Part shown: positions 1 through 41,896 of the stretch, one piece after another
How positions within the stretch are numbered: position 1 is the stretch's first letter
Layout of the letters: the number at the start of each line of letters is the position of its first letter
Origin: a virus
Lineage: Duplodnaviria; Heunggongvirae; Uroviricota; Caudoviricetes
Reading direction: 5' to 3' (one strand)
Length of the DNA stretch: 41,896 bases
Virus record (IMG/VR): IMGVR_UViG_2512047041_000010
Program-made: the position numbers and the translations under genes
The notes under the pieces: generated by a model
The model's input: the letters and a program-made list of their open reading frames with translations, nothing else
Databases searched by the model: none
What the model was told of the DNA's origin: nothing

Positions 1-516
1 ATGAAATTTAAAAAATGTCTTCTGCCTGTGGCAATGTTAGCGTCATTCACTCTGGCAGGATGCCAGTCAAATGCTGATGATCATGCCGCCGATGTTTATC
101 AAACCGATCAACTGAATACCAAACAAGAAACTAAAACCGTTAATATTATTTCCATTCTTCCCGCAAAAGTTGCCGTAGACAACTCCCAAAATAAACGAAA
201 CGCACAAGCCTTCGGCGCGCTTATTGGTGCAGTCGCTGGCGGTGTAATCGGCCACAATGTGGGGTCTGGCAGCAATTCCGGAACGACGGCAGGTGCAGTT
301 GGCGGCGGAGCTGTTGGCGCGGCAGCGGGTTCTATGGTGAATGATAAAACCTTAGTGGAAGGTGTTTCTCTAACGTATAAGGAAGGCACCAAAGTGTATA
401 CCTCCACCCAGGTGGGTAAAGAGTGCCAGTTTACGACAGGTTTAGCCGTTGTTATTACCACGACGTATAACGAAACGCGTATTCAGCCAAATACCAAATG
501 TCCTGAAAAGAGCTAA
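1..516 (+). CDS. putative lipoprotein with glycine-zipper segment (SlyB/Pcp-like)
   Basis: Complete ORF starting at window base 1; signal peptide ending in lipobox LAGC; Gly/Ala-rich stretch GALIGAVAGGVIGH typical of glycine-zipper lipoproteins. May be host or phage cargo. Confidence 0.6.
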   Translation: MKFKKCLLPVAMLASFTLAGCQSNADDHAADVYQTDQLNTKQETKTVNIISILPAKVAVDNSQNKRNAQAFGALIGAVAGGVIGHNVGSGSNSGTTAGAVGGGAVGAAAGSMVNDKTLVEGVSLTYKEGTKVYTSTQVGKECQFTTGLAVVITTTYNETRIQPNTKCPEKS

Positions 517-952
517 TGATCAGGAGGAGTCATGAAGAAAGTTTTTCTTTGCGCCATCTTAGCCTCCTTAAGCTATCCGGCTATCGCCTCATCATTGCAG
601 GATCAACTCTCTGCTGTCGCAGAAGCGGAACAGCAAGGTAAAAATGAAGAGCAAAGGCAGCATGACGAATGGGTCGCGGAGCGCAACAGGGAAATCCAGC
701 AAGAGAAGCAACGTCGCGCAAACGCCCAGGCCGCCGCTAACAAAAGAGCGGCAACGGCAGCGGTAAATAAGAAAGCTCGTCAGGATAAACTGGACGCCGA
801 AGCCTCTGCGGATAAAAAACGCGATCAAAGTTATGAAGATGAGCTACGCAGCTTAGAGATTCAGAAACAAAAACTGGCGCTGGCGAAAGAAGAAGCCCTG
901 AACCGCCCCGGGAATCCTGGAGACTAAACTTCCTGAGAAAGAGGTAAACAGG

Positions 953-1279
953 ATGACTAAAAATACTCGTTTTTCCCCCGAAGTCCGTCAACGGGCAGTC
1001 CGTATGGTTCTGGAAAGTCAGGGCGAATATGACTCACAATGGGCGACAATTTGTTCCATTGCCCCAAAGATTGGCTGTACACCGGAGACTCTGCGTGTCT
1101 GGGTACGCCAGCATGAGCGGGATACCGGAGGCGGTGATGGCGGGCTCACCACCGCTGAACGTCAGCGTCTGAAAGAGCTGGAACGTGAAAATCGTGAACT
1201 GCGCCGCAGTAACGATATCCTTCGCCAGGCTTCCGCTTATTTTGCGAAGGCGGAGTTCGACCGCCTCTGGAAAAAGTGA
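953..1279 (+). CDS. IS3-family transposase OrfA (HTH/leucine-zipper part)
   Basis: 108-aa ORF beginning [19 protein letters not shown], typical IS3-family OrfA; overlaps orfB start (ATGATG/TGA overlap at 1276..1279). Confidence 0.85.
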
Positions 1280-2166
1280 TGCCACTGCTGGATAAGCTGC
1301 GTAAGCTGTACGGGGTCGGACCGGTATGCAGTGAACTACATATTGCCCCGTCAACGTATTACCACTGTCAGCAACAGCGACATCATCCTGATAAACGCAG
1401 TGCCCGTGCGCAGCGCGATGACTGGCTGAAGAAAGAGATACTGCGCGTATACGATGGGAATCATCAGGTATACGGTGTGCGTAAAGTCTGGCGTCAGTTG
1501 TTACGGGAAGGAATCAGGGTAGCCAGATGTACAGTGGCGCGCCTCATGGCGGTTATGGGACTTGCCGGTGTTCTCCGGGGTAAAAAGGTCCGCACTACCG
1601 TCAGCCGGAAAGCCGTTGCCGCAGGCGACCGCGTAAACCGTCAGTTTGTGGCAGAACGTCCTGACCAGTTGTGGGTGGCTGATTTTACTTACGTCAGCAC
1701 ATGGCAGGGGGTCGTCTATGTGGCGTTCATCATTGATGTGTTTGCCGGATACATCGTGGGGTGGCGGGTCTCATCGTCTATGGAAACGACATTCGTGCTG
1801 GATGCTCTGGAGCAGGCGTTATGGGCCCGTCGACCGTCCGGCACAGTCCATCACAGTGATAAAGGTTCTCAGTATGTATCGCTGGCCTACACACAGCGGC
1901 TTAAGGAAGCCGGATTACTGGCATCAACAGGAAGTACTGGTGACTCGTATGACAACGCGATGGCGGAGAGCATCAATGGCCTTTACAAAGCGGAGGTAAT
2001 ACACCGTAAGAGCTGGAAAAACCGTGCAGAAGTGGAACTGGCCACACTCACGTGGGTGGACTGGTATAACAATCGACGATTGCTGGAAAGGCTGGGCCAT
2101 ACTCCTCCGGCAGAAGCAGAAAAAGCTTATTATGCTTCCATCGGAAACGATGATCTGGCAGCCTGA
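1276..2166 (+). CDS. IS3-family transposase OrfB (DDE integrase core)
   Basis: 296-aa ORF with DDE-type transposase features (WVADFTYV ... HSDKGSQY ... DNAMAES); recognised as IS629-like OrfB. Confidence 0.85.
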
Positions 2167-2429
2167 GTTCACAGATAAAACACTCTCCAGGAAACCCGGG
2201 GCGGTTCAGCCCGCGTTAAGCGAGAAAACGAATTTATCGATCAGGAACTGAAGCACAAAGCTGCGCAAACCGATGTGGTGCAATCTGAAGCTGACGCAAA
2301 CAGAAATATGACTGAAGGCGGTCGCGATCTGATGAAAAGCGTGGGCAAAGCAGAAGAGAACAAATCGGACAGCTGGTTTAATTAATCGATGTAAGTAACT
2401 TCAAGCCTATAATTCTTGAAGATAAAAAA

Positions 2430-2456
2430 CCCTCTGTAGTAACAGAGGGTTTTGTT
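2430..2456. terminator. bidirectional rho-independent terminator
   Basis: AAAAAA-CCCTCTGT-agta-ACAGAGGG-TTTTGTT; A-run on one side and T-run on the other, so it can terminate both the plus-strand left genes and the minus-strand lysis operon. Confidence 0.6.
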
Positions 2457-2604
2457 CATTCATAGTGCAGGGATCAAAATCATTCCCACTCAATTATTTA
2501 CGATAACCATAACCAATTGAGTGATAACATTTTTCCAAATCTCAATTTTTCCCGTACCGTTTTATATACCGTCACCGGAAATCAGTACCATGAAAAATGC
2601 CATG

Positions 2605-3087
2605 CTATCTGGTCAAAGTGTCGTACTGTTTTTCGCAGACTCTTCCGGCTTCGGCTGCCCGGTCAGCATACTCTGCCAGTTGTCTGTTTCTCTCGAGAGA
2701 TTTGCTGAGCACGTCGGCAAGCAAAACTCCGGTGTCTGCGGCTGACGACCCAGCGCCGACAATGGCGTTATACTGCCTGAGCTGCTCACGGATGGCAAAG
2801 AGTTGTTGCTGCAACCGGCCAGCGCTAGCGGCAGCATCAAGAGCATCATTGCGCGCCTGGTCGATCCTCTGCTGAGCTTCACGTTCATTGGTCACTTTCT
2901 CCTGTTCGTAGTACTGACGAACTTTGTCTTCTTCGGCTTTGCGGTCTTCTTCCGCCTGAGCATACCCGGCATCGTACTGGCGACTGCCGTGTATATTCCA
3001 GGCAACCACTCCTGATATGACCAGAACAGCAAGCACTGCCACGATAAGAAACTGTTTCCAGTATGCTTTTACGAATGCCCAGATCAT
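2605..3087 (-). CDS. Rz-like i-spanin (inner-membrane spanin)
   Basis: 160-aa ORF with N-terminal TM segment ([18 protein letters not shown]) and coiled-coil periplasmic part; start overlaps endolysin stop; last gene of the lysis cassette. Confidence 0.7.
2613..2849 (-). CDS. Rz1-like o-spanin lipoprotein embedded in the +1 frame of Rz
   Basis: Out-of-frame ORF wholly inside Rz; signal peptide [13 protein letters not shown] with lipobox, Pro/Ser-rich mature part. Start codon choice (2849) is an inference. Confidence 0.5.
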   Translation of the reverse strand: MMLLMLPLALAGCSNNSLPSVSSSGSITPLSALGRQPQTPEFCLPTCSANLSRETDNWQSMLTGQPKPEESAKNSTTL

Positions 3088-3713
3088 ACCGCCAGCACCT
3101 TACTGGCAGTGATGTACCGCGCTCGCCGGTCGTCGATGCCGTTCAGGCCACCATTGATAATCAGAGTTACACGTGCAATATCGCCGGTATACTTCATGCA
3201 TCCTTTGCTGGCGAAGAACCACGCCGCGCTACGAGCCGCATATCCGTCCTGCGCCAGCAGTTCAGGGCTCTCCAGCAGGTCAACCTTCAGACCGTTTCCG
3301 CAATCACGATAGTTATTCAAACCGGTAATCTGGATAAGTCCGCGCCCTCGGTAATTCCAGCCATCACCAGGGGCATTGTTCCCCATGCGTTTGCTGTATA
3401 CCAGATTTGCGATCGCGCGCTGGCGCTCAAGTGGCAATGGTGGTTCACCAGCACGGCGCCCCAGTGCATTAGCCTGCCCCTGAGTGAGACGCCCAGCCCG
3501 AACGAAGTTAGCCAGTCCGCTGACACTGTAGTTGAAATTCTCCTGCAACCTGGTGAAGCCCCCAGACTCATGCCCGACTTGAGCAATAAACATTGCCTGA
3601 TCTTCTGCTTTGCTGATACCAAACTCTTTCATCGCAGAAGTTATATGCGAGAACCAGCGTGCGGCCAGTGCCTCGCTGATACCAGCAGCTCGCTGGAATT
3701 GTTTAATCTCCAT
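3084..3713 (-). CDS. endolysin, glycoside hydrolase family 19 (chitinase-like lysozyme)
   Basis: Motifs [12 protein letters not shown] and [13 protein letters not shown] typical of GH19 phage endolysins; start taken at internal ATG (MEIKQFQ), which overlaps the upstream holin-like gene by 11 nt. Confidence 0.8.
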
Positions 3714-4011
3714 GTTTAGACCTCGATACTTTAAAAATTTGAACGACGTTACCGCGCGTTTTAATAACCGCAGCCAGCATGACAGCGTTGATAATGACCT
3801 CAGATAAATCCACAGCCATTGGCGTACGTAACCAGATTGCATAGGCGACTCGAACAGGAATACTGGCCGCAGCAACAATCAGGAAATAAGCAAGCCATCC
3901 TCCCCACCTTCGATGTTGAGAGCCGTTACGCCGGAATGTGACAACGCGAATTGCTATGCCAGTGCAAATAACTGCATTGGTGATAAGCAAAAAAAACTCA
4001 TGCGTTACCAT
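3703..4011 (-). CDS. holin-like small membrane protein (second lysis membrane protein)
   Basis: 102-aa ORF with hydrophobic segments, between the holin and endolysin with short overlaps on both sides. Confidence 0.5.
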
Positions 4012-4402
4012 CGTCTTTTCTCCCCGGAATTAACTCGCGTGGATTATCGGAACGGTGATAGAGCCATATACCAATACGCACAGCGACAATTGCTGACACG
4101 AATGCGCCTGCAGAGAAAACAATCCCTTTTTCAAAAGAGTCCTGCGTGATGGTAGGGATCAGGCTGGCTATGCCGATAAGAATTGATGCTGCTGGTTTGT
4201 AAAAGAGAAGGCCGCAAAGAAAGCTGAGCATCGACAGGAGCACCCGGCGACGGATGGGGTACTCTACTGCAGAAGTAACAAAAATTACCGCCCCAGCCAA
4301 AGCCCCTAAAGCAACCTCCGGAGGGGCACCTGCAATAACCGCAGCAAGAGAACTAAAACTAAGCAACTGATTTAATTGCTCACTTGTTACTTGAGCAGAC
4401 AT
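3998..4402 (-). CDS. putative holin
   Basis: 134-aa ORF with several predicted TM segments and a charged C-terminus; SD AGGAGA upstream; first gene of the lysis cassette. Confidence 0.55.
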   Translation of the reverse strand: MSAQVTSEQLNQLLSFSSLAAVIAGAPPEVALGALAGAVIFVTSAVEYPIRRRVLLSMLSFLCGLLFYKPAASILIGIASLIPTITQDSFEKGIVFSAGAFVSAIVAVRIGIWLYHRSDNPRELIPGRKDDGNA

Positions 4403-4708
4403 ACTTTCTCCTGTTTACTATCTATAAGCCAGTCAATTATTGATGACTAAACCTGCATAGTAAACCATATATGAATCATTATTGTTCCATATCATATATC
4501 TCAATAAAAGTACTAATGATTTTACAGAACGAGCCAGCAGAGTGGGGGCAGTTGTACAGGAACCATAGACTTAATTTTGTATTTAATAATGCTATGGTGT
4601 AATAAACCTGAACATGTATTTAAAATACGTACTGATTCATGATAGAATTCAAAGATAACTTTTCACAAACTCCGTTTTTGATACCCGCAAAATATTGCGG
4701 GCTTTTTT

Positions 4709-7700
4709 TTAACGTTCTTCCAGAGACTGAATCCGCTCTTTTATCTTATCCATTTCTCTGCGCTGCCATGCTGCCTCGATATAGAATAAGAGATCAGGTC
4801 TGACCCCCCATCTAGATCCTGCTGGCGTTATTTCAACGCGCTCAATGATGTCTTCCATTACCATCACTGGATTATCATCCTCATCAACAATGATGCTCCC
4901 GTCATTATCAGTCAGCGGCATTTCCCTTTGGCCAGTAATGACGTCATCATATACTGCGGGATAATCGTCATAGCAAAGAAAGGCATAGCGGCATGTTGTG
5001 CTTTCTTCTTCCATGAGTCCGTGAGAAATAAGAACATCACGAAGTTGCTGCGCGATTACACCATGATGTATCCTCGCCCCTTCTTCCCCCTTTATAGCGA
5101 CAGCGTTCAGCCATTTATAAGCGATATACCTGACGTCACCCCAGGCATCCAGCAATGCTTCGTCAGGAGAGACCGGCTCTGTCTTTAATGTTCCGTCACT
5201 GGTAACCACAGGATTGGAGCCAAGATAAACTGTCGAGAACCTGTTTCCCGGACCACCAAGAGCATTTACATTATCAAGATAAGGTTTAACATCTCCGTTC
5301 TCAAAAAGATGTTCGAGTGCGTTATATACCGCGCGACGTGGAGTACTGCTTCCGGAACCATGCAACGTTATCATTGCACCATCTGCTGAAGACGTTGTTT
5401 CACCGCCGCTAACGATTAATCTCTGAGCGGTAACATCATCAGACGGTACTTTCTTCGCAATAATGGCGTAATTACCCTCAAGTTTGACTTCCGCGCGAAC
5501 TTGTCCTGATGTACCTGCATGGACAGTCAGTGACTGGACGGCAACATCATCTGTGAAATCAACGGGTACAGGAACCGTCCTCACGCCTGACGTCGACATA
5601 AAAGTAGGAAGCGTTCTGTTAGGAGTGGCTCCGTAGACAAAATCCCTTGAAACAAATTCTTCCTGTTTAATTTTCACCCTGAAACAATACAAATCAGCCG
5701 GGTGACCATCGTGAACATAAGGATATTTTCTGTTGTTATCCCCTATGCTCCATGGGTTTAGAAAGTCTTCCCCACCGAAAATGTAGTACAGCCAGTTGTC
5801 TTTGATACAAACTGAACCAACACCAACCGCAGAGTTAACTATTCCGCCCTGATAAATCTGATCAGTAACATTAACCCACTCTACATTATCCAGACTCCAC
5901 TCATTGACGTTAACTCTGGTCATAAATGTTCTTGGATAATTTCCTGCATAACGGTTATCAGGCTCTCCTCCTTCCCACTCACCAAATGCGCGCTCACTGC
6001 CAAAAATAACCAGCTCATCGCCAACTTTGGCAAAAGGAAGGTTTGAGTGATGAACATTATTTGGGAAGCGAAGAGAATTCCATGATGTACCTAAATCAGA
6101 GCTTCTGTGCAATGAACTACCGGGTTGAGTACTTAATGTCCCCCTGGTCGTCAGATACAGAATGCCATCATAATATTTTACACATGGCTCAGATGCATTC
6201 GCCTCATATTCTGCAGGTATGCGTCTGCGAACAAAGCTACCAGGAGAACCGAAAGCATCAGAGAAATAGAGTATCCCAAGCTCGCGTGGACCAATATCAC
6301 CATTATGGTAGCCAACAGCAAAACTGTTATCGCTAATCGTCGCAAAACTGTGAATCTCAGTAACAGGAGTGCTTCCGTCAACAAAAGAAGGAATAGTTCC
6401 AAGACTGGTTTTTCTCCATGGTGACGAGTGAAATGATGTGCCAAAACTCCAGTATCTACCCTCGTTATTCTGATCCACATCCTGGGTATTTTGCGTCGTA
6501 ACTGTAAAGGTATTTTTATCAATAACAGTAGTCACCGTCATATTCCCGGTAACACCTGTAACACCAGAGTTTGAGAAGTTGACAAAATCACCAGCAAATA
6601 ATCCGTGATCAGTAATGCGAATATAAGCGACTTGCTGATTTGCTGCTTTCGTTATACCACCATAAACGCGAAGGCTGCGACTCATTGGGCGATCCCACAA
6701 CTCTGCAACCTGCAGTTTATTTCCGCTCACGGTCCGCGTCTCAATTACAGCAAAAAGGCGATTTCTGACAACCCCCATACTCATGCAGTGATAGTTAACT
6801 GTGGGATAGTTTTCATGTAAATCTGTAAGCCATTCCGGCGTTGTCCAGGTCTTCCCGTCATCTCCTGAGCGAACCCATGCAACATGGAGGTTATTTACAC
6901 CATGGCGGTCTCCAGCCATAAAAGGCGCATAGATGACATTGTCATATACAAACGTTTTATCCTGCGTCCAGGCGTTGTACCACGGTGTATCTGTAATTTT
7001 AAATAACTCTCCCTGGATAAAATCTTCAGAAGCATAAAAAAGAGGCTGGCCCGGTATTCTCTCAAATAAAAAACGAGCATTTTTAAATCGACTGACATCC
7101 GGAAGAGTTGATACTTTAAAAGTAAGCCCTAATCCGTCAATTTTATAACCTGGAGATGAGGCTTCAAGGCACGCGCTTATTGCAGTGGAATCGTCATTTA
7201 TACCATCACCAACAGCTCCAAAATCTTTGGGGCTAATAGCATCACGCATTTTATCCTGGAACGTTCGGTACACAGCCCCAGAACCATACTGAATAAACCA
7301 ACCAAAACCACCAACAACCCCGGCGATTGCAGCATCGACATAATTACGCATTGAGCGATTATTTACAGCGTCCTGCTCAAATGATGGATCTGCAAGGTTA
7401 GAAATTTTGTTTTGCTTTGCATCGTAATATTTTGCAAGCAAAGATGGTTTCATCAATGCACGTCTGAACCACCCAAAACATTGCTGGATCAGCATCGTCA
7501 GGTAGTCAAAGGCATCTTCATGCACTTCGGGGAAAAATTTTCCCTGATTGCGAAGGTCTGTCTCCTGCACTACATCAAGCACACGATCTATCGTAATTCG
7601 CCATCCAGTAGCAAGCGGAGACGGAAGAACCACAGAACCGCCACTATAAGTGCCCGCCCCAGTTACCGTATAACCGGTATCCAGAACCAATTCTGTTACG

Positions 7701-7828
7701 TTCCCGTTCAGGTCAGACACCTGAACAACCAGGTCTGATTTTCTGAAAATTCGAAAAGTATACGGAAACGATGTCGTAACGCCGTTACCGGTGTATTCGT
7801 TGTGGTCAACTTCGGTTGAGACCGTCAT
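4709..7828 (-). CDS. tailspike/tail fibre with sialidase-like beta-propeller domain and C-terminal peptidase S74 intramolecular chaperone domain (putative endosialidase)
   Basis: 1039 aa. N-terminal block MTVSTEVDHNEYTGNGVTTSFPYTFRIF recognised as a phage tail-fibre anchoring domain; two perfect Asp-boxes (SGDDGKTW, SSDLGTSW) and an xRIP motif (FERIP); C-terminus (SDGTLKTEPVSPDEALLDAWGDV...ARIHHGVIAQQL) resembles the self-cleaving chaperone of endosialidases and T5 L-shaped tail fibre. Confidence 0.7.
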   Translation of the reverse strand: MTVSTEVDHNEYTGNGVTTSFPYTFRIFRKSDLVVQVSDLNGNVTELVLDTGYTVTGAGTYSGGSVVLPSPLATGWRITIDRVLDVVQETDLRNQGKFFPEVHEDAFDYLTMLIQQCFGWFRRALMKPSLLAKYYDAKQNKISNLADPSFEQDAVNNRSMRNYVDAAIAGVVGGFGWFIQYGSGAVYRTFQDKMRDAISPKDFGAVGDGINDDSTAISACLEASSPGYKIDGLGLTFKVSTLPDVSRFKNARFLFERIPGQPLFYASEDFIQGELFKITDTPWYNAWTQDKTFVYDNVIYAPFMAGDRHGVNNLHVAWVRSGDDGKTWTTPEWLTDLHENYPTVNYHCMSMGVVRNRLFAVIETRTVSGNKLQVAELWDRPMSRSLRVYGGITKAANQQVAYIRITDHGLFAGDFVNFSNSGVTGVTGNMTVTTVIDKNTFTVTTQNTQDVDQNNEGRYWSFGTSFHSSPWRKTSLGTIPSFVDGSTPVTEIHSFATISDNSFAVGYHNGDIGPRELGILYFSDAFGSPGSFVRRRIPAEYEANASEPCVKYYDGILYLTTRGTLSTQPGSSLHRSSDLGTSWNSLRFPNNVHHSNLPFAKVGDELVIFGSERAFGEWEGGEPDNRYAGNYPRTFMTRVNVNEWSLDNVEWVNVTDQIYQGGIVNSAVGVGSVCIKDNWLYYIFGGEDFLNPWSIGDNNRKYPYVHDGHPADLYCFRVKIKQEEFVSRDFVYGATPNRTLPTFMSTSGVRTVPVPVDFTDDVAVQSLTVHAGTSGQVRAEVKLEGNYAIIAKKVPSDDVTAQRLIVSGGETTSSADGAMITLHGSGSSTPRRAVYNALEHLFENGDVKPYLDNVNALGGPGNRFSTVYLGSNPVVTSDGTLKTEPVSPDEALLDAWGDVRYIAYKWLNAVAIKGEEGARIHHGVIAQQLRDVLISHGLMEEESTTCRYAFLCYDDYPAVYDDVITGQREMPLTDNDGSIIVDEDDNPVMVMEDIIERVEITPAGSRWGVRPDLLFYIEAAWQRREMDKIKERIQSLEER

Positions 7829-7931
7829 GTTAAATCTCCAGATAGTCGCAGCACCCGTTGCGCCGCATATCTGGTTATTCTATTACCTGAAAAACCACAT
7901 ATGGATAGAAAGACTGTAAATACGAATAGAT

Positions 7932-7948
7932 ATTACCTTTCAGGTAAT
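7932..7948. promoter_or_regulatory. operator-like 17-bp palindrome ATTACCTTTCAGGTAAT
   Basis: Perfect inverted repeat of the ATTACC-N5-GGTAAT family, upstream of the LexA box and the small antirepressor-like gene; same core as the site at 27053. Confidence 0.55.
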
Positions 7949-7984
7949 TTGCAAAACGTGCTGGATAGCAAACAAATTATTTGC

Positions 7985-8004
7985 TACTGTATAAATATAC
8001 AGTT
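7985..8004. promoter_or_regulatory. LexA (SOS) box TACTGTATAAATATACAGTT overlapping a putative promoter
   Basis: CTGT-N8-ACAG with an AT-rich spacer, 18/20 match to the E. coli consensus TACTGTATATATATACAGTA; lies 20 bp upstream of the ATG at 8024 and contains a TATAAAT -10-like element. Confidence 0.75.
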
Positions 8005-8023
8005 ATTGCATGGAGAAGATAAG

Positions 8024-8281
8024 ATGCAGCAGTATCACTATCCACTGGAAGACGGATTTACCGAAAGGATTCACACGCCGGGAGGCGTCAGGTCACTGGT
8101 GGAGGGATCGCACTTGATGAAATTACTCCGGGATCTCGATAAGGATGGATTTAATGTCGATGGCCCACTTGCCGAACTGACTGCACTGATTAACTACGTC
8201 ACCAGCTCACAGATGTCTATGCAGGATCTGCAAACACATCTCGACTATTGTGCCGAACAATTACGAAAACAAACCAGATAA
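8024..8281 (+). CDS. small antirepressor-like protein (paralogue of the C-terminal domain of the downstream Bro-N antirepressor), probably SOS-inducible
   Basis: 85-aa ORF with SD GGAGAAG; about 35-40% identity by eye to the last ~70 aa of the 8597..9307 product (shared IHxPxGV, LMxLL, DGxxVxG, QTH blocks); LexA box immediately upstream. Confidence 0.6.
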   Translation: MQQYHYPLEDGFTERIHTPGGVRSLVEGSHLMKLLRDLDKDGFNVDGPLAELTALINYVTSSQMSMQDLQTHLDYCAEQLRKQTR

Positions 8282-8311
8282 GATTTGAAATTACCAATAG
8301 GAGTGCTTATA

Positions 8312-8328
8312 TTTACCTTTGCGGTAAA
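8312..8328. promoter_or_regulatory. operator-like palindrome TTTACCTTTGCGGTAAA
   Basis: Same TTACC-N5-GGTAA architecture; nested inside a larger inverted repeat AGGAGTGC...GCACTCCT. Confidence 0.5.
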
Positions 8329-8360
8329 TTTACATCGCACTCCTCTTGTGCCATAGTAAT

Positions 8361-8440
8361 CGGGCACTGGCAAAATCCAGTGCCGGGATTGGCGTCCCGG
8401 GTTACTAAGTGGCGCATACCACGCCAGACGTGGTTTTTTT
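8361..8440 (+). ncRNA. putative small structured RNA upstream of the antirepressor gene (possibly c4/antisense-type regulator)
   Basis: No ORF; stem-loop GGCACTGG/CAGTGCC, second stem CCGGGA/TCCCGG, then intrinsic terminator CCACG-ccaga-CGTGG + TTTTTTT (8419..8440). Carries ACTAAGTGG, which recurs at the antirepressor RBS, with its complement CCACTTAGG in between. Boundaries are approximate. Confidence 0.3.
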
Positions 8441-8596
8441 ATGCGTTAAGCACAGCTATATCCGAATTATGGTGGGCTGGGCAGGGGTCCGAAAGGACGC
8501 CGGTACCACTTAGGCCGGTACGCCAACCTTGTCCAGTTCACCACCAGTAATTGGCGTTGCGGTGGTGATTAAAATCACTAAGTGGAGATAACCACC

Positions 8597-9307
8597 ATGG
8601 CTAATGCTCAAACTGCCATCTTCAAATTTGAATCTGTTAACCCTATCCGTTCCATCATTATCGATGGCCAACCATGGTTTGTAGCCCAAGACGTTTGTAG
8701 TGCGCTGCGTATCCAAAACGTCACCCAAGCACTTGAAAAACTGGATGATGATGAAAGGTCTATGTTCAACATAGGGCATGAACATCGTGCAATTTTTGAC
8801 AGCCGAGTAAAAGAGATCAACATTATCTCCGAGTCAGGCCTCTACACACTGATCCTCCGCTGCCGCGACGCAGTGACACCAGGCACTACCCCCTACCGCT
8901 TTCGTAAATGGGTTACAGGTGAGGTTCTTCCTCAGATCCGCCGCACCGGAAGTTACATTAAAAACTCGCTCCCGCAGGAAGAGCGCATAAAGATGGTTGC
9001 CGACCAGGTAGCCAGCGCCACAGCATCAGCAGTGATGCAGGCAATGAAGGTAGAGAACAAAACCTACAGCGCCCCGCTGAAGCCCGGCTACCGCAGCCTG
9101 ATTCACTCGCCGTCTGGTGTTCTCGGCCTGACGGAAAACTCACTGCTGATGAATCTGCTGAACCAGTTACAGGAAGACGGGCACGACGTATCGGGCGCGG
9201 CGGCGGAGGTGACCACCATGTTCTGCTACATCGTCGGTGTGAGTAAATGCCTGCGTGATATCCAGACCCACGCGGAATACATCAACGACAAGGCAGGGTT
9301 CTTCTGA
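8597..9307 (+). CDS. phage antirepressor (Bro-N N-terminal domain plus C-terminal Ant domain)
   Basis: Start at ATG 8597, preceded by SD GGAGA; N-terminal FESVNPIRSIIIDGQPWFVAQDVCSAL is Bro-N/KilA-N-like; C-terminus homologous to the 8024..8281 product. Confidence 0.75.
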   Translation: MANAQTAIFKFESVNPIRSIIIDGQPWFVAQDVCSALRIQNVTQALEKLDDDERSMFNIGHEHRAIFDSRVKEINIISESGLYTLILRCRDAVTPGTTPYRFRKWVTGEVLPQIRRTGSYIKNSLPQEERIKMVADQVASATASAVMQAMKVENKTYSAPLKPGYRSLIHSPSGVLGLTENSLLMNLLNQLQEDGHDVSGAAAEVTTMFCYIVGVSKCLRDIQTHAEYINDKAGFF

Positions 9308-9378
9308 CGGGCGGCGGCACAGGGATGTGCCTTTAAATAATTCTGTACAGATTGCAGACTGGGGGTGAATAGCGTACT

Positions 9379-9395
9379 ATTACCTCAAGGGTAAG
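9379..9395. promoter_or_regulatory. operator-like palindrome ATTACCTCAAGGGTAAG
   Basis: TTACC-N5-GGTAA family site about 60 bp upstream of the 9454 start codon. Confidence 0.5.
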
Positions 9396-9453
9396 AAAGC
9401 ATTTTTAATCTTCCCTTCAAAACGCGTCCTGTAGCCAAACATGGGAGGACGAA

Positions 9454-10086
9454 ATGAGAACAAATACAACAAGAAAAGCGATGCCATACATTATCCCAGA
9501 AGCAGATTTCGATAGAAAACTGAACATGTCTGAGAAGAACACTAGTCACACCGAAAGCTACTTAGCGAAAGGTGTGGTTGATTTCGTTCTTCCGGGATTC
9601 ACAACACCTTATGGTTATCGCCTTGTAAAATCTTGTAATGGCGATCATTACAGAATGATTACTACCAGCGATACTCCAGAAACGGTGTATGCGGTTAAGT
9701 TAATCTTTCGGGAAGATATCGTCGAAGCCAAAAGAACATGTACGCAGATCATGGTATGGCGTACGCCTAATGTTATTCATGACCGTGCTGTTCATGGTTT
9801 GCCTCAGATTTTTTTTCAGTTCTTCCTAGAGCAATATGCGATCGTTGTATCTGATGAGCAACAAACAATCGATGGGAGAAGATTCTGGGAAAGAATGATT
9901 TCTTGGGCTATAAACACCCCAGGATATAATGTATACGTTTCAGATGGCTCTGAAGAAGATAGACCTCTTAGCTTCATGACATCATGGGATGATTTCTATA
10001 GCCAGTGGGCTGATTTCTGTTGGGGCAGTGATAAAGATGTGCATACCCACAGACTACTGGTTATAAGCAAAGATAAACTGCATTAA
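9454..10086 (+). CDS. hypothetical protein, 210 aa, no recognisable domain (AT-rich moron)
   Basis: Strong SD GGGAGG 7 nt before the ATG; followed by an intrinsic terminator; lower GC than flanking structural genes; no motif I can assign. Confidence 0.6.
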   Translation: MRTNTTRKAMPYIIPEADFDRKLNMSEKNTSHTESYLAKGVVDFVLPGFTTPYGYRLVKSCNGDHYRMITTSDTPETVYAVKLIFREDIVEAKRTCTQIMVWRTPNVIHDRAVHGLPQIFFQFFLEQYAIVVSDEQQTIDGRRFWERMISWAINTPGYNVYVSDGSEEDRPLSFMTSWDDFYSQWADFCWGSDKDVHTHRLLVISKDKLH

Positions 10087-10090
10087 TAGA

Positions 10091-10113
10091 AGCCCGCAGC
10101 GCGGGCTTTTTTG
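10091..10113 (+). terminator. rho-independent terminator
   Basis: AGCCCGC-agc-GCGGGCT followed by TTTTTT. Confidence 0.75.
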
Positions 10114-10184
10114 TGGACGAAACAAAAGTCAGTGCTACACTCATTGACGCCACATTGAGGTGGCTTATAGATGGAAATTTCACA

Positions 10185-10346
10185 ATGAAAAAAGCATTTG
10201 CTGCACTGTTCGTTTTGTTGTCTCTGGTAGCTTCAACTCAGGCCTTTGCCGGTCGTTGTCAGCACGACAGCGACACTGCTGCTGACGGCTCCCGCTGCGG
10301 TGGGCGTTCTGCGGATTCCCGCCCGGGTGGCGGTGGCATTCGTTAA
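10185..10346 (+). CDS. small secreted protein (53 aa; signal peptide plus ~31-aa Gly/Cys-containing mature peptide)
   Basis: MKKAFAALFVLLSLVASTQAFA signal peptide with AxA cleavage motif; followed by hairpin GGCCGCGAAAGCGGCC; weak SD, so confidence is moderate. Confidence 0.4.
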   Translation: MKKAFAALFVLLSLVASTQAFAGRCQHDSDTAADGSRCGGRSADSRPGGGGIR

Positions 10347-10369
10347 AAACAAGGCCGCGAAAGCGGCCT

Positions 10370-10381
10370 GTGACATGTCAC
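10370..10381. repeat. perfect 12-bp palindrome GTGACATGTCAC (copy 1 of 3)
   Basis: Identical 12-mer also at 28088..28099 and 30353..30364; overlaps the stop codon of the minus-strand lipoprotein gene and abuts a GC hairpin. Confidence 0.8.
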
Positions 10382-10758
10382 GCAACGCAATTATTACCGC
10401 GCCATGTAACATTTTTAATAATCTTATCAGCACCAAACTCAACGTAAACAGAGCAACTGAAATGGAGTGTATAACCGCCATCAGTTGTTGCGTATGTGTT
10501 TGAATATATAGTATTACCAATTAGATTAGACGTAGTATTATACGTTGTGGTTTGTGGTACGTTATAACTACCAGAGCTTGAGTAAACATACACTCTGTTT
10601 CCATCTGGAGATGTAAGCTCTCCCTGAGGATACCCCCACTGCTGAACCATTGCGTCTATACTCTGCCCGCGCCACGTAAGCATATTTCTTTCAAACTGTG
10701 CAGCTGACTGGCATCCAACGAGAAGCATAAATCCAAAAATCAAAAATACTTTTCTCAT
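10378..10758 (-). CDS. phage lipoprotein (possible superinfection-exclusion/entry-exclusion type)
   Basis: Start taken at MRKVFLIFGFMLLVGCQ (lipobox LVGC) with SD AGGGGT; Thr/Ser/Tyr-rich mature part; sits between virion genes and the moron island. Confidence 0.6.
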   Translation of the reverse strand: MRKVFLIFGFMLLVGCQSAAQFERNMLTWRGQSIDAMVQQWGYPQGELTSPDGNRVYVYSSSGSYNVPQTTTYNTTSNLIGNTIYSNTYATTDGGYTLHFSCSVYVEFGADKIIKNVTWRGNNCVA

Positions 10759-10977
10759 AATTACCCCTATCATGGAAAAACAGCACCAATCCACAAATTA
10801 ACTAGTTATTTTATTATTCTTCCGAACAATACAATTCCGAATACTACAAAGCCGAACCATGCCGCTGCACGCAACAGAGATTCCAATTGAAACCCATTTT
10901 TATCAAAATGTATGAATAGCATAAAAACGCTGCACATATTAGTACAATAAAAGTTATTTGAACCATCATATCTCCTT

Positions 10978-13452
10978 TTATTGCGGAGTGACATCCTGTG
11001 GTCGCCACCAGTATGTCTGGTTAAACTCTTTCTTCGAACGTTGCTCCATTTTACGCAAATAGCCTGGTGAAAAATACTCCTGCATCTGGTTAAAGATCAT
11101 GTGATCGAGAGCCGCCTTCAAGTACCAGAGATTCGCACCAGGCATCAAACCTTTCCCCAGCTTCACCAGATCACCACCAGTCTGCTCACTCTTCCCTTCC
11201 ACAGCATTTAACGGTATGCCCTGAGCAATCTTCACTACGTCATCAACCAGACCAGCTACCGGGCCAAGCATCGACGCCAGCGCGCCGCTTCCGTACCTAG
11301 TGTGATCTGACAATAAAAAGTCACCGTAAAGGCCAAGACCACCACCTTTCAGTAGAGCACCAAGCCAGAATTTTGCGGCATCTTCTCCTGTCATCTCTCG
11401 AGGATTACGACCAGACGCAAGGTCGTTAAGTTGCTGCGACAAAGCGCCAAGAATGGTCGTACTGGCAATAAACGTCGCAATATATGCCGCACGCCCACCA
11501 GCAGACGGCATACCCATAGCGCGTGACCAGTGACGCATAACAACCGAGATAGGGAACGATTTAAACAGGAAAACACTTCTCGTTAATTCACCTTTCCATG
11601 TTCCACGCTGAATACCAGAACCGGTTATCAGTTGCTCACGTGCTCCCGGTGTAATAACAGCCATATCAACTTCTTCAGTTACGGCACCGAGCAGTTTACG
11701 CATTGCCTCAAATTTCACGCGTTCAGGCTCACCAAGATGTTTAACTGCTGAATCAGGGATACGCATAATGCTTTCCGGTGTCAGCATCGTATTATTACCG
11801 TTCCCCCAGTCCTCCTGTTTCGCCAGCTTCCATACGCTCCAGTCTGTGTCAGTAATCCCTTTGCTTTTCAGGATACGAAAATCAGAGTCATCGAGGCTAC
11901 GAAGGTCTGGTGTCCGTGACACTACTTCTCCCAGGCTTCCCATCATGGTTACGCCATAGGCGCGCTTGTGCGCATCTGACCATGCTGTAAGCCCACTGGC
12001 ACGCATTACCGCCGTTGCCGCCCAACGAGACACTGACGGCCCCATATTATCCATCGCCCAGCGGTTAACGCTGCCAAGTAGAGATTCCATCGCCAGACCA
12101 GCGCGGCGCGCCCGCGCAAGTTCTGTACGGTTCGTTGGGTCCATAGCTTCAAGCTGGTTGCGGAATAACTGGTTCACTGGAAGGTTGGTAACCTTCGCAG
12201 ACAGATACATGGTTCCAAGATCAGAGAACGATGACAGCAACGCGGATCCGAGTCTGCTGGCAACCAGCCAGTTGCGGATATTGTCAGACCATCGCGCGAT
12301 GTGCGGATTCGCTACAGGCTGTGTCTTTCCGGAAATAAAGTTGTACAGATTCTCTGTGTTGTTCGCCAGCCGCTCGACTTTACCGGTTTTACTCGGGTTA
12401 GCTGTTGCCGTTTCTGCCTTCACCTGATCAAGAAGAGAGCGGAAAACATGATCGGGGTTTGGGCCATATGTTTCCACCAGTGCAATATCTTTACTGATAC
12501 CTTCCAGGTGACCGACCATGATTTCCCATAGAGAGCGATCGCCATAAAGTTGCTGATATTGCAGATAGGAATCTGCATCTTTGAAATGTATCTGTCGTGA
12601 TGCATTACCACGGTTAGCACGTGCGCCGGAAATTCGCATTCCGGTATCAGTAAGCTTATTCAGCCCACCAGTAGCGATCGTGTTATAAGCCTCTCCAAGA
12701 AATGAAGACAACTCGGCATCGTTCATCAGTTGTCCATCGGCTCGGATATAATATTTGCGATCCAGCCTACCTATAACATCGCTAACCCACTTATCCTTTG
12801 ATACTGCCCCAACCTTTTCCATAGAATGATGTTGAGGGATCCCCCAGTTTTCGAGATAGCCAATGTCCCCACCAGCATCATTAAACCGGCGGCGCAGCAG
12901 CTCTGTAACTTCTCTCCACGCCTTAGCACCGTTTCTTGCTTTAGCATTGCCAGTAGTTTGCCCCCGCATTTCATATACCAGGTCACGTACGCCCGCTTCA
13001 TCTTCAAACAGACCAAAAAAGCGAGGATCAACTGCTTCGAATGCCTCCTGCAATTGACTCAATGCATAATCACGGGTGGCTTTTGTTCTGGATTCAACAG
13101 AGAGGAAATTAGATTTACCGTCTGCATTAAAAGCTATAGTACGGTTAAGAGCGCCAAGTTTCCCATCAGCCCCTTGATAGCTATTGATAAATTTATCCAA
13201 TCTCTGACGCGCGGCTATAGTGAGAGCCACACGACGTTTCTTTAATGCCGCTTCTCGCTGTAATTCTTCAGATGCCAATTGTGCTGCTCGATATAGCCGC
13301 TCTGATTCGGAAAGTTGTCGCCACGACATAGGGTCATCACGAGCAATGGAGCGCATATTTCGATAAATGCGGTCTTCAATGTTCTGTATTTCTCGCGCCG
13401 TTAACATGCGCTGCGCCGCCTGCTGAACCGCTTGTATACATTCCTGTCTCAT
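10978..13452 (-). CDS. internal virion/ejection protein (T7 gp16-like position, distal part)
   Basis: 824-aa ORF last in the run of large virion genes; assignment by position in a gp13-gp14-gp15-gp16-like series. Confidence 0.5.
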   Translation of the reverse strand: MRQECIQAVQQAAQRMLTAREIQNIEDRIYRNMRSIARDDPMSWRQLSESERLYRAAQLASEELQREAALKKRRVALTIAARQRLDKFINSYQGADGKLGALNRTIAFNADGKSNFLSVESRTKATRDYALSQLQEAFEAVDPRFFGLFEDEAGVRDLVYEMRGQTTGNAKARNGAKAWREVTELLRRRFNDAGGDIGYLENWGIPQHHSMEKVGAVSKDKWVSDVIGRLDRKYYIRADGQLMNDAELSSFLGEAYNTIATGGLNKLTDTGMRISGARANRGNASRQIHFKDADSYLQYQQLYGDRSLWEIMVGHLEGISKDIALVETYGPNPDHVFRSLLDQVKAETATANPSKTGKVERLANNTENLYNFISGKTQPVANPHIARWSDNIRNWLVASRLGSALLSSFSDLGTMYLSAKVTNLPVNQLFRNQLEAMDPTNRTELARARRAGLAMESLLGSVNRWAMDNMGPSVSRWAATAVMRASGLTAWSDAHKRAYGVTMMGSLGEVVSRTPDLRSLDDSDFRILKSKGITDTDWSVWKLAKQEDWGNGNNTMLTPESIMRIPDSAVKHLGEPERVKFEAMRKLLGAVTEEVDMAVITPGAREQLITGSGIQRGTWKGELTRSVFLFKSFPISVVMRHWSRAMGMPSAGGRAAYIATFIASTTILGALSQQLNDLASGRNPREMTGEDAAKFWLGALLKGGGLGLYGDFLLSDHTRYGSGALASMLGPVAGLVDDVVKIAQGIPLNAVEGKSEQTGGDLVKLGKGLMPGANLWYLKAALDHMIFNQMQEYFSPGYLRKMEQRSKKEFNQTYWWRPQDVTPQ

Positions 13453-13457
13453 TTAAT

Positions 13458-15260
13458 TTAACCTCTCAAGAAACACGCCACAGCGACATCAAACAGGCTG
13501 GAATCCTGTATTGCCTGCTCACTTTCCCTGTTCGCTTCATCCAGTGCTTCACGCGCACTGCGCGATTGTGGATTACCATCATCATCCAGCACGGTGATTA
13601 TCATGTCAGGTGATTCAAGCAGCGAGTCTTCAGCTATGCGCAAATCAATATCTCCTGCCTGATCTGACATCATTTTTTGTTCTGCCTGTTGCAATATTTT
13701 ATCAGGCTCAAAAGGAGCTACTTCGTCTGGCGTCCTGACCTCTGCTGTTTTATAGAATGAAACAGCCTGAGCATTAAGTTCACTTTCTGCCTGCTGTCTC
13801 CGAGCCAGTTCTGCTCGAGCTTCAAAAAACTGACCGCCAGGCTCATGCGGTGCCAACGCGTTACGAGAAAATTCCAGGCGTTCTTGTGCCTGCCGGATTC
13901 GTTGGTCAATATCGCGAAGTCTGGCCTGTTTATCTGATCGAGCACGAGATAAAGCCTTACCGCTACCGGCTGGATCTTCTGCAAGAATTTGTGCGCGCTG
14001 TTCAGTGAGATTTTCAATAATTCGTTGGCTATTAGCGATTTCAGACTGGTAAACCTGTCTATCGCCACGCGGCAAAAGCTGCGCGGCCTGTTCTTCAAGC
14101 AACCGATTTTCTATAGCGCGCGCCGTTACTCCATCATCTACAGATGACAGAGCCTCATTAACTGCCTGAGACAGCAGACTCTTGCGTCCAGGAATTTCAC
14201 TGAAAGATGCAGACTCAACAATGCTGGCAACGTCTACAGGTCTCCCCTGGCTAACATCAGACATGGCTTTTCGCAGAGCCTGAATGTGCGAATTACGCGA
14301 AAGCACGTTGATCGGCACGCCGGGAGCAATATCAATTTCAGCATGATGAGCGGCATTCGCCGCCAGTGCAGCATCGATATCAACTGGTGAAAAATTTGGT
14401 GCGCTTGTAGACTCGCCGCGAGAGTTAATAAATCTGCCGACACCACCAAACGCCACCCCAAGAACAGCATCAATAGCAATTGCCTGTCGATCCAACACAT
14501 CATACTGGTTAGCCATTTCGCTATAGCCACCATCACGAAGCGTTTTTGCAGTAAGCCCACGCTGTGCCATACCGAACGCAATATTTGTACCTGCGGCATA
14601 GGCAATATCTGGCGTTGCACGTACTGCTGTTGCTGCGGCGCGTCGCACTGAACTTTCACCCGTCCGCGCAAGCTGAGCCGCCACACCTTCCGCCAGCGCA
14701 CCACCAGCACGTAACCCGAGGCTCATAGGGATCAGTGTTCCGGCACCAGCAGTAATACCCTGCACTAATCCCGCTTCCTGCGCCGTCCTGAAATCAACAC
14801 CCTGTGCTGTAAGCCGTTCAAACTCAGAAAAACCCTGTAGAGAAGTTACCGCCGCAGCACCTCCGACCGGACCACCGAGCGTTGTACCGACAACAGCCTG
14901 CCCGCCCATATCGAACAACCCATAAAGGACCTGCCCGGCGGTTCCGGTTGTCGCGGCATCAGGCGTCAGCCGCTTAACCTGCTGCTCTGCTAGTTTTCTC
15001 TGCTCAGCAATGTATGAAACTGAAGTGTCATTGATCGAGGTGTTTTCGTTAACAAACTGAGCAATCGGGGATACGATTTTATCCATCCCTGCCCATAGCA
15101 ACTGATCTGGCTTTGCCACCAGCCCGGAGTACAAACCAGACAATGCCGCTCCTACAGCATTGTCGAAAAAACCAACATCGCTGTTAAAGCCAGATGGATT
15201 TGATGCTGCTTCGTCAAGCTGCTGATTCTGGTTTACTGGATTAAGGCCAAAGTAACTCAT
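13458..15260 (-). CDS. internal virion/ejection protein
   Basis: 600-aa ORF, Ala/Gly-rich with predicted membrane-interacting segments; tightly packed between two other large virion genes. Confidence 0.5.
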   Translation of the reverse strand: MSYFGLNPVNQNQQLDEAASNPSGFNSDVGFFDNAVGAALSGLYSGLVAKPDQLLWAGMDKIVSPIAQFVNENTSINDTSVSYIAEQRKLAEQQVKRLTPDAATTGTAGQVLYGLFDMGGQAVVGTTLGGPVGGAAAVTSLQGFSEFERLTAQGVDFRTAQEAGLVQGITAGAGTLIPMSLGLRAGGALAEGVAAQLARTGESSVRRAAATAVRATPDIAYAAGTNIAFGMAQRGLTAKTLRDGGYSEMANQYDVLDRQAIAIDAVLGVAFGGVGRFINSRGESTSAPNFSPVDIDAALAANAAHHAEIDIAPGVPINVLSRNSHIQALRKAMSDVSQGRPVDVASIVESASFSEIPGRKSLLSQAVNEALSSVDDGVTARAIENRLLEEQAAQLLPRGDRQVYQSEIANSQRIIENLTEQRAQILAEDPAGSGKALSRARSDKQARLRDIDQRIRQAQERLEFSRNALAPHEPGGQFFEARAELARRQQAESELNAQAVSFYKTAEVRTPDEVAPFEPDKILQQAEQKMMSDQAGDIDLRIAEDSLLESPDMIITVLDDDGNPQSRSAREALDEANRESEQAIQDSSLFDVAVACFLRG

Positions 15261-17770
15261 TGCGGAATATCTCCGGAGAATCTCTGACGCTTCTGTGTCA
15301 GATTAAGAACAACGGGAGAACCATCATCTTTCAGCAGATAACCAGTACCAAGTTTCACCAGGTACTGACTATCGCCGTAACTTTGCAAACCATACTGACC
15401 AGGCGGTGTTTTTATCCCGGAGCCGACAACTTGTTCATTCCAAGCCTGATTAACCTGCTTATCGAATTGCTCTGCAGACATTCCCCACGGCAAAAGGACA
15501 TTCCCCATTCCGTTATAGTCATGCACGCCACCTGTAGCTACGTTAACAGCCTGTTTCCAGACATCATTGTCAATTTCGCCTGATACCACGCCTTTTTTCG
15601 CCATCACACCAGCGTAATAATCCTTTGCGATCTCGTATGCCATTGATGCGCCCTGAGCGTCACCAGCAAATGCATCCTTCACCATGTCAGAAAACTCAAG
15701 GCGAAGATCAGCATCTTTAGGCATCGGAATACCTTTCGCATCATCAGTACCTTTACGAGCCGCCGCGCCAGCAAGAATTGTCTGCGCAGCGGTTTCAGGA
15801 GACACGGAAACATCCGGATTAAACCAGTTTTTTTCTGCCAAAATACCACCAGGCTTATCCATCAGTATCCCGGCAACGGCAGCAGATGGAGCGTTGGCAC
15901 TGATCTGCTGTAGTGCTGACATATACACCTGCCCACCACCAGTGCTCTGCCTGATGGTATCGAGATATGCTGCCTGTTGGGAAACTGGAGCATCACGAAA
16001 GAAAACACCGATCTGATTGGCCTCGTCTTTGGAAAAGAACGTCAGTGGAGTGCCATATGACTTAGCAAGGTCACTGACCTGAGCGGCACGCAAGGCAACG
16101 CTCTGTCCAAAGTTATCCTTATTGCTCATGTCGATAGGCTTTGCCTGTCCGGAGGCAAGAGAGAACTGCACAGGATCCGACTGCCGCTGCTTTATCACCT
16201 GATTTGCAGCCGAAACAACGTTGTCATAAAGAGTTGCGCGTGCCGCATACCCCTCCCCTGTATCACCAGTATCCGGGCGTAATTGCTCAACATATGCTGT
16301 AATGCTGCTTGTCGGCATGTTGCGGAAAGAGCCTATATACTGTCCGGCGATCTGCGTATTCTTAAACTCGGTATATCGCAGGTTTCCTTCTCTGACTCCA
16401 TAAGCTGCAATAAAATCATCTTCACCAGGTGGGTTAGGAAATTCAATGCCACGCATATACGCAGCTGTCGCATCGCGAACCTGGCTGTCAATCATCGTTT
16501 TATATTCAGCCTGCTGCTGCCGACGCAGTTGATCCGCCTGTCGCATAAAACTTGCCTGCGCCTCAGGAGATGCCGCATCGAATGCTGCATTACCGGTATA
16601 GCGTTTGGTGTTGGTTGGAATTGTTGATAAACCAAGTGCTGCACTGACACCAGCAGTTAACTGCTGATCACTGTATGGCTGGCTACCGTTCTCATGATGG
16701 ATAATGGCTGCACAAAGCGCCTTCAGGGTATCAGGATTAGATGCATCGAGAGGCTCATCAGCAGAAACGCCAAGTTGTTCGCACACTGCTTTGATATACG
16801 ACATAGTGTCATTTTTATCAGTAGGCGGTGCCCAGCGATTAATTATCTCGCTGACGGTATCAATACCCTGCCTCTGATACGACATCAGGTTCCGCCCTAA
16901 TGCACGAATCCCGTGTTCAGGTGTTTCGAATTTAGCAAATCGACCATCATCACCGGTCTGGCCTACCCACGGATTAGTTTTGCTGTATTCGAGATTTCCT
17001 GGGTTATTGTTGCGTATGCCACGGGCACGCTCGGAAGAGTCACTATCTGCTACAGCACGGCGAGCTCCAGCAGCAGTATCGCTTAACTCGCCATTACTTT
17101 GGATAAATGAGATCGCATTGTTTGCCGACCACTGGGACAATGCAGCATCAGCAACCTTCTCTTTAAACTCGATTTTCTTGGCCTGGATTTGCTCGTCGCT
17201 CCAGCCATGCGCAATGCCGTAATCCTCAATTTGCTGGAAAGTTTGCTTATTAGCCAATACGTATGCGGCGTTGTCGCCATACAATGCTGCGGCATTTTTA
17301 CCATTGTTCAGCAGCGTAGCCTGAAACTGGCCTTCTTCGTAGGCATTTATTTGCCCTATCTCGTGCCGCCCGGCCTGCGTAGTGAACTGAATACGCTGCT
17401 GCTGCGACTGCTGCATGAAAGCATTACGAGCCTGTTCATCTGGCAGCGACATAGCCAGTTGTTCGACCTGAGCATCAAACTGCTGCGTATACTCCTGGCC
17501 TTTTCCAATAGCATTTTTCCCTTTCAGGTTAAGCAAACCTGTTTCAGGGTTATTCAGCAGATCGCTGCTTATCTGGCTTAAGCTAAGAGAAGCATCCTGA
17601 GCCATAGCAACATTCGCACGCTGTTTTGCCTGCGCAATAATACCTGCATATTGCTCTGCAACATCGCCAAGTACATCACCGACATTTGGTGTCTGAAACG
17701 ATGAGAATCCCTGCGTCGAAATCCCTCTGCTCTGAACCTGACGGCCCGATGTTGTTGGTACAACTGGCAT
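15257..17770 (-). CDS. internal virion core protein (T7 gp15-like position)
   Basis: 837-aa ORF directly downstream of the gp14-like gene; translationally coupled with neighbours. Confidence 0.5.
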   Translation of the reverse strand: MPVVPTTSGRQVQSRGISTQGFSSFQTPNVGDVLGDVAEQYAGIIAQAKQRANVAMAQDASLSLSQISSDLLNNPETGLLNLKGKNAIGKGQEYTQQFDAQVEQLAMSLPDEQARNAFMQQSQQQRIQFTTQAGRHEIGQINAYEEGQFQATLLNNGKNAAALYGDNAAYVLANKQTFQQIEDYGIAHGWSDEQIQAKKIEFKEKVADAALSQWSANNAISFIQSNGELSDTAAGARRAVADSDSSERARGIRNNNPGNLEYSKTNPWVGQTGDDGRFAKFETPEHGIRALGRNLMSYQRQGIDTVSEIINRWAPPTDKNDTMSYIKAVCEQLGVSADEPLDASNPDTLKALCAAIIHHENGSQPYSDQQLTAGVSAALGLSTIPTNTKRYTGNAAFDAASPEAQASFMRQADQLRRQQQAEYKTMIDSQVRDATAAYMRGIEFPNPPGEDDFIAAYGVREGNLRYTEFKNTQIAGQYIGSFRNMPTSSITAYVEQLRPDTGDTGEGYAARATLYDNVVSAANQVIKQRQSDPVQFSLASGQAKPIDMSNKDNFGQSVALRAAQVSDLAKSYGTPLTFFSKDEANQIGVFFRDAPVSQQAAYLDTIRQSTGGGQVYMSALQQISANAPSAAVAGILMDKPGGILAEKNWFNPDVSVSPETAAQTILAGAAARKGTDDAKGIPMPKDADLRLEFSDMVKDAFAGDAQGASMAYEIAKDYYAGVMAKKGVVSGEIDNDVWKQAVNVATGGVHDYNGMGNVLLPWGMSAEQFDKQVNQAWNEQVVGSGIKTPPGQYGLQSYGDSQYLVKLGTGYLLKDDGSPVVLNLTQKRQRFSGDIPQ

Positions 17771-17782
17771 CTTATTATCCCC

Positions 17783-18322
17783 TTATCGACCGATTGGAGT
17801 GCCAACAGCAGCAGAAATCGGCGCAGCCTTCTGAGAGAACGGGCTCCACGTTCCGCCGCCCATCTGGTATGCACCGTATGCTTTTAGGGGTGCCGTTAAC
17901 AAAGTGCTGGTCATCGATGATTTAGCAGCCGACTGAGCAGCAGCCCCCTGTGCCTGAGCATTCATTCCCTGAACCTGATACCCATATGCCTCACGCTGAG
18001 CATTATTCACTGTCGTTAACGCATCAAGAGTGCCGAACTGAGCATTATCCGCAAAAACATCAAGAGCTGTTCCACTACTTAATTCCGCACCGGTAGCCCC
18101 CATAGTGGCCGCCGCAGTGCCTGAGCGTTGACGCATTTCACGACGACGCTGATCCGCTTCAATATTCCCACGATTGATTGAATCCTGTGCCTGGGCTTCA
18201 GCAATCTCAGCATTCCGATCAGCTACGGCTGACTGGTATCTTGCCTGCTTGCTCTGGCTGTACATTGATGCGGCTGTGGATGCCACTGTGACTGCAACCA
18301 AAGCGATGGCTGGGTTACACAT
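17783..18322 (-). CDS. internal virion protein (T7 gp14-like position)
   Basis: 179-aa Ala/Gln-rich protein following the gp13-like gene. Confidence 0.45.
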   Translation of the reverse strand: MCNPAIALVAVTVASTAASMYSQSKQARYQSAVADRNAEIAEAQAQDSINRGNIEADQRRREMRQRSGTAAATMGATGAELSSGTALDVFADNAQFGTLDALTTVNNAQREAYGYQVQGMNAQAQGAAAQSAAKSSMTSTLLTAPLKAYGAYQMGGGTWSPFSQKAAPISAAVGTPIGR

Positions 18323-18786
18323 TATTTTCTCTCCATGTGAAATCTGTGGAAATTAAGACCAAGAGCACCATAAGGCGCGGCTTCTTCAAGCCTGAATCCA
18401 AGCCAGTGCAGCCATGCTTTGGCAACATGGTTTCGCTCGTCGACATAGTTTTCCAGGCGCGGATAAACTGCCAGCATCTGCTGCAATACAGGGCGGCAGT
18501 GGCGAAGAAATGTCTTCTGATATTTTTCGATACGGCTGGTTCCGACCAGCCAGGGCGTACCATTGCCACCGATCATTGACGCCGGAGATACGCCAAACAT
18601 GGTTACCAGTTCTCCGTTCGCAAATCCTGACCAGGCCATAGTCGCAGTACGCAGACCAACACGCAGCGCATCTTCGGTAGTCATCAGTGATACCGCATAC
18701 AGTTCGTCAATATCAGCCTGACGAACATCCGGCAAAATCATCTGAAGATGCTCTTCGGTTGCGGGAATAATTTGAACATCGATCAT
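18322..18786 (-). CDS. internal virion protein (T7 gp13-like position)
   Basis: 154-aa ORF immediately after the large tail-tube gene; start overlaps the upstream stop. Confidence 0.45.
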   Translation of the reverse strand: MIDVQIIPATEEHLQMILPDVRQADIDELYAVSLMTTEDALRVGLRTATMAWSGFANGELVTMFGVSPASMIGGNGTPWLVGTSRIEKYQKTFLRHCRPVLQQMLAVYPRLENYVDERNHVAKAWLHWLGFRLEEAAPYGALGLNFHRFHMERK

Positions 18787-21257
18787 CAGAATCCCCCAAC
18801 AGTAAGGCGAGGAATAACGGCAAGAACAGACAGCGGCAACGGATCAAGCTGACGGATTTTTACACGTCCGTTTTTGCCCCAGTTACTGTCCAGTTTCACT
18901 TCTACTTTTCCGGTAGCATCATCAACAGGATCATCGTAGAACTCGAATTCACGCTGTGGATATTCGTACCATTTACCGCCGGGCGTAGTCGCCCAGATGC
19001 CGCGACTGGCATTCACAACCAGAGTAACGGAGGGGATCACCTGTTTTTTGTCCAGCAGCGTTTCCTGTCCGTTAATGTTGATATCCAGTGTTTCGAATTC
19101 AGCAGTTATTGGCAGGCCGATGTGCACTACAGCCCCCGGAGATTCCAGCGTGACGGCACCTCCGGAAACCACTTTCTGTGGTTCCACGTTCGCATCAGAG
19201 AGAATGTTTACGGTCTGGCCTTCAAGATGAGACAGGCCTCCAAATGTCCGGCGCGCCATCTGCCAGTTCGTGGTGGCCACATTCCTAAGGGATGGCGGGA
19301 CGTTCCTGTTAGCACGAACCACTACAGCGGTATTGCTGGTTACAGAAATAATGTCGCAACGTAATTCTTTTGACACCTCATCGCCAGTATCAGGATCAGT
19401 TCCGGTATAAGGGAACTGTAGTTGCGCGCCGACATCACTACTGGTGAAGTACGCACCACCAGAAACACTGATTGTATATTCCGCGCGGTAATCCCATTCG
19501 CCAGAACCACCAGTGATGGTCATCGTTCTGTCAGACGTATTTCTTCCATCATAGCTAAGGCCAGAATCAACAAAGAAAGCATCTTCATCGCTGGTAAATA
19601 AACGGCTGGACAGTCGCTCGATGTATCTCACTGTTTGCCCGTTAACGGTTCGGTTAATGACGAAATACACCGCATCTTCATTGCCTTCGCTGATACTGCA
19701 TGTGCTTTCATATTTTCCGGTACTGGACTGTGGTGCCCATGCAAAAACCTGTTGATCACGCAAATAGGTCATCACCAGTAATTTACCGTCATCACGAATG
19801 CAGAAGGCGCTGGAGTAAGGGACTATCGAGAAGCACCAGTCAACAATGCTGTGCTTCTGAAAAAGATGATTGGCAAGGATGGTCAGGTCGTTCCCCTGAT
19901 AGCCGTCAACATCGAATGAGTAGGCCAGATCACGGACAACGCTGCCTTTCTCCTGGACGAACAGAGCAATATTCGCCACGGCAATTGGCGGGACGTTGCT
20001 TGAGCCATTTGATCCCTGAGAGCTGAATGCAAATGATGATGGGGTTAACACTTTGTTCTGGTCGCCGGTGATGACGTACTCACCTCCGGAAGTCAGCGCC
20101 ACCAGAGAACCAACATCAATCAGGTGGCGGATCTCATTAACCTGACGTCCGGCATAGGTGTAGATAATTCTGTCGTCATCCTGCGTAGGATTGCTTTTGC
20201 CAAAATCCTTATAATCCCCGGTACGGCTGGCCCAGATAGTCTGAGGAAACGCAGTCGATGCGGCGAAGTAAAGACGTTGTTGATAATAAACAACAGTGCC
20301 AGGATAACCATTAACACTGTTCCAGGCATATTTAGCCCATTTATAGCTGGCATTATCCTCGCCCACGACCTGCGAAGGGATATAGGAAATCACCTCGGCA
20401 GTTGCAGTAGTTCCATTTGCAGCAGTGATACGGGCAATGCCAAAACCACTGTGCAGATATTCCCACTCAATGCCAGTATCATCATCACCGGATCCGCCCC
20501 AGCCATCCCATGATGTGCCTTCTGTATGCGAAGGGCGCAAAGTACCTGTTTTGCCTGCTGTAACGGCGCGATAGTAGTTACTGTCTGCACGGCGAATATC
20601 GCCAATCGACGTACTCTTACTGGTTTCCCATACCGGCACAGAATCCACTGCAGGCTGTTCCAGATAGAACAATTTTCCTACCTGCTCCGCGCCAAAAATA
20701 GAGGCGCTTGCCGTTAGCGTAATTGTCCCGGTGCTGGCGCTGGCATAAACCGTCACTGACTCGTCAATATTGATATCTTCAAATGGCCCGTTCTTCGTTA
20801 CCACATCAACCAGTTGCCAGTTGTCATGCGCATAGCGGCGCAACTCTTTCGGCGGGTATGCCGGATGAACCAGCGTAAGCACGTCTGCGCTTTGCGTGAA
20901 TTTAATTCGGAACAGATCGGTTTCAGTATATGGCGTGGAAATTTCATAAATAACATTGCTGCTGTTCAGCACCAACGCACCATCTTTGATAACGCGCATG
21001 TACTGGTGTCCGAACTCCAGAGCATAAGTCTGAACCGTCGAGAACTGGAACGGGATCAGGCGGCATTTCCGATTTGGGTATTTGGCGGCACCGACAAAAC
21101 GCGTACCAGGTCGATTCTCAACTCCGCCATACTGCCGCACGATAAAGTTATCGCACTTGCGCAATGCCACCTGGTACTTCGCCATGTCGATACGACCGTA
21201 CAACGACGGTCCAATCTCACCACCGGCAAAGCTGGGCTGGATCCAACTGATAGCCAT
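18786..21257 (-). CDS. tail tubular protein B / nozzle (T7 gp12-like)
   Basis: 823-aa ORF after the gp11-like adaptor gene; size and order match a podovirus tail tube. Confidence 0.55.
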   Translation of the reverse strand: MAISWIQPSFAGGEIGPSLYGRIDMAKYQVALRKCDNFIVRQYGGVENRPGTRFVGAAKYPNRKCRLIPFQFSTVQTYALEFGHQYMRVIKDGALVLNSSNVIYEISTPYTETDLFRIKFTQSADVLTLVHPAYPPKELRRYAHDNWQLVDVVTKNGPFEDINIDESVTVYASASTGTITLTASASIFGAEQVGKLFYLEQPAVDSVPVWETSKSTSIGDIRRADSNYYRAVTAGKTGTLRPSHTEGTSWDGWGGSGDDDTGIEWEYLHSGFGIARITAANGTTATAEVISYIPSQVVGEDNASYKWAKYAWNSVNGYPGTVVYYQQRLYFAASTAFPQTIWASRTGDYKDFGKSNPTQDDDRIIYTYAGRQVNEIRHLIDVGSLVALTSGGEYVITGDQNKVLTPSSFAFSSQGSNGSSNVPPIAVANIALFVQEKGSVVRDLAYSFDVDGYQGNDLTILANHLFQKHSIVDWCFSIVPYSSAFCIRDDGKLLVMTYLRDQQVFAWAPQSSTGKYESTCSISEGNEDAVYFVINRTVNGQTVRYIERLSSRLFTSDEDAFFVDSGLSYDGRNTSDRTMTITGGSGEWDYRAEYTISVSGGAYFTSSDVGAQLQFPYTGTDPDTGDEVSKELRCDIISVTSNTAVVVRANRNVPPSLRNVATTNWQMARRTFGGLSHLEGQTVNILSDANVEPQKVVSGGAVTLESPGAVVHIGLPITAEFETLDININGQETLLDKKQVIPSVTLVVNASRGIWATTPGGKWYEYPQREFEFYDDPVDDATGKVEVKLDSNWGKNGRVKIRQLDPLPLSVLAVIPRLTVGGF

Positions 21258-21862
21258 CAGGACAACCTCGCAATGGTAAACTCGTCAACCGGTGGCAGTG
21301 GTTCCTGTGATTCATTCTGGCTATGCGAGCCAGCACTAAGAATCACGCGATTGTACATATTGAGGGCAAACGTACCGAGGTCTGCATTCCCAGTCAGCGC
21401 CATGTTAATAGCTGCCGCAAGACGCCAGGCCAACGCCTCCATAAAAATGGCATCAAACATGTTCACATCTGAAACGCGAGAGACATACTTGAGCCATGCC
21501 TGCGGCTGGTCTGTGTAGATCAACTTTCCTGTTCCGTTGGTGTCTGCACCAACTTCGTACTGAACGCGCATTGCTGCTGTTGGATTGCGTACACCAGGAA
21601 GCATAATTTCAGTAATGCGCAGACAATCGGACGGGTACTGATACGCATATTCCCAGTCAGGCGGTGGATTGCTCGTATCTGCAAGCGCCACGCGTTTGGT
21701 AGCAAAGTTCCAGTCAAAATCAGAAAGCACAGCATCACGGCAGGCCTCAAAGTGCAGCGAACATTCCCCCGCTTCCTTGCTGGCTTCCGTCAGGCTGTTA
21801 ATGCTGCGGCTATTGCCAATATTGGACAGCGCACGATTGCAGATCTCTACTACAGAGGCCAT
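21257..21862 (-). CDS. tail tubular protein A / adaptor (T7 gp11-like)
   Basis: 201-aa ORF between head genes and the large tail-tube gene. Confidence 0.5.
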   Translation of the reverse strand: MASVVEICNRALSNIGNSRSINSLTEASKEAGECSLHFEACRDAVLSDFDWNFATKRVALADTSNPPPDWEYAYQYPSDCLRITEIMLPGVRNPTAAMRVQYEVGADTNGTGKLIYTDQPQAWLKYVSRVSDVNMFDAIFMEALAWRLAAAINMALTGNADLGTFALNMYNRVILSAGSHSQNESQEPLPPVDEFTIARLS

Positions 21863-22191
21863 TACTCACCCCCATTGCCGTACAGGGTTTCAGCCGCTGA
21901 TTTTTCTACATCCCCGGAAACAGGAGCGATCGCCATATCAGTGATCTGCAGATCGGCGCTGCGATTAACACCATCGTCAGTTTCTCTGGCAGACAGGCCT
22001 CGAATAACAGCTTTTGCAGTTATCATCACTTCTGTTCCGACGCCCTGAGGTTGCGCCTTCAGCTTATTCAATGTGTCGTTATTAAGAGTGATGCACAGCC
22101 CCCACGGGTATTCATCGCGAGTTCTGGTTTCTCCGCTCTCATCCTGGTAGCTGTCAGTGCCGGTTTTGAGGTTTACGAGTTCCATATACAC
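21862..22191 (-). CDS. hypothetical virion-associated protein
   Basis: 109-aa ORF in the structural operon. Confidence 0.4.
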   Translation of the reverse strand: MYMELVNLKTGTDSYQDESGETRTRDEYPWGLCITLNNDTLNKLKAQPQGVGTEVMITAKAVIRGLSARETDDGVNRSADLQITDMAIAPVSGDVEKSAAETLYGNGGE

Positions 22192-22235
22192 TCCTGCAAT
22201 AAAGGGGCCGAAGCCCCTTGTCGGATTCGCGAGGC

Positions 22236-22580
22236 TTACACGCCTAGTTCTTTACGCTTATCTGCGATCTTCTCGCGGAGCGTTTCGGCTTTAGCGTTAT
22301 GGTGTGGCTTCTCGTTAAAGAGCAATTCGTACTCTTCACGGAGCTTATCCAGTTCACCATCATCTGACACATCGTTGATGATTTTGGTGCTGGTTGCTGC
22401 CATTGACACCTTTCCTGCAACTTTTGCTTTTGCCTGTCTGGCTGCATCGTTAACAGGTTCCAGTGCGCTACCAGGCTCACCTTCGTATTCGATTTCTGCC
22501 CCCTCCGGCCACAGAGTGTTATGGATATGAGAGAGGCGCAGAACGCGGTATCTTGGTTTCTCACCTGACATCGATATCAC
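22236..22580 (-). CDS. hypothetical virion-associated protein
   Basis: 114-aa ORF in the structural operon. Confidence 0.4.
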   Translation of the reverse strand: MISMSGEKPRYRVLRLSHIHNTLWPEGAEIEYEGEPGSALEPVNDAARQAKAKVAGKVSMAATSTKIINDVSDDGELDKLREEYELLFNEKPHHNAKAETLREKIADKRKELGV

Positions 22581-22581
22581 C

Positions 22582-23019
22582 TTAACCAGTTACTTTTGAG
22601 CGGATCGGATACGGCGTATTGGCATCAACATCAAGACTGATACCAGCAGTGAATTCGCCAGCCGTAAGTGGGCCAGTTGCGACGGAGTAGTTAACACGCA
22701 GATATCGCTGAACACCGGCAGGCACCTTTGCAGAAACAACTCGTTTACCTGCTGTCAGGGCGGTCTTTGCCAGTGCGCCACTATCATAAATAGTGGTCCA
22801 TGAGCTGTTATTCTCACTCGTCTGCAACTGGATGTTTACAGTTGCATCACCGCTTGCTGCGGCGGCTGCGTTAACCAGCGCCCAAAACTCAAGCGGGTAA
22901 CCCACGCCGATATCACGACGTTTTCCGTCAATTGGACCGAGATCGATTACGTCAGTAGAAGCCGCGGTATTCGTAACCGCCTGAGCTTCGGAGAACATCA
23001 ACAGTTTGTCGGTGATCAT
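22582..23019 (-). CDS. putative capsid decoration/minor capsid protein
   Basis: 145-aa ORF directly downstream of the major capsid gene; beta-rich composition. Confidence 0.4.
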   Translation of the reverse strand: MITDKLLMFSEAQAVTNTAASTDVIDLGPIDGKRRDIGVGYPLEFWALVNAAAAASGDATVNIQLQTSENNSSWTTIYDSGALAKTALTAGKRVVSAKVPAGVQRYLRVNYSVATGPLTAGEFTAGISLDVDANTPYPIRSKVTG

Positions 23020-23070
23020 CTTCTTTCTCCATTAGTGGGTCTGTTACGACCCACAGGTTAATAACAGGCG

Positions 23071-24063
23071 TTACACCACGCGGGCTTCTGTTTCCAGAAG
23101 CGCATCAGTTTCACGGATTGGTATACCACGGAATGAAGTCCACCACTCGCCTTCTGTCTCTTTTACGCTGATAGCCAGAGATGTTTTCTCCAGAGACTGC
23201 AGATCAAGAGCCTGGCCTACAGTGCGGTTCATGTAGAACACCGGGCGGCCCATGCCACGGTTTGGAATGCGATGTAGTGCTTTAACCATCAACTTCGCAA
23301 TATTTGCGGCAGAGGATGGTTCTGAAAGATTGCTGACATCGATGTTTGCAATGCGAACAACATAACGCCAGTCACGCAGAGCAAGTCCGTTATCCCATTT
23401 GTAATGGGTGCGATAGCCTTCGTACTTGCCGCCATTAGCATCTTCCAGTGTCACCTGGCCTTTATCTTCCATCTGGATGCCAGCCTTCTGCCCTTTCGGG
23501 AAGATGCCATGCACGGTGTTTTCGCCCCACACCACTAACCAGATTGAGGTGTTATCTGTACCCGTGCCACCAGCATCAATGATGTTCTGAGCATTACCCG
23601 CAGACAGGCTGGAATAGCGGGAGGACAGTCCCATAAACTGCTGAGGGTTAACGCTGGAATCACCATAAAACAGCGTCTGCGCCATCTGCTGATTCATCGC
23701 TTCAATAAATGCGCGGTCTTCAGACAGGCGGAATTCGGCGGTATTGCCGTTCAGATCAGCCAGTGACTTATCGACTTCCGCATAGGTTTCCAGCATGCCA
23801 ACGGAATCGGTTACCTGCACTGTGGTTGATTTGCTTGGCTGTACGCCATAGTTCAGCAAACGCCAGGTAGCTGAAGGTAAACCAGAACGAATGGTGGTTC
23901 GGTGTCCGGTAGGAAGGTTCCCTTCGACAAAAGGCATATCCTGAAGGATCGGGTTAGTTTGACCGAGAAGCTCGATAATCTTATCGACTTTCCCGTTTGG
24001 ATCGACGCGCTTACCCCAGTCAGCCAGCGTCAGCGCAGTTAAGCCTTTAACAGCCATTGTCAT
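23071..24063 (-). CDS. major capsid protein
   Basis: 330-aa ORF following the scaffold-like gene, in canonical portal-scaffold-capsid order. Confidence 0.65.
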   Translation of the reverse strand: MTMAVKGLTALTLADWGKRVDPNGKVDKIIELLGQTNPILQDMPFVEGNLPTGHRTTIRSGLPSATWRLLNYGVQPSKSTTVQVTDSVGMLETYAEVDKSLADLNGNTAEFRLSEDRAFIEAMNQQMAQTLFYGDSSVNPQQFMGLSSRYSSLSAGNAQNIIDAGGTGTDNTSIWLVVWGENTVHGIFPKGQKAGIQMEDKGQVTLEDANGGKYEGYRTHYKWDNGLALRDWRYVVRIANIDVSNLSEPSSAANIAKLMVKALHRIPNRGMGRPVFYMNRTVGQALDLQSLEKTSLAISVKETEGEWWTSFRGIPIRETDALLETEARVV

Positions 24064-24071
24064 TTCCTCTC

Positions 24072-24767
24072 TTATTTGCCATAGAGCACTTCGGCCGCAC
24101 TACGCTGGCCTTCATTACCACCGGTGACCATGCCATCTTCAGACATCGCCTTTCCGATTTTCACGAACGTTTTGACCAGATCAGGGTGATTACCCAGCCC
24201 GGTGGTGTTCAGATATTCTTTGAGTTCAGGTGTCCCGAACTTGTCAAGCGCACGCTGTGCGGCGCTAAGGTTAGAAATCAACTTGTCGCCACCGATTTCT
24301 TTGTCAGCTTTTACATCAGCAGCCCACTGCTCGGTTGTTTTCTGCCAGGCTTCTGCCTGGCGCTGCTGCACACCTGCCAGAATCTTCGGATAAGCATCAA
24401 CCAGCTTTTGCGCTTGCTCGTTGGTCAGGTTTAGTTCTCGCGCCACCGGCTCGAATTCCTTCAACGCTTCTGTATCCAGCTCTACGCCTTCGGCAGCCTG
24501 AAACTCGTACTTCTCAGGCGCACCCTCTGGTTTATCGCCGCCCTTTTTTTCATCCTGCTTATCGTTTTCAGGCTTTTTGTCATCAGCAGGTTTATCGCCA
24601 TCAGCAACAGGTTGTGGCTTATCACCTTCCTGTTGTGATGGATCACCAACTGGAGAAGGGTTATCACCTGCATGCGCTGACGGTTCTGACGCAGCCGGAG
24701 CTGCCCCACCATCGACTTGTTGCTCATTGCAAAGACGGCGATACAGCAAACGCTCAAATAAACTCAT
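24072..24767 (-). CDS. putative scaffolding protein
   Basis: Acidic, Pro/Lys/Asp-rich low-complexity N-terminal half and helical C-terminal half; SD AGGAG before the ATG at 24767. Confidence 0.5.
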   Translation of the reverse strand: MSLFERLLYRRLCNEQQVDGGAAPAASEPSAHAGDNPSPVGDPSQQEGDKPQPVADGDKPADDKKPENDKQDEKKGGDKPEGAPEKYEFQAAEGVELDTEALKEFEPVARELNLTNEQAQKLVDAYPKILAGVQQRQAEAWQKTTEQWAADVKADKEIGGDKLISNLSAAQRALDKFGTPELKEYLNTTGLGNHPDLVKTFVKIGKAMSEDGMVTGGNEGQRSAAEVLYGK

Positions 24768-24769
24768 GA

Positions 24770-25066
24770 TCACTCCTGTTCACTGGCCTCTTTGGCCATC
24801 TTCAAATACTGTTCAGGGCAATGCGCCATAACGCGCTGAAACAGTTCCAGCGCCAGATTGCGTTGCCCCTCATTAAATGCCATTGCCATAGCATCCATCG
24901 GAGAGATAGCGGAAAACACCCGGCCTTTCTCCAGCACCGACCAGACAACGCGACGCCCCTGTTCACTGCTCATGACAAAGCGAATGTCATCAATTTCACG
25001 CTGCGCCATGTCACGTTGCTTACGGGCGTTTTCTTCTTTCAGTTGATCGTCTTCGTAATCTGTCAT
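24770..25066 (-). CDS. hypothetical head-assembly protein
   Basis: 98-aa ORF between portal and scaffold genes. Confidence 0.4.
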   Translation of the reverse strand: MTDYEDDQLKEENARKQRDMAQREIDDIRFVMSSEQGRRVVWSVLEKGRVFSAISPMDAMAMAFNEGQRNLALELFQRVMAHCPEQYLKMAKEASEQE

Positions 25067-26742
25067 TGTGATTGCCCACCCTGACCACTAACTGCATTCG
25101 CCATAGCTGACAACACACTCGGATCCGAAGTTTTAGCTTCGCTTAGCGTCTTGGCCCCCTGTGCCGCCGCCATCCCCATCGCCATCATTTGTTGCTGCTG
25201 TTGTTGCTGTGCCCGTTGCTGGCGAGCCTGCTCAACCTGTTCCTGCGGAACAATGACGGTTGGAGACACTCCGGACATATCAGCGAATGCATCGATCGCC
25301 TGATCAACGTTGAGTTTGTCGAGAGCTTCTGGTTTCGCTTGCGCAAGTTGACCAATGAAGTTGACCGTAGACGCCAGACTGGACAGGCCGATAGACTTCT
25401 GCGCCTGAGCCATGACGGAAATGTATTCGACCTTCAGGGGCATACCTTCCATCGCGTCAGGCGGTGGCGGCAGCATGTTTTTACGCACCATCATCGAGAA
25501 AGAGCGGTCAATGAGAGGATTAAGACATTCGTCGTTCAGACGCTCCAGAACCGGCCCCAACATCAGAAGTTTTTCTTCTTTCATTTCGATCACCGCTTCA
25601 ACAGGCATCGAGCGGGTATTGATGTTCTGCAACATCATGAACAGATCGACAAAGTAGGCGCTGTTAATGATTTGACGAGTGTCCTGAATGTCTGCCACCA
25701 AATCTGCTGTACTGGGGTTAACCAGATAAGCAGGCCTGAAACCATCCTGACCAGTAATCTGATCGATATACGTGATGTCGCCAGGAAGAAGGGAGGCACG
25801 CTGATTCTTGAGGGAAGTCGGAGCAACCATCGGCGGATTGGTGGCTTTATCAATCAACTGCGACTTGCGCTTCTGGAGAAGCTGCAATGCCTTAACAGGT
25901 CCAAGCGCCAGCATACCCGGGCATGATGATCCATAAACATCTTCGCCGTTAACTTCCCAGCGCGGAGCCATAATTGGAAACTCATCGAATCCGGACTCAC
26001 GCAACAACTTGTCGTTATCGCCACCAACCTCGTAATAAACCGATTTGAATGGCTTGTTCTTGCTATCCAGCTTCGATGTATCGCGGTCAATGTTCGGGTA
26101 AACCGAATGCATCACTTCAATCCACTTCTCGTAGGTTCCGCTTTCCCACATGCTTTTTACGGATTCGCTGACGTTATTTAGCCCGAACTCCTGAACAAGC
26201 TGACGAACAGTCATAGAGAACTTGCGAAAACAGGTGTCCACACTGCCACGAGGTGAGTTAGCCAGGTAGTAACTGCCTATCGGGAATGGCATTGTGCGAA
26301 TGATGTCCTCGTCATCCTCCAGCACTGCCATTGCACCAGTGCTGTATGTGCCGAGGCTTCCGTATAACTGCGGCAGCGACTGATAGAGATTCGACTTATT
26401 GAACATATCGTTCATGCGGTTCTGCACCGCCTCAAGCCACAACTTAACAGGGCCATAGTCCATCATTTCAGGATCTGGCGTAGCCAGGCGAAACCACGGA
26501 CGGGCGGGGCTTGTTATGCCTGACATCATGCCGCTGGCAAGAGTGCGCGCCGCCATAGTCCCGGTCGAATCAATAATGCGTGTATTGCGTCGATCGTTAC
26601 GGTTAACCTCAGAAGTCAGAAAGCGGGAACCACGCGGGTTGATGTAATCACTCAACTCGCGCCAGTGCGGCTCGAACGACTGACGCTCGCTTTCAAGTTG
26701 TGCGAACTGTTTGTTCAATCGCTCTTTAGTTGTTTCCGCCAT
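25063..26742 (-). CDS. portal (head-to-tail connector) protein
   Basis: 559-aa ORF with Gln/Ala-rich C-terminal tail; first large structural gene; recognised as podovirus-type connector. Confidence 0.7.
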   Translation of the reverse strand: MAETTKERLNKQFAQLESERQSFEPHWRELSDYINPRGSRFLTSEVNRNDRRNTRIIDSTGTMAARTLASGMMSGITSPARPWFRLATPDPEMMDYGPVKLWLEAVQNRMNDMFNKSNLYQSLPQLYGSLGTYSTGAMAVLEDDEDIIRTMPFPIGSYYLANSPRGSVDTCFRKFSMTVRQLVQEFGLNNVSESVKSMWESGTYEKWIEVMHSVYPNIDRDTSKLDSKNKPFKSVYYEVGGDNDKLLRESGFDEFPIMAPRWEVNGEDVYGSSCPGMLALGPVKALQLLQKRKSQLIDKATNPPMVAPTSLKNQRASLLPGDITYIDQITGQDGFRPAYLVNPSTADLVADIQDTRQIINSAYFVDLFMMLQNINTRSMPVEAVIEMKEEKLLMLGPVLERLNDECLNPLIDRSFSMMVRKNMLPPPPDAMEGMPLKVEYISVMAQAQKSIGLSSLASTVNFIGQLAQAKPEALDKLNVDQAIDAFADMSGVSPTVIVPQEQVEQARQQRAQQQQQQQMMAMGMAAAQGAKTLSEAKTSDPSVLSAMANAVSGQGGQSQ

Positions 26743-26756
26743 TTCAATGACTCCGG

Positions 26757-26963
26757 TTACTGACCAAGCAGCGTTTTACCGCTGGTATTAGCGGTTGATG
26801 TGTCGCCCTGAGAACCGGTAAGCAGCGTAGAACTACGACCAGCAGCAGCGCGACGGCGACGAGTTTCTTCGTCGCGGGCATCAACAACGGCGGCATCCTG
26901 CTCCTGTGGTGCTGCCTGAACTTCTGGTGTTGCAGGCACTGATGGTGAGCTACCCATGCACAT
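26757..26963 (-). CDS. hypothetical small protein
   Basis: 68-aa ORF with SD GGAGT just upstream of the portal gene. Confidence 0.35.
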   Translation of the reverse strand: MCMGSSPSVPATPEVQAAPQEQDAAVVDARDEETRRRRAAAGRSSTLLTGSQGDTSTANTSGKTLLGQ

Positions 26964-27031
26964 ATCAATGACTCCGTACGCAATTAAATTATTACCAATT
27001 TAACCACATATGATTTATTTATCGTAGATAG

Positions 27032-27069
27032 TTGACATTTAACGCACAAATTATTACCTTTCAGGTAAC
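27032..27069 (+). promoter_or_regulatory. putative promoter (-35 TTGACA) with overlapping operator ATTACCTTTCAGGTAAC
   Basis: Consensus -35 hexamer at 27032..27037; the operator (27053..27069) covers the -10/+1 region; oriented toward the tRNA. Confidence 0.5.
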
Positions 27070-27390
27070 CAAAGAGTTCATTCCGGTTACTAACCTGACT
27101 GGCTTGTCGTTAAATTGAACAGGTGGAGTGAGCTTTTATTTTGAGCAGTACGGCGTATGGCACATGCGCCGATAGCGGTCTGGATACGTTTAAGGGGCAC
27201 CCTCCCTTGCTCGGGCAAACGAACCAGGTAGCCGGAATGTGCAAGTCGAGCGGTTTTATTCCGCGCACGGGGATTCACCATCCCGGCGATTCGGTGTGAC
27301 GCCTCGGAAGAGACGAGGGTACAACGATGAGAGCATTTATGGAGCCGCGACAAAGTGTGGCGCCTTAACAGGCTAAGTGCTCTCAGCGTT

Positions 27391-27467
27391 GTGGCATTAG
27401 CTCAGTTGGACAGAGCAACCGCCTTCTAAGCGGTTGGTCGCAGGTTCGAATCCTGCATGCCACGCCA
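27391..27467 (+). tRNA. tRNA-Arg (anticodon UCU)
   Basis: 77-nt cloverleaf: acceptor GTGGCAT/ATGCCAC, anticodon stem ACCGC/GCGGT with loop CTTCTAA, T-arm GCAGG-TTCGAAT-CCTGC, encoded CCA end. Confidence 0.9.
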
Positions 27468-27510
27468 GAATCACGCCTAAGGACCGTGATGCCAGAAGTT
27501 CCAGGGGATT

Positions 27511-27551
27511 GGCGGTGATTTTCCATTGAAGGACTATCACCGCCCTTTTTA
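27511..27551 (+). terminator. rho-independent terminator after the tRNA
   Basis: GGCGGTGAT ... ATCACCGCC stem followed by CTTTTT. Confidence 0.6.
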
Positions 27552-27628
27552 CAGCAGGACGCCATTGCGATGACTTCATGCTGTAAACCAGTACAGCCAC
27601 GGAAGGCATAACTCATTGCTTCCAGTTC

Positions 27629-27652
27629 GCCCGGGTCGCCGGGCATTTTTTT
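27629..27652 (+). terminator. GC hairpin plus U-run immediately upstream of the 27664 start (terminator/attenuator)
   Basis: GCCCGG-gtcg-CCGGGC followed by ATTTTTTT, ending 12 nt before the ATG and adjacent to the SD AAGGTGAG. Confidence 0.5.
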
Positions 27653-27663
27653 AAGGTGAGATC

Positions 27664-28083
27664 ATGAAAACAATTGATATGTTGGCTAAGTATCTAAATG
27701 AATGGCCATTAAAATATTCTCGTATCGTTCAGGCTGAAGACTGCGTTTTTTATGGCGTTTTTGCTGGTAATGAAATGCATTACGAAGTAATTCAGAGTGA
27801 GGGACTGGCCGGGTTAACTCTTAGCGAAGACCATGGTACTAGCGTTACGTTCCATGACTGGATAACAGCACAACGTTATGAAATGGAAAAAGGCGATGTG
27901 TTTGATATTTCTCGATCTGTTTACGCTAAAGCAAAAAGTGATAATGATTACATGAGCGAACACTTATACAACATGAAGTTACAATGCCTGCATGCGGCGC
28001 TTATTCAGAATGGGTACTTCGATAAAACAAGTGCCATCAATATTGCGGAAGCCATCAACGCTGGATTTAATGCCATTAAGTAA
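27664..28083 (+). CDS. hypothetical protein, 139 aa (AT-rich moron, no recognisable domain)
   Basis: SD AAGGTGAG; AT-rich codon usage unlike flanking genes; opposite strand to the late operon. Confidence 0.6.
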   Translation: MKTIDMLAKYLNEWPLKYSRIVQAEDCVFYGVFAGNEMHYEVIQSEGLAGLTLSEDHGTSVTFHDWITAQRYEMEKGDVFDISRSVYAKAKSDNDYMSEHLYNMKLQCLHAALIQNGYFDKTSAINIAEAINAGFNAIK

Positions 28084-28087
28084 CACC

Positions 28088-28099
28088 GTGACATGTCAC
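28088..28099. repeat. perfect 12-bp palindrome GTGACATGTCAC (copy 2 of 3)
   Basis: Five nt after the stop of the 27664..28083 gene, immediately before a terminator hairpin. Confidence 0.8.
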
Positions 28100-28130
28100 A
28101 AACAGCCAGCCGATGAGCTGGCTTTGTTTT
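28100..28130 (+). terminator. rho-independent terminator
   Basis: AGCCAGC-cgatga-GCTGGCT followed by TTGTTTT. Confidence 0.65.
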
Positions 28131-28173
28131 ATCCTCATCAGAGGATATCAACGACATTATCCCCACCAGCGGA

Positions 28174-29649
28174 TTAAGCATAGGGATCGTAATCTGTGAT
28201 GGCCTTGCCTTGCTGGTTCTGCTGCCCGGGAATTCGCAGACGCTTCGACACAGGGAACGCAAACGTCAGCAGTAGCGCATCGCCTTTACCCGGCGAACGC
28301 CCAAGCCGCTCCTTGATATCCTCCTTCGGTTCGATAACGATTTTACCGTCCACGCGAACTTTGTACTCTGCCGCCGACAGGTCGTCTGCAGTTTCCTGGT
28401 CATCCAGCATGCCGCCCAGCCTCAGCCATGTCTTACATGAGTTGAACATCTCCCCACGCTTGTTAAGCATCTGCGGGTCAGTAGACGCGCCACCGAACGG
28501 AACAAGTTGCCATGTACGACCCCAGCCGTCACCGATTGACTTCAAACCGGTTCCGTAACCGAAGTCGATGAACACCGCGTCAGCCTGATACTGGTCTTCA
28601 AAGTCAGCGATACGCTTCGCCATAATCAGATCGTCGGTAGTCTTGTTGCCAGTCCACAGCACCTTACTGTGTAGCCCCTGCCGCAGGTATATCACAGCGT
28701 CATCAACGCCGGAGTATGCCGGGTCAACGCCGATTATCACCGGAGCATGTGCAACCTGCGCAGCGGTTACCACCCGTTTCATTGCCTCGTCAGTAAGACC
28801 GGTAGGGATAAACTGCAATTCAGATGCATCAGGGAATATGCCACGCACACGGATTTTAACGAAGTCGCTGTCTTCCCCGTAGTCATCAACCCATTTCTGC
28901 AACTGCTGTTTGTTGGTACCTTCCACCGTCCGACTGTCAATCTGCGCAGTTTTCCAGCGGTGTTTATACTTGCGGAAACATTCACGGAAACGTCCGGTAT
29001 TACGCGTCGGGTTTCCGAACGCCACCCAGATAATCTCAGTGTCTTCGTCCGTAAGCGCACCCTCAGCAACTTCCCACACCAGATCCGCAATGTTCGACGC
29101 TTCATCGAATACCACGATGATGCGTTTGCGCTCGTTGTGTAGTCCGGCGAATGCCTCAGTGTTGTGCTCAGACCAGGGGATTGCGTCAGCTCGCCACCGC
29201 TTGTCGTGCCCAGGATCATTGCTGTACATCGCAGTAGCGGTACAGGTAAACCAGTCTTTCGTGATAGCAAGGTTCGACCACTTGATAATTTCCGGCCAGG
29301 TCTTCGTTCGTAGCTGGTTGTCGGTGTTGGCGGTCACCACGACCTTACAATCCTCGCAAGTGGACATGCCCCAGTTGATCAGCATTGAGATGAATGCGGA
29401 TTTACCAATACCGTGACCAGAAGCGCGTGCCAGCATAAGCGGCTGATAGCGCGTCTCTGGATTCTGCAGGTGATCACGTATCTCTCGGAACGCATCAGCC
29501 TGCCACTGACGTGGGCCAGTAGCATGTGCCAGTTCAGTCCCCTCTTCCCCCCACGGGAACGCATAGAGGGCATAACCAAGCGGATCGTGAGTAAACCCTG
29601 CAATATCCTCGATCAACTGCTCTTCAGGAGATAACACTGTATCTGTCAC
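28174..29649 (-). CDS. terminase large subunit
   Basis: 491-aa ORF with ATPase region (GHGIGKS Walker-A-like) and C-terminal nuclease-like region; start overlaps the small-subunit stop. Confidence 0.85.
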   Translation of the reverse strand: MTDTVLSPEEQLIEDIAGFTHDPLGYALYAFPWGEEGTELAHATGPRQWQADAFREIRDHLQNPETRYQPLMLARASGHGIGKSAFISMLINWGMSTCEDCKVVVTANTDNQLRTKTWPEIIKWSNLAITKDWFTCTATAMYSNDPGHDKRWRADAIPWSEHNTEAFAGLHNERKRIIVVFDEASNIADLVWEVAEGALTDEDTEIIWVAFGNPTRNTGRFRECFRKYKHRWKTAQIDSRTVEGTNKQQLQKWVDDYGEDSDFVKIRVRGIFPDASELQFIPTGLTDEAMKRVVTAAQVAHAPVIIGVDPAYSGVDDAVIYLRQGLHSKVLWTGNKTTDDLIMAKRIADFEDQYQADAVFIDFGYGTGLKSIGDGWGRTWQLVPFGGASTDPQMLNKRGEMFNSCKTWLRLGGMLDDQETADDLSAAEYKVRVDGKIVIEPKEDIKERLGRSPGKGDALLLTFAFPVSKRLRIPGQQNQQGKAITDYDPYA

Positions 29650-30242
29650 TGATTACCATCCTGACGTTCTTTGAGTCGCTTCCTGGCTGCTGCTATGCGA
29701 TCAGCAATTGTCACATTCACATTAACATCCAGGCGTTCTTTGAATGCGTTGACGTCGACGTGCTTACCAATCAGTTCGAGGTTCTTCACCTTGTCAGGCC
29801 ATTTAATTTTTTTGAGGATTGTCTCTATCGAATCCTCGTTCATGTTCATGATGGTCGATGACAGATCAAAGCCGCTAAGCGTAGTGCGCCAGATTTTCGG
29901 CCACTCGCGGATTGGCTTAAGGCTCCCATCGTCGTTGAGGATGTCGATCACGTCCATCTGGTCGATCTCCACCAGGCGCATGAGAACGTAATCAGCACTG
30001 ACGCGCATTCGTTTGTTGCGCTCCTCCATCAACTCGGCAATCCGTTTTTGAATGCGTTCATCGCGCATCATGACACTGGCTTTAACTGCCGCTGTATTTG
30101 GGGAGAATCCTGCGTTAATCGCTGCCTGAGTCTGGTTTTCAGGCGTTTTGATGTATGACTGGCAATAAGCCTCCTGCATTGCTGTTAGTGGCTTAAATTG
30201 CGTTGATTTGCGTTTATAGGTTTTAGGTTCAGCAGGCATCAT
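29646..30242 (-). CDS. terminase small subunit
   Basis: Start taken at MMPAEPKTYK with SD GGTGG; DNA-binding-like N-terminus; directly upstream of the large subunit. Confidence 0.65.
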   Translation of the reverse strand: MMPAEPKTYKRKSTQFKPLTAMQEAYCQSYIKTPENQTQAAINAGFSPNTAAVKASVMMRDERIQKRIAELMEERNKRMRVSADYVLMRLVEIDQMDVIDILNDDGSLKPIREWPKIWRTTLSGFDLSSTIMNMNEDSIETILKKIKWPDKVKNLELIGKHVDVNAFKERLDVNVNVTIADRIAAARKRLKERQDGNQ

Positions 30243-30249
30243 AACCACC

Positions 30250-30278
30250 GTGGTAATAGTTACCGTTGTGGTAATAGT
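30250..30278. repeat. direct repeat GTGGTAATAGT x2 in the terminase small-subunit leader
   Basis: Identical 11-mers at 30250..30260 and 30268..30278, between an upstream terminator and the start codon. Confidence 0.6.
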
Positions 30279-30280
30279 AC

Positions 30281-30311
30281 CATGCAAAATAAAGCCGCCA
30301 TAGTTGGCGGC
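30281..30311 (-). terminator. rho-independent terminator upstream of the terminase genes (tR'-like position)
   Basis: On the minus strand GCCGCCA-acta-TGGCGGC followed by TTTATTTTG. Confidence 0.55.
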
Positions 30312-30352
30312 AGTATTCAAAACCCATCAAATTCATCATGCATAATCTACTC

Positions 30353-30364
30353 GTGACATGTCAC
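30353..30364. repeat. perfect 12-bp palindrome GTGACATGTCAC (copy 3 of 3)
   Basis: Overlaps the stop codon of the Cys-rich gene, about 40 bp upstream of the terminator before the terminase genes. Confidence 0.8.
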
Positions 30365-30699
30365 ACTATTAATTTCGTTTCATGCCAGCCTTTAGTCACC
30401 CAGCATTGCGAGTCACCATTACACGGGCATGAATTAACGGGAACTCTCTCGCCGCACTTACCGCAAAGTTTTCTGCTGATCGATTTTATACGCCCGCGCA
30501 CACGTGCATCATCCTGGCGGATCAGTAACGCTATATACTCACCAAATTCGTAAGGCGCACGCCCGGGGCGACGCGCGGCACAGTTACGCTCAAGCATTTC
30601 AATTTCCTGAGCATCAAGCACAATCTCCAGCTTACGCACACCAGATGCAGCTTGTCTGGCTCTCTGAGCGGCTTTGCGCTCTGCTGCTGATTTAGCCAT
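30361..30699 (-). CDS. Cys-rich zinc-ribbon protein, candidate late-gene regulator
   Basis: 112 aa; basic N-terminus; C-terminal CGKCGERVPVNSCPCNGDSQCW; position immediately upstream of the terminator and terminase genes is where lambdoid Q-like regulators sit. No His residues for an HNH motif. Confidence 0.45.
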   Translation of the reverse strand: MAKSAAERKAAQRARQAASGVRKLEIVLDAQEIEMLERNCAARRPGRAPYEFGEYIALLIRQDDARVRGRIKSISRKLCGKCGERVPVNSCPCNGDSQCWVTKGWHETKLIV

Positions 30700-31045
30700 T
30701 CTGATTTTCCTGCATCATGAGAAATACAATCATGGCGGCTCGGAGTGGATTATTCGCATGAAAGCAAATGTTCTCGGTATTAAAAACAGCTGACCACTCA
30801 CCGCGAGATTGGTGGCAGGTTAGACTGATTTTATTATCAACAATAATAGGCCATGCATCCGATGGATTATTGCAGTAGTCAGGTAAAGGGTTTAATGGCT
30901 CAAAAGTTGTATCAGTATTTCCGTAATACCATTTGTTGGTGTTATTCCCTGATGTTTCCGGTTTACACGCCCAAAGGCCTTTAAAAATTATGTCTCCTAC
31001 CATTCTGTTAATTTCAAAATCACTTAACTGTGAATAGTCCATCAC
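30692..31045 (-). CDS. NinX-like phage protein (DUF2591-like)
   Basis: 117-aa ORF; family assignment from memory of the conserved N-terminal block. Confidence 0.5.
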   Translation of the reverse strand: MMDYSQLSDFEINRMVGDIIFKGLWACKPETSGNNTNKWYYGNTDTTFEPLNPLPDYCNNPSDAWPIIVDNKISLTCHQSRGEWSAVFNTENICFHANNPLRAAMIVFLMMQENQNG

Positions 31046-31980
31046 TTCACCTCCTGCGGCGGTTCTGGTAGTGGCATCCAGTCGGTTACATTGCGACTCT
31101 GTGTTTCGAAAAATTCATCACCATTGCGGACAATATCGAAAAACTCTCCGTCTCGATATTGCGCATAAAGAACGAATGCGCCATCACATAAAATAATTAC
31201 GTGCTGACCATCATCTGGCATTCGCTCACTACAGCTTATCCAACCATCCGGAATTACCGGATAGTTGCCAGCCAGTCTACGCAAAACAGCCTTAACCGCC
31301 TCAATACGGTCATCATCGCAATTTTCCAGCGTATCTATGCGGTCGAGCATGATGATGGCGTTATCAATATCAGGATTGCCGGTCCACTCATTACCGCGAT
31401 TGGATTCGGCAGCCTGGTTGCCGTGTACTGTTTGATTCTCGGCTTTACCCAGTCTGTCGTCGCTGCATGAATGCCCTTCCAGCCAGGCCAATGCTTGTCG
31501 CATGAAATACGCAATATGCTTGCCGTGGTAATCGTCTTCATTGATGTGAAAAGCGATACTGCGGATGTATTCAATTGCGTTTTCAATGGCCTCTAACGCT
31601 ATCGGCGCTGGCGGAGTGGTATATAGTTTTCGACATTTGTATATCCAACCGGCATGGTCAGGCGTGTCTGTAAAGCGCAAATCGTCTTCGTAGCACTCAC
31701 GACTTCGTTCTTTCCATTCCGTCCACGGAACACCGCTATTCCAGGTGGGGCGAGTGCAGGACTGAAACAGAACAGGCTCTGATTCCAGCGATGCCAGCAC
31801 AATTCGTGCCAGCTCACGCACAACTTCAGGGGGCGCGTGACGGTCATTCAGGTCATCCCACAGCCGTAGCATGTTATCGCTATCAGGGTTAACATCCTCG
31901 TTAGTTCCGGCCAGCGCACTAATAACCTCATCGGCTGCTTCAATAATTTTCTGTGCCTGTTCTCTGGTAATAGTAGTCAT
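31042..31980 (-). CDS. phage protein with C-terminal DUF551 domain
   Basis: C-terminus WISCSERMPDDGQHVIILCDG...VTDWMPLPEPP is the typical DUF551 signature; start at MTTITREQ (31980) directly after the upstream stop. Confidence 0.6.
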   Translation of the reverse strand: MTTITREQAQKIIEAADEVISALAGTNEDVNPDSDNMLRLWDDLNDRHAPPEVVRELARIVLASLESEPVLFQSCTRPTWNSGVPWTEWKERSRECYEDDLRFTDTPDHAGWIYKCRKLYTTPPAPIALEAIENAIEYIRSIAFHINEDDYHGKHIAYFMRQALAWLEGHSCSDDRLGKAENQTVHGNQAAESNRGNEWTGNPDIDNAIIMLDRIDTLENCDDDRIEAVKAVLRRLAGNYPVIPDGWISCSERMPDDGQHVIILCDGAFVLYAQYRDGEFFDIVRNGDEFFETQSRNVTDWMPLPEPPQEVK

Positions 31981-31981
31981 A

Positions 31982-32581
31982 TCACTCTCCTTTGATGCGA
32001 ATGCCAGCGGCGCGTGGCACATTAACTTCCACGATGCGCACTGTTGGTTTGTACATCTCAATCGCTGTCAGCCAGTCAGCTCCTGTCATGCGCTTTTCCG
32101 CATCGCCATTAGTCCACTTAACCGGTACACCAATAGCTTTCATCGCGATTTCTATTTCCCCGGCAATGGCGCTTTTTCCGCAACCAGTAAAACCAGATAC
32201 AACGACAAGAACTTCACCTTTGGCTGGTTTTATTTCCCGTGCTTCCAGTTCAGCAATACGCTTACTCCCATCAGAGATAACACCTTCGTAATATTCACGC
32301 TGCTCGTTGAGTTTTGATTTTGCTGCCTCCAGTTCGTCCAGTAGTGCAATCACATCAGGGTCACTGTCATCAACTACTGTTACGCGTGATTTTTCATAAT
32401 GTTCGTCGGCAAGTGTTCGACCAATTTTGAAATCTCCATCACCACCATAACCGGAGCAGGCATAAACGACATGTGCTCCAGATATACGCTGTATTGACAT
32501 TTCCTCGCCACAAACAGAGCATTCAGGTACTGGCTTAGGTGAATAACGTTCCCGTAGCGTCTGATAGTCAATCTTGCTCAC
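31982..32581 (-). CDS. Ead/Ea22-like protein with C-terminal P-loop (Walker A SGFTGCGKS)
   Basis: N-terminus MSKIDYQTLRERYSPKP resembles Ea22-family starts; C-terminal half carries a Walker A motif. Confidence 0.5.
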   Translation of the reverse strand: MSKIDYQTLRERYSPKPVPECSVCGEEMSIQRISGAHVVYACSGYGGDGDFKIGRTLADEHYEKSRVTVVDDSDPDVIALLDELEAAKSKLNEQREYYEGVISDGSKRIAELEAREIKPAKGEVLVVVSGFTGCGKSAIAGEIEIAMKAIGVPVKWTNGDAEKRMTGADWLTAIEMYKPTVRIVEVNVPRAAGIRIKGE

Positions 32582-33108
32582 TGGTTGCCTCCTTTGCGAA
32601 GCTGGGCAGCAAAGTCAACTAACCACTCAGTCATTTCAACCTTCCCTACCAGGTCTGAACCAGGGTGCATACAGCAATCACTCTGCGCCGCTTTGAAAGC
32701 CTTATACTCATATTCTTGGACCACCAGATTTTTTGCAGCTTCTATAGCAGCATCCACCCCCTGCGCCCGCACTTCAGGCAGGAAAGCATCAGTGGCTGGA
32801 ATGGGCTTTTGTGGTGATATAGCAATGCGAATTGTCTCAAGGTCTGGATCTGTTTCCGCTGCTGGCACCTTGATATAACCCATCTGCACCCCATTCATGA
32901 TGAATCTGCGACGGTCATCACATATCGCCTTTAGCCCCGCATTCTCCGCTGCCAGCGCATTAGCACGCACCAGTTGCACTTCCAGTTGCGTTGCCAAATC
33001 GCTGATCAGCTTTGCCACACTGCGCATATCAACGGCACCACATTCTGCTTTCAGTTCCGAAGCCATCTCATGCCCGGCGGCAACTAACCCTTTGATATTA
33101 CTTTCCAT
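32578..33108 (-). CDS. hypothetical early protein (Ea22-region)
   Basis: 176-aa coiled-coil-rich ORF in the early operon. Confidence 0.45.
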   Translation of the reverse strand: MESNIKGLVAAGHEMASELKAECGAVDMRSVAKLISDLATQLEVQLVRANALAAENAGLKAICDDRRRFIMNGVQMGYIKVPAAETDPDLETIRIAISPQKPIPATDAFLPEVRAQGVDAAIEAAKNLVVQEYEYKAFKAAQSDCCMHPGSDLVGKVEMTEWLVDFAAQLRKGGNQ

Positions 33109-33169
33109 CTTTACCCTCGCTTATCCACATAACTTATTGATTACATTGATAACTAAAAAGATCGTCGAT

Positions 33170-33469
33170 TCAGAACTCTTCGATTTTCCAGCCACCACCT
33201 GCTTTCTTTGGCTTAACAGTTACCCCGATGATTCGGAACGGATATTGATCTGCGGCGACTTTGGTTTTCACCCTGGCGTCGTCGGTCCAGAAACCTTTCA
33301 CTTCGTGCAGTTCCATCTCTCCGGTGGCGAGCATCACAGCGAAATCTGGCGTATAGAACGTGTTATCAGCTAACCGCAGCTTGATACCCTCGAATCGATA
33401 CCAGGCGATTTCCCCTGCACGTTTACGCAGCTCAAGGTGCTGGCAATATGCAGATTCTGTTTTGTTCAT
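33170..33469 (-). CDS. DUF1064-like phage protein
   Basis: 99-aa ORF; motif YTPDF...HEVKG recalled as DUF1064; first gene after an internal operator-controlled promoter. Confidence 0.5.
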   Translation of the reverse strand: MNKTESAYCQHLELRKRAGEIAWYRFEGIKLRLADNTFYTPDFAVMLATGEMELHEVKGFWTDDARVKTKVAADQYPFRIIGVTVKPKKAGGGWKIEEF

Positions 33470-33516
33470 CTAGCCTGTTTTGAGTCGACCAAGAGCCTGT
33501 ATCTGTTTTCTCATGA

Positions 33517-33595
33517 TTTACCCCTGAGGTAATTAAAAACCACATAATACACGAAATCAATAGATTTTAGAATATTTTATTACCCAACAGGTAAT
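33517..33595. promoter_or_regulatory. internal promoter region with two operator palindromes (TTTACCCCTGAGGTAAT at 33517..33533, ATTACCCAACAGGTAAT at 33579..33595)
   Basis: Two TTACC-N5-GGTAA sites bracket a minus-strand promoter-like sequence (-35 TTGATT, 17-bp spacer, -10 TTTAAT); a minus-strand terminator (GCGCGATAGCGC + TTTTTTT, about 33596..33625) lies just upstream after the P-like gene. Confidence 0.5.
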
Positions 33596-33631
33596 TATCA
33601 AGACGTAAAAAAATGCGCTATCGCGCTGGTA

Positions 33632-34432
33632 TTACTTGATAAATCCTGCCGCCTTTCCCCGCCTGTATTCCTCCATCAGCCACTGCGCCGGTGTTATTCC
33701 CCCAAGGGTGGCGGCGTTAGGCATGCACCCGAAACTTCGCCCTGGTGGATGGTAAACGTCTCTCCCTGTGTCCGGAGGTGTACTCATGGGCTCTCGCTTT
33801 GCCTGTATGCTGATCACCGGATCGGGTATCTGCTGTCCGGAAGCTACCTTTTTCGCCCAATCATCGAGCAGCCTGCGCGCGTGTTTCTCAACCTCAATCT
33901 CGCTAAGCTGGCGCTGATACATTGCACGGCGGGTATCACATACGACCCAGTACATAACCGGATGTCGCCACGGGAATCTTTCGGGACCACCAGGATATAA
34001 ACTTTTTTCCTTGCTGTACCGGTGAAACTCCGCCATCACATCGTCAATGGTGACGCCAAGAACCATCTTGCTGTCTTTACACCACTTGATGAATTGCCCT
34101 GGCGACGGCCAGAACGGAGACTCACTGGCGCGGGCGTGGCGCATACCAGCAGAAACCTGTTCACGGGTTCGGATCCCCCCTTCGGCAAACGCAGCAATCC
34201 ACTGCTGTTTTGCAGCAACTTCCTGCTCTGGCGTCTTCAGGTTGGTTACCACTGCCGCCGGAAACAGTTGTTTCAGCTGTTTGAAAAGGGCATCAACAAG
34301 CCTCTCTGCTGACATGTTCACCACGTTGTCATTGTTGGTGTACTGATGCTCATAACCTGACATGCGAGAAAGGGCTTCTCCGTCACGGTTTTGTATCGCG
34401 GTAAAAACGTTGTTCACAAGAAATCCTCCCAT
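33632..34432 (-). CDS. replication protein P-like (helicase loader)
   Basis: Block FPAAVVTNLKTPEQEVAAKQQWIAAFAEGGIRTREQVSAGMRHARASESPFWPSPGQFIKWC aligns by eye with lambda P (FPASLANRDQNEVNEIRRQWVLAFRENGITTMEQVNAGMRVARRQNRPFLPSPGQFVAWC). Confidence 0.8.
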   Translation of the reverse strand: MGGFLVNNVFTAIQNRDGEALSRMSGYEHQYTNNDNVVNMSAERLVDALFKQLKQLFPAAVVTNLKTPEQEVAAKQQWIAAFAEGGIRTREQVSAGMRHARASESPFWPSPGQFIKWCKDSKMVLGVTIDDVMAEFHRYSKEKSLYPGGPERFPWRHPVMYWVVCDTRRAMYQRQLSEIEVEKHARRLLDDWAKKVASGQQIPDPVISIQAKREPMSTPPDTGRDVYHPPGRSFGCMPNAATLGGITPAQWLMEEYRRGKAAGFIK

Positions 34433-35229
34433 GCTTCAGGGCTGTTCCAGTGTGGAACGTTGTTATCAGGTAATGTTGATTGCTTCTGTCTGCTAATCTG
34501 CAGCCTCCTTGCCAGCTTCTGCTCCCACTGTGCCTGATGGTATGCCTTACCCTCAGCCATCCAGTAAATTCTGAACTCTGCAAGTTCCTGTGCCGTTGGC
34601 AGACTGTCCAGGTAGATCCCCTGCAATGAGCTTTTCCGAAGAAAGTCATCTGATGGTTGCCATTGTTCATGCATGACAAATTTGCCTAATTGCCCTGGCC
34701 CACCAGGAGGAACAAAGTTATTCATCACGGCGTTGTTTGCGCCGGGGTCATGAGACACAGAATCCCCGTTTTTTGTCCTGCTCTCCCTCTCTTGGTTAAA
34801 TGACTGGTTATATGACTGGTTCTGGATCCCGTTTTTGGGATCATTCAACATCCCGTTTTTGGGATCATTCAACATCCCGTTTTTGGGTATATTCCCGTTT
34901 TCGGTAACATTACCGTTTTCGGGTTCATTACCCCCTTCCCGGTTGCCTTTAATGTTCCCGTTTTTGGTTATATTAAGAGAGAAAACCCGCACTCTTTTCG
35001 TCGCTCCCTTTCTCTCTCCGGTATCTGAAATAAGCCCCATTTTCATGAGCGATATAAGTCCGGCCTGCACGGTTTTTTTATTCAGGCAAGTGTCTTTAAC
35101 GAGGCGTTCTATGCTGGGGTAGCAGAGGTTATATTCATCGGCTCTGTCAGCCATCGAGAGCAGTATGAGCTTTAATGACGAGCTACCTGGATCTGTCTCC
35201 CAGGCCCAATCTGTTGCATGTCTGCTCAT
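34414..35229 (-). CDS. replication initiator O-like protein (contains the origin iterons)
   Basis: SD GGAG upstream; winged-helix-like N-terminus; central Asn/Gly-rich repeats encoded by the iteron array; translationally coupled to the P-like gene. Confidence 0.6.
   Translation of the reverse strand: MSRHATDWAWETDPGSSSLKLILLSMADRADEYNLCYPSIERLVKDTCLNKKTVQAGLISLMKMGLISDTGERKGATKRVRVFSLNITKNGNIKGNREGGNEPENGNVTENGNIPKNGMLNDPKNGMLNDPKNGIQNQSYNQSFNQERESRTKNGDSVSHDPGANNAVMNNFVPPGGPGQLGKFVMHEQWQPSDDFLRKSSLQGIYLDSLPTAQELAEFRIYWMAEGKAYHQAQWEQKLARRLQISRQKQSTLPDNNVPHWNSPEAWEDFL
34760..34975. repeat. origin-like iteron array inside the O-like gene
   Basis: Six to seven copies of TCCCGTTTTTGGGA-type repeats (two identical 24-mers ATCCCGTTTTTGGGATCATTCAAC at 34826 and 34850) plus direct repeat TGACTGGTT x2; arrangement like ori-lambda iterons within O. 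Confidence 0.65.
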
Positions 35230-35244
35230 GATTAATCTCCGCTA

Positions 35245-35445
35245 TCAGCTTGAATGTTGTGGGGAGGAATTAATCATGATCTGCTTAATCTCTGCCCTGA
35301 TACGACGGTTTGATTCCATGGTGCACTCAACACAGTGTCCGTTGTAAACCCAGCGTTCACTGTCATGTCCGTGCTTACATGTTTTTCCGGTGTAGTAGCG
35401 TTTAAGTCCGCGCTTTGCGGCATCAATACGTGTAATGATTTCCAT
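35245..35445 (-). CDS. small zinc-finger protein in cII-equivalent position
   Basis: Start taken at MEIITRIDAAK (SD AGGG); motif CKHGHDSERWVYNGHCVEC; lies between the Cro-like gene and the O-like gene. Confidence 0.45.
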   Translation of the reverse strand: MEIITRIDAAKRGLKRYYTGKTCKHGHDSERWVYNGHCVECTMESNRRIRAEIKQIMINSSPQHSS

Positions 35446-35524
35446 GGTAAGCCCTGTTATTAGTATTGGGATTACGGTCATTTTGTGCTGACACAAAAAA
35501 AAGATCAACCAGATTTGGTTTTTT

Positions 35525-35541
35525 ATTACCTTTGAGGTACG
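35525..35541. promoter_or_regulatory. operator-like site ATTACCTTTGAGGTACG (imperfect)
   Basis: TTACC-N5-GGTA architecture between the terminator after the Cro-like gene and the zinc-finger gene. Confidence 0.4.
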
Positions 35542-35545
35542 AATA

Positions 35546-35573
35546 GATATGAAAAGACCGCCGGGTGGCGGTC
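35546..35573 (-). terminator. rho-independent terminator downstream of the Cro-like gene (tR1-like)
   Basis: On the minus strand GACCGCC-accc-GGCGGTC followed by TTTTC. Confidence 0.6.
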
Positions 35574-35595
35574 TACAGAGGGTTGTAGCTGGATA

Positions 35596-35826
35596 TCATG
35601 AGTAGAAGAAGTATGCCAGTTCTGCTTTTGAGCGCAGCCATTGTCTTGTTTTACAGGCTTTAAAAAGCCCATTCATCAATACTTTACCTGGCATTTTGCG
35701 CTTACCTGTTAAGTGAGTCTGGATATAGTGACTCGTCGTTCCGGCTTCCTGTGCGAAGGCTTCACGCTCATCCGGAGTAAGTGCAAGCCAGTGCTTTTTG
35801 AAATCGAAATGTCCGTTATCGCTCAT
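35596..35826 (-). CDS. Cro-like repressor (YdaS/DUF1019-type HTH)
   Basis: 76-aa HTH protein divergent from the repressor gene across a three-operator region; first gene of the replication-side early operon. Confidence 0.6.
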   Translation of the reverse strand: MSDNGHFDFKKHWLALTPDEREAFAQEAGTTSHYIQTHLTGKRKMPGKVLMNGLFKACKTRQWLRSKAELAYFFYS

Positions 35827-35860
35827 AGCTATTGCCTGATATTTATTTCAGATAATAAAT

Positions 35861-35926
35861 ATTCACCCATAAGGTAACAAAAATCAAGGATAGTTACCTA
35901 TGAGGTGCATTTACCTGTTGGGTAAT
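35861..35926. promoter_or_regulatory. OR-like region: three adjacent operator sites (ATTCACCCATAAGGTAAC, TTACCTATGAGGTGC, TTTACCTGTTGGGTAAT) with divergent promoters
   Basis: Three TTACC-N5-GGTAA-type palindromes (one perfect, two degenerate) between divergent HTH genes; minus-strand promoter-like -35 TTGTTA / -10 TATTAT overlaps the leftmost site. Confidence 0.6.
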
Positions 35927-35980
35927 ATTGCTTTAAATTGAATCATCTACTGATTCATATATGAGGCGATTTTCCAGAAA

Positions 35981-36565
35981 ATGAAAAGTATCCAGGACGT
36001 CCGCAGGCAAAATCTCAACGACTTGATCGACCGTGAATTCAATGGTGTTCAGACGCGGATGGCAGAAAAACTTGGAACTCAGGCAAATCTGGTAAACCGC
36101 TGGGCTCTTGGCAAGAAGGTTATCGGCGACCAGGTTGCGCGAAAAATTGAAGCTGCCGCCAATAAACCACGTAACTGGCTTGATATCGATCGCTCGCTTT
36201 CTCAGGAAGGTTTTCAGCCTGTCGGCCCAAGCGACATTGGTCAGCTGGCGGCTCACAACCTGGAACGCTGGATGAGCGAAAGCCGCGACCTTTCAACACA
36301 GGGAAAACTTCACCGCGCATCCGGCGTCGCCCAGGTGACAATCAGCCGCCTGTTAAACAATGAGGTCAGCGTTTCCATTTCCACCCTGGAGAATGTTGCA
36401 TCCGCATTCGGGCGTCACGGCTATGAATTACTGATTCACCCGCACGACCCTGCGACCATCAACTATGACCGCTCGCGCTACGCATTGTTACCCGAAACCG
36501 AGAAAGCAAAGATCGAAAGTTACATTGAATTTGTCATCAACCAGAACGAAAAAAGCAAAAAATAA
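35981..36565 (+). CDS. CI-like prophage repressor, double-HTH type without LexA-like autocleavage domain
   Basis: 194 aa with two Cro/C1-type HTH segments (QTRMAEKLGTQANLVNRW and GKLHRASGVAQVTISRLL); no Ala-Gly/Ser-Lys peptidase S24 signature; flanked by operator clusters on both sides; own terminator downstream. Confidence 0.6.
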   Translation: MKSIQDVRRQNLNDLIDREFNGVQTRMAEKLGTQANLVNRWALGKKVIGDQVARKIEAAANKPRNWLDIDRSLSQEGFQPVGPSDIGQLAAHNLERWMSESRDLSTQGKLHRASGVAQVTISRLLNNEVSVSISTLENVASAFGRHGYELLIHPHDPATINYDRSRYALLPETEKAKIESYIEFVINQNEKSKK

Positions 36566-36586
36566 AACTATATTTTTCAGTAAGTA

Positions 36587-36610
36587 AGCCGCCTCATGGC
36601 GGCTTTTTTA
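36587..36610 (+). terminator. rho-independent terminator after the repressor gene
   Basis: AGCCGCC-tcat-GGCGGCT followed by TTTTTT. Confidence 0.75.
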
Positions 36611-36621
36611 TTGCCAGATAG

Positions 36622-36700
36622 ATTACCTTACGGGTAATTTTTTTAACTCATATCTATTGACACCAAACCAAATAAGCATAATTATTACCTCAACGGTAAC
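36622..36700. promoter_or_regulatory. OL/pL-like region: operators ATTACCTTACGGGTAAT (36622..36638) and ATTACCTCAACGGTAAC (36684..36700) flanking a promoter (-35 TTGACA at 36657..36662)
   Basis: Perfect and near-perfect TTACC-N5-GGTAA palindromes; consensus -35 with an ATAATT -10 candidate overlapped by the second operator; drives the rightward recombination/integration operon. Confidence 0.6.
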
Positions 36701-36718
36701 AGACCGAGGTAACAAGTT

Positions 36719-36871
36719 ATGCAGTGGAAAATCATCAACGGTTGGTACTGCGTTACTGCATGCGGATTCATGAGCTGGAAGTTCCGCACCTTACAGGAAG
36801 GCATTAAGTGGGCTTTCGTCAGCAAAGAAGCTCGCGATGTAGCCAACGATAACGAGATATGGGAGGGCTGA
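36719..36871 (+). CDS. small hypothetical protein (50 aa), first ORF of the pL-like operon
   Basis: ATG about 20 nt downstream of the operator-overlapped promoter; stop 2 nt before the next start; below the ORF-track size cut-off, found by eye. Confidence 0.3.
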   Translation: MQWKIINGWYCVTACGFMSWKFRTLQEGIKWAFVSKEARDVANDNEIWEG

Positions 36872-36873
36872 TA

Positions 36874-37173
36874 ATGAACGTTAATCAGCAGAAAAATCTT
36901 CAAAAAATCATGCTGGCATTCGACAAGGACTACCGCCTGTCAGAACAGCTATATGACCGACAAGTTGAACTGATTGAGAGCATCCGACTTCATCAACTGT
37001 CCTCAACTTTCGACGTTGTAACAGGCAAAGGCGTTCGTCAGGAAGTGCTGGAGGCTGCTAAAGACAGCCCTGAGTTCGAAGAACTGATGGATGCCTACCG
37101 GCGCGAGGCAATGGCAATTATAGCGCGCTGGGATCTGGCGGATCAGCTTGATGGGCAGAGGGACGCGGCATGA
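36874..37173 (+). CDS. hypothetical early protein (99 aa)
   Basis: SD GGGAGGG; stop overlaps the exonuclease start (ATGATG). Confidence 0.5.
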   Translation: MNVNQQKNLQKIMLAFDKDYRLSEQLYDRQVELIESIRLHQLSSTFDVVTGKGVRQEVLEAAKDSPEFEELMDAYRREAMAIIARWDLADQLDGQRDAA

Positions 37174-38069
37174 TGCGGAACGCTGGAATCATGGATAGAA
37201 CAAAATACATCGGAGGAAGCGATGTTGCAGGGATTCTTGGAATTAGCCCATGGCGCACCCCGCTTGAGGTTTATCTGGATAAGGTCCAGCCACGTGTCAA
37301 ACCAGTAGACCCAAGCAAGCAGAAAGTTTTCACGCGTGGCCAGCGTATGGAGCCATACGTAATAGACCTGCTTTCTGAGGAAACAGGGATGGAAATCGTT
37401 CATCGCGGAAACCGCTATATCCACCGTGATTACGATTTTATTGCAGCTGAGATCGATGCAGAAGCAGCGTCAGGCGAGAACATTGAGATCAAAACAGTTA
37501 GTCCGTTCAAAGCCAAAGAATGGGGAGAAATCCAGACAGATGCAATTCCTGTGCATTACACGGCCCAGGCCATGCACGGGTTGATGGTTACAAACAAACA
37601 GGTATGCGTTTTCGGTGTGCTTATCGGTGGCGACGACTTCCGAATCTATCGGGTTGAGCGTGATGAAGAAACTATCCAGGCGATCTTAGAAAAAGAAATC
37701 GCTTTCTGGGACCGAGTGAAAAATCTTAACCCGCCGGAAGCTACCAGCGTAAGCGATGTATCGCTGATGTTTGAGAAAGATGCCGGGACAAGTATCGAGG
37801 CTGACGGAAAGGCACTCGCACTATTCAACGATCTACGAGACATGAAATCACGCAGAAAATCACTGGAAGAAGAAATAGCTATATCAGAAGAGAAGCTGAA
37901 GATGTACATGCAAGAGCACTCAGTCCTGACCCTGGACGGAAAGCCGCTCTGCACATGGAAATCTCAGATCAGCAACAGATTCGACCAGAAGCTATTCCAG
38001 TCAGTACACCCTGAGTTATTCGAAAAATTCAAAACAACAACGACACAACGCGTCTTCAGAATGAAGTAA
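37170..38069 (+). CDS. YqaJ-type phage exonuclease (recombination exonuclease)
   Basis: N-terminal RTKYIGGSDVAGILGISPWRTPLEVY is the YqaJ/lambda-Exo-like viral recombinase signature; immediately followed by recT. Confidence 0.75.
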   Translation: MMRNAGIMDRTKYIGGSDVAGILGISPWRTPLEVYLDKVQPRVKPVDPSKQKVFTRGQRMEPYVIDLLSEETGMEIVHRGNRYIHRDYDFIAAEIDAEAASGENIEIKTVSPFKAKEWGEIQTDAIPVHYTAQAMHGLMVTNKQVCVFGVLIGGDDFRIYRVERDEETIQAILEKEIAFWDRVKNLNPPEATSVSDVSLMFEKDAGTSIEADGKALALFNDLRDMKSRRKSLEEEIAISEEKLKMYMQEHSVLTLDGKPLCTWKSQISNRFDQKLFQSVHPELFEKFKTTTTQRVFRMK

Positions 38070-38078
38070 GGAGAAAAA

Positions 38079-39101
38079 ATGTCTATCAATGCACTTAAGG
38101 CAGCGGCTACCGGTAACCAAGTTGCACATCATAATGAGAAACCAACAACTCTGGCCGGACTTCTGGCAGACCCAAAAATTAAAGCTCAGATGGCTTTGGC
38201 ACTTCCAAAGCACATGACAGCAGACCGTCTGGCGCGCATAGCAACCACAGAGATCAGAAAGGTTCCAAAACTTGCATCATGCGACCAAGCCAGCTTCCTG
38301 GGGGCAATTATGCAATGTGCCCAATTGGGTCTTGAACCAGGCGGAGCTCTTGGACACGCTTACCTGATACCGTTCGACAAACGCCAGAAAGTAAATGGAA
38401 GATGGGAAACCGTATCTACAGAAGCACAGCTGATTATCGGCTATCGCGGAATGATTGACCTTGCCCGCCGCTCTGGGCAGATCCTGAGTATCTCGGCTCG
38501 TACCGTACATACAAACGACAAATTCAGCTACTCATACGGCCTGGAAGAAACGCTCGAGCATTTACCTTGCGAAACAGGTGACCGCGGAGAATTAACGCAC
38601 GTTTACGCCGTTGCACGACTGAAAGATGGCGGAGTCCAATTTGAAGTTATGAGCCGGGCAGACGTTGAGAAAGTTCGTGCACTGAGCAAAGCCGGTAGCA
38701 GTGGCCCATGGGTTGATCACTTCGATGAGATGGCTAAAAAAACAGTAATTCGCCGACTGTTCAAATATCTTCCTGTTTCTATTGAAATGCAGAAGGCTGT
38801 TGTTATGGATGAGCGCGCTGAAGCTGGACTTAGCCAAGATAACGCAGCTGTTATCACTGGTGAATATTCCGTAGTTGACGATGAGCGTCAACACCTGTCG
38901 CCAATTTCAGATTCAGAACGAGAAGAAGCTCGAGAATATATCATCGCGATACTTAATAGCCTGGATCCATCTGCTGAAGATGCAAAAACGATGTTCAAGC
39001 GCGCTGAAAATGAAATTAACACCATGGCTGAAAAGCTCGGTGATGAATATCACCAAAAATTCATGATGACGCTTAACGATATGCGTCCAGAATTCGAGTA
39101 A
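38079..39101 (+). CDS. recT: RecT single-strand annealing protein
   Basis: 340-aa ORF with SD AAGGAG; RecT-family blocks (GLEPGGALGHAYLIPF, QLIIGYRGMIDLARRSG). Confidence 0.8.
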   Translation: MSINALKAAATGNQVAHHNEKPTTLAGLLADPKIKAQMALALPKHMTADRLARIATTEIRKVPKLASCDQASFLGAIMQCAQLGLEPGGALGHAYLIPFDKRQKVNGRWETVSTEAQLIIGYRGMIDLARRSGQILSISARTVHTNDKFSYSYGLEETLEHLPCETGDRGELTHVYAVARLKDGGVQFEVMSRADVEKVRALSKAGSSGPWVDHFDEMAKKTVIRRLFKYLPVSIEMQKAVVMDERAEAGLSQDNAAVITGEYSVVDDERQHLSPISDSEREEAREYIIAILNSLDPSAEDAKTMFKRAENEINTMAEKLGDEYHQKFMMTLNDMRPEFE

Positions 39102-39150
39102 CCACCACCGCGGCGCCACGTGCGCCGCACTGCAACCAAGAGAGGTATTC

Positions 39151-39399
39151 ATGAAAGGTGCATTAGGTAAGAAAGAACTCCTGGCGGTGGTGCCACTGTC
39201 ATGGAGCACTATCGACCGTATGGAGCGCGCAGGGGAATTTCCTAAACGCTGGTATATCACCGATAAACGCTGCGCATGGAACCGTGATGAAGTTGAGCGT
39301 TGGCTTGATGAACGTCAGGCAGCAAGCCCGGCAGAGTTCCAGGGTAAAAAGCCTCCTGTTCAGCAACGTGTATATCGTCCTGTGAGCAACGCGGCATGA
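39151..39399 (+). CDS. AlpA-family transcriptional regulator / excisionase-like protein
   Basis: 82-aa ORF; LLAVVPLSWSTIDRMERAGEFPKR matches the AlpA/Xis-type HTH. Confidence 0.65.
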   Translation: MKGALGKKELLAVVPLSWSTIDRMERAGEFPKRWYITDKRCAWNRDEVERWLDERQAASPAEFQGKKPPVQQRVYRPVSNAA

Positions 39400-39508
39400 G
39401 TGTGCTGCTAAGGCACTGGAGCAAATGGTCAGGATGGTACTTATTCCTGGCCTCTGTTTCAGCATGGCTTTATCTGCTGGCATTAATTTTCAGAGAGGGT
39501 TGGATTAA

Positions 39509-39808
39509 GTGAGAAAGTTAAGCCGACTTGAAAAATATCACATGAACAAGGTTTCAATGCGCAGCCCTTCAAAGGTTGTTGCCGTTACTCCTGCGGCGAT
39601 AGAGATCGAAAAACGCGCGATTGAAAGAGAGAAAAAAGGGCAGTTCCGCATTGCCGCCCACCTTTGGCTTCAGTGTATGGATGTTGCTTCTGGTGATGTT
39701 GAACGTGCAAGGATCGCGGTTCGCAGGGACCAATGTATCACAAAAGGTAACGGCCTTCGCCGTGGCGACTATAGCGGCATAGGATGTTGTGGGGTGGTTT
39801 ATGACTAA
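39509..39808 (+). CDS. hypothetical protein
   Basis: 99-aa ORF, possibly GTG-initiated; start uncertain (alternative ATG at 39542). Confidence 0.35.
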   Translation: MRKLSRLEKYHMNKVSMRSPSKVVAVTPAAIEIEKRAIEREKKGQFRIAAHLWLQCMDVASGDVERARIAVRRDQCITKGNGLRRGDYSGIGCCGVVYD

Positions 39809-40451
39809 GAAATACACACTAATCTATGCAGATCCACCCTGGGTATACCGGGACAAAGCCGCAGATGGTAATCGCGGTGCCGGTTTTAAATATCCGGTTA
39901 TGAGTGTGCTGGATATCTGCCGCCTTCCTGTGTGGGATTTGGCCGATGAAAACTGTCTGTTGGCGATGTGGTGGGTGCCAACACAACCACTCGAAGCACT
40001 AAAAGTTGTTGAAGCCTGGGGATTCCGTCTGATGACGATGAAGGGCTTCACGTGGATAAAATGTGGTAGTCGACAACCAGATAAACTGGTTATGGGTATG
40101 GGACACATGACTCGCGCCAATAGTGAAGATTGCCTGTTTGCGGTAAAGGGAAAACTACCTACGCGCATTAATGCAGGGATCGTTCAGTCATTTACCGCAC
40201 CGCGGCTTGAGCATTCAAGAAAGCCAGATATCGTTCGTGAAAAACTTGTGCAATTATTAGGCGATGTTTCTCGCATTGAACTGTTCGCCCGCCAGACGTC
40301 TCATGGCTTCGATGTTTGGGGTAATCAGTGCGAAGACCCGGCAGTGCAACTACACCCTGGATACGCGTTGGATATTGGCGGATTAACAAATGCATTCAGC
40401 AATGCTCCGCTGTCACCAACAGACAACCAGGGGCGGGAGCGTGCTGCATGA
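39801..40451 (+). CDS. MT-A70 family DNA N6-adenine methyltransferase
   Basis: Motif LIYADPPWVY (DPPW catalytic motif) near the N-terminus; SD GGGGTGG. Confidence 0.8.
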   Translation: MTKKYTLIYADPPWVYRDKAADGNRGAGFKYPVMSVLDICRLPVWDLADENCLLAMWWVPTQPLEALKVVEAWGFRLMTMKGFTWIKCGSRQPDKLVMGMGHMTRANSEDCLFAVKGKLPTRINAGIVQSFTAPRLEHSRKPDIVREKLVQLLGDVSRIELFARQTSHGFDVWGNQCEDPAVQLHPGYALDIGGLTNAFSNAPLSPTDNQGRERAA

Positions 40452-40642
40452 ACAGGGCATCACCAGCAGATTTAAGAAAATGCCTTGAAACTGCAAACAT
40501 GCTTGCACACAGCGGGATCAGGTTTGTTCCAATTCCCGCTGTCACTGATGCTGAATTTGCAACACTGTCAGCAATATTCGAAAACAAAATTGAATCACTG
40601 GCAGCAGAAGCAGAGATGGAAGAAAATCAGCAGAACTATTAA
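40448..40642 (+). CDS. small hypothetical protein (64 aa)
   Basis: ATG overlaps the methyltransferase stop (ATGA); convergent with the integrase gene. Confidence 0.4.
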   Translation: MNRASPADLRKCLETANMLAHSGIRFVPIPAVTDAEFATLSAIFENKIESLAAEAEMEENQQNY

Positions 40643-40645
40643 ACG

Positions 40646-41896
40646 TTATTCCCCCGCCATCCACTTCTCAAACTTCGACGGGGAGAACGGAATCAGATCC
40701 GTATGCTCCCCGTCAATCCATGAATCAATCATATCGGCCCACTGCTGCAACATGTAGGCGCGCTGTCTGGCGTATTCCGCTTTGTTATATACGGCGCGCA
40801 CACCTTTCTGCTCATGTGCCAGAGCCTTTTCAATCCAGTCTGAAGGATAACCAGCCTCATGCAACAACGTACTGGCTGTACGGCGCATATCATGTACAGT
40901 GAAGTCCTGAATATGCTCACCATCTTCATTTATTATTTTCACCGTTCTGTCGATCAGAGAGTTCAGCGCGGCATTAGATAATGGCTTCCGGAAATTGTAA
41001 CGACCAGGAACCAGATATTCACTTCCACCAGCGCACATCTGCAACCCGACCAATATATCCTGTGCCTGTTTAGGCAGGTAAATAACGTGCGCCCGGCTTC
41101 CCTTCATGCGGTCTGGAGGAATTGTCCATGTCCATTTTTTAAAATCTATTTCATCCCACGTTGCATTGGTGAATTCGCCCTTACGAACCATAGTGATAAG
41201 CACCAGTTTTAAAGCCATTTTCATAGTGCCCATAGCACCAATGGCATCCAGCGTGCGGAAGAACAGGCCAATTTCTTCTGGTGTCAGTGTTCGCTCTCGT
41301 GGTTTAAATATGGCGATAGACGAAGGTTTAATGTCAGCCGCAGGATTAAACAAACCATGACCACGGTCATTGGCGTGACGGTATACGCTACTGATGATCT
41401 CCCTGGCCTGCACTGCTGTTGCCCGGCCACCGCGTTCGACAATCCGGTCACACAAATCACGAACCATCGATGTGGTAATTTCAGCCATCATTTTATTGCC
41501 AAGAACCGGAAGTATGTCACGGTCGATCACCGCCTGTTTCATTGCGCGGGTACTGTCAGCCAGGATGACGTGTTTCATATAACTGTCGGTATGTACCGCA
41601 AACGTCTCGGCACCACGAATCTTTTTGATACCGTCACGTTTAGCCGCAGCCGGTGACTGGCCTGCTTTAAGCAGCTTCTTTGCAGCAATCAGTTCTTCTC
41701 GCGCTTCTGCCAGGCTGATACCGTCACGCCCATACTGCCCGATTACCAGTGTTTCGCGGCGACCGTTGATACGGTAGTCATAGCGAAACGAGACCGTGCC
41801 TGACGTAAGCACAGCTACATACAGCCCGTCACGATCGGAGACCTTGTACAGTTTGTCCTGCGGCTTGAGGTTTTTTAATTTTGTATCGGTAAGCAC
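40646..41896 (-). CDS. int: tyrosine site-specific integrase (P4-type, N-terminal arm-binding domain), 5' end truncated by the window edge
   Basis: N-terminus LTDTKLKNLKPQDKLYKVSDRDGLYVAV is the DUF4102-type integrase arm domain; C-terminal catalytic region with HDMRRT...LAH...Y motifs; ORF runs to the last base of the window. Confidence 0.85.
   Translation of the reverse strand: MLTDTKLKNLKPQDKLYKVSDRDGLYVAVLTSGTVSFRYDYRINGRRETLVIGQYGRDGISLAEAREELIAAKKLLKAGQSPAAAKRDGIKKIRGAETFAVHTDSYMKHVILADSTRAMKQAVIDRDILPVLGNKMMAEITTSMVRDLCDRIVERGGRATAVQAREIISSVYRHANDRGHGLFNPAADIKPSSIAIFKPRERTLTPEEIGLFFRTLDAIGAMGTMKMALKLVLITMVRKGEFTNATWDEIDFKKWTWTIPPDRMKGSRAHVIYLPKQAQDILVGLQMCAGGSEYLVPGRYNFRKPLSNAALNSLIDRTVKIINEDGEHIQDFTVHDMRRTASTLLHEAGYPSDWIEKALAHEQKGVRAVYNKAEYARQRAYMLQQWADMIDSWIDGEHTDLIPFSPSKFEKWMAGE

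Follow-up and report, generated by a model that had tools for sequence, protein, structure and literature searches.

A 12-bp palindrome repeated at three operon ends of a Uetakevirus prophage is linked to a phage regulator family and is its candidate operator

What role could a perfect 12-bp palindrome play when identical copies of it stand at three distant gene ends of one prophage? This question is raised by the window, the whole 41,896-nucleotide stretch of DNA analysed here, which is a phiV10/epsilon15-type (Uetakevirus) prophage. Phages of this type convert serotypes and are used as typing phages and as reporter phages for O157, but their gene control is poorly understood. The first-pass annotation of the window reported the palindrome GTGACATGTCAC and suggested that it could be a binding site for a phage or host protein, a recombination hotspot marking module joints, or a methylation target of the MT-A70 enzyme. 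No mention of the 12-mer was found in the literature searched, and the literature on epsilon15, phiV10 and SPC32H yielded nothing about the motif or about the regulator protein described below. The analysis shows that the sites are genuine, that they are conserved, and that they are tightly linked to a regulator gene family, a member of which is encoded at the third copy.

The repeat itself is as first described, with exactly three copies of GTGACATGTCAC in the window (10370-10381, 28088-28099 and 30353-30364) and no match in 100 dinucleotide-preserving shuffles. No one-mismatch version was found within the window, and the sole two-mismatch version, at 25003, lies within coding sequence. GTGACATGTCAC is also the only 12-bp palindrome present there in more than one copy. 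When the window was resampled with a first-order Markov model, some 12-mer was present at least three times in 76 of 300 resamples and a palindromic 12-mer so repeated in none of the 300; the exact repeat is therefore moderately surprising, and the palindromic repeat highly surprising. The flanks had been given as C before and A or G after, which does not fit copy 1 as it stands (on the plus strand, copies 1, 2 and 3 are flanked by T..G, C..A and C..A, respectively). Since T-site-G is the reverse complement of C-site-A, all three copies nevertheless read C-GTGACATGTCAC-A in one orientation.

The three sites, to which no strand is assigned, mark the 3' ends of three transcription units, namely the early-right operon (in which the regulator gene comes last), terS-terL and the structural operon. 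Each lies beside an intrinsic terminator, at a border of the conserved backbone with exchangeable cargo. Site 1 (10370..10381) stands at the end of the late structural operon, where it lies immediately next to the hairpin AGGCCGCTTTCGCGGCCT and T-run of the terminator that closes this operon (10344..10369, minus strand; hairpin 10352-10369), and it contains the TGA stop (10378-10380, minus strand) of a variable 138-aa cargo ORF at the operon end (10378..10794, minus strand; PHROG 3716). Site 2 (28088..28099) has the end of terL (28174) on one side and, on the other, the 3' end of a convergent cargo gene that points toward it (27664..28083, plus strand; 139 aa, PHROG 4846, function unknown). 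The terminator-like hairpin AGCCAGCCGATGAGCTGGCT plus T-run (28104..28131, plus strand; hairpin 28104-28123) lies on the cargo gene strand between these convergent units, and its stem has another sequence in epsilon15 and Tyrion, with pairing retained. Site 3 (30353..30364) overlaps the TGA stop (30361-30363, minus strand) of the 112-aa regulator gene (30361..30699, minus strand), a PHROG 536 member of the epsilon15 gp49/phiV10 gp55/N15 gp46 family and the proposed site binder. In the minus-strand direction this site is followed by an intrinsic-terminator-like hairpin, GCCGCCAACTATGGCGGC plus T-run (30286..30311, minus strand; hairpin 30294-30311), and lies about 110 nt upstream of terS; the hairpin region is conserved in epsilon15 and Tyrion and carries a terminator annotation in the epsilon15 record. 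The earlier statements that two copies overlap a TGA stop codon and that a GC-rich hairpin is found within 45 bp of every copy (at 0, 4 and 41 nt for sites 1, 2 and 3) agree with this layout. Between the third terminator and terS there is a TTACC-N5-GGTAA palindrome (30260..30274, no strand assigned), a separate regulatory motif of the kind labelled in epsilon15 as a prophage-repressor site. A sigma-70 promoter downstream of the terS terminator was considered and dropped, as the sole candidate would start transcription at the ribosome-binding site.

Absence of the motif from homologous junctions in related phages had been named as an observation that would speak against its significance, but the motif is present there. 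Epsilon15 and Tyrion carry the 12-mer at all three homologous positions (the third copy in Tyrion runs across the record ends), phiV10 has two exact copies and a third with one mismatch across the record ends, and TL-2011b has two copies. At site 1 the 12-mer is invariant in five genomes, with only 29% identity in the 40 nt upstream. Likewise, at site 2 it is invariant in four genomes, with 40-nt flanks that are 39-61% identical and hairpin arms that differ. A site is located at the regulator stop codon in 75 of 80 close relatives. The sequence GTGACATGGCAC was also considered as a further site; it is found in 42 Uetake loci, but within a capsid-region gene and not conserved in epsilon15 or the window, and was rejected as a coding coincidence.

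The pairing of site and regulator gene recurs in very different phages. Among loci that were all selected for encoding the regulator, GTGAC-NN-GTCAC is enriched 60- to 170-fold in every group of phages or prophages examined, which comprised podo-, myo- and siphoviruses, N15-like, P2-like and Vibrio phages, and the prophages of 61 bacterial genome loci. The counts were 127 sites against 1.3 expected in 80 loci, 105 against 0.8 in 49, 56 against 0.9 in 55, and 82 against 1.1 in the 61 bacterial genome loci, while control patterns in the same loci (everted half-sites, or spacers of 1, 3 or 4) gave 0-5 matches. For example, the Pectobacterium myovirus ZF40 has three exact copies, one of them 3 nt past the gene of its regulator homologue; N15 has three copies of GTGACTGGTCAC, one on the TGA stop of its homologue; Vibrio phage K233 has three copies of GTGAC(AC/GC)GTCAC; and the P2-like Yersinia phage YenM_42.18, which also encodes a homologue, has one. 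The regulator is the only protein of the window with BLASTP homologues in at least two of four other site-bearing phage types, and it matches all four. Among the matches listed for TGTGACATGTCACA in IMG/VR (80 stretches), the regulator gene is present in the stored piece in 20, and 54 are related to regulator-bearing phage types; the other 26 are unassignable and may be chance. This comparative evidence argues strongly for a binding site for a phage protein, as had been suggested, with the PHROG 536 regulator as the candidate.

Within the motif, the GTGAC half-sites are fixed and the centre varies (AT, TG, GC, AC, CC). The spacer is 2 bp in all three window copies and in 375 sites of related loci. 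The centre dinucleotide follows the class of the predicted beta-strand of the regulator, xKxExxxD occurring with AT, TRRDWxLEP with TG/CA and INEIRARLEP with GC, a covariation that involves approximately four clades and hence few independent events.

The positions of the sites relative to genes are far from random. Across 211 unique site contexts, 56% lie no more than 40 nt after a stop codon (7% for random positions) and 22% inside ORFs (78% for random positions); when the regulator's own stop is set aside, the values are 34% and 33%. In most of the 61 bacterial genome loci a site is located 0-36 nt from the regulator stop, and in many lineages the order is kept as regulator gene, site, 0-41 nt, terminator-like hairpin and next operon. 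Other positions are clade-specific. The motif lies within repA in N15, where the neighbouring bases drift, and within the cII coding sequence in ZF40. Vibrio phages and N15 have it 13-20 nt ahead of start codons, and P2-like phages have it upstream of a cargo promoter. The array of the P2-like phages is phased at 33 bp, so that its sites lie on one duplex face; most of these loci have a single local array, and their sites flank a variable cargo region that presumably carries defence genes. Given these differences from clade to clade, a single mechanism may not fit all cases.

The regulator is predicted to consist of an N-terminal ribbon-helix-helix (RHH) domain followed by a C-terminal helix and a four-cysteine zinc finger. 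A usable structure model was built on a 71-sequence alignment, the one built with 28 close sequences being too poor (pLDDT 59). C79 and C82 are invariant in the 71-member alignment, and C91 and C99 are invariant as well in the closer 28-member set. The PHROG 536-type family comprises approximately 210 clusters at 50% identity. Pfam has no family for the regulator, and Foldseek searches of the model against the PDB and BFVD returned nothing useful. MatP-matS was among the top three structural matches of the model, but homology to MatP was rejected on sequence (hhalign probability 0.3%). The C-terminal 60 residues align with TraR and YbiI as a helix plus a CxxCG..P...PG...C finger, with hhalign probabilities of 73% for TraR, 64% for YbiI and 4% for DksA, and at most 11% for controls. 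A profile search of the PDB gave weak TraR/YbiI matches (E 0.01-0.02) and no other solved homologue, and a jackhmmer search from TraR over local ORFs recovered two ordinary TraR homologues and did not recruit the regulator family. In the DksA/TraR family, an acidic DxxDxA tip has to reach the active site of the polymerase (PMC9239242). This tip is absent from the regulator, where the aligned positions are R47-A48-P49, preceded by a folded N-terminal domain.

Taking these observations together, we consider it likely that GTGACATGTCAC is the operator of the regulator encoded at 30361-30699. Physical binding is inferred from the genomic pairing, and an RHH dimer would read the two inverted GTGAC half-sites exactly 2 bp apart. 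The regulator would be produced late in the early operon and would then occupy the three junctions. Once bound, it might control the passage of RNA polymerase, as a roadblock or insulator separating units that converge or follow one another, and might in this way also feed back on its own operon. This step is drawn more weakly than binding and is offered tentatively, as possible rather than probable; it is suggested because the sites stand at three transcription-unit 3' ends, beside terminators and at the borders of variable cargo. There is also an unlikely scenario in which the regulator would be a new type of transcription factor, whose sequence-specific RHH domain tethers a TraR-like, RNA-polymerase-binding zinc-finger module at defined genome positions, so that polymerase is captured or modified at GTGAC-N2-GTCAC. 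If true, phages would be able to govern termination or read-through in a site-specific way where operons and cargo join, by a mechanism different from those of Q, N, RfaH-type and Rho-dependent control.

The order of regulator gene, site, terminator and terS mirrors the lambda arrangement of Q, PR', tR' and late genes, and the regulator might accordingly be a Q-like late-gene switch, in which RNA polymerase starts at site 3 or reads through the terS terminator there, with sites 1 and 2 serving as secondary loading sites or decoys. The left half of site 3, GTGACA, can act as a -35 element and begins a promoter-like GTGACA-18-CATGAT; epsilon15 and Tyrion have GTGACA-17-TAAATT, TTGAC(G/T) lies 6-7 nt past the site in relatives from Citrobacter and Pseudocitrobacter, and the TraR/YbiI-like C-terminal half hints at contact with RNA polymerase. 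However, the promoter-like sequence matches the consensus at 9 of 12 positions, which is not above shuffle expectation, and in epsilon15 the predicted start falls within the terminator stem. On the late strand, site 2 comes downstream of its hairpin, some sites are located within coding sequence (N15 repA, ZF40 cII), and the regulator has no Pfam match to any Q family. N15 (with Q) and the P2-like phages (with a separate 'transcriptional regulator' gene next to gpD, which is presumably Ogr-like) have late regulators of their own, yet retain the regulator and its sites. Repressor-type operators stand in front of each late operon and may make a dedicated activator unnecessary. On balance a late-gene switch seems rather unlikely. 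It is quite improbable that the regulator bridges distant sites as MatP tetramers link matS, forming loops of 2.2 kb (terS-terL) and 17.7 kb (structural genes): the sequence shows no homology to MatP, a coiled-coil domain for tetramerisation is not predicted in the model, and most P2-like loci have a single local array.

Resemblance of the motif to matS and to the SlmA site GTGAGTACTCAC might instead point to a host binder such as MatP or another enterobacterial factor, and the phages concerned infect bacterial orders that presumably possess MatP. This is very improbable, as the 13-bp matS spacing (3-bp spacer) has 0 occurrences in approximately 4.4 Mb of regulator-bearing loci, where every phage site has a 2-bp spacer, the site and a phage gene stay physically linked across very different phages, and its central bases co-vary with the phage protein. 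A motif common throughout the host genome had been named as grounds for doubt; GTGACNNGTCAC has no match in 100 kb of the E. coli K-12 chromosome sampled outside the Ter region (two 50-kb pieces), where approximately seven would be expected at phage density. The recombination hotspot of the first-pass annotation describes the position of the sites well, at backbone/cargo borders, and in both P2-like and Uetake phages the homology between relatives is lost no more than a few bases from the site, with variable cargo on one side. As a full account, in which the 12-mer is merely a linker for cargo swaps, it is nevertheless highly unlikely. A passive sequence would not be expected to keep 12 of 12 bases across genomes that are approximately 76% identical, and it leaves unexplained the copies in conserved coding sequence such as N15 repA with its drifting neighbours, the copy on the regulator's own stop in deeply diverged phages, the 33-bp-phased arrays and the clade-specific centre with fixed half-sites. 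Least probable of all, to the point of being nearly negligible, is that the motif works in RNA, forming a small hairpin in the 3' UTR, or is a target of DNA methylation. In favour of an RNA role, the motif precedes a hairpin and U-tract on the transcript ending there at all three sites, but the 12-mer alone folds at -1.2 kcal/mol, not better than shuffles, the true terminator hairpins are separate neighbours, and there is no stem covariation, the stem being invariant and the 'loop' variable. The prophage does encode an adenine methyltransferase homologue, but the MT-A70 suggestion is not supported, as this enzyme is not among the proteins common to site-bearing phages and the varying centre offers no constant target base.

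Our preferred reading, an operator of the PHROG 536 regulator, thus links a motif and a protein family that both lacked annotation, as a pair that recurs in podo-, myo- and siphoviruses, N15-like plasmid prophages and P2-like phages. The pair is found in many mutually unrelated temperate phages whose hosts are enteric bacteria and vibrios, a distribution that points to a layer of phage gene control not yet studied. If the regulator does control polymerase passage at backbone/cargo borders, this would explain how acquired genes are insulated from phage operons, and would give engineers a portable 12-bp part together with a 112-aa protein.

Several known systems share parts of this arrangement. 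The matS consensus is 13 bp with a 3-bp spacer, GTGACRNYGTCAC (PMC6907758). It resembles the phage site in its inverted GTGAC...GTCAC half-sites and in having few dispersed copies that act at the DNA level, and MatP is an RHH protein, as the phage regulator is predicted to be. The phage site differs in being strictly 12 bp with a 2-bp spacer and in lying in phage and prophage genomes rather than the host terminus, and the phage protein has a zinc finger in place of the four-helix bundle and coiled coil of MatP. The RHH repressors (Arc, Mnt, CopG, MetJ, and the antitoxins MazE, ParD and FitA) share the predicted fold, a short two-fold symmetric operator adjoining the protein's own gene, and a beta-strand that probably reads the bases. 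In contrast to these classical members, the phage site is found on a stop codon at the gene 3' end rather than in a promoter, with extra copies kilobases away at operon ends and inside genes, and the phage protein adds a C-terminal zinc-finger module. The helix and zinc finger of this module weakly resemble TraR and YbiI, DksA-family proteins that bind RNA polymerase's secondary channel. The lambda Q module (the Q gene, QBE in PR', and tR') likewise has its regulator gene last in the early-right operon, followed by a DNA site, a terminator, and the packaging and late genes; the phage regulator lacks Q-family homology, further copies of its site stand at other terminators and within genes, and N15 has its own Q in addition to the regulator system. 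KorA and KorB of IncP plasmids, although built on HTH and ParB folds and with sites mostly at promoters, present the same general design, in which a small regulator coordinates several operons through a 12-13 bp palindromic site scattered in a mobile genome.

The palindrome GTGACATGTCAC is matched exactly three times in the window, at 10370, 28088 and 30353, with no one-mismatch copies, and it is the sole 12-bp palindrome that occurs there more than once. Not one of 100 dinucleotide-preserving shuffles contained it; among 300 Markov resamples, 76 had some 12-mer in three copies and none had a palindromic one, so the palindromic repeat is well beyond chance, as the first-pass annotation had proposed. 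Its observations that two copies overlap a TGA stop codon (of the minus-strand ORFs 10378-10794 and 30361-30699) and that a hairpin lies within 45 bp of each copy also hold, the terminator-like hairpins being 0, 4 and 41 nt away. As to whether the motif is common in the host, no copies were present in 100 kb of E. coli K-12 chromosome, sampled as two 50-kb pieces.

The prophage that makes up the window is of the phiV10/epsilon15 type, a podovirus of the genus Uetakevirus. Several E. coli phages match it at 97-98% identity and Salmonella phage epsilon15 at ~76%; its late genes are on the minus strand, and in their direction the three copies come as sites 3, 2 and 1. Site 1 (10370-10381) lies where the long structural operon ends, flush against the operon terminator, and contains the TGA of ORF 10378-10794; site 2 (28088-28099) comes shortly after terL and faces a convergent cargo gene at its 3' end; and site 3 (30353-30364) overlaps the stop codon that closes the final early-right gene (30361-30699, minus strand), with a terminator, a repressor-type palindrome and terS beyond it. 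Among Uetakeviruses, the sites mark borders between the backbone and exchangeable cargo. At the window ends, plus-strand ORFs at 1-2500 depart from the phiV10 gene order and may represent host flank or different cargo beside the attachment site, and an integrase ORF (40646-41896) extends to the right-hand end.

Several other elements were observed in the same genome. In its phiV10 annotation, with a TTG start, the terS ORF (29646-30320, minus strand) crosses the terminator hairpin at 30294-30311; since the Pfam Terminase_2 match within this ORF starts at residue 45, translation probably begins instead at the ATG near 30240-30243. The sequence TTACC-N5-GGTAA, which the epsilon15 record labels as binding sites of the prophage repressor, occurs ten times (7933, 8313, 9380, 27054, 30260, 33518, 33580, 35911, 36623 and 36685). 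Some copies are in the immunity region, and others lie a short way upstream of terS, the portal operon and the tailspike gene, which suggests that the repressor acts directly on late operons. Four copies of CCAAAAACGGGA at 34827-34967, three of which recur every 24 bp, lie inside ORF 34414-35229 (minus strand) in the replication-gene region and look like origin iterons.

The homologous junctions of related phages, which the first-pass annotation had singled out as informative, carry the motif: epsilon15 and Tyrion have the same 12-mer at all three positions, the third Tyrion copy straddling the record ends. The third phiV10 copy, GTGACATGTTAC, has one mismatch and is read across the junction, the record being cut inside it, and TL-2011b has two copies. 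The 40-nt flanks on each side of sites 1 and 2 are just 29-61% identical among the compared Uetakevirus genomes, and the neighboring hairpin stems differ in sequence but retain their pairing. The 12-bp feature is real and conserved, and twelve invariant bases amid drifting intergenic DNA indicate that it is recognized sequence-specifically.

The stop codon overlapped by site 3 belongs to a 112-aa protein of PHROG 536 (hereafter the regulator), for which no Pfam family was found and whose counterparts are epsilon15 gp49, phiV10 gp55 and N15 gp46. Homologues occur in quite different phages that also carry the site: the myovirus ZF40 has three exact copies of GTGACATGTCAC, N15 three copies of GTGACTGGTCAC, Vibrio phage K233 three copies of GTGAC(AC/GC)GTCAC, and a P2-like Yersinia phage one copy. 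BLASTP finds homologues of the regulator in all four of the other site-bearing phage types; no other window protein has homologues in as many as two. Loci were retrieved for their regulator homologue, and in them the general form GTGAC-NN-GTCAC is strongly enriched, with 127 sites in 80 Uetake-type loci (1.3 expected by chance), 105 in 49 N15-type loci (0.8), 56 in 55 P2-like loci (0.9) and 82 in 61 bacterial genome loci (1.1; each species of the collection represented by a single genome, almost all from Enterobacterales). Everted half-sites and other spacers, taken as control patterns, numbered 0-5 in these loci. In most lineages a site lies at the regulator stop codon or within 36 nt of it.

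Placement was compared across 211 unique site contexts, of which 56% follow a stop codon by no more than 40 nt (random, 7%) and 22% fall inside ORFs (random, 78%); when the regulator's own stop is removed, these values become 34% and 33%. In P2-like phages (e.g., locus L087, 11675-11780; also L140-L180), an array comes after a terminator-like hairpin and consists of an imperfect site, a perfect site and a half-site at a 33-bp period (GTGACATGGCAC, 21 nt, GTGACATGTCAC, 21 nt, GTGAC). This array lies in a variable cargo region, with a conserved left flank and a variable right flank, ahead of a variable membrane-protein gene that adjoins the portal gene. Vibrio phages and N15 have sites 13-20 nt ahead of start codons. 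N15-like elements (N15, 33237; loci L089-L137) also have a copy inside the repA coding sequence that is invariant while adjacent bases drift; another of their sites lies ~24 nt upstream of a promoter-like TTGACG-17-TAGAGT, before the anti-repressor operon. The cI-cro-cII switch region of ZF40-type phages is bracketed by a pair of sites, each within coding sequence and 2.1-2.5 kb from the other (5125 and 7622 in ZF40, locus L005; likewise in loci L302, L304, L323 and L326).

The regulator appears to join a ribbon-helix-helix (RHH) domain to a helix and zinc finger resembling those of TraR/YbiI. C79 and C82 are invariant across the family, and C91 and C99 are invariant in a closer set of 28 sequences and nearly so family-wide. 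Against solved structures, the family profile gave weak matches to YbiI and TraR (E 0.01-0.02); hhalign probabilities were 64-73% for these two and 0-11% for MatP, Arc, Ogr, rubredoxin, YacG and shuffled TraR. TraR needs an acidic tip (DxxDxA), which the regulator lacks. Whether the site has AT, TG/CA or GC at its center goes with the predicted beta-strand class of the regulator, albeit across only about four clades, as expected if the ribbon reads the operator middle.

Conservation, linkage, phylogenetic profile, predicted fold and covariation together make it likely that the motif is the operator of the regulator, and GTGACATGTCAC and the regulator are best described as an operator-regulator pair. 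The 12-mer as a terminator in itself was rejected, its RNA hairpin being negligible. How binding acts is a more tentative matter. Because the sites in this prophage stand where three transcription units end, adjoin terminators and lie outside recognizable promoters, and because the early operon closes with the regulator gene, the simplest reading, which we infer with some doubt, is that the bound protein might form a barrier or insulator limiting read-through and convergent transcription at the three junctions. A Q-like positive role of the regulator at site 3 seems unlikely, and MatP-like bridging between the sites more improbable still. The chance is moderately high that the operator-regulator pair will open the way to a new form of control at junctions in temperate phages.

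Neither the motif nor the regulator was found described in the searchable literature, nor was a description of the RHH and TraR/YbiI-like zinc-finger domain combination. The phage site fits the general class of RHH operators; its placement and the zinc-finger tail are unusual. The closest comparison is with matS (consensus GTGACRNYGTCAC; PMC6907758), whose half-sites equal those of the phage site and whose binding protein MatP is an RHH protein, as the regulator is predicted to be. However, the matS spacer is 3 bp and that of the phage site 2 bp without exception, and MatP has no sequence homology to the regulator. The phage system would work somewhat like matS/MatP, yet is not a member of it. 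Vibrio phage K233 (locus L088) has, besides its three 12-bp sites, one perfect 13-bp matS-consensus site, GTGACACCGTCAC, at 19491-19503, where it overlaps the TGA that closes a small membrane-protein gene.

Follow-up and report, generated by a model that had tools for sequence, protein, structure and literature searches.

The window analysed here is a stretch of 41,896 nucleotides from a virus of the Caudoviricetes (IMG/VR record IMGVR_UViG_2512047041_000010), and a short transcription unit on the opposite strand between its terminase and gp3/portal genes raises the question of which part of the unit is conserved: the tRNA gene, the small open reading frame (ORF) behind it, or the long GC-rich leader in front of both. 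An earlier note had read the locus as a tRNA moron with an untranslated GC-rich leader and an orphan gene under attenuation-type control, an interpretation that was partly supported overall. Our analysis showed that the conserved unit is an RNA rather than the tRNA or the ORF. Positions 27032..28130 constitute a transcription unit under repressor control that opens with ~590 nt of conserved, modular non-coding RNA, arranged in the order domain 1, domain 2, tRNA slot, trailer hairpin and terminators T1 and T2, after which comes the ribosome-binding site of a cargo ORF (Table 1).

Table 1. Features of the transcription unit; positions are those of the window.
Feature	Position	Strand	Detail
Sigma-70 promoter, repressor-controlled	27032..27068	+	-35 TTGACA 27032..27037, 17-nt spacer, -10 TACCTT 27055..27060
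Operator palindrome TTACCTTTCAGGTAA	27054..27068	+	overlaps the -10
5' leader segment	27069..27143	+	partly conserved among Uetakeviruses, GUCGUUAAAU...GGUGGAGUG (alignment A3)
Domain 1, conserved pseudoknotted core	27144..27325	+	covariance model R1, 155.6 bits
Domain 1, helix P1	27151..27158 with 27164..27171	+	
Domain 1, helix P2	27178..27183 with 27224..27229	+	encloses a variable three-way arm
Domain 1, invariant strand GUAGCCGGAAUGUGCAAG	27228..27245	+	
Domain 1, P3, variable hairpin	~27250..27264	+	
Domain 1, helix P4	27270..27273 with 27281..27284	+	
Domain 1, pseudoknot	CACC 27276..27279 with GGUG 27293..27296	+	
Domain 1, helix P5	27302..27306 with 27314..27318	+	loop GAAGAGA
Domain 2, 14-bp basal stem	CAACGAUGAGAGCA 27322..27335 with UGCUCUCAGCGUUG 27378..27391	+	-28 kcal/mol, z -3.6
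Hypervariable cassette on the domain 2 stem	27336..27377	+	
tRNA-Arg(UCU), CCA encoded	27391..27467	+	ARAGORN; Rfam RF00005, 73.3 bits (gathering score 29)
Trailer hairpin AUCACG-CCUAAGGAC-CGUGAU	27470..27490	+	all 6 pairs invariant in 10 representatives (alignment A6)
T1, terminator-like hairpin, GGCGGUGAU with AUCACCGCC	27511..27550	+	17-nt loop, then CUUUUU; -21.8 kcal/mol, z -5.3
Hairpin M, UUUACAGCA with UGCUGUAAA	27548..27587	+	conserved interior GACGCCAUUGCGAUGAC; -12.8 kcal/mol, z -3.0
Small hairpin GGAAGGCA...UGCUUCC	27601..27623	+	93% of cells pair in A6, one-sided changes only
T2, canonical intrinsic terminator	27629..27652	+	GCCCGG-GUCG-CCGGGC, then A and U7; terminator scan
Shine-Dalgarno AGGTGA and 139-aa ORF	27654..27659; 27664..28083	+	ATG at 27664
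T3, terminator closing the unit	28104..28130	+	terminator scan, hairpin 28104..28123; -13 kcal/mol, z -3.6

The operator-controlled promoter proposed previously was confirmed. It had to be read directly from the sequence, as a consensus scan missed it owing to the weak -10 (3/6 positions matching), and transcription probably starts at about 27067..27070. The operator motif TTACC-N5-GGTAA occurs in 13 copies in the window against 0.85 expected, a number reached by none of 100 shuffles, and the epsilon15 record annotates a repressor binding site and an IHF site at the equivalent position. Both promoter and operator are kept in relatives from E. coli, Salmonella, Klebsiella and Enterobacter (alignment A3). 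The unit qualifies as a moron, as the earlier note had stated, with its own promoter and closing terminator, its placement on the strand opposite to the flanking genes and a variable cargo; T3 adjoins the gene of the terminase large subunit (28174..29649, minus strand) at its 3' end, and the phiV10 record annotates a terminator at this position.

Downstream of the promoter, the whole leader spans ~27068..27390 (~320 nt) and, as had been noted, it is overlapped only by short chance ORFs. Its core, domain 1, has a GC content of 59% in comparison to 49% for the whole window, and forms a fold of ~170 nt with four helices, a pseudoknot and ~55 invariant bases. A conserved structure, for which the earlier note had suggested an Rfam scan and RNA folding, is indeed present as a covarying fold that belongs to no Rfam family. 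In alignment A2, 96.1% of cells pair in comparison to 29–47% with slid partners, and double changes are found in 12 of 27 pairs; in alignment A7, with 83 distinct sequences, 97.1% of cells pair and compensatory double changes extend to 14 of the 27 pairs. The pseudoknot, which the search model had not included, is 100% paired in A7 with 17 switches from C-G to A-U. The structure of domain 1 is thus far beyond chance. Only in phiV10-type phages is the segment 27079..27090 of the 5' leader complementary to part of the invariant strand (27228..27239), a pairing that appears in both the minimum free energy and the centroid folds.

On neither strand does the leader have the character of a protein-coding gene. 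Between the window and mEp460, the alignment of minus-strand ORFs extends over no more than 26 aa, the variable columns of domain 1 have no 3-nt periodicity, and the lengths of domain 1 (159–188 nt) are not multiples of 3. An open frame does cross the GC-rich core in many representatives, which accounts for the hypothetical proteins annotated there in some records. A search of positions 26500..28600 with Rfam 15 (4227 models, E<=1) returned the tRNA as its sole match, and nothing relevant to domain 1 or domain 2 was obtained for 27060..27395 at E<=10; on five related loci no Rfam match fell on the element, and C4 and isrK were matched elsewhere. The domain 1 RNA was likewise not described in the literature searched on put/HK639, prophage structured RNAs, Uetakevirus, the P1 transcriptome and core sequence strings. 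The Pas sRNAs of the literature represent a different locus. The leader is a conserved pseudoknotted RNA family absent from Rfam and the papers searched, which greatly strengthens the previous suggestion of a non-coding RNA, and its processing, the other half of that suggestion, would follow from the adjoining tRNA: an RNase P cut at G27391 would, under any reading, free a leader RNA of ~320 nt, and tRNA 3' processing would free the trailer.

A covariance model search showed that the domain 1 RNA is confined to Enterobacterales phages, where it occurs in three unrelated groups of temperate enterobacterial phages (epsilon15-like, lambdoid and P1-like) and in 1839 of 5426 complete E. coli genomes, about a third. 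Carriers include phage P1, Stx2a- and Stx2c-converting lambdoid prophages of E. coli O157 and the epsilon15/phiV10 group. Of 79 loci returned by a pattern scan of genome contigs, the covariance model accepted 25 from Enterobacterales genomes and one on a 1.7-kb contig; a wider taxonomic spread was rejected, the remaining loci being chance matches below 18 bits. The 1.7-kb contig is labelled Bacillota, probably through contamination. The element is absent from E. coli K-12, of which prophage CPS-53 was examined, and this absence may be the reason that it has been overlooked.

The surroundings of domain 1 differ among the three groups with the exception of their regulation. In epsilon15-like and lambdoid phages it lies ~40–80 nt from a promoter overlapped by the phage's own operator; in cdtI, the cI terminator is immediately followed by TTGACA-16-CATAAT, with 53 nt between this promoter and domain 1, and in mEp460 the interval from cI to domain 1 contains operator repeats and a promoter. 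In phage P1 it belongs to the ban operon, which C1 controls; the promoter is ~2.3 kb upstream, ban follows directly, and domain 1 comes 15 nt after a tRNA-Ile instead of preceding a tRNA. Domain 1 is always found in a transcript under the control of the prophage repressor, and such transcripts are presumably early; judging from this control, they would be the first made on infection or induction. As the three contexts share no protein gene, any partner of domain 1 has to come from the host, RNA polymerase being one example.

The same comparison bears on the role of the tRNA. The tRNA-Arg(UCU) itself was recovered by both ARAGORN and Rfam, but it cannot be the core of the unit as previously supposed, since no tRNA accompanies domain 1 in 79 of the 82 lambdoid loci or in 21 of the 49 loci classed as Uetakevirus-like. 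Its proposed service to the rare AGA codon held in part. AGA reaches 7.6 per 1000 codons in the phage (12% of Arg codons) and ~2 per 1000 in E. coli K-12, which places the phage at ~3–4 times the host average as an estimate rather than a computed value; the codon is concentrated in the tailspike and one AT-rich ORF, for which the proposal is sound; the capsid, portal and terminase genes contain none, and neither does the 139-aa ORF. This codon usage, together with the independent promoter and terminators, is what speaks for a simple tRNA moron in which the GC-rich leader is incidental and perhaps inert. Against it, the leader is the most widely conserved part of the unit, occurring in three phage groups and mostly without a tRNA, its strong covariation excludes an inert spacer, and the ORF is not an orphan and has no conserved position. 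As an account of this locus the simple moron is extremely improbable, and as a complete description it is refuted.

Turning to the 3' part of the unit, the two successive terminator-like hairpins of the earlier note are both in place. T1 (hairpin 27511..27544, 9-bp stem) has compensatory changes in four pairs (alignment A6) and was missed by the terminator scan owing to its loop of more than 8 nt, while T2 (hairpin 27629..27644, -13.8 kcal/mol) has two pairs with compensatory changes, is present in all relatives and stands 9–12 nt from the cargo ribosome-binding site. Each combines a G+C-rich hairpin with a U-run and is predicted to be an intrinsic terminator. Hairpin M reuses the T1 U-tract in its 5' strand and is conserved in sequence (A6); its counterpart in mEp460 is a long hairpin (-49.7 kcal/mol) that also begins in a T1-like U-tract. 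The T1 loop carries a UCC(C/A)UUG motif that is repeated in the P2 arm of domain 1, and this repeat explains the deletion in epsilon15.

A leader followed by terminators could be interpreted as riboswitch-like, domain 1 serving as the aptamer for a metabolite, ion, tRNA or protein and setting the passage of T1 and T2. Domain 1 has the classic signature of such elements: its junction nucleotides are conserved and its peripheral helices vary, and it has a pseudoknot and lies in a 5' UTR ahead of terminators. Docking of the terminator loop is conceivable, as the UCC(C/A)UUG motif of the T1 loop and P2 arm is complementary to the invariant GCAAG/GGAA strand. However, no conserved mutually exclusive pairing was found between domain 1 and T1 or T2, T1 being ~190 nt and a whole tRNA downstream. 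The sole candidate anti-terminator pairing, AUCACGCC with GGCGGUGAU, is lost in locus L077, where T1 covaries, so that attenuation by alternative pairing, one form of the attenuation-type control put forward previously, is likewise not supported. In addition, the downstream genes are heterogeneous with no common function, and in phage P1 and locus L054 no terminator follows domain 1. A riboswitch is consequently improbable.

The AT-rich 139-aa ORF behind T2 (GC 39%, with the third terminator after it) was identified correctly in the earlier note but is not an orphan. It matches PHROG 4846 (E 5e-89) and has 103 homologues (~100 clusters) in Enterobacteriaceae, all of them 'hypothetical', although only 4 phage records contain it; no Pfam match was obtained, and the AF2 model of the protein is poor (pLDDT 65, pTM 0.35). 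Unrelated ORFs take its place in phiV10, epsilon15, SPN1S, Klebsiella phi13.3 and EC.W1-9, and the cargo differs in Tyrion as well, which identifies the ORF as a swappable cargo gene. In EC.W1-9 and loci L065 and L117 a second operator and promoter follow T2, so that the RNA unit seems complete in itself and the cargo independent of it.

For domain 1 itself, the function that we tentatively prefer, as a possibility somewhat short of probable, is to work in cis, by analogy with HK022 put, and so enable RNA polymerase to get past T1 and T2. It would fold co-transcriptionally and act either on the polymerase that is transcribing it or on the transcript of which it is part, and polymerases started at the early promoter would then read through both terminators, as they would through the corresponding terminator that precedes the early-left genes in lambdoid relatives lacking an annotated N gene. 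Such read-through would yield both the tRNA and the downstream genes. The organization of the carriers is consistent with this proposal. In mEp460 a 13-bp hairpin followed by CUCUUUUU stands ahead of the first early-left gene, and neither mEp460 nor cdtI has an annotated antiterminator gene of the N type, a feature that these carriers have in common with the put phages. In different cargo ORFs the Shine-Dalgarno sequence and ATG are joined immediately to the 3' side of T2, so these ORFs would be expressed only by read-through.

Furthermore, put is the sole precedent at this genomic position. HK022 putL/putR and the HK639 putL-like RNA are cis-encoded structured RNAs downstream of a repressor-controlled early promoter with terminators further on, and the HK639 record annotates its putL-like RNA just downstream of pL. 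Domain 1 is similarly found in sense orientation just downstream of such a promoter, or further inside the operon in phage P1. The base of helix P1, A-CGGCG...CG(U/C)CG, is identical to that of put stem I, the first hairpins of the two RNAs agreeing over these 5 bp (A-CGGCG...CGUCG) down to the same G.U wobble. Homology to put was nevertheless rejected, as model R1 had no match in HK022 or HK639 and only this 5-bp stem base and, in HK639, GGAAGAG are held in common. With ~70 nt and two stems, put is also a much smaller RNA than domain 1 (~170 nt, four helices and a pseudoknot), which is followed by further domains. It is important to note that put has a stem I triplex and an essential A9.G35 platform, G35 being critical for binding the zinc-binding domain of the polymerase (PMC9378689), and that the equivalent of G35 is not conserved in domain 1 (alignment A2).

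Other observations count against antitermination. Deletion variants in epsilon15 and loci L102 and L077 have lost most of domain 1 and keep T2 or T1 and T2 together with the cargo ORF, and the second promoter of EC.W1-9, L065 and L117 lies beyond T2. A perfect boxA (Nus-factor site) follows domain 1 in L069 and L023, which suggests that a separate antitermination system operates there, and no terminator was found between domain 1 and ban in phage P1. The position of domain 1 inside an operon in P1 nonetheless has a parallel in EAR (eps-associated RNA) of Bacillus, a pseudoknotted processive antiterminator RNA that can also sit inside an operon. EAR is unrelated in sequence, fold and host clade and gave no Rfam match here, so that domain 1 would be a functional analogue of put and EAR and not a homologue.

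Between domain 1 and the tRNA lies domain 2, a conserved stem with a hypervariable cassette. The last G of its basal stem is also +1 of the tRNA, and the stem covaries in loci L120, L211, L199, L089 and L164. It carries at least 18 unrelated cassettes of 41–103 nt; the same cassette is found on different scaffolds, and identical cassettes occur with different downstream regions as differing cassettes do with an identical one. The hypervariable cassette has no role in the antitermination model. The tRNA slot is exchangeable too: in other phages, including lambdoid and some Uetakevirus loci, it is occupied by a non-tRNA module with the tRNA-like closure GUUGUGG...CCACAA-C-CCA. The trailer hairpin 3' of the CCA is nearly invariant including its loop, in which a single position varies, and it follows tRNAs and tRNA-like modules alike (non-tRNA modules in L077, L150 and L118).

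This modular organization forms the basis of the main rival to a put-like element, a trans-acting stable RNA freed by RNase P, which we regard as possible but on the whole unlikely. The unit would then be a polycistronic RNA gene, cut by RNase P, tRNA 3' processing and RNase III at the long M duplex and ended at T1 or T2, in which domain 1 and its cassette bind a host factor early in infection and neutralise or redirect it. Candidates for this factor are RNA-binding proteins, RNases and tRNA-targeting defence nucleases, with the swappable cassette and tRNA-like modules as specificity or decoy elements. In most contexts domain 1 abuts a tRNA or a module of acceptor stem plus CCA, which are natural processing sites, being one stem away from tRNA-Arg here and immediately behind tRNA-Ile in P1. 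The exchange of cassettes independently of the flanking phage is what diversifying selection would be expected to produce, T-arm-like hairpins occur in one cassette, and a fold so rich in information is typical of protein-binding or catalytic RNAs. Likewise, the RNA unit of EC.W1-9-type phages ends at T2, and in L069 and L023 a hairpin with a U-rich tail is predicted, if weakly, after domain 1. Against a trans-acting RNA, domain 1 is always in sense and near the operon start or just ahead of a gene, which a free-standing RNA gene would not need. A role of the cassettes as antisense guides was rejected, as a blastn-short comparison of 18 cassette types with 1.9 Mb of phage loci gave only 12–17-mers at chance level.

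Several other known RNAs are comparable in part. The immunity RNAs P1 C4 and P4 CI are cut by RNase P from early transcripts and have tRNA-like ends and variable specificity loops, C4 (RF01695) being ~77–88 nt and pairing antisense to targets in its own transcript. The C4 model misses the present element, whose cassettes found no targets above chance, and the true C4 RNA lies elsewhere, in the pR operon, in mEp460 and cdtI; the hits of the model in loci L002 and L003 fall outside the element. GOLLD and ROOL are large multi-domain prophage RNAs of unknown function, 500–800 nt long, from Firmicutes and other clades, and often lie beside or enclose tRNA genes. Structures of both are reported in PMC12286853. 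Their Rfam models do not match here, and nothing in this locus suggests multimeric cages. The T4 stable RNAs species 1 and 2, E. coli 3'ETS-leuZ and RtT are non-tRNA RNAs that share a transcript with tRNAs and are released by tRNA-processing enzymes; they have no sequence relation to domain 1, do not lie at repressor-controlled early promoters and lack a comparable pseudoknotted core.

Alternatively, domains 1 and 2 may act as a processing scaffold or ribozyme that presents the tRNA or tRNA-like module for 5' processing, or that self-cleaves to define or protect ends. At the RNase P site the leader and acceptor stems are in competition, since the basal pair of domain 2 takes in +1 of the tRNA; the CACC:GGUG pseudoknot inside domain 1 is similar to an RCCA-GGU contact, and the hairpin of helix P1 alone survives in all deletion variants, as would be expected of a 5' stabiliser. 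However, tRNAs need no such leaders, domain 1 has no tRNA-like neighbour in L054, L069 and L023 and lies 3' of the tRNA in P1, and no Rfam ribozyme or RNase P model was matched at E<=10. There is little likelihood of this function. Some leader strings resemble E. coli RNase P (M1) RNA, presumably superficially, and Rfam lends this resemblance no support.

In summary, domain 1 is a common RNA in well-studied systems that has nevertheless gone unannotated, and its information-rich, pseudoknotted fold and constant repressor-controlled placement imply that it acts within the first minutes of induction or infection. So-called tRNA morons are to be reread in this light, as the tRNA here is one interchangeable module of a larger RNA. 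It is conceivable, if rather doubtful, that domain 1 is the core of an unrecognised class of phage RNA in repressor-controlled transcripts that binds a host machine, as either a third, structurally independent class of RNA polymerase-reprogramming RNA or a scaffold of cassette and tRNA-like decoys against RNA-targeting defences. If RNA polymerase is modified, this would explain how SfV/mEp460-type phages with no annotated N pass the early-left terminator and would represent a new structural solution to processive antitermination, whereas if the RNA acts in trans, its exchangeable cassette would point to an arms-race function. Should binding of a host machine prove true, it would mean a hidden regulatory or anti-defence layer in P1, in lambdoid phages including those converting for Stx2, and in epsilon15-like phages.

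The leader of the unit is a widespread modular structured RNA family, and the tRNA is one interchangeable module of this larger RNA. Every feature described in the earlier note was present (promoter, operator, ORF-free leader, tRNA, terminators and ORF), the tRNA-Arg(UCU) being genuine and both terminator-like hairpins covarying; the element is not coding, ruling out a protein-coding leader. That reading, though partly right, had nevertheless missed the main point, namely the modular structure of the leader and the interchangeability of the tRNA. The window phage, a temperate podophage, belongs to the genus Uetakevirus (epsilon15/phiV10 group), with 90–98% identity over 26950..28180 to Escherichia phages HEMP4, PAS61, phiV10, TL-2011b and ZX5. 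Its RNA unit is flanked by the terminase large subunit gene on one side and by the gp3-like and portal genes on the other, on the strand opposite to all three.

Positions of the RNA unit, its flanking genes and the operator copies in the window
Feature	Position	Strand	Remark
Portal gene	25063..26742	minus	beyond gp3-like gene
gp3-like gene	26757..26963	minus	flanks RNA unit
Promoter	-35 TTGACA 27032..27037; -10 TACCTT 27055..27060	+	spacer 17 nt; read from sequence
Operator palindrome TTACCTTTCAGGTAA	27054..27068	+	overlaps -10
Domain 1 (pseudoknotted core)	27144..27325	+	
Domain 2 stem, 14 bp	27322..27335 with 27378..27391	+	after hairpin P5; covaries in divergent members
tRNA-Arg(UCU)	27391..27467	+	
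Trailer hairpin	27470..27490	+	sequence-invariant
T1	27511..27544 then CUUUUU	+	-21.8 kcal/mol; terminator-like
T2	27629..27644 then U7	+	terminator-like
139-aa ORF	27664..28083	+	
T3	28104..28123	+	closes unit
Terminase large subunit gene	28174..29649	minus	flanks RNA unit on other side
Operator copies	7933, 8313, 9380, 27054, 30242, 30260, 33518, 33580, 35526, 35863, 35911, 36623, 36685		

With the leader alone as a distant BLAST query, matches at about 80% identity extended beyond the Uetakeviruses to lambdoid (mEp460, cdtI, Stx2c and Stx2a) and P1/P7-like phages, and a pattern scan of viral contigs identified more than 120 loci with the element. Alignment of representatives revealed a common core, domain 1, consisting of hairpin P1, helix P2 around a variable arm, the invariant single strand GUAGCCGGAAUGUGCAAG, variable hairpin P3, hairpin P4 (loop UCACCA) and hairpin P5 (loop GAAGAGA), with a pseudoknot between CACC of the P4 loop and GGUG further downstream. 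Among 21 representatives, 96.1% of cells were paired in comparison to 29–47% with partners slid by 1–3 columns, and 12 of 27 pairs carried compensatory changes, values reached by none of 500 shuffles. For 83 distinct sequences gathered with a covariance model and aligned to fit the nested helices, 97.1% of cells were paired and 14 of 27 pairs carried compensatory changes; the pseudoknot is absent from the model, yet it was 100% paired with 17 C-G to A-U switches. The fold is strand-specific because of its G.U pairs. In phiV10-type leaders only, the 5' segment CAUUCCGGUUAC (27079..27090) is complementary to the invariant strand GUAGCCGGAAUG (27228..27239) over 12 bp with one G.U; this pairing, present in MFE and centroid folds and missing from Salmonella, Klebsiella and lambdoid members, could be a lineage-specific alternative fold.

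The domain 2 stem carries at its tip a cassette of 41–103 nt; scaffolds that are nearly identical elsewhere bear unrelated cassettes, of which at least 18 types occur. The window cassette was found again, with changes that preserve its structure, in lambdoid phages sharing only 83% scaffold identity, indicating that the movement of cassettes is not tied to that of scaffolds. GUUG-UGG forms the end of the stem, its last G being tRNA position +1, and in loci lacking a tRNA the GUUGUGG starts a multi-hairpin module closed downstream by CCACAA-C-CCA, which is an acceptor-like stem, discriminator base and CCA; tRNA-Arg therefore fills a slot otherwise held by tRNA-like modules. A 98-nt cassette common to the Salmonella Uetakevirus SPN1S (L129), the O157 Stx2a phage Stx2a_WGPS2 (L006) and locus L009 contains two T-arm-like hairpins, CUGGUUCAAUUCCAG and GGUCCGUUCGAUUCGG, and the tRNA-like module of locus L118, which has D- and T-arms as well as a long insertion, received no ARAGORN call.

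AGA usage in the window phage was 7.6 per 1000 codons (12% of Arg codons); codon tables give about 2 per 1000 for E. coli K-12, and we take phage usage to be roughly 3–4 times that of the host. These codons are concentrated in a tailspike-sized ORF (4709..7828; 16 AGA) and in ORF 9454..10086 (10 of 14 Arg codons), with none in the capsid, portal and terminase genes or the 139-aa ORF, and any benefit of the tRNA would therefore be gene-specific.

Downstream, Uetakeviruses keep the trailer hairpin, T1, hairpin M (built partly on the U-tract of T1), a small hairpin and T2 whatever the cargo, and the same run occurs in several further loci not classed by phage type; mEp460 has analogues of T1 (a terminator hairpin) and M (a long hairpin) ahead of its first early-left gene. 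The T1 loop repeats a P2-arm motif (UUCCCUUGAUGCU in SPN1S-type phages). Natural deletion derivatives in which hairpin P1 is all that remains of domain 1 were observed in epsilon15 (L005 2549..2600), L102 and L077. The junction in epsilon15 and L102 lies within the repeat GGUUCCCUUGAUGCU, common to the P2 arm and T1 loop, everything between the repeats being lost (tRNA and 5' strand of T1 included); judged by their sequence, these two leaders are the exact product of recombination between the repeats.

The 139-aa gene, previously described as an orphan, matched PHROG 4846 and had 103 homologues in Enterobacteriaceae (38–96% identity), none of them named; it occurred in four phage records only, matched no Pfam family and gave a predicted structure of low confidence. 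It is a genuine cargo gene, though a dispensable one. In EC.W1-9 (L132, about 2700..2760), L065 and L117, T2 is followed by a second operator and promoter (GTTACCTTGAAGGTAAG), without an SD, that precede a different cargo ORF; repressor control of this cargo would not depend on the RNA unit.

The RNA promoter, unreported by a consensus scan because its -10 is too weak, and its operator were kept in aligned E. coli, Salmonella, Klebsiella and Enterobacter relatives. The motif TTACC-N5-GGTAA occurs 13 times in the window versus 0.85 expected, pointing to a dispersed repressor regulon similar to that of P1 with its many C1 operators; the copy at 7933 is identical to that of the RNA promoter. Several copies cluster at about 35.5–36.7 kb around a 194-aa ORF that is taken to be the putative repressor, and the epsilon15 record annotates the equivalent operator as a repressor site. 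A segment of about 47 nt (TAAATTATTACCAATTTAACCACATATGATTTATTT..., 26985..27031), situated between the start of gp3 and the RNA promoter, is virtually invariant in Uetakeviruses of the same four host genera and more conserved than the flanking genes (A3, the alignment of Uetakevirus relatives); IHF and repressor sites are annotated at its epsilon15 equivalent, and the segment probably serves as a divergent region controlling the late gp3/portal genes.

The 150 domain 1 loci comprised 82 lambdoid (domain 1 next to cI or yfdPQ-like genes), 49 Uetakevirus-like, 16 P1-like and three unclassed; tRNA-Arg follows domain 1 in 24 of the 49 Uetakevirus-like loci, and 79 of the 82 lambdoid loci have no tRNA nearby. 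Of 5426 complete E. coli genomes, 1839 contain the element, and the matches listed had no annotation there save the adjacent tRNA; E. coli K-12 lacks it. A genome-wide pattern scan and the covariance model placed true members in Enterobacterales only (Kosakonia, Citrobacter, Klebsiella, Enterobacter, Kluyvera, Phytobacter, Erwinia and others).

Domain 1 is always under repressor control, and each time the operator type at the upstream promoter is that of the resident phage itself. The element of mEp460 and cdtI follows shortly after the cI gene with its terminator; cdtI has a TTGACA-16-CATAAT promoter 53 nt upstream of domain 1, overlapped by GATACATAATGTATC, and the mEp460 operators are TTGCA-N5-GCAA repeats. 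In phage P1 the element lies within the C1-controlled ban operon, separated by 15 nt from the preceding tRNA-Ile and by about 100 nt from ban, which follows; the C1 operators of Pban are upstream, and L069 has a cI-like repressor upstream. In some lambdoid loci, L069 (3363..3375) and L023 among them, a hairpin of weak prediction (-8.6 kcal/mol, z -1.8) comes after domain 1, succeeded by UGCUCUUUAACAA, which we take to match the rrn boxA consensus, possibly with a boxB-like hairpin after it; no N-like protein was recognised downstream. Adjacent minus-strand matches to C4 antisense RNA (84 and 68 bits) and isrK (67 and 60 bits) were observed in mEp460 (L002 1706..1894) and cdtI (L003 1777..1965), inside or beside an antirepressor-like gene in the rightward operon. 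About 200 nt downstream of the truncated element in L077 is a weak match of DicF-like type (30.5 bits), and a dicF-like region is annotated in the P1 ban operon too.

Rfam 15 models gave nothing for the leader at E<=10, and a literature search with core sequence strings and relevant topics returned no description of it; the prophage Pas sRNAs are different and occupy a late-region locus. The only precedent found at the genomic position of domain 1 was put, the antiterminator RNA of HK022 and HK639; HK639 has a putL-like RNA annotated after pL, by similarity to which HK022 putL was located. Put and domain 1 have the same first-hairpin base, A-CGGCG...CGUCG, including the G.U wobble seen in the put cryo-EM structure (PMC9378689), and HK639 and domain 1 also have GGAAGAG in common. 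However, the domain 1 covariance model matched neither HK022 nor HK639, and the essential G35 of put has no conserved counterpart; domain 1 RNA is therefore not a member of the put family, and the resemblance is a lead only.

An action of domain 1 in cis must be weighed against the deletion variants epsilon15 and L077, which keep terminators and cargo, the EC.W1-9-type relatives with a separate cargo promoter after T2, the boxA directly 3' of domain 1 in L069, phage P1 with no terminator ahead of ban, and the hypervariable cassette, which it does not explain. The cassette and tRNA-like modules would be specificity or decoy elements if the leader were instead a stable, trans-acting RNA freed by RNase P and other processing, the main rival and only slightly less probable; a riboswitch-like sensor is improbable, as is a processing scaffold or ribozyme. 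Cis action of domain 1 is the best-supported reading of the anatomy, held tentatively, and is favoured because of the position of domain 1, because conserved terminators separate the RNA from genes that have their SD joined directly to T2, and because no phage-encoded partner is common to all contexts; polymerases from the early promoter would thereby pass T1 and T2.

Follow-up and report, generated by a model that had tools for sequence, protein, structure and literature searches.

Of the described systems, those closest to the locus analysed here are the Q/pR'/tR' antitermination unit of phage lambda, the ribbon-helix-helix (RHH) repressors, the MatP/matS system, and the multi-site repressor control represented by the operators of the epsilon15/SPC32H-type repressor and the 'stoperators' of mycobacteriophage L5. 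RHH dimers typically read short palindromes. The matS site is a 13-bp element (GTGACRNYGTCAC; PMC3603311). For the epsilon15-like temperate podoviruses, no paper on the switching on of the late genes was found in the literature searched, the ZX5 paper being confined to the repressor, the antirepressor and the integrase.

The window, i.e. the whole stretch of 41,896 nucleotides that was analysed (IMG/VR record IMGVR_UViG_2512047041_000010), represents an epsilon15-like (Uetakevirus) prophage. We are confident that, in the interval upstream of the terminase small-subunit gene terS, the early-right operon meets the late packaging operon, and that the layout of this junction, all of it on the minus strand, is as listed in Table 1. 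Read 5' to 3' on the minus strand, the last early gene is followed by a predicted operator, a variable spacer, an intrinsic terminator, a putative extended -10 promoter with two presumed Rep operators, and the ribosome-binding site and start codon of terS. In this arrangement the predicted GTGAC-NN-GTCAC operator of the RHH protein holds the TGA stop of that protein's own gene, and the intrinsic terminator would end early transcription and insulate the late packaging genes from it. The two Rep operators would cover the -10 and the start region of the terS promoter, and in a lysogen Rep would turn off the late packaging genes directly.

Table 1. Features of the junction and related sites, with their positions in the window
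Feature	Position	Strand	Basis or context
Gene of the 112-aa RHH and zinc-ribbon protein	30361..30699	-	PHROG 536, epsilon15 gp49 / N15 gp46 family; last gene of the early-right operon
Palindrome A GTGACATGTCAC, predicted operator of the 112-aa protein	30353..30364		3 exact copies in the window, syntenic copies, stop-codon linkage
Intrinsic terminator, GCCGCCA-ACTA-TGGCGGC then UUUAUUUUG	30285..30311	-	Terminator scan, RNA fold, conservation, epsilon15 annotation
Extended -10 TGGTACTAT (TGnTAnnnT), putative terS promoter	30274..30282	-	Conservation, consensus-level inference
Presumed Rep operator 1 TTACCACAACGGTAA, holds the second 11-mer	30260..30274		Motif over-representation, epsilon15 'repressor' site annotation
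Rep operator-like site 2 TTACCACGGTGGTTA, one mismatch, holds the first 11-mer	30242..30256		Motif scan, conservation in epsilon15
terS, terminase small subunit, first late gene	29646..30242	-	Pfam Terminase_2 E=1e-29; annotated terS in related phages
Palindrome B	28088..28099		4 nt past the moron stop, 4 nt ahead of the moron terminator
Palindrome C	10370..10381		Overlaps the stop codon of the structural block's final ORF
Prophage repressor (Rep) gene	35981..36565	+	HTH_3 match; position homologous to the epsilon15 repressor; operators flank the gene

Other identities of the interval were rejected. It is not a genome end (cos or pac), as the palindrome is present three times per genome, and several GenBank records begin near the junction because annotators cut the circle at terS. 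An Rfam search gave no match within the interval, and PADLOC gave none either, so that membership in a defence system was discarded.

A sequence-only reading of this DNA had placed an intrinsic terminator between the gene of the 112-aa protein and terS, and this was borne out. The terminator scan located a GC-rich stem at 30311-30294 with a U-tract extending to 30285; the hairpin is also seen in the predicted RNA fold, is kept in five divergent relatives with one compensatory pair, and coincides in place with a rho-independent terminator annotated in the epsilon15 record. The -10-like element and the short terminated leader that the same reading had set upstream of the terminator did not hold up. 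The former is only a 9/12 match to the consensus (GTGACA-18-CATGAT), promoter-like matches are rarer in this region than in shuffled sequence (7 vs 12.0), and relatives do not preserve the stretch that separates the palindrome from the terminator. Both the length and the sequence of the leader differ between loci, with the palindrome and the terminator spaced by 21 to 41 nt and in some loci by more than 200 nt; an ORF of about 60 aa takes its place in 22 of the 67 close relatives, and in a Klebsiella relative an SOS-box promoter and an ORF are found there. A binding element embedded in a late promoter with a short terminated leader, as in the Q system, was not found at this junction.

The two identical 11-mers GTGGTAATAGT (30250-30260 and 30268-30278), 18 nt apart, are present as had been described. 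Rather than direct repeats in their own right, they form the left halves of two inverted-repeat sites of the type TTACC-N5-GGTAA, which has 13 copies in the window versus 0.85 expected and 15 copies in epsilon15. The same motif flanks pL and pR/pRM, and one operator lies within the spacer of a 10/12 promoter match at 33574-33601. Moreover, the epsilon15 record annotates a 'repressor' binding site at the place of operator 1; the epsilon15 repressor, to which Rep corresponds in position, is annotated there by reference to the SPC32H repressor structure. The motif is therefore over-represented, located at the promoters of the immunity region and overlapping with promoter elements, as befits a prophage-repressor operator, and Rep is presumed to be the protein that binds it. 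At terS, the last T of an extended -10 (TGnTAnnnT) is the first base of operator 1, and at least 14 divergent epsilon15-like loci preserve both the TG and the TAnnnT, while the inner bases vary (TACTAT, TATAGT, TATGAT, TAGTAT). Since operator 1 abuts this conserved extended -10, terS appears to have a repressor-controlled putative promoter of its own downstream of the terminator. The overlap of the operators with the extended -10 at this position also implies that terS need not depend on read-through. Operator site 2 overlaps the terS Shine-Dalgarno sequence and is conserved in epsilon15 (TTACTTCGGTGGTAA), with conservation falling off in more remote relatives. No promoter of the sigma-70 type was detected ahead of the portal block, and for this reason some read-through between the late blocks may be needed.

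The presence of a Cys-rich protein of 112 aa ahead of terS was confirmed. Among 122 homologues, C79-x2-C82 and C99 are invariant, Cys91 is conserved in more than 90% and Cys40 is nearly invariant; the CxxC pair and two further cysteines would make up the four metal ligands of a zinc ribbon or zinc knuckle. The predicted fold is RHH, a beta-alpha-alpha unit with a basic arm ahead of it and the expected dimerising core, beyond which the C-terminal part carries the four-Cys zinc-ribbon-like module and a C-terminal helix. No Pfam family was matched by the window protein at E<=0.01. Part of the homologues match PF10723 (CopB/RepB-type RHH repressors), and there are weak family-level matches to PF10723 and to the model of the LexA-regulated protein YbfE. 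The earlier statement that the protein lacks Q homology is supported, as no Q Pfam family was among the matches at E<=1 for the 122 family members, and the modelled fold was RHH and not the Q-type three-dimensional fold. Among the early genes tested there was neither a Q or N homologue nor, in agreement with the earlier reading, a phage RNA polymerase. The Ogr_Delta family, comprising the Ogr/Delta late activators of P2-like phages, was matched neither by the window protein nor by the 122 members, and a P2-like Yersinia phage with a homologue after gpA encodes, in addition, a small regulator behind gpD, at the Ogr position.

At 50% identity the family forms 236 clusters, and its members range over podo-, sipho- and myoviruses and linear-plasmid prophages of enterobacteria, Vibrio and Aeromonas. 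Outside the late region, homologues are located upstream of xis-int, in the N15 early operon and after gpA in the P2-like phage, with the same stop-codon palindrome throughout, and N15 carries its own Q alongside the gp46 homologue. The occurrence of such homologues in non-late contexts weakens the reading of the protein as a Q-type late switch. What remains of the proposed likeness to lambda Q/pR'/tR' is the early/late junction, a DNA-binding protein with a palindrome and a terminator before terS, whereas the promoter and leader, the Q fold and the dependence of terS on read-through have fallen away.

The palindrome GTGACATGTCAC, which had also been pointed out before, occurs in exactly three copies in the window, compared with about 0.003 expected from the length, and epsilon15 has three copies in the same three places, despite a DNA identity of only about 80% in terS. 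Palindrome A overlaps the TGA stop (30361-30363) and is syntenic in epsilon15, Tyrion and ZF40. In close loci the palindrome begins 1 nt ahead of the stop or at most 10 nt past it (65/67); in distant loci, with 30-45% identity to N15 gp46, it lies at the stop or up to about 270 nt past it in about 73 of 76. Overall, it overlaps or closely trails the TGA of the gene in approximately 95% of some 140 related loci, and although the C-terminal tails of the homologues vary (..KLIV, ..NINTP, ..AIKA), the TGA still falls within the palindrome. The gene and GTGAC-NN-GTCAC are thus strongly co-inherited in close and distant loci alike. With half-sites that never change and an unconstrained central NN in more than 140 loci, the pattern points to base-specific recognition of the duplex rather than an RNA stem. 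Judged by these comparisons, the palindrome is very likely the operator of the 112-aa protein, and we infer that the product is a DNA-binding protein tied to this site. No literature containing the 12-mer was found.

The moron next to palindrome B is a plus-strand gene of 139 aa with its terminator at 28104-28123, and the palindrome lies 75 nt beyond terL. This arrangement recurs, at 1-7 nt from the terminator, in epsilon15, Tyrion and five divergent loci. Palindrome C is situated 1 nt ahead of a minus-strand terminator (10369-10352 and a U-tract) and has syntenic counterparts in epsilon15 (19517) and Tyrion (20377), where 2-3 nt separate palindrome and terminator. N15 has one palindrome 620 nt inside repA and another just past the last gene of the same operon; in ZF40 palindromes lie inside gp08 and inside a cII-like gene upstream of the replication genes; in many relatives a palindrome without a terminator precedes the xis start by about 40 nt. 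In Vibrio phage K233 the palindromes are placed about 20 nt ahead of the terS start and about 290 nt ahead of the holin gene, and a terminator abuts the holin ATG.

Three other roles of the palindrome were considered and rejected. As a promoter -35 element, GTGACA agrees with TTGACA at 5/6 positions, but neither sites A, B and C nor the relatives have a conserved -10. Nor does the palindrome suit an upstream activator site of the terS promoter, its distance being variable (about -74, -90 and more than -250) and without helical phasing. The N-terminus of the protein is Arg-rich, as might suit an RNA hairpin or nut-like element, yet covariation is absent from the stems, although the loop is variable.

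Our tentative interpretation, possible rather than established, is that the RHH protein gates the passage of RNA polymerase at unit boundaries, acting as a roadblock and an autoregulator. RHH dimers would bind the palindromes that lie between the final stop codon of a unit and its terminator (sites A, B and C) and block RNA polymerase. Such a block would reinforce or complete the unit boundaries in the direction without a strong terminator and would cut read-through into downstream genes, namely terS here and xis-int, N15 repA and the ZF40 replication genes in relatives. A polymerase stalled upstream of the stop-containing site would give stop-less mRNAs of the protein's own gene, and negative autoregulation would result from these mRNAs because the proposed stall site contains the stop codon. 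A block is favoured because late-direction transcripts reach palindrome B only after the hairpin, with no minus-strand terminator to follow, and because N15 and ZF40 have sites inside genes and the xis-proximal sites are without a terminator. At site C, only the bound protein could stop plus-strand (ant-side) transcription, as there is no U-tract in that direction.

Several observations run against a gate. It is counter-intuitive that an early protein should block the way to late genes, and with a roadblock at site C the mRNA of the final structural-block gene would be cut short. The K233 layout also fits a positive late regulator, as does the palindrome that precedes each of the three epsilon15-like late blocks in the late direction, and the overlap with the stop codon could stem from compactness and common descent instead of autoregulation.

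The main rival of the gate, which we regard as unlikely, is Q-analogous antitermination, whereby the protein would bind the palindrome and contact or transfer to polymerase passing or pausing at the adjacent terminator, giving read-through from the early-right operon and then from block to block. The gene occupies the usual place of a late regulator, as the last early gene directly ahead of the late genes; however, homologues exist in N15, which has its own Q, and ahead of xis, where no terminator is found. All three palindromes adjoin terminators, but the sole terminator preceded by palindrome B is that of the opposite-strand moron, and the palindrome-terminator spacing at site A is variable. 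In the late direction a palindrome stands ahead of the terS-terL, portal-to-gp18 and tailspike-lysis blocks, although a symmetric site confers no direction and some palindromes are within coding regions. In K233 the palindrome is followed by a 230-nt leader, a terminator and the holin gene, a further site precedes terS and no Q is annotated. Against antitermination, no conserved promoter or pause element accompanies the palindrome. The lack of a promoter-like site ahead of the portal block would suit antitermination, whereas the conserved putative promoter of terS counts against it. The additional conserved Cys module and C-terminal helix could serve as a polymerase-contact surface, and small DNA-binding antiterminators outside the Q families are known, AlpA (PMC7969949) being one. 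Against this, the RHH fold class consists mostly of repressors.

It is still less probable that the protein is a MatP-like architectural or bridging protein, whose dimers on 2-3 dispersed palindromes, joined via the zinc-ribbon/C-terminal module, would loop the phage genome or disturb host MatP/matS processes. The family hosts (Enterobacterales, Vibrio, Aeromonas) overlap the MatP-carrying clades, 2-3 dispersed sites per genome occur in five phage types, and a conserved additional domain could serve for oligomerisation. The half-sites GTGAC/GTCAC agree exactly with those of matS (GTGACRNYGTCAC, PMC3603311), but a 5-bp match could be due to chance, and all palindromes are 12 bp long with a spacer of 2 nt instead of 3, so the site is not a matS. 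Homology to MatP was rejected, as BLASTP (E=12) and hhalign (probability 0.1) detected none and no MatP Pfam match was found in the 122 members; a search for MatP homologues yielded nothing new, its matches all being near-identical E. coli MatP sequences. Furthermore, the protein model contains no four-helix bundle or coiled coil, and a bridging role leaves unexplained why one site always holds the stop codon of the gene.

Very improbable is that the palindrome merely travels with the gene, being bound by another phage or host factor or forming an RNA hairpin at mRNA 3' ends: the palindromes do lie in transcribed 3' regions ahead of terminators and give a small hairpin in the predicted RNA fold, but the 4-bp stem is weak and does not covary in more than 140 loci, in which the 'loop' NN does change, short palindromes like this suit RHH dimers, and gene and site stay linked in podo-, sipho- and myovirus backgrounds with almost nothing else in common.

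Taken further, PHROG 536 could represent a new class of phage boundary regulators, a generalisation that we consider doubtful: RHH/zinc-ribbon proteins with a matS-like palindrome in their own stop codon would control polymerase passage at unit ends, either as a DNA-tethered, terminator-proximal antiterminator of non-Q fold or as a stop-codon roadblock with autoregulation through stop-less mRNAs, and cross-talk with MatP/matS is conceivable. Epsilon15-like phages serve as O157 and Salmonella reporter and typing phages. Every element of the early/late junction analysed here is now assigned and a repressor-controlled packaging promoter is predicted. In addition, a widespread, uncharacterised phage protein family is paired with a precise 12-bp predicted operator, and this protein-operator pair could be used as an orthogonal regulatory part. 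An operator that holds the regulator's own stop codon is unusual and gives a simple model of autoregulation, and the identity of the half-sites with host matS may provide a lead toward host cross-talk.

Compared with lambda Q/pR'/tR', the locus shares a small Cys-containing DNA-binding protein as the product of the last early gene, a DNA site immediately downstream of the regulator gene, a terminator ahead of the late genes, and the inheritance of gene and site as one cassette. In contrast to lambda, the 112-aa protein belongs to neither the Q family nor its fold, neither a conserved promoter nor a sigma-dependent pause accompanies the site, which is itself a perfect palindrome, present in three copies per genome and sometimes located inside genes, and the late operon has its own repressor-controlled putative promoter after the terminator. 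Likeness to MatP/matS lies in a predicted RHH protein with GTGAC...GTCAC palindromes, in a few sites dispersed over the replicon and in overlapping host clades; however, the site has 12 bp and the spacer NN where matS has 13 bp and the spacer RNY, and the 112-aa protein has no detectable MatP homology, four-helix bundle or coiled coil. The TTACC-N5-GGTAA sites resemble the operators of the epsilon15/SPC32H-type repressor and the L5 'stoperators' in occurring 13-15 times per genome and in being placed at pL, at pR and ahead of each late block. Unlike in L5 and other multi-site repressor control, the sites here are symmetric and few, and those at terS and at 33580 coincide in part with promoter elements, in the manner of classical operators. 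With the RHH repressors (P22 Arc and Mnt, CopG, CopB/RepB of plasmid R1 (PF10723), omega and the RHH antitoxins) the protein shares the predicted beta-alpha-alpha fold after a basic arm, a short symmetric predicted operator and the weak family-level matches to PF10723 and the YbfE model. It differs from them in adding a conserved four-Cys zinc-ribbon-like module and a C-terminal helix, in having its predicted operator at the 3' end of the gene, where it holds the stop codon, rather than at a promoter, and in that the further operator copies adjoin terminators.

The region matched Escherichia phage vB_EcoP_ZX5 (98.6% identity), TL-2011b and phiV10 and, more distantly, epsilon15, Tyrion and SPN1S; it thus belongs to a temperate podovirus of the epsilon15-like type (Uetakevirus). 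The genes that matter for the junction all lie on the minus strand, in the order O-like replication gene (DnaT/HTH_36), lambda-P-like gene, DUF1064, Ea22, DUF551, NinX, the 112-aa ORF, terS (Terminase_2), terL and the portal gene, which puts 30243-30699 right where the early-right operon meets the late genes. No homologue of Q, of N or of a phage RNA polymerase was found among the early ORFs scanned; a sequence-only reading had likewise noted that a phage RNA polymerase is absent.

The palindrome GTGACATGTCAC at the end of the 112-aa gene is present in exactly three copies in the window (sites A, B and C). In epsilon15 three exact copies occupy the syntenic positions 39612, 2142 and 19517, and Tyrion has the same two internal copies. 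Pectobacterium myovirus ZF40, with a 68%-identical protein, carries the exact palindrome three times, once at 3 nt past the gene's stop; N15 gene 46, whose product is 37% identical, has GCG-TGA-CTGGTCAC at its end, with two more copies in that genome, and in Vibrio phage K233, with a 31%-identical protein, there are three GTGACRCGTCAC sites. Among 80 IMG/VR loci of close relatives, 67 had readable sequence, and in 65 of these the palindrome starts 1 nt before, or at most 10 nt after, the stop codon. In distant relatives GTGAC-NN-GTCAC was found at the stop or within ~270 nt in 73/76 loci, the offset at the stop being mostly -1 and in a few cases +8 or +9. The C-terminal residues of the protein vary, yet G is invariably the final base of the last codon, which keeps G-TGA-C intact. 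The palindrome is thus conserved and linked to the 112-aa gene. Its half-sites are invariant and its central dinucleotide is free (AT, CT, TG, GT, TT, AG, AC). Since an RNA stem would be expected to covary, and no stem covariation was seen in the compared loci, invariant arms around a free centre are rather the signature of base-specific duplex DNA recognition by a symmetric dimer.

Sequence comparison of the 112-aa protein with Pfam, NCBIfam and PDB gave no notable match. Its group is PHROG 536, which carries the annotation 'transcriptional regulator', and a few Vibrio homologues carry PF10723 (CopB/RepB-type replication regulators). The family is compact: clustering at 50% identity gives 236 clusters out of 1.84 billion representatives. 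In the AlphaFold model, built from 122 sequences (pLDDT 77), residues 5-18 form a basic helix and 22-28 an extended segment; two further helices span 30-42 and 52-75, followed by a Cys knuckle at 79-99 and, at the C-terminus, a short helix. Cys40, 79, 82 and 99 never vary, and Cys91 is conserved in more than 90% of sequences. We thus regard it as a predicted ribbon-helix-helix (RHH) DNA-binding protein with a zinc-ribbon-like module. It had no match to a Q family, in agreement with the sequence-only reading, and is not of the Q family.

The two identical 11-mers described before terS are indeed exact copies 18 nt apart. However, they are not direct repeats in their own right: each makes up the left half of the inverted repeat TTACC-N5-GGTAA. 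With up to one mismatch, the window holds 13 copies of this motif where 0.85 would be expected, and none of 100 shuffles held more than 3; epsilon15 has 15 copies. In the epsilon15 RefSeq record the homologous sites are labelled 'repressor' binding sites, including one 20 nt before terS. The extended -10 TGGTACTAT (TGnTAnnnT) directly adjoins operator 1; in close relatives its 'n' is G, A or T, with TG and TA..AT retained, and in 14 divergent epsilon15-like loci the hexamer differs (TACTAT, TATAGT, TATGAT, TAGTAT), with the TGnTAnnnT frame intact and still fused to TTACC. From this consensus match and its conservation we infer a putative terS promoter downstream of the terminator, whose -10 and start region would be covered by the repressor.

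Apart from the '-10-like element', the sequence features noted in the interval are real. The intrinsic terminator was found by a terminator scan and is also present in the RNA fold, and the epsilon15 RefSeq record labels the hairpin just upstream of the repressor site as a rho-independent terminator. The '-10-like element', a 9/12 consensus match (GTGACA-18-CATGAT), is no more than chance, because the 9-kb region holds 7 such matches compared with 12.0 ± 3.1 in shuffled sequence. The palindrome-terminator stretch is conserved neither in sequence nor in length, measuring 21-23 nt in epsilon15, Tyrion and two relatives (L162, L170) as against 41 nt here. In 22/67 close relatives it is replaced by a ~60-aa ORF with its ribosome-binding site directly 3' of the palindrome, and in Klebsiella phage ST512-KPC3phi13.3 by a LexA-box promoter and an 86-aa ORF. 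Insertion of a promoter with a LexA box (TACTGTTTAAATATACAGTA) and an 86-aa ORF was seen in Klebsiella and Enterobacter relatives (L008 3279-3345, L155, L167) and represents a predicted SOS-inducible moron at the early/late junction. In several divergent epsilon15-like phages one or two ORFs stand between the gene and terS; the gene keeps its palindrome there, and terS keeps its operator and extended -10.

Nor does the gene consistently neighbour a late operon, since in many IMG/VR loci it is followed by the palindrome, a small hairpin, an AlpA/Xis-like gene and an integrase, which places it at the downstream end of an early operon that runs leftward (phage Chlobot is similar), in N15 it occupies the middle of the early-right operon, a good way downstream of the Q-like gene that N15 itself carries, and in a P2-like Yersinia phage the homologue follows gpA, a separate small regulator occupying the Ogr position. 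In the xis loci (L120, L128, L139, L157 and others) the hairpin CCTG-N6-CAGG (compensatory variant CCCG-N6-CGGG) stands ~20-35 nt past the palindrome, before the xis ribosome-binding site. The proposed Q/pR'/tR' unit thus fails, because the spacer is unconserved and replaced by ORFs, and the palindrome and terS units are separable; what stands of the control unit is an early/late junction with a dedicated, predicted DNA-binding protein.

Features of the window and of the early/late junction (operator, TTACC-N5-GGTAA)
Feature	Position (strand)	Remarks
ALIL pseudoknot	1234-1350 (+)	Rfam RF01497, 116 bits; ORFs 953-2166
Tailspike	4709-7828 (-)	complete endosialidase: End_N_terminal, beta-propeller, beta-barrel, tail-spike domains, Peptidase_S74 chaperone
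ATATGTGGTT + ATATCTGGTT	7867-7902	10-bp stem, loop containing GGTAAT
Repeat ATATGTGGTT	7893-7902, 27002-27011, 33538-33547 (-)	33-42 nt downstream of repressor operators
Operator	7933	ahead of tailspike block
LexA box CTGTATAAATATACAG	7987-8002 (+)	
isrK-like RNA	8364-8440 (+)	Hfq-binding
C4 antisense RNA	8465-8548 (+)	P1-type
Bro-N region	8582-9307 (+)	
Site C	10370	stop of last structural-block gene overlaps palindrome; strong terminator 1-3 nt on
Operator	27054	ahead of portal block
tRNA-Arg(TCT)	27391-27467 (+)	
139-aa ORF	27664-28083 (+)	
Site B	28088	opposite-strand moron stop, 4-28 nt, palindrome, 1-7 nt, moron's terminator
terS start	30242 (-)	ATG of GCATGGTACTATTACCACAACGGTAACTATTACCACGGTGGTTATG, 3' of terminator
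Operators 2 and 1	30242, 30260	ahead of terS
Terminator hairpin	30311-30294 (-)	GCCGCCA-ACTA-TGGCGGC, then UUUAUUUUG
Site A	30353-30364	gp49-family gene, palindrome overlapping its TGA, 21-41 nt (41-nt spacer here), terminator
112-aa ORF stop (TGA)	30361-30363 (-)	after ...ETKLIV
Promoter-like site TTGATA-16-TAAAAT	33574-33601	region's best; an operator copy fills its spacer
Hairpin units TGGGATCATTCAACATCCCG	34836-34879 (+)	two identical, 20 nt, 24 nt apart, within O-like gene
87-aa ORF	35245-35508 (-)	after cro-like gene; CKHGH...CVEC
Operators	35863, 35911, 36623, 36685	flanking repressor gene and leftward promoter
PerC-family homologue	39509-39808 (+)	transcriptional activator family, E=6e-7; leftward early operon

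Several other features were observed. The ALIL pseudoknot is a programmed-frameshift element of IS3-family insertion sequences, and its presence thus places an IS element near the left end of the window. The Bro-N-domain protein just downstream of the LexA box and the two RNAs is presumably an antirepressor; layered SOS and antisense-RNA control of antirepression is suggested. Because the tailspike is a complete endosialidase, the prophage should target polysialic-acid (K1-type) capsules. The PerC-family homologue is possibly a further activator, acting on phage or host genes. The tRNA gene and the 139-aa ORF (no family match), which lie on the opposite strand in the gap from terL to the portal block, form a moron cassette with its own terminators. 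The 87-aa early ORF, with no Pfam match, encodes a putative second small zinc-binding protein of the early-right operon, and the hairpin units in the replication-initiator gene look like origin iterons. The ATATGTGGTT repeat stands in front of several gene blocks, with epsilon15 (L010) copies at 2989, 24752 and 35954; the epsilon15 record labels one such place an RNase III site.

It is highly probable that the interval consists of an early gene, its operator, a terminator and an extended -10 promoter for terS operated by the prophage repressor. How the RHH protein acts can be proposed more tentatively: it may well, though we stop short of calling this probable, be a negative 'gate' at unit boundaries. 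Bound dimers would block polymerase there and ahead of distal genes and, because the operator contains the stop codon, stalled polymerase would leave stop-less transcripts of the regulator's own gene, resulting in autoregulation. In epsilon15-like phages all three palindromes follow a stop codon and precede an intrinsic terminator when read in the adjacent gene's direction; the arrangement at site B is common to the window, epsilon15, Tyrion and five divergent loci. The terminators at B and C are active in one direction only, and a palindrome-bound protein would be the only obstacle to polymerase from the opposite direction, presumably late-direction polymerase in the case of B and, in that of C, polymerase coming out of the plus-strand antirepressor region. 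One N15 site is 620 nt inside repA and another just past that operon's last gene, and two ZF40 sites are within early genes, upstream of recombination and replication genes. Sites within coding regions, the geometry of site B, the xis-type context without a terminator, the striking constraint on the stop-codon overlap and the RHH prior, this fold class being mostly repressors, all argue for the gate.

The main rival is antitermination, which is the idea of the sequence-only reading minus its promoter and which we consider unlikely. In its favour, the gene ends the early operon, terminators adjoin all three palindrome sites, three late blocks each have a palindrome ahead of them in the late direction, and no promoter-like site was found before the portal block. 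Vibrio K233 also speaks for it: the holin start codon there directly follows a terminator, and the lysis and terS units are each preceded by palindromes.

Two points appear to be new: that the gp49/gp46 family is paired with a putative 12-bp operator built into its own stop codon, and that terS is predicted to have an extended -10 promoter under repressor control. In epsilon15 the terminator and the repressor site had already been annotated. A MatP-like role in bridging or interference is improbable, a lead and not a finding: sequence homology to MatP is not detectable and the AlphaFold model lacks MatP's other domains, and the phage palindrome resembles the MatP site matS but is one base pair shorter.

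Follow-up and report, generated by a model that had tools for sequence, protein, structure and literature searches.

The locus considered here raises the question of why a putative replication initiator gene of a phage carries a cluster of closely spaced direct repeats in the middle of its coding sequence. A sequence-only reading had taken the repeats for replication origin iterons embedded in an O-like gene, in the manner of ori-lambda, where four 19-bp iterons and a 40-bp A+T-rich region lie inside gene O and work together with O and P (PMC5043065). In the window, which is the whole stretch of 41,896 nucleotides that was analysed, the repeats are almost certainly, as far as sequence comparison can tell, the initiator-binding sites of a phiV10-like E. 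coli phage origin, and positions 34763-34969 very probably form the iteron array of the phage's replication origin, embedded in the initiator gene. A lambda-style origin design is expected, and because it follows the lambda paradigm it will not surprise the specialist; the initiator family is uncharacterised, and its origin was found described nowhere. Public records name the gene only as 'primosomal' or 'DnaT-like' and hold no origin annotation, and this origin was not found described in the literature on phiV10 or epsilon15 iterons, on the motif, or on HTH_36 (PF13730) in combination with iterons. HTH_36 proteins are listed in the replication regions of Stx phages, where iterons go unmentioned (PMC8951638).

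The array at 34763-34969 consists of seven copies, all in one orientation, of a dyad-symmetric site that reads TCCC-AAAAAC-GGGA on the sense strand:

34956-34969, minus strand: iteron 1, transcribed before the others, sense AACCAAAAACGGGA, 17.1 bits
34911-34924, minus strand: iteron 2, sense ACCCGAAAACGGTA, 17.5 bits
34893-34906, minus strand: iteron 3, sense TACCGAAAACGGGA, 16.3 bits
34875-34888, minus strand: iteron 4, sense ACCCAAAAACGGGA, 18.9 bits
34851-34864, minus strand: iteron 5, sense TCCCAAAAACGGGA, inside an exact 24-mer, 19.8 bits
34827-34840, minus strand: iteron 6, the last strong one, sense TCCCAAAAACGGGA, inside an exact 24-mer, 20.5 bits
34763-34776, minus strand: iteron 7, degenerate, 3' of a periodic element, sense ACAAAAAACGGGGA, 11.9 bits

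A repeat search placed six copies in one group (starts 34826, 34850, 34874, 34892, 34910 and 34955; spacings 24, 24, 18, 18 and 45), and a weight matrix derived from the family described below added the degenerate seventh at 34761-34780 (11.9 bits), with isolated weak matches of at most 11.8 bits elsewhere in the window, which bears out the earlier count of six to seven repeats. TRF returned units of three lengths in the array: a 24-nt unit repeated 2.6 times with 100% matches at 34826-34887, 34826-34849 and 34850-34873 being the two identical 24-mers noted before; an 18-nt unit repeated 3.1 times at 34877-34932; and a 12-nt unit repeated 2.4 times at 34793-34821. TCCCGTTTTTGGGA occurs exactly at 34827 and 34851, with one mismatch at 34875, with two at 34893 and 34956, and with three at 34911. 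The core CCGTTTTYGG occurs six times, always within 34829-34967 and nowhere else in the window, against an expectation of 0.15, and six occurrences were reached in none of 100 shuffles. No RNA family was found in the repeat interval (Rfam). Every iteron copy lies inside the minus-strand open reading frame 34414-35229, and the translation NITKNGNIKGNREGGNEPENGNVTENGNIPKNGMLNDPKNGMLNDPKNGIQNQSYNQSFNQ agrees with the earlier statement that the repeats fall within the initiator coding sequence and encode its Asn/Gly-rich linker.

The gene and its surroundings comprise the following features:

34414-35229, minus strand: replication initiator gene, 271 aa (open reading frame with Pfam, PHROG and PDB matches)
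34972-35229, minus strand: segment coding for the winged-helix domain at the N-terminus, which presumably recognises the iterons (Pfam HTH_36)
34435-34692, minus strand: segment coding for the DnaT-like C-terminal domain (Pfam DnaT; PDB matches)
33632-34432, minus strand: lambda P-family helicase-loader gene (Pfam PF06992, Phage_lambda_P, E 1.5e-56; phrog_109 'P-like helicase loader')
35596-35826, minus strand: gene for a small cro-like regulator, the first of the replication operon (phrog_35, E 5.6e-13)
35981-36565, plus strand: divergent repressor gene (two HTH_3-type motifs)
35852-35880, minus strand: promoter-like site TTGTTA-17-TATTAT (a consensus match only, of a kind no commoner than in shuffles)

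The initiator matches phrog_1032 'replication initiation protein' (E 1e-108) and falls into three parts, namely an HTH_36 winged-helix N-domain (residues 1-86; Pfam match at 18-67, E 1.8e-10), the Asn/Gly-rich linker encoded by the putative origin DNA (residues 87-179), and a DnaT-like ssDNA-binding C-domain (residues 180-265; Pfam DnaT match at 184-252, E 1.1e-15; PDB DnaT C-domain chains 4ou6 and 9zbt, E about 1e-20). A single-sequence AlphaFold2 model of the protein is unusable (mean pLDDT 37.5) and, being of low confidence across the whole initiator, uninformative on the linker. The gene sits in an operon that leaves a repressor/cro-like switch, in which the cro-like gene occupies the same position as phiV10 p41; phiV10 p40 is annotated as 'putative transcriptional repressor'. 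The P-like gene lies directly downstream and shares 19 nt, stop codon included, with the 3' end of the initiator gene. Judging from its sequence, the site at 35852-35880 would start transcription that takes in the cro-like, 87-aa, initiator and P-like genes and crosses the candidate origin.

Much of this arrangement is shared with lambda, whose record annotates four iterons, TCCCTCAAAACGAGGGA, inside O. Stx phages have been reported to carry more iterons than lambda's four. In both lambda and the window the origin, putative in the latter, lies inside the initiator reading frame, between the DNA-binding N-domain and the C-domain; both show direct arrays of dyads with CCC/GGG arms around an A-tract (TCCCTC-AAAAC-GAGGGA in lambda, TCCC-AAAAAC-GGGA in the window), with the A-rich strand as the sense strand; in both, the next gene is a P-family loader overlapping the initiator stop codon, and the operon begins at a repressor/cro switch. 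There are differences as well. The gap from CCC to GGG is 6 nt in the window and 9 nt in lambda, the sites number seven in the window, six to about eleven in its relatives and four in lambda, and the window sites all lie in one reading frame whereas those of lambda lie in different ones. The downstream segment has about 56% AT, compared with about 78% in lambda, and a 12-nt periodic rGAAyC element stands in place of lambda's plain AT-rich tract. The proposed ori-lambda arrangement thus holds for the intragenic dyad array between N- and C-domain, the P-family overlap and the repressor/cro-like operon, but not for the lambda-like 40-bp tract of about 80% AT, which is missing in this phage.

The label 'O-like' is likewise apt in function and remote similarity only, as the protein does not belong to Pfam Phage_rep_O and is composed of HTH_36 and DnaT-like domains, in contrast to lambda O, a PF04492 protein. 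No match of the window initiator to PF04492 was obtained even at E<=1, while lambda O and P22 gp18 scored 123 and 129 bits; BLASTP was not significant against either protein; and an HMM built from the initiator N-domain gave lambda O 5 bits, barely above decoys. The link to lambda O is only indirect, through phrog_678 and phrog_345, which both proteins match. A lambda-O-type P-interacting C-domain was rejected too, since the window protein carries a DnaT-like domain instead and does not cover positions 133-288 of phrog_391, to which the lambda O C-domain maps. In P22, a rep_origin is annotated inside gene 18 (NC_002371, 32840-32984); lambda, P22 and the window array have the same layout of iterons inside the initiator gene. 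P22 gp18 is a PF04492 protein whose partner is a DnaB-like helicase (gene 12), unlike the situation in the window, and its iteron ATCGGTAAAAC is unrelated in sequence to the window iteron. In P22 an A-rich segment comes after the iterons, with a CCCCC...GGGGG palindrome beyond it; the palindrome is missing from the window.

After the last strong iteron, the window has a periodic element:

34790-34826, minus strand: periodic element of about three 12-nt units in tandem, reading CCAGAACCAGTCAT ATAACCAGTCAT TTAACCAAGA on the sense strand (TRF)

It directly follows iteron 6 and is a candidate unwinding or ssDNA-capture region. Its duplex stability is -49.3 kcal per 40-mer (window mean -54.9, sd 4.0), so that with about 56% AT it is just about 1.4 sd less stable than the window average, and the least stable 40-mer of the initiator gene (34947-34986) lies at the opposite end of the array. 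The element can be placed in a wider context by means of a comparison set of 81 loci sharing the initiator N-domain, which range from Enterobacterales to Acinetobacter, Vibrio and Desulfovibrio and were scanned with a matrix whose seed was the six window sites. The diversity in this set came from genome contigs, since viral contigs gave near-identical relatives only and hence information on copy-number variation. The periodic element is kept in 72 of the family's 76 distinct arrays. In each of these it comes straight after exactly one iteron, and in 67 of them that iteron is the last matrix match. Periodic segments in the family have a periodicity of 12-13 nt and a mean AT content of 68.5%, compared with 55.7% for the loci, and in several members (L218, L228, L233, L237, L245 and L249) a CCCCC/GGGGG palindrome follows, as in P22.

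These observations bear on the strongest competing explanation, namely that the repeats bind the initiator mainly for purposes of control (operon autoregulation, titration or copy control, or exclusion of related phages), with replication starting elsewhere. No strong lambda-like AT-rich unwinding tract was found adjoining the array in this phage, the DnaA box TTWTNCACA is absent from 34300-35400, and no IHF consensus site was found near the array, all of which would suit a control device; the highly polymorphic copy number would be tolerable in a titration device, and ectopic copies of lambda ori inhibit phage growth, according to two reports (PMC4488673, PMC3349717). However, the 76 distinct arrays keep a layout of iterons, then the periodic AT-enriched element (72 of 76), then in some members the palindrome, and this layout looks like the origins annotated in lambda and P22 and not like an operator. 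The array also sits in the middle of the gene, some 900 bp away from the promoter-like site. We consider a role chiefly in control improbable; control and origin roles are in any case not mutually exclusive.

A second explanation needs no cis-acting function of the DNA at all: the array might be a slippage-prone coding repeat that merely sets the length of the Asn/Gly-rich linker. The window itself lends this some colour, as the spacings of 24, 24, 18, 18 and 45 are all divisible by three, the peptide is repetitive as well (PKNG/ENGN), the linker is of low-complexity composition, and unit number varies freely between close relatives. Since the seven window sites share one frame, selection at the DNA or the peptide level has to be argued from relatives, and within the window codon choice alone speaks for a constraint on DNA. 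The linker uses CCC for four of four prolines (9.5% background) and GGG for seven of ten glycines (16.8% background), that is, almost exclusively the rare codons that the iteron motif requires, with the reservation that p-values for codon usage overstate the significance because the repeat units duplicate one another.

Among the relatives, 341 of 387 sense-strand matrix matches in the 81 loci fall at gene nucleotides 200-620, which make up about 13% of the DNA scanned, and 73 of the 81 loci have at least three motif copies at that same gene position. More than one reading frame is used in 56 of these 73 arrays, only 132 of 265 spacings in the family arrays are divisible by three, and one and the same DNA consensus, found in all three frames, is translated as PKNG, PKTE or TQKR according to frame, so that the peptides differ. 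Third codon positions carry about 1.15 bit of information in the last iteron and junction, compared with 0.41 bit in the same loci's N-domain. In 354 distinct sites of the family, CC and GG, 6 nt apart, are about 99% invariant, while the central codon varies its amino acid between Asn, Ile, Phe and Tyr, and the flanks are symmetric out to AA...TT, giving a dyad of about 24 bp as expected for dimer binding. Iteron variants in the 76 arrays include the centres AAAAAC, AACAAC and AAATTT. The position, the use of several frames and the third-position conservation across the N-domain loci argue that DNA rather than peptide is selected, and a purely coding repeat is accordingly very improbable. Least credible of all is the idea that paired iteron arms form RNA or DNA hairpins instead of binding protein, for instance hairpins that end antisense transcripts of the initiator gene: a terminator scan found two stem-loop and T-run sites on the plus (antisense) strand (34836-34855 and 34860-34879), but their stems have just 6 pairs with 8-nt loops and are a by-product of adjacent dyad half-sites, the five terminator-like sites in the region lie near the shuffle mean (3.6, sd 2.1), the 17-nt or 22-nt spacing in relatives is incompatible with the same hairpins, and an antisense promoter was not identified; antisense terminators were rejected as the explanation.

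Returning to the array as part of an origin, the motif appears from sequence to track the N-domain of the initiator and not its C-domain. The N-domain sharers PPompW, GF-2, Edno5, Vibrio H20 and Acinetobacter AP22 have three to eight motif matches of 9-26 bits, compared with none to two isolated matches of at most 9 bits (locus, both strands) in Tyrion, SPN1S, TL-2011b and Rac YdaU, which share the C-domain only; this co-occurrence could reflect linkage instead of recognition, because the DNA segments of motif and N-domain adjoin. The 'replication protein O' of GF-2 and Edno5 (phrog_391) has the N-domain in common with the window protein (41-50% identity). Its iterons match those of the window in type and position (CCCAAAATTGGGA, in units of 24 bp), the post-iteron periodic element is as in the window, and a P gene follows. 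The C-domain of GF-2 and Edno5 is of the lambda-O type, whereas that of the window is DnaT-like; correspondingly, the window protein matches positions 1-162 of phrog_391 and lambda O positions 133-288. In GF-2, the first iteron lies in a different reading frame.

The initiator is also distinct from E. coli DnaT (primosomal protein I), with which only its residues 180-265 align, at DnaT residues 85-170. The phage protein has neither the N-terminal oligomerisation domain of DnaT nor the PriB-docking linker, its N-terminus is a sequence-specific winged helix (HTH_36), and its gene, unlike that of DnaT, shares a phage replication operon with the gene of a P-like loader. As architecture and gene setting differ, this is no DnaT orthologue, and the name 'primosomal protein' is misleading. 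Iteron plasmids (RepA/pi/TrfA) likewise combine replicon-specific repeats by an unwinding element with a winged-helix initiator (PMC5043065). Their iterons, however, are located outside the rep gene, are asymmetric sites for monomers and usually occur with DnaA boxes, while the window sites are intragenic and dyad-symmetric with no DnaA box; on these grounds, and as there is no Rep_3 Pfam match, assignment to the iteron-plasmid (Rep_3/RepA) class was rejected.

For the origin we infer initiator binding to the sites, a location of unwinding, P recruitment and origin activity in the following sequence of events. The early promoter beside the repressor/cro-like switch would supply initiator and P-like loader, with transcription also crossing the origin. 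Dimers of the N-terminal winged helix would bind the seven dyad-symmetric sites, whose 24-bp unit in the window is AATGATCCC-AAAAAC-GGGATGTT, and the bound array together with its A-tracts may distort the DNA and destabilise the adjoining 12-nt-periodic segment 34790-34826. The DnaT-like C-domains, tethered by the flexible origin-encoded linker, would then hold the exposed single strand, and could also serve the lambda P-like protein as a platform; this protein would bring the host DnaB helicase. The DnaT C-domain makes filaments on ssDNA (PMC13377028).

A broader and distinctly tentative proposal, which we regard as possible though rather unlikely, is that HTH_36-type initiators define a widespread undescribed origin family in Enterobacterales, Vibrio, Pseudoalteromonas, Acinetobacter, Marinomonas, Burkholderiales and Desulfovibrionaceae. 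Its fixed grammar would be CC-N6-GG dyad iterons followed by 2-4 tandem 10-13-nt rGAAyC units; the latter would be sequence-specific, more than AT-rich spacing, and might, by analogy with DnaA-trios or plasmid DUE 13-mers, act as strand-opening or ssDNA-capture site, on which the DnaT-like domain of the phiV10 branch would form a filament. If true, lambda-O-style origin recognition and DnaT/DnaA-style ssDNA filamentation would be united in one polypeptide.

The analysis places the putative replication origin of E. coli prophages of the phiV10/epsilon15-like kind (Uetakevirus); matches to these prophages occur in 538 of 5426 complete E. coli genomes. For proteobacterial prophages that share the N-domain it offers a transferable rule for finding origins, namely to look for CC-N6-GG dyads right after the HTH_36 domain, and it provides a natural example of one DNA stretch that is both a protein linker and a putative cis-acting origin. 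The repeat interval is a candidate for ori-probe constructs and for incompatibility or exclusion studies. In TL-2011b-type relatives, the initiator is swapped together with the first ~92 residues of P, residues 93-266 being nearly identical (one substitution), and to judge by these sequences such joint exchange would have the look of an interacting initiator/ori/loader specificity cassette. Plasmid records include one circular phiV10-like genome of 41 kb, besides prophage fragments, and as a sign of an independent replicon running on this module they are suggestive only. The interval may also help to interpret repeat-number polymorphism in the initiator gene. The best 120 database homologues are all E. 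coli variants of at least 87% identity, and near-identical E. coli prophages carry from one to at least five copies of the 24-mer and one to four of the 18-mer, with initiators of 264-311 aa.

The repeats within the minus-strand ORF 34414-35229, which encodes the 271-aa initiator, are very probably the iteron array of a phage replication origin, a sequence-based prediction in which the origin is embedded in the initiator gene as in lambda. A repeat search aligned six copies, spaced 24, 24, 18, 18, and 45 nt apart, the unit reading AATGATCCC-AAAAAC-GGGATGTT on the sense strand, and a weight matrix added a seventh, degenerate copy at 34761-34780, while giving just isolated weak matches elsewhere across the 41.9-kb window. 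The core CCGTTTTYGG occurs six times, always within 34829-34967 (0.15 occurrences expected; none of 100 shuffles reached six). Tandem Repeats Finder, a check proposed by the earlier sequence-only reading, recovered units of 24 nt (2.6 copies with 100% matches, 34826-34887), 18 nt (3.1 copies, 34877-34932), and 12 nt (2.4 copies, 34793-34821). Every copy lies inside the ORF, and the encoded stretch is Asn/Gly-rich (NITKNGN...PKNGMLNDPKNGMLNDPKNGIQNQSYNQSFNQ), so that the description of six to seven repeats, including two identical 24-mers, that lie in the initiator gene and encode such a stretch was accurate on all these counts. Three GATC (Dam) sites (34825, 34839, and 34863) fall within 40 bp at iterons 5 and 6, the last two strong ones, and at the junction with the periodic element that follows them; this cluster ties for the densest of the window, as another 60-nt interval near 21926 also holds three. 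Among Enterobacterales family members, the left iteron flank is often GATCCC. On the plus strand, antisense to the gene, the arms of adjacent iterons pair into terminator-like hairpins with T-runs behind them (34836-34855 and 34860-34879), probably just a consequence of the dyad repeats.

As all iteron spacings in the window are multiples of three, selection on DNA and selection on the encoded peptide cannot be told apart from the window alone, and relatives were therefore compared. Phages sharing the initiator N-domain at 35-50% identity (PPompW, Edwardsiella GF-2 and Edno5, Vibrio H20, and Acinetobacter AP22) without exception have repeats of the CCCAAAAnnGGGA type immediately behind the N-domain, in many cases arranged in 24-nt units, and no such repeats were found in phages sharing the DnaT-like C-domain alone (Tyrion, SPN1S, TL-2011b, and Rac YdaU). 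For a wider set, one genome per species was scanned with the N-domain alignment, yielding 80 diverse loci, and a matrix seeded from the six sites of the window was run on 81 loci. Sense-strand matches were concentrated at gene nucleotides 200-620 (341 of 387, in ~13% of the DNA scanned), where 73 of the 81 loci had at least three, and 56 of these 73 used more than one reading frame. Spacings across the family peak at 17, 18, and 24 nt, only 132 of 265 being multiples of three, and the one iteron consensus encodes three frame-dependent peptides, PKNG, PKTE, or TQKR. At third codon positions, the N-domain shows 0.41 bit, rising to 0.56 bit where residues are conserved (21 loci, gapless alignment); the last iteron with its junction carries 1.38 bit overall (the 19 of 21 loci in which a last iteron and the rGAAyC anchor behind it could be placed) and 1.15 bit at third positions (the 13 of 19 sharing one frame). 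Codon usage in the linker of the window, with CCC for 4 of 4 Pro (background 9.5%) and GGG for 7 of 10 Gly (background 16.8%), is suggestive, although the repeat units are non-independent. The family comparison thus points to selection on the DNA, and the iteron motif is concluded to act in cis as DNA and to move together with the DNA-binding domain at the N-terminus.

The 354 distinct sites of the family have CC and GG at ~99% invariance, 6 nt apart around an A-rich center, and flanks that are partly symmetric as far as AA...TT, giving a dyad of ~24 bp, the same length as the repeat unit and the signature of a predicted dimer-binding site. In lambda, O dimers bind four inverted-repeat iterons that adjoin a 40-bp A+T-rich region inside the O gene (PMC5043065); the annotated iterons (TCCCTC-AAAAC-GAGGGA) are alike, with arms that are 3 bp closer in the window sites. 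Inverted partial copies (cccgtttttcc) were seen between direct iterons in six loci (L214, L221, L225, L227, L240, and L243).

The position of the lambda A+T-rich region is held in the window by a periodic element at 34790-34826 (plus-strand coordinates), CCAGAACCAGTCAT-ATAACCAGTCAT-TTAACCAAGA, which follows iteron 6 and has the degenerate iteron 7 downstream. Among the 76 distinct arrays of the family, 72 have rGAAyC immediately behind a single iteron (background 0.8%), and in 67 of these 72 that iteron is the last matrix match. The rGAAyC opens two to four tandem units of 10-13 nt, mostly 12-13 nt. The element is found in each of the three frames, whatever the C-domain type (the window, L003-L007, and L172-L251), and the 45 nt from the rGAAyC point on are 68.5% AT, compared with 55.7% for whole loci. 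In the window, however, it is ~56% AT and merely 1.4 sd below average stability; the least stable 40-mer of the initiator gene lies at the opposite end of the array, and a consensus search gave no DnaA-box or IHF sites near the array. Candidate roles are as an unwinding element, as a site that captures ssDNA, as iteron half-sites, or as a binding site for a host factor; an unwinding or strand-capture region is likely, albeit with low certainty. A CCCCC...GGGGG sequence similar to the annotated origin palindrome of P22 follows the element in L218, L228, L233, L237, L245, and L249.

The initiator and its neighbors comprise:

Residues 18-67: HTH_36 winged-helix domain of the initiator (Pfam)
Residues 184-252: DnaT DNA-binding domain of the initiator (Pfam)
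33632-34432, minus strand: P-like gene of the lambda P family (PF06992, E 1.5e-56), overlapping the initiator gene end
Upstream of the initiator gene, same strand: 87-aa ORF and cro-like gene
Divergent from the cro-like side: double-HTH repressor gene
35880-35852, minus strand: promoter-like site
35574-35555, minus strand: terminator-like site, with a phiV10 terminator annotated at the equivalent place

With the promoter- and terminator-like sites and the cro-like, initiator, and P-like genes, the order therefore matches lambda pR-cro-(tR1)-O-P, and activation of the lambda origin depends on transcription that starts at pR (PMC5043065). The layout of the origin itself is shared with lambda, with iterons annotated within O, and with P22, with a rep_origin annotated within gene 18. 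Over its full length, the initiator matches phrog_1032 ("replication initiation protein," E 1e-108), and its residues 180-265 match the C-terminal domain of Escherichia coli DnaT, whose structure is solved (E ~1e-20). Recent cryo-EM shows that this DnaT domain assembles on single-stranded DNA into a helical filament (PMC13377028). Public names include "primosomal protein," "DnaT," and even "pyocin large subunit"; because only the C-terminal 85 residues resemble DnaT, names of that type are misleading for a predicted origin-binding phage initiator.

The claim of an ori-lambda arrangement in an O-like gene holds for layout, neighbors, and DNA-level conservation, but not for the protein, which lies outside the lambda O family: PF04492 gave no match even at E<=1 (against 123-129 bits for lambda O and gp18), BLASTP found no significant match to either, and the N-domain HMM built here scores lambda O at 5 bits. 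Indirectly, both N-domains match phrog_678 and phrog_345, and phrog_391 forms a natural chimera in which positions 1-162 match the window initiator and positions 133-288 the lambda O C-domain. C-domain partners are DnaT-like (this phage and PPompW), lambda-O-type (GF-2 and Edno5), or other (AP22 and H20), and the chimera and these swaps identify the N-domain and iterons as a module. The origin design itself is classical, but the searched literature seems to contain no description of this initiator family, with its HTH_36 N-domain that in the present phage is joined to a DnaT-like C-domain, or of the conserved grammar of its origins.

Around the iterons, the sequence shares 98-99% identity with the Escherichia phages phiv142-3, PAS61, and phiV10 (Uetakevirus, epsilon15-like podoviruses), and of 5426 complete E. 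coli genomes, 538 contain a match to this region. In the phiV10 record, the initiator gene is entered as "putative primosomal protein" and its downstream neighbor as "putative replication protein P," with no origin annotated. Among near-identical E. coli prophages (L013-L092, P0001-P0120), the 24-mer varies from one to at least five copies, the 18-mer from one to four, and the 12-mer from two to three, with initiators of 264-311 aa; the seven sites of the window are near the low end. In TL-2011b-type relatives of this phage (L010), the whole initiator and the first ~92 P residues are replaced together, and P residues 93-266 are nearly identical (one substitution), which, in a comparison over 33632-35229 of the window, places a mosaic boundary inside the P-like gene. 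Exchange of initiator, origin, and P N-terminus as one unit is what a specificity cassette of interacting initiator, origin, and loader would look like. The E. coli record NZ_CP079771.1 (L253), filed as plasmid pHL15EC-2, is a 41,027-bp circular phiV10-like genome with the same initiator at 98.9% identity; the typing displayed gives only "non-mobilizable" and no replicon type. It probably represents a phage genome in circular form and not a true plasmid.

Elsewhere, the phage carries:

953-2166: IS3-family insertion sequence
953-1279: IS3 orfA (HTH_Tnp_1)
1276-2166: IS3 orfB (rve integrase core)
1234-1350: ALIL frameshift pseudoknot of the IS3 element (116 bits)
4709-7828, minus strand: 1039-aa tailspike, a K1-capsule endosialidase (PF12217, PF12219, PF12195, PF12218, and a Peptidase_S74 chaperone domain)
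8364-8440: isrK (Rfam)
8465-8548: C4 antisense RNA (Rfam)
8582-9307: Bro-N domain ORF, just downstream of the isrK and C4 matches
27391-27467: tRNA-Arg gene (anticodon TCT), inside the phage-like region

Because the tailspike is a K1-capsule endosialidase, this phiV10-like phage is probably K1-specific, and isrK/C4 with the Bro-N ORF looks like a P1/P7-style antisense-controlled antirepressor module.
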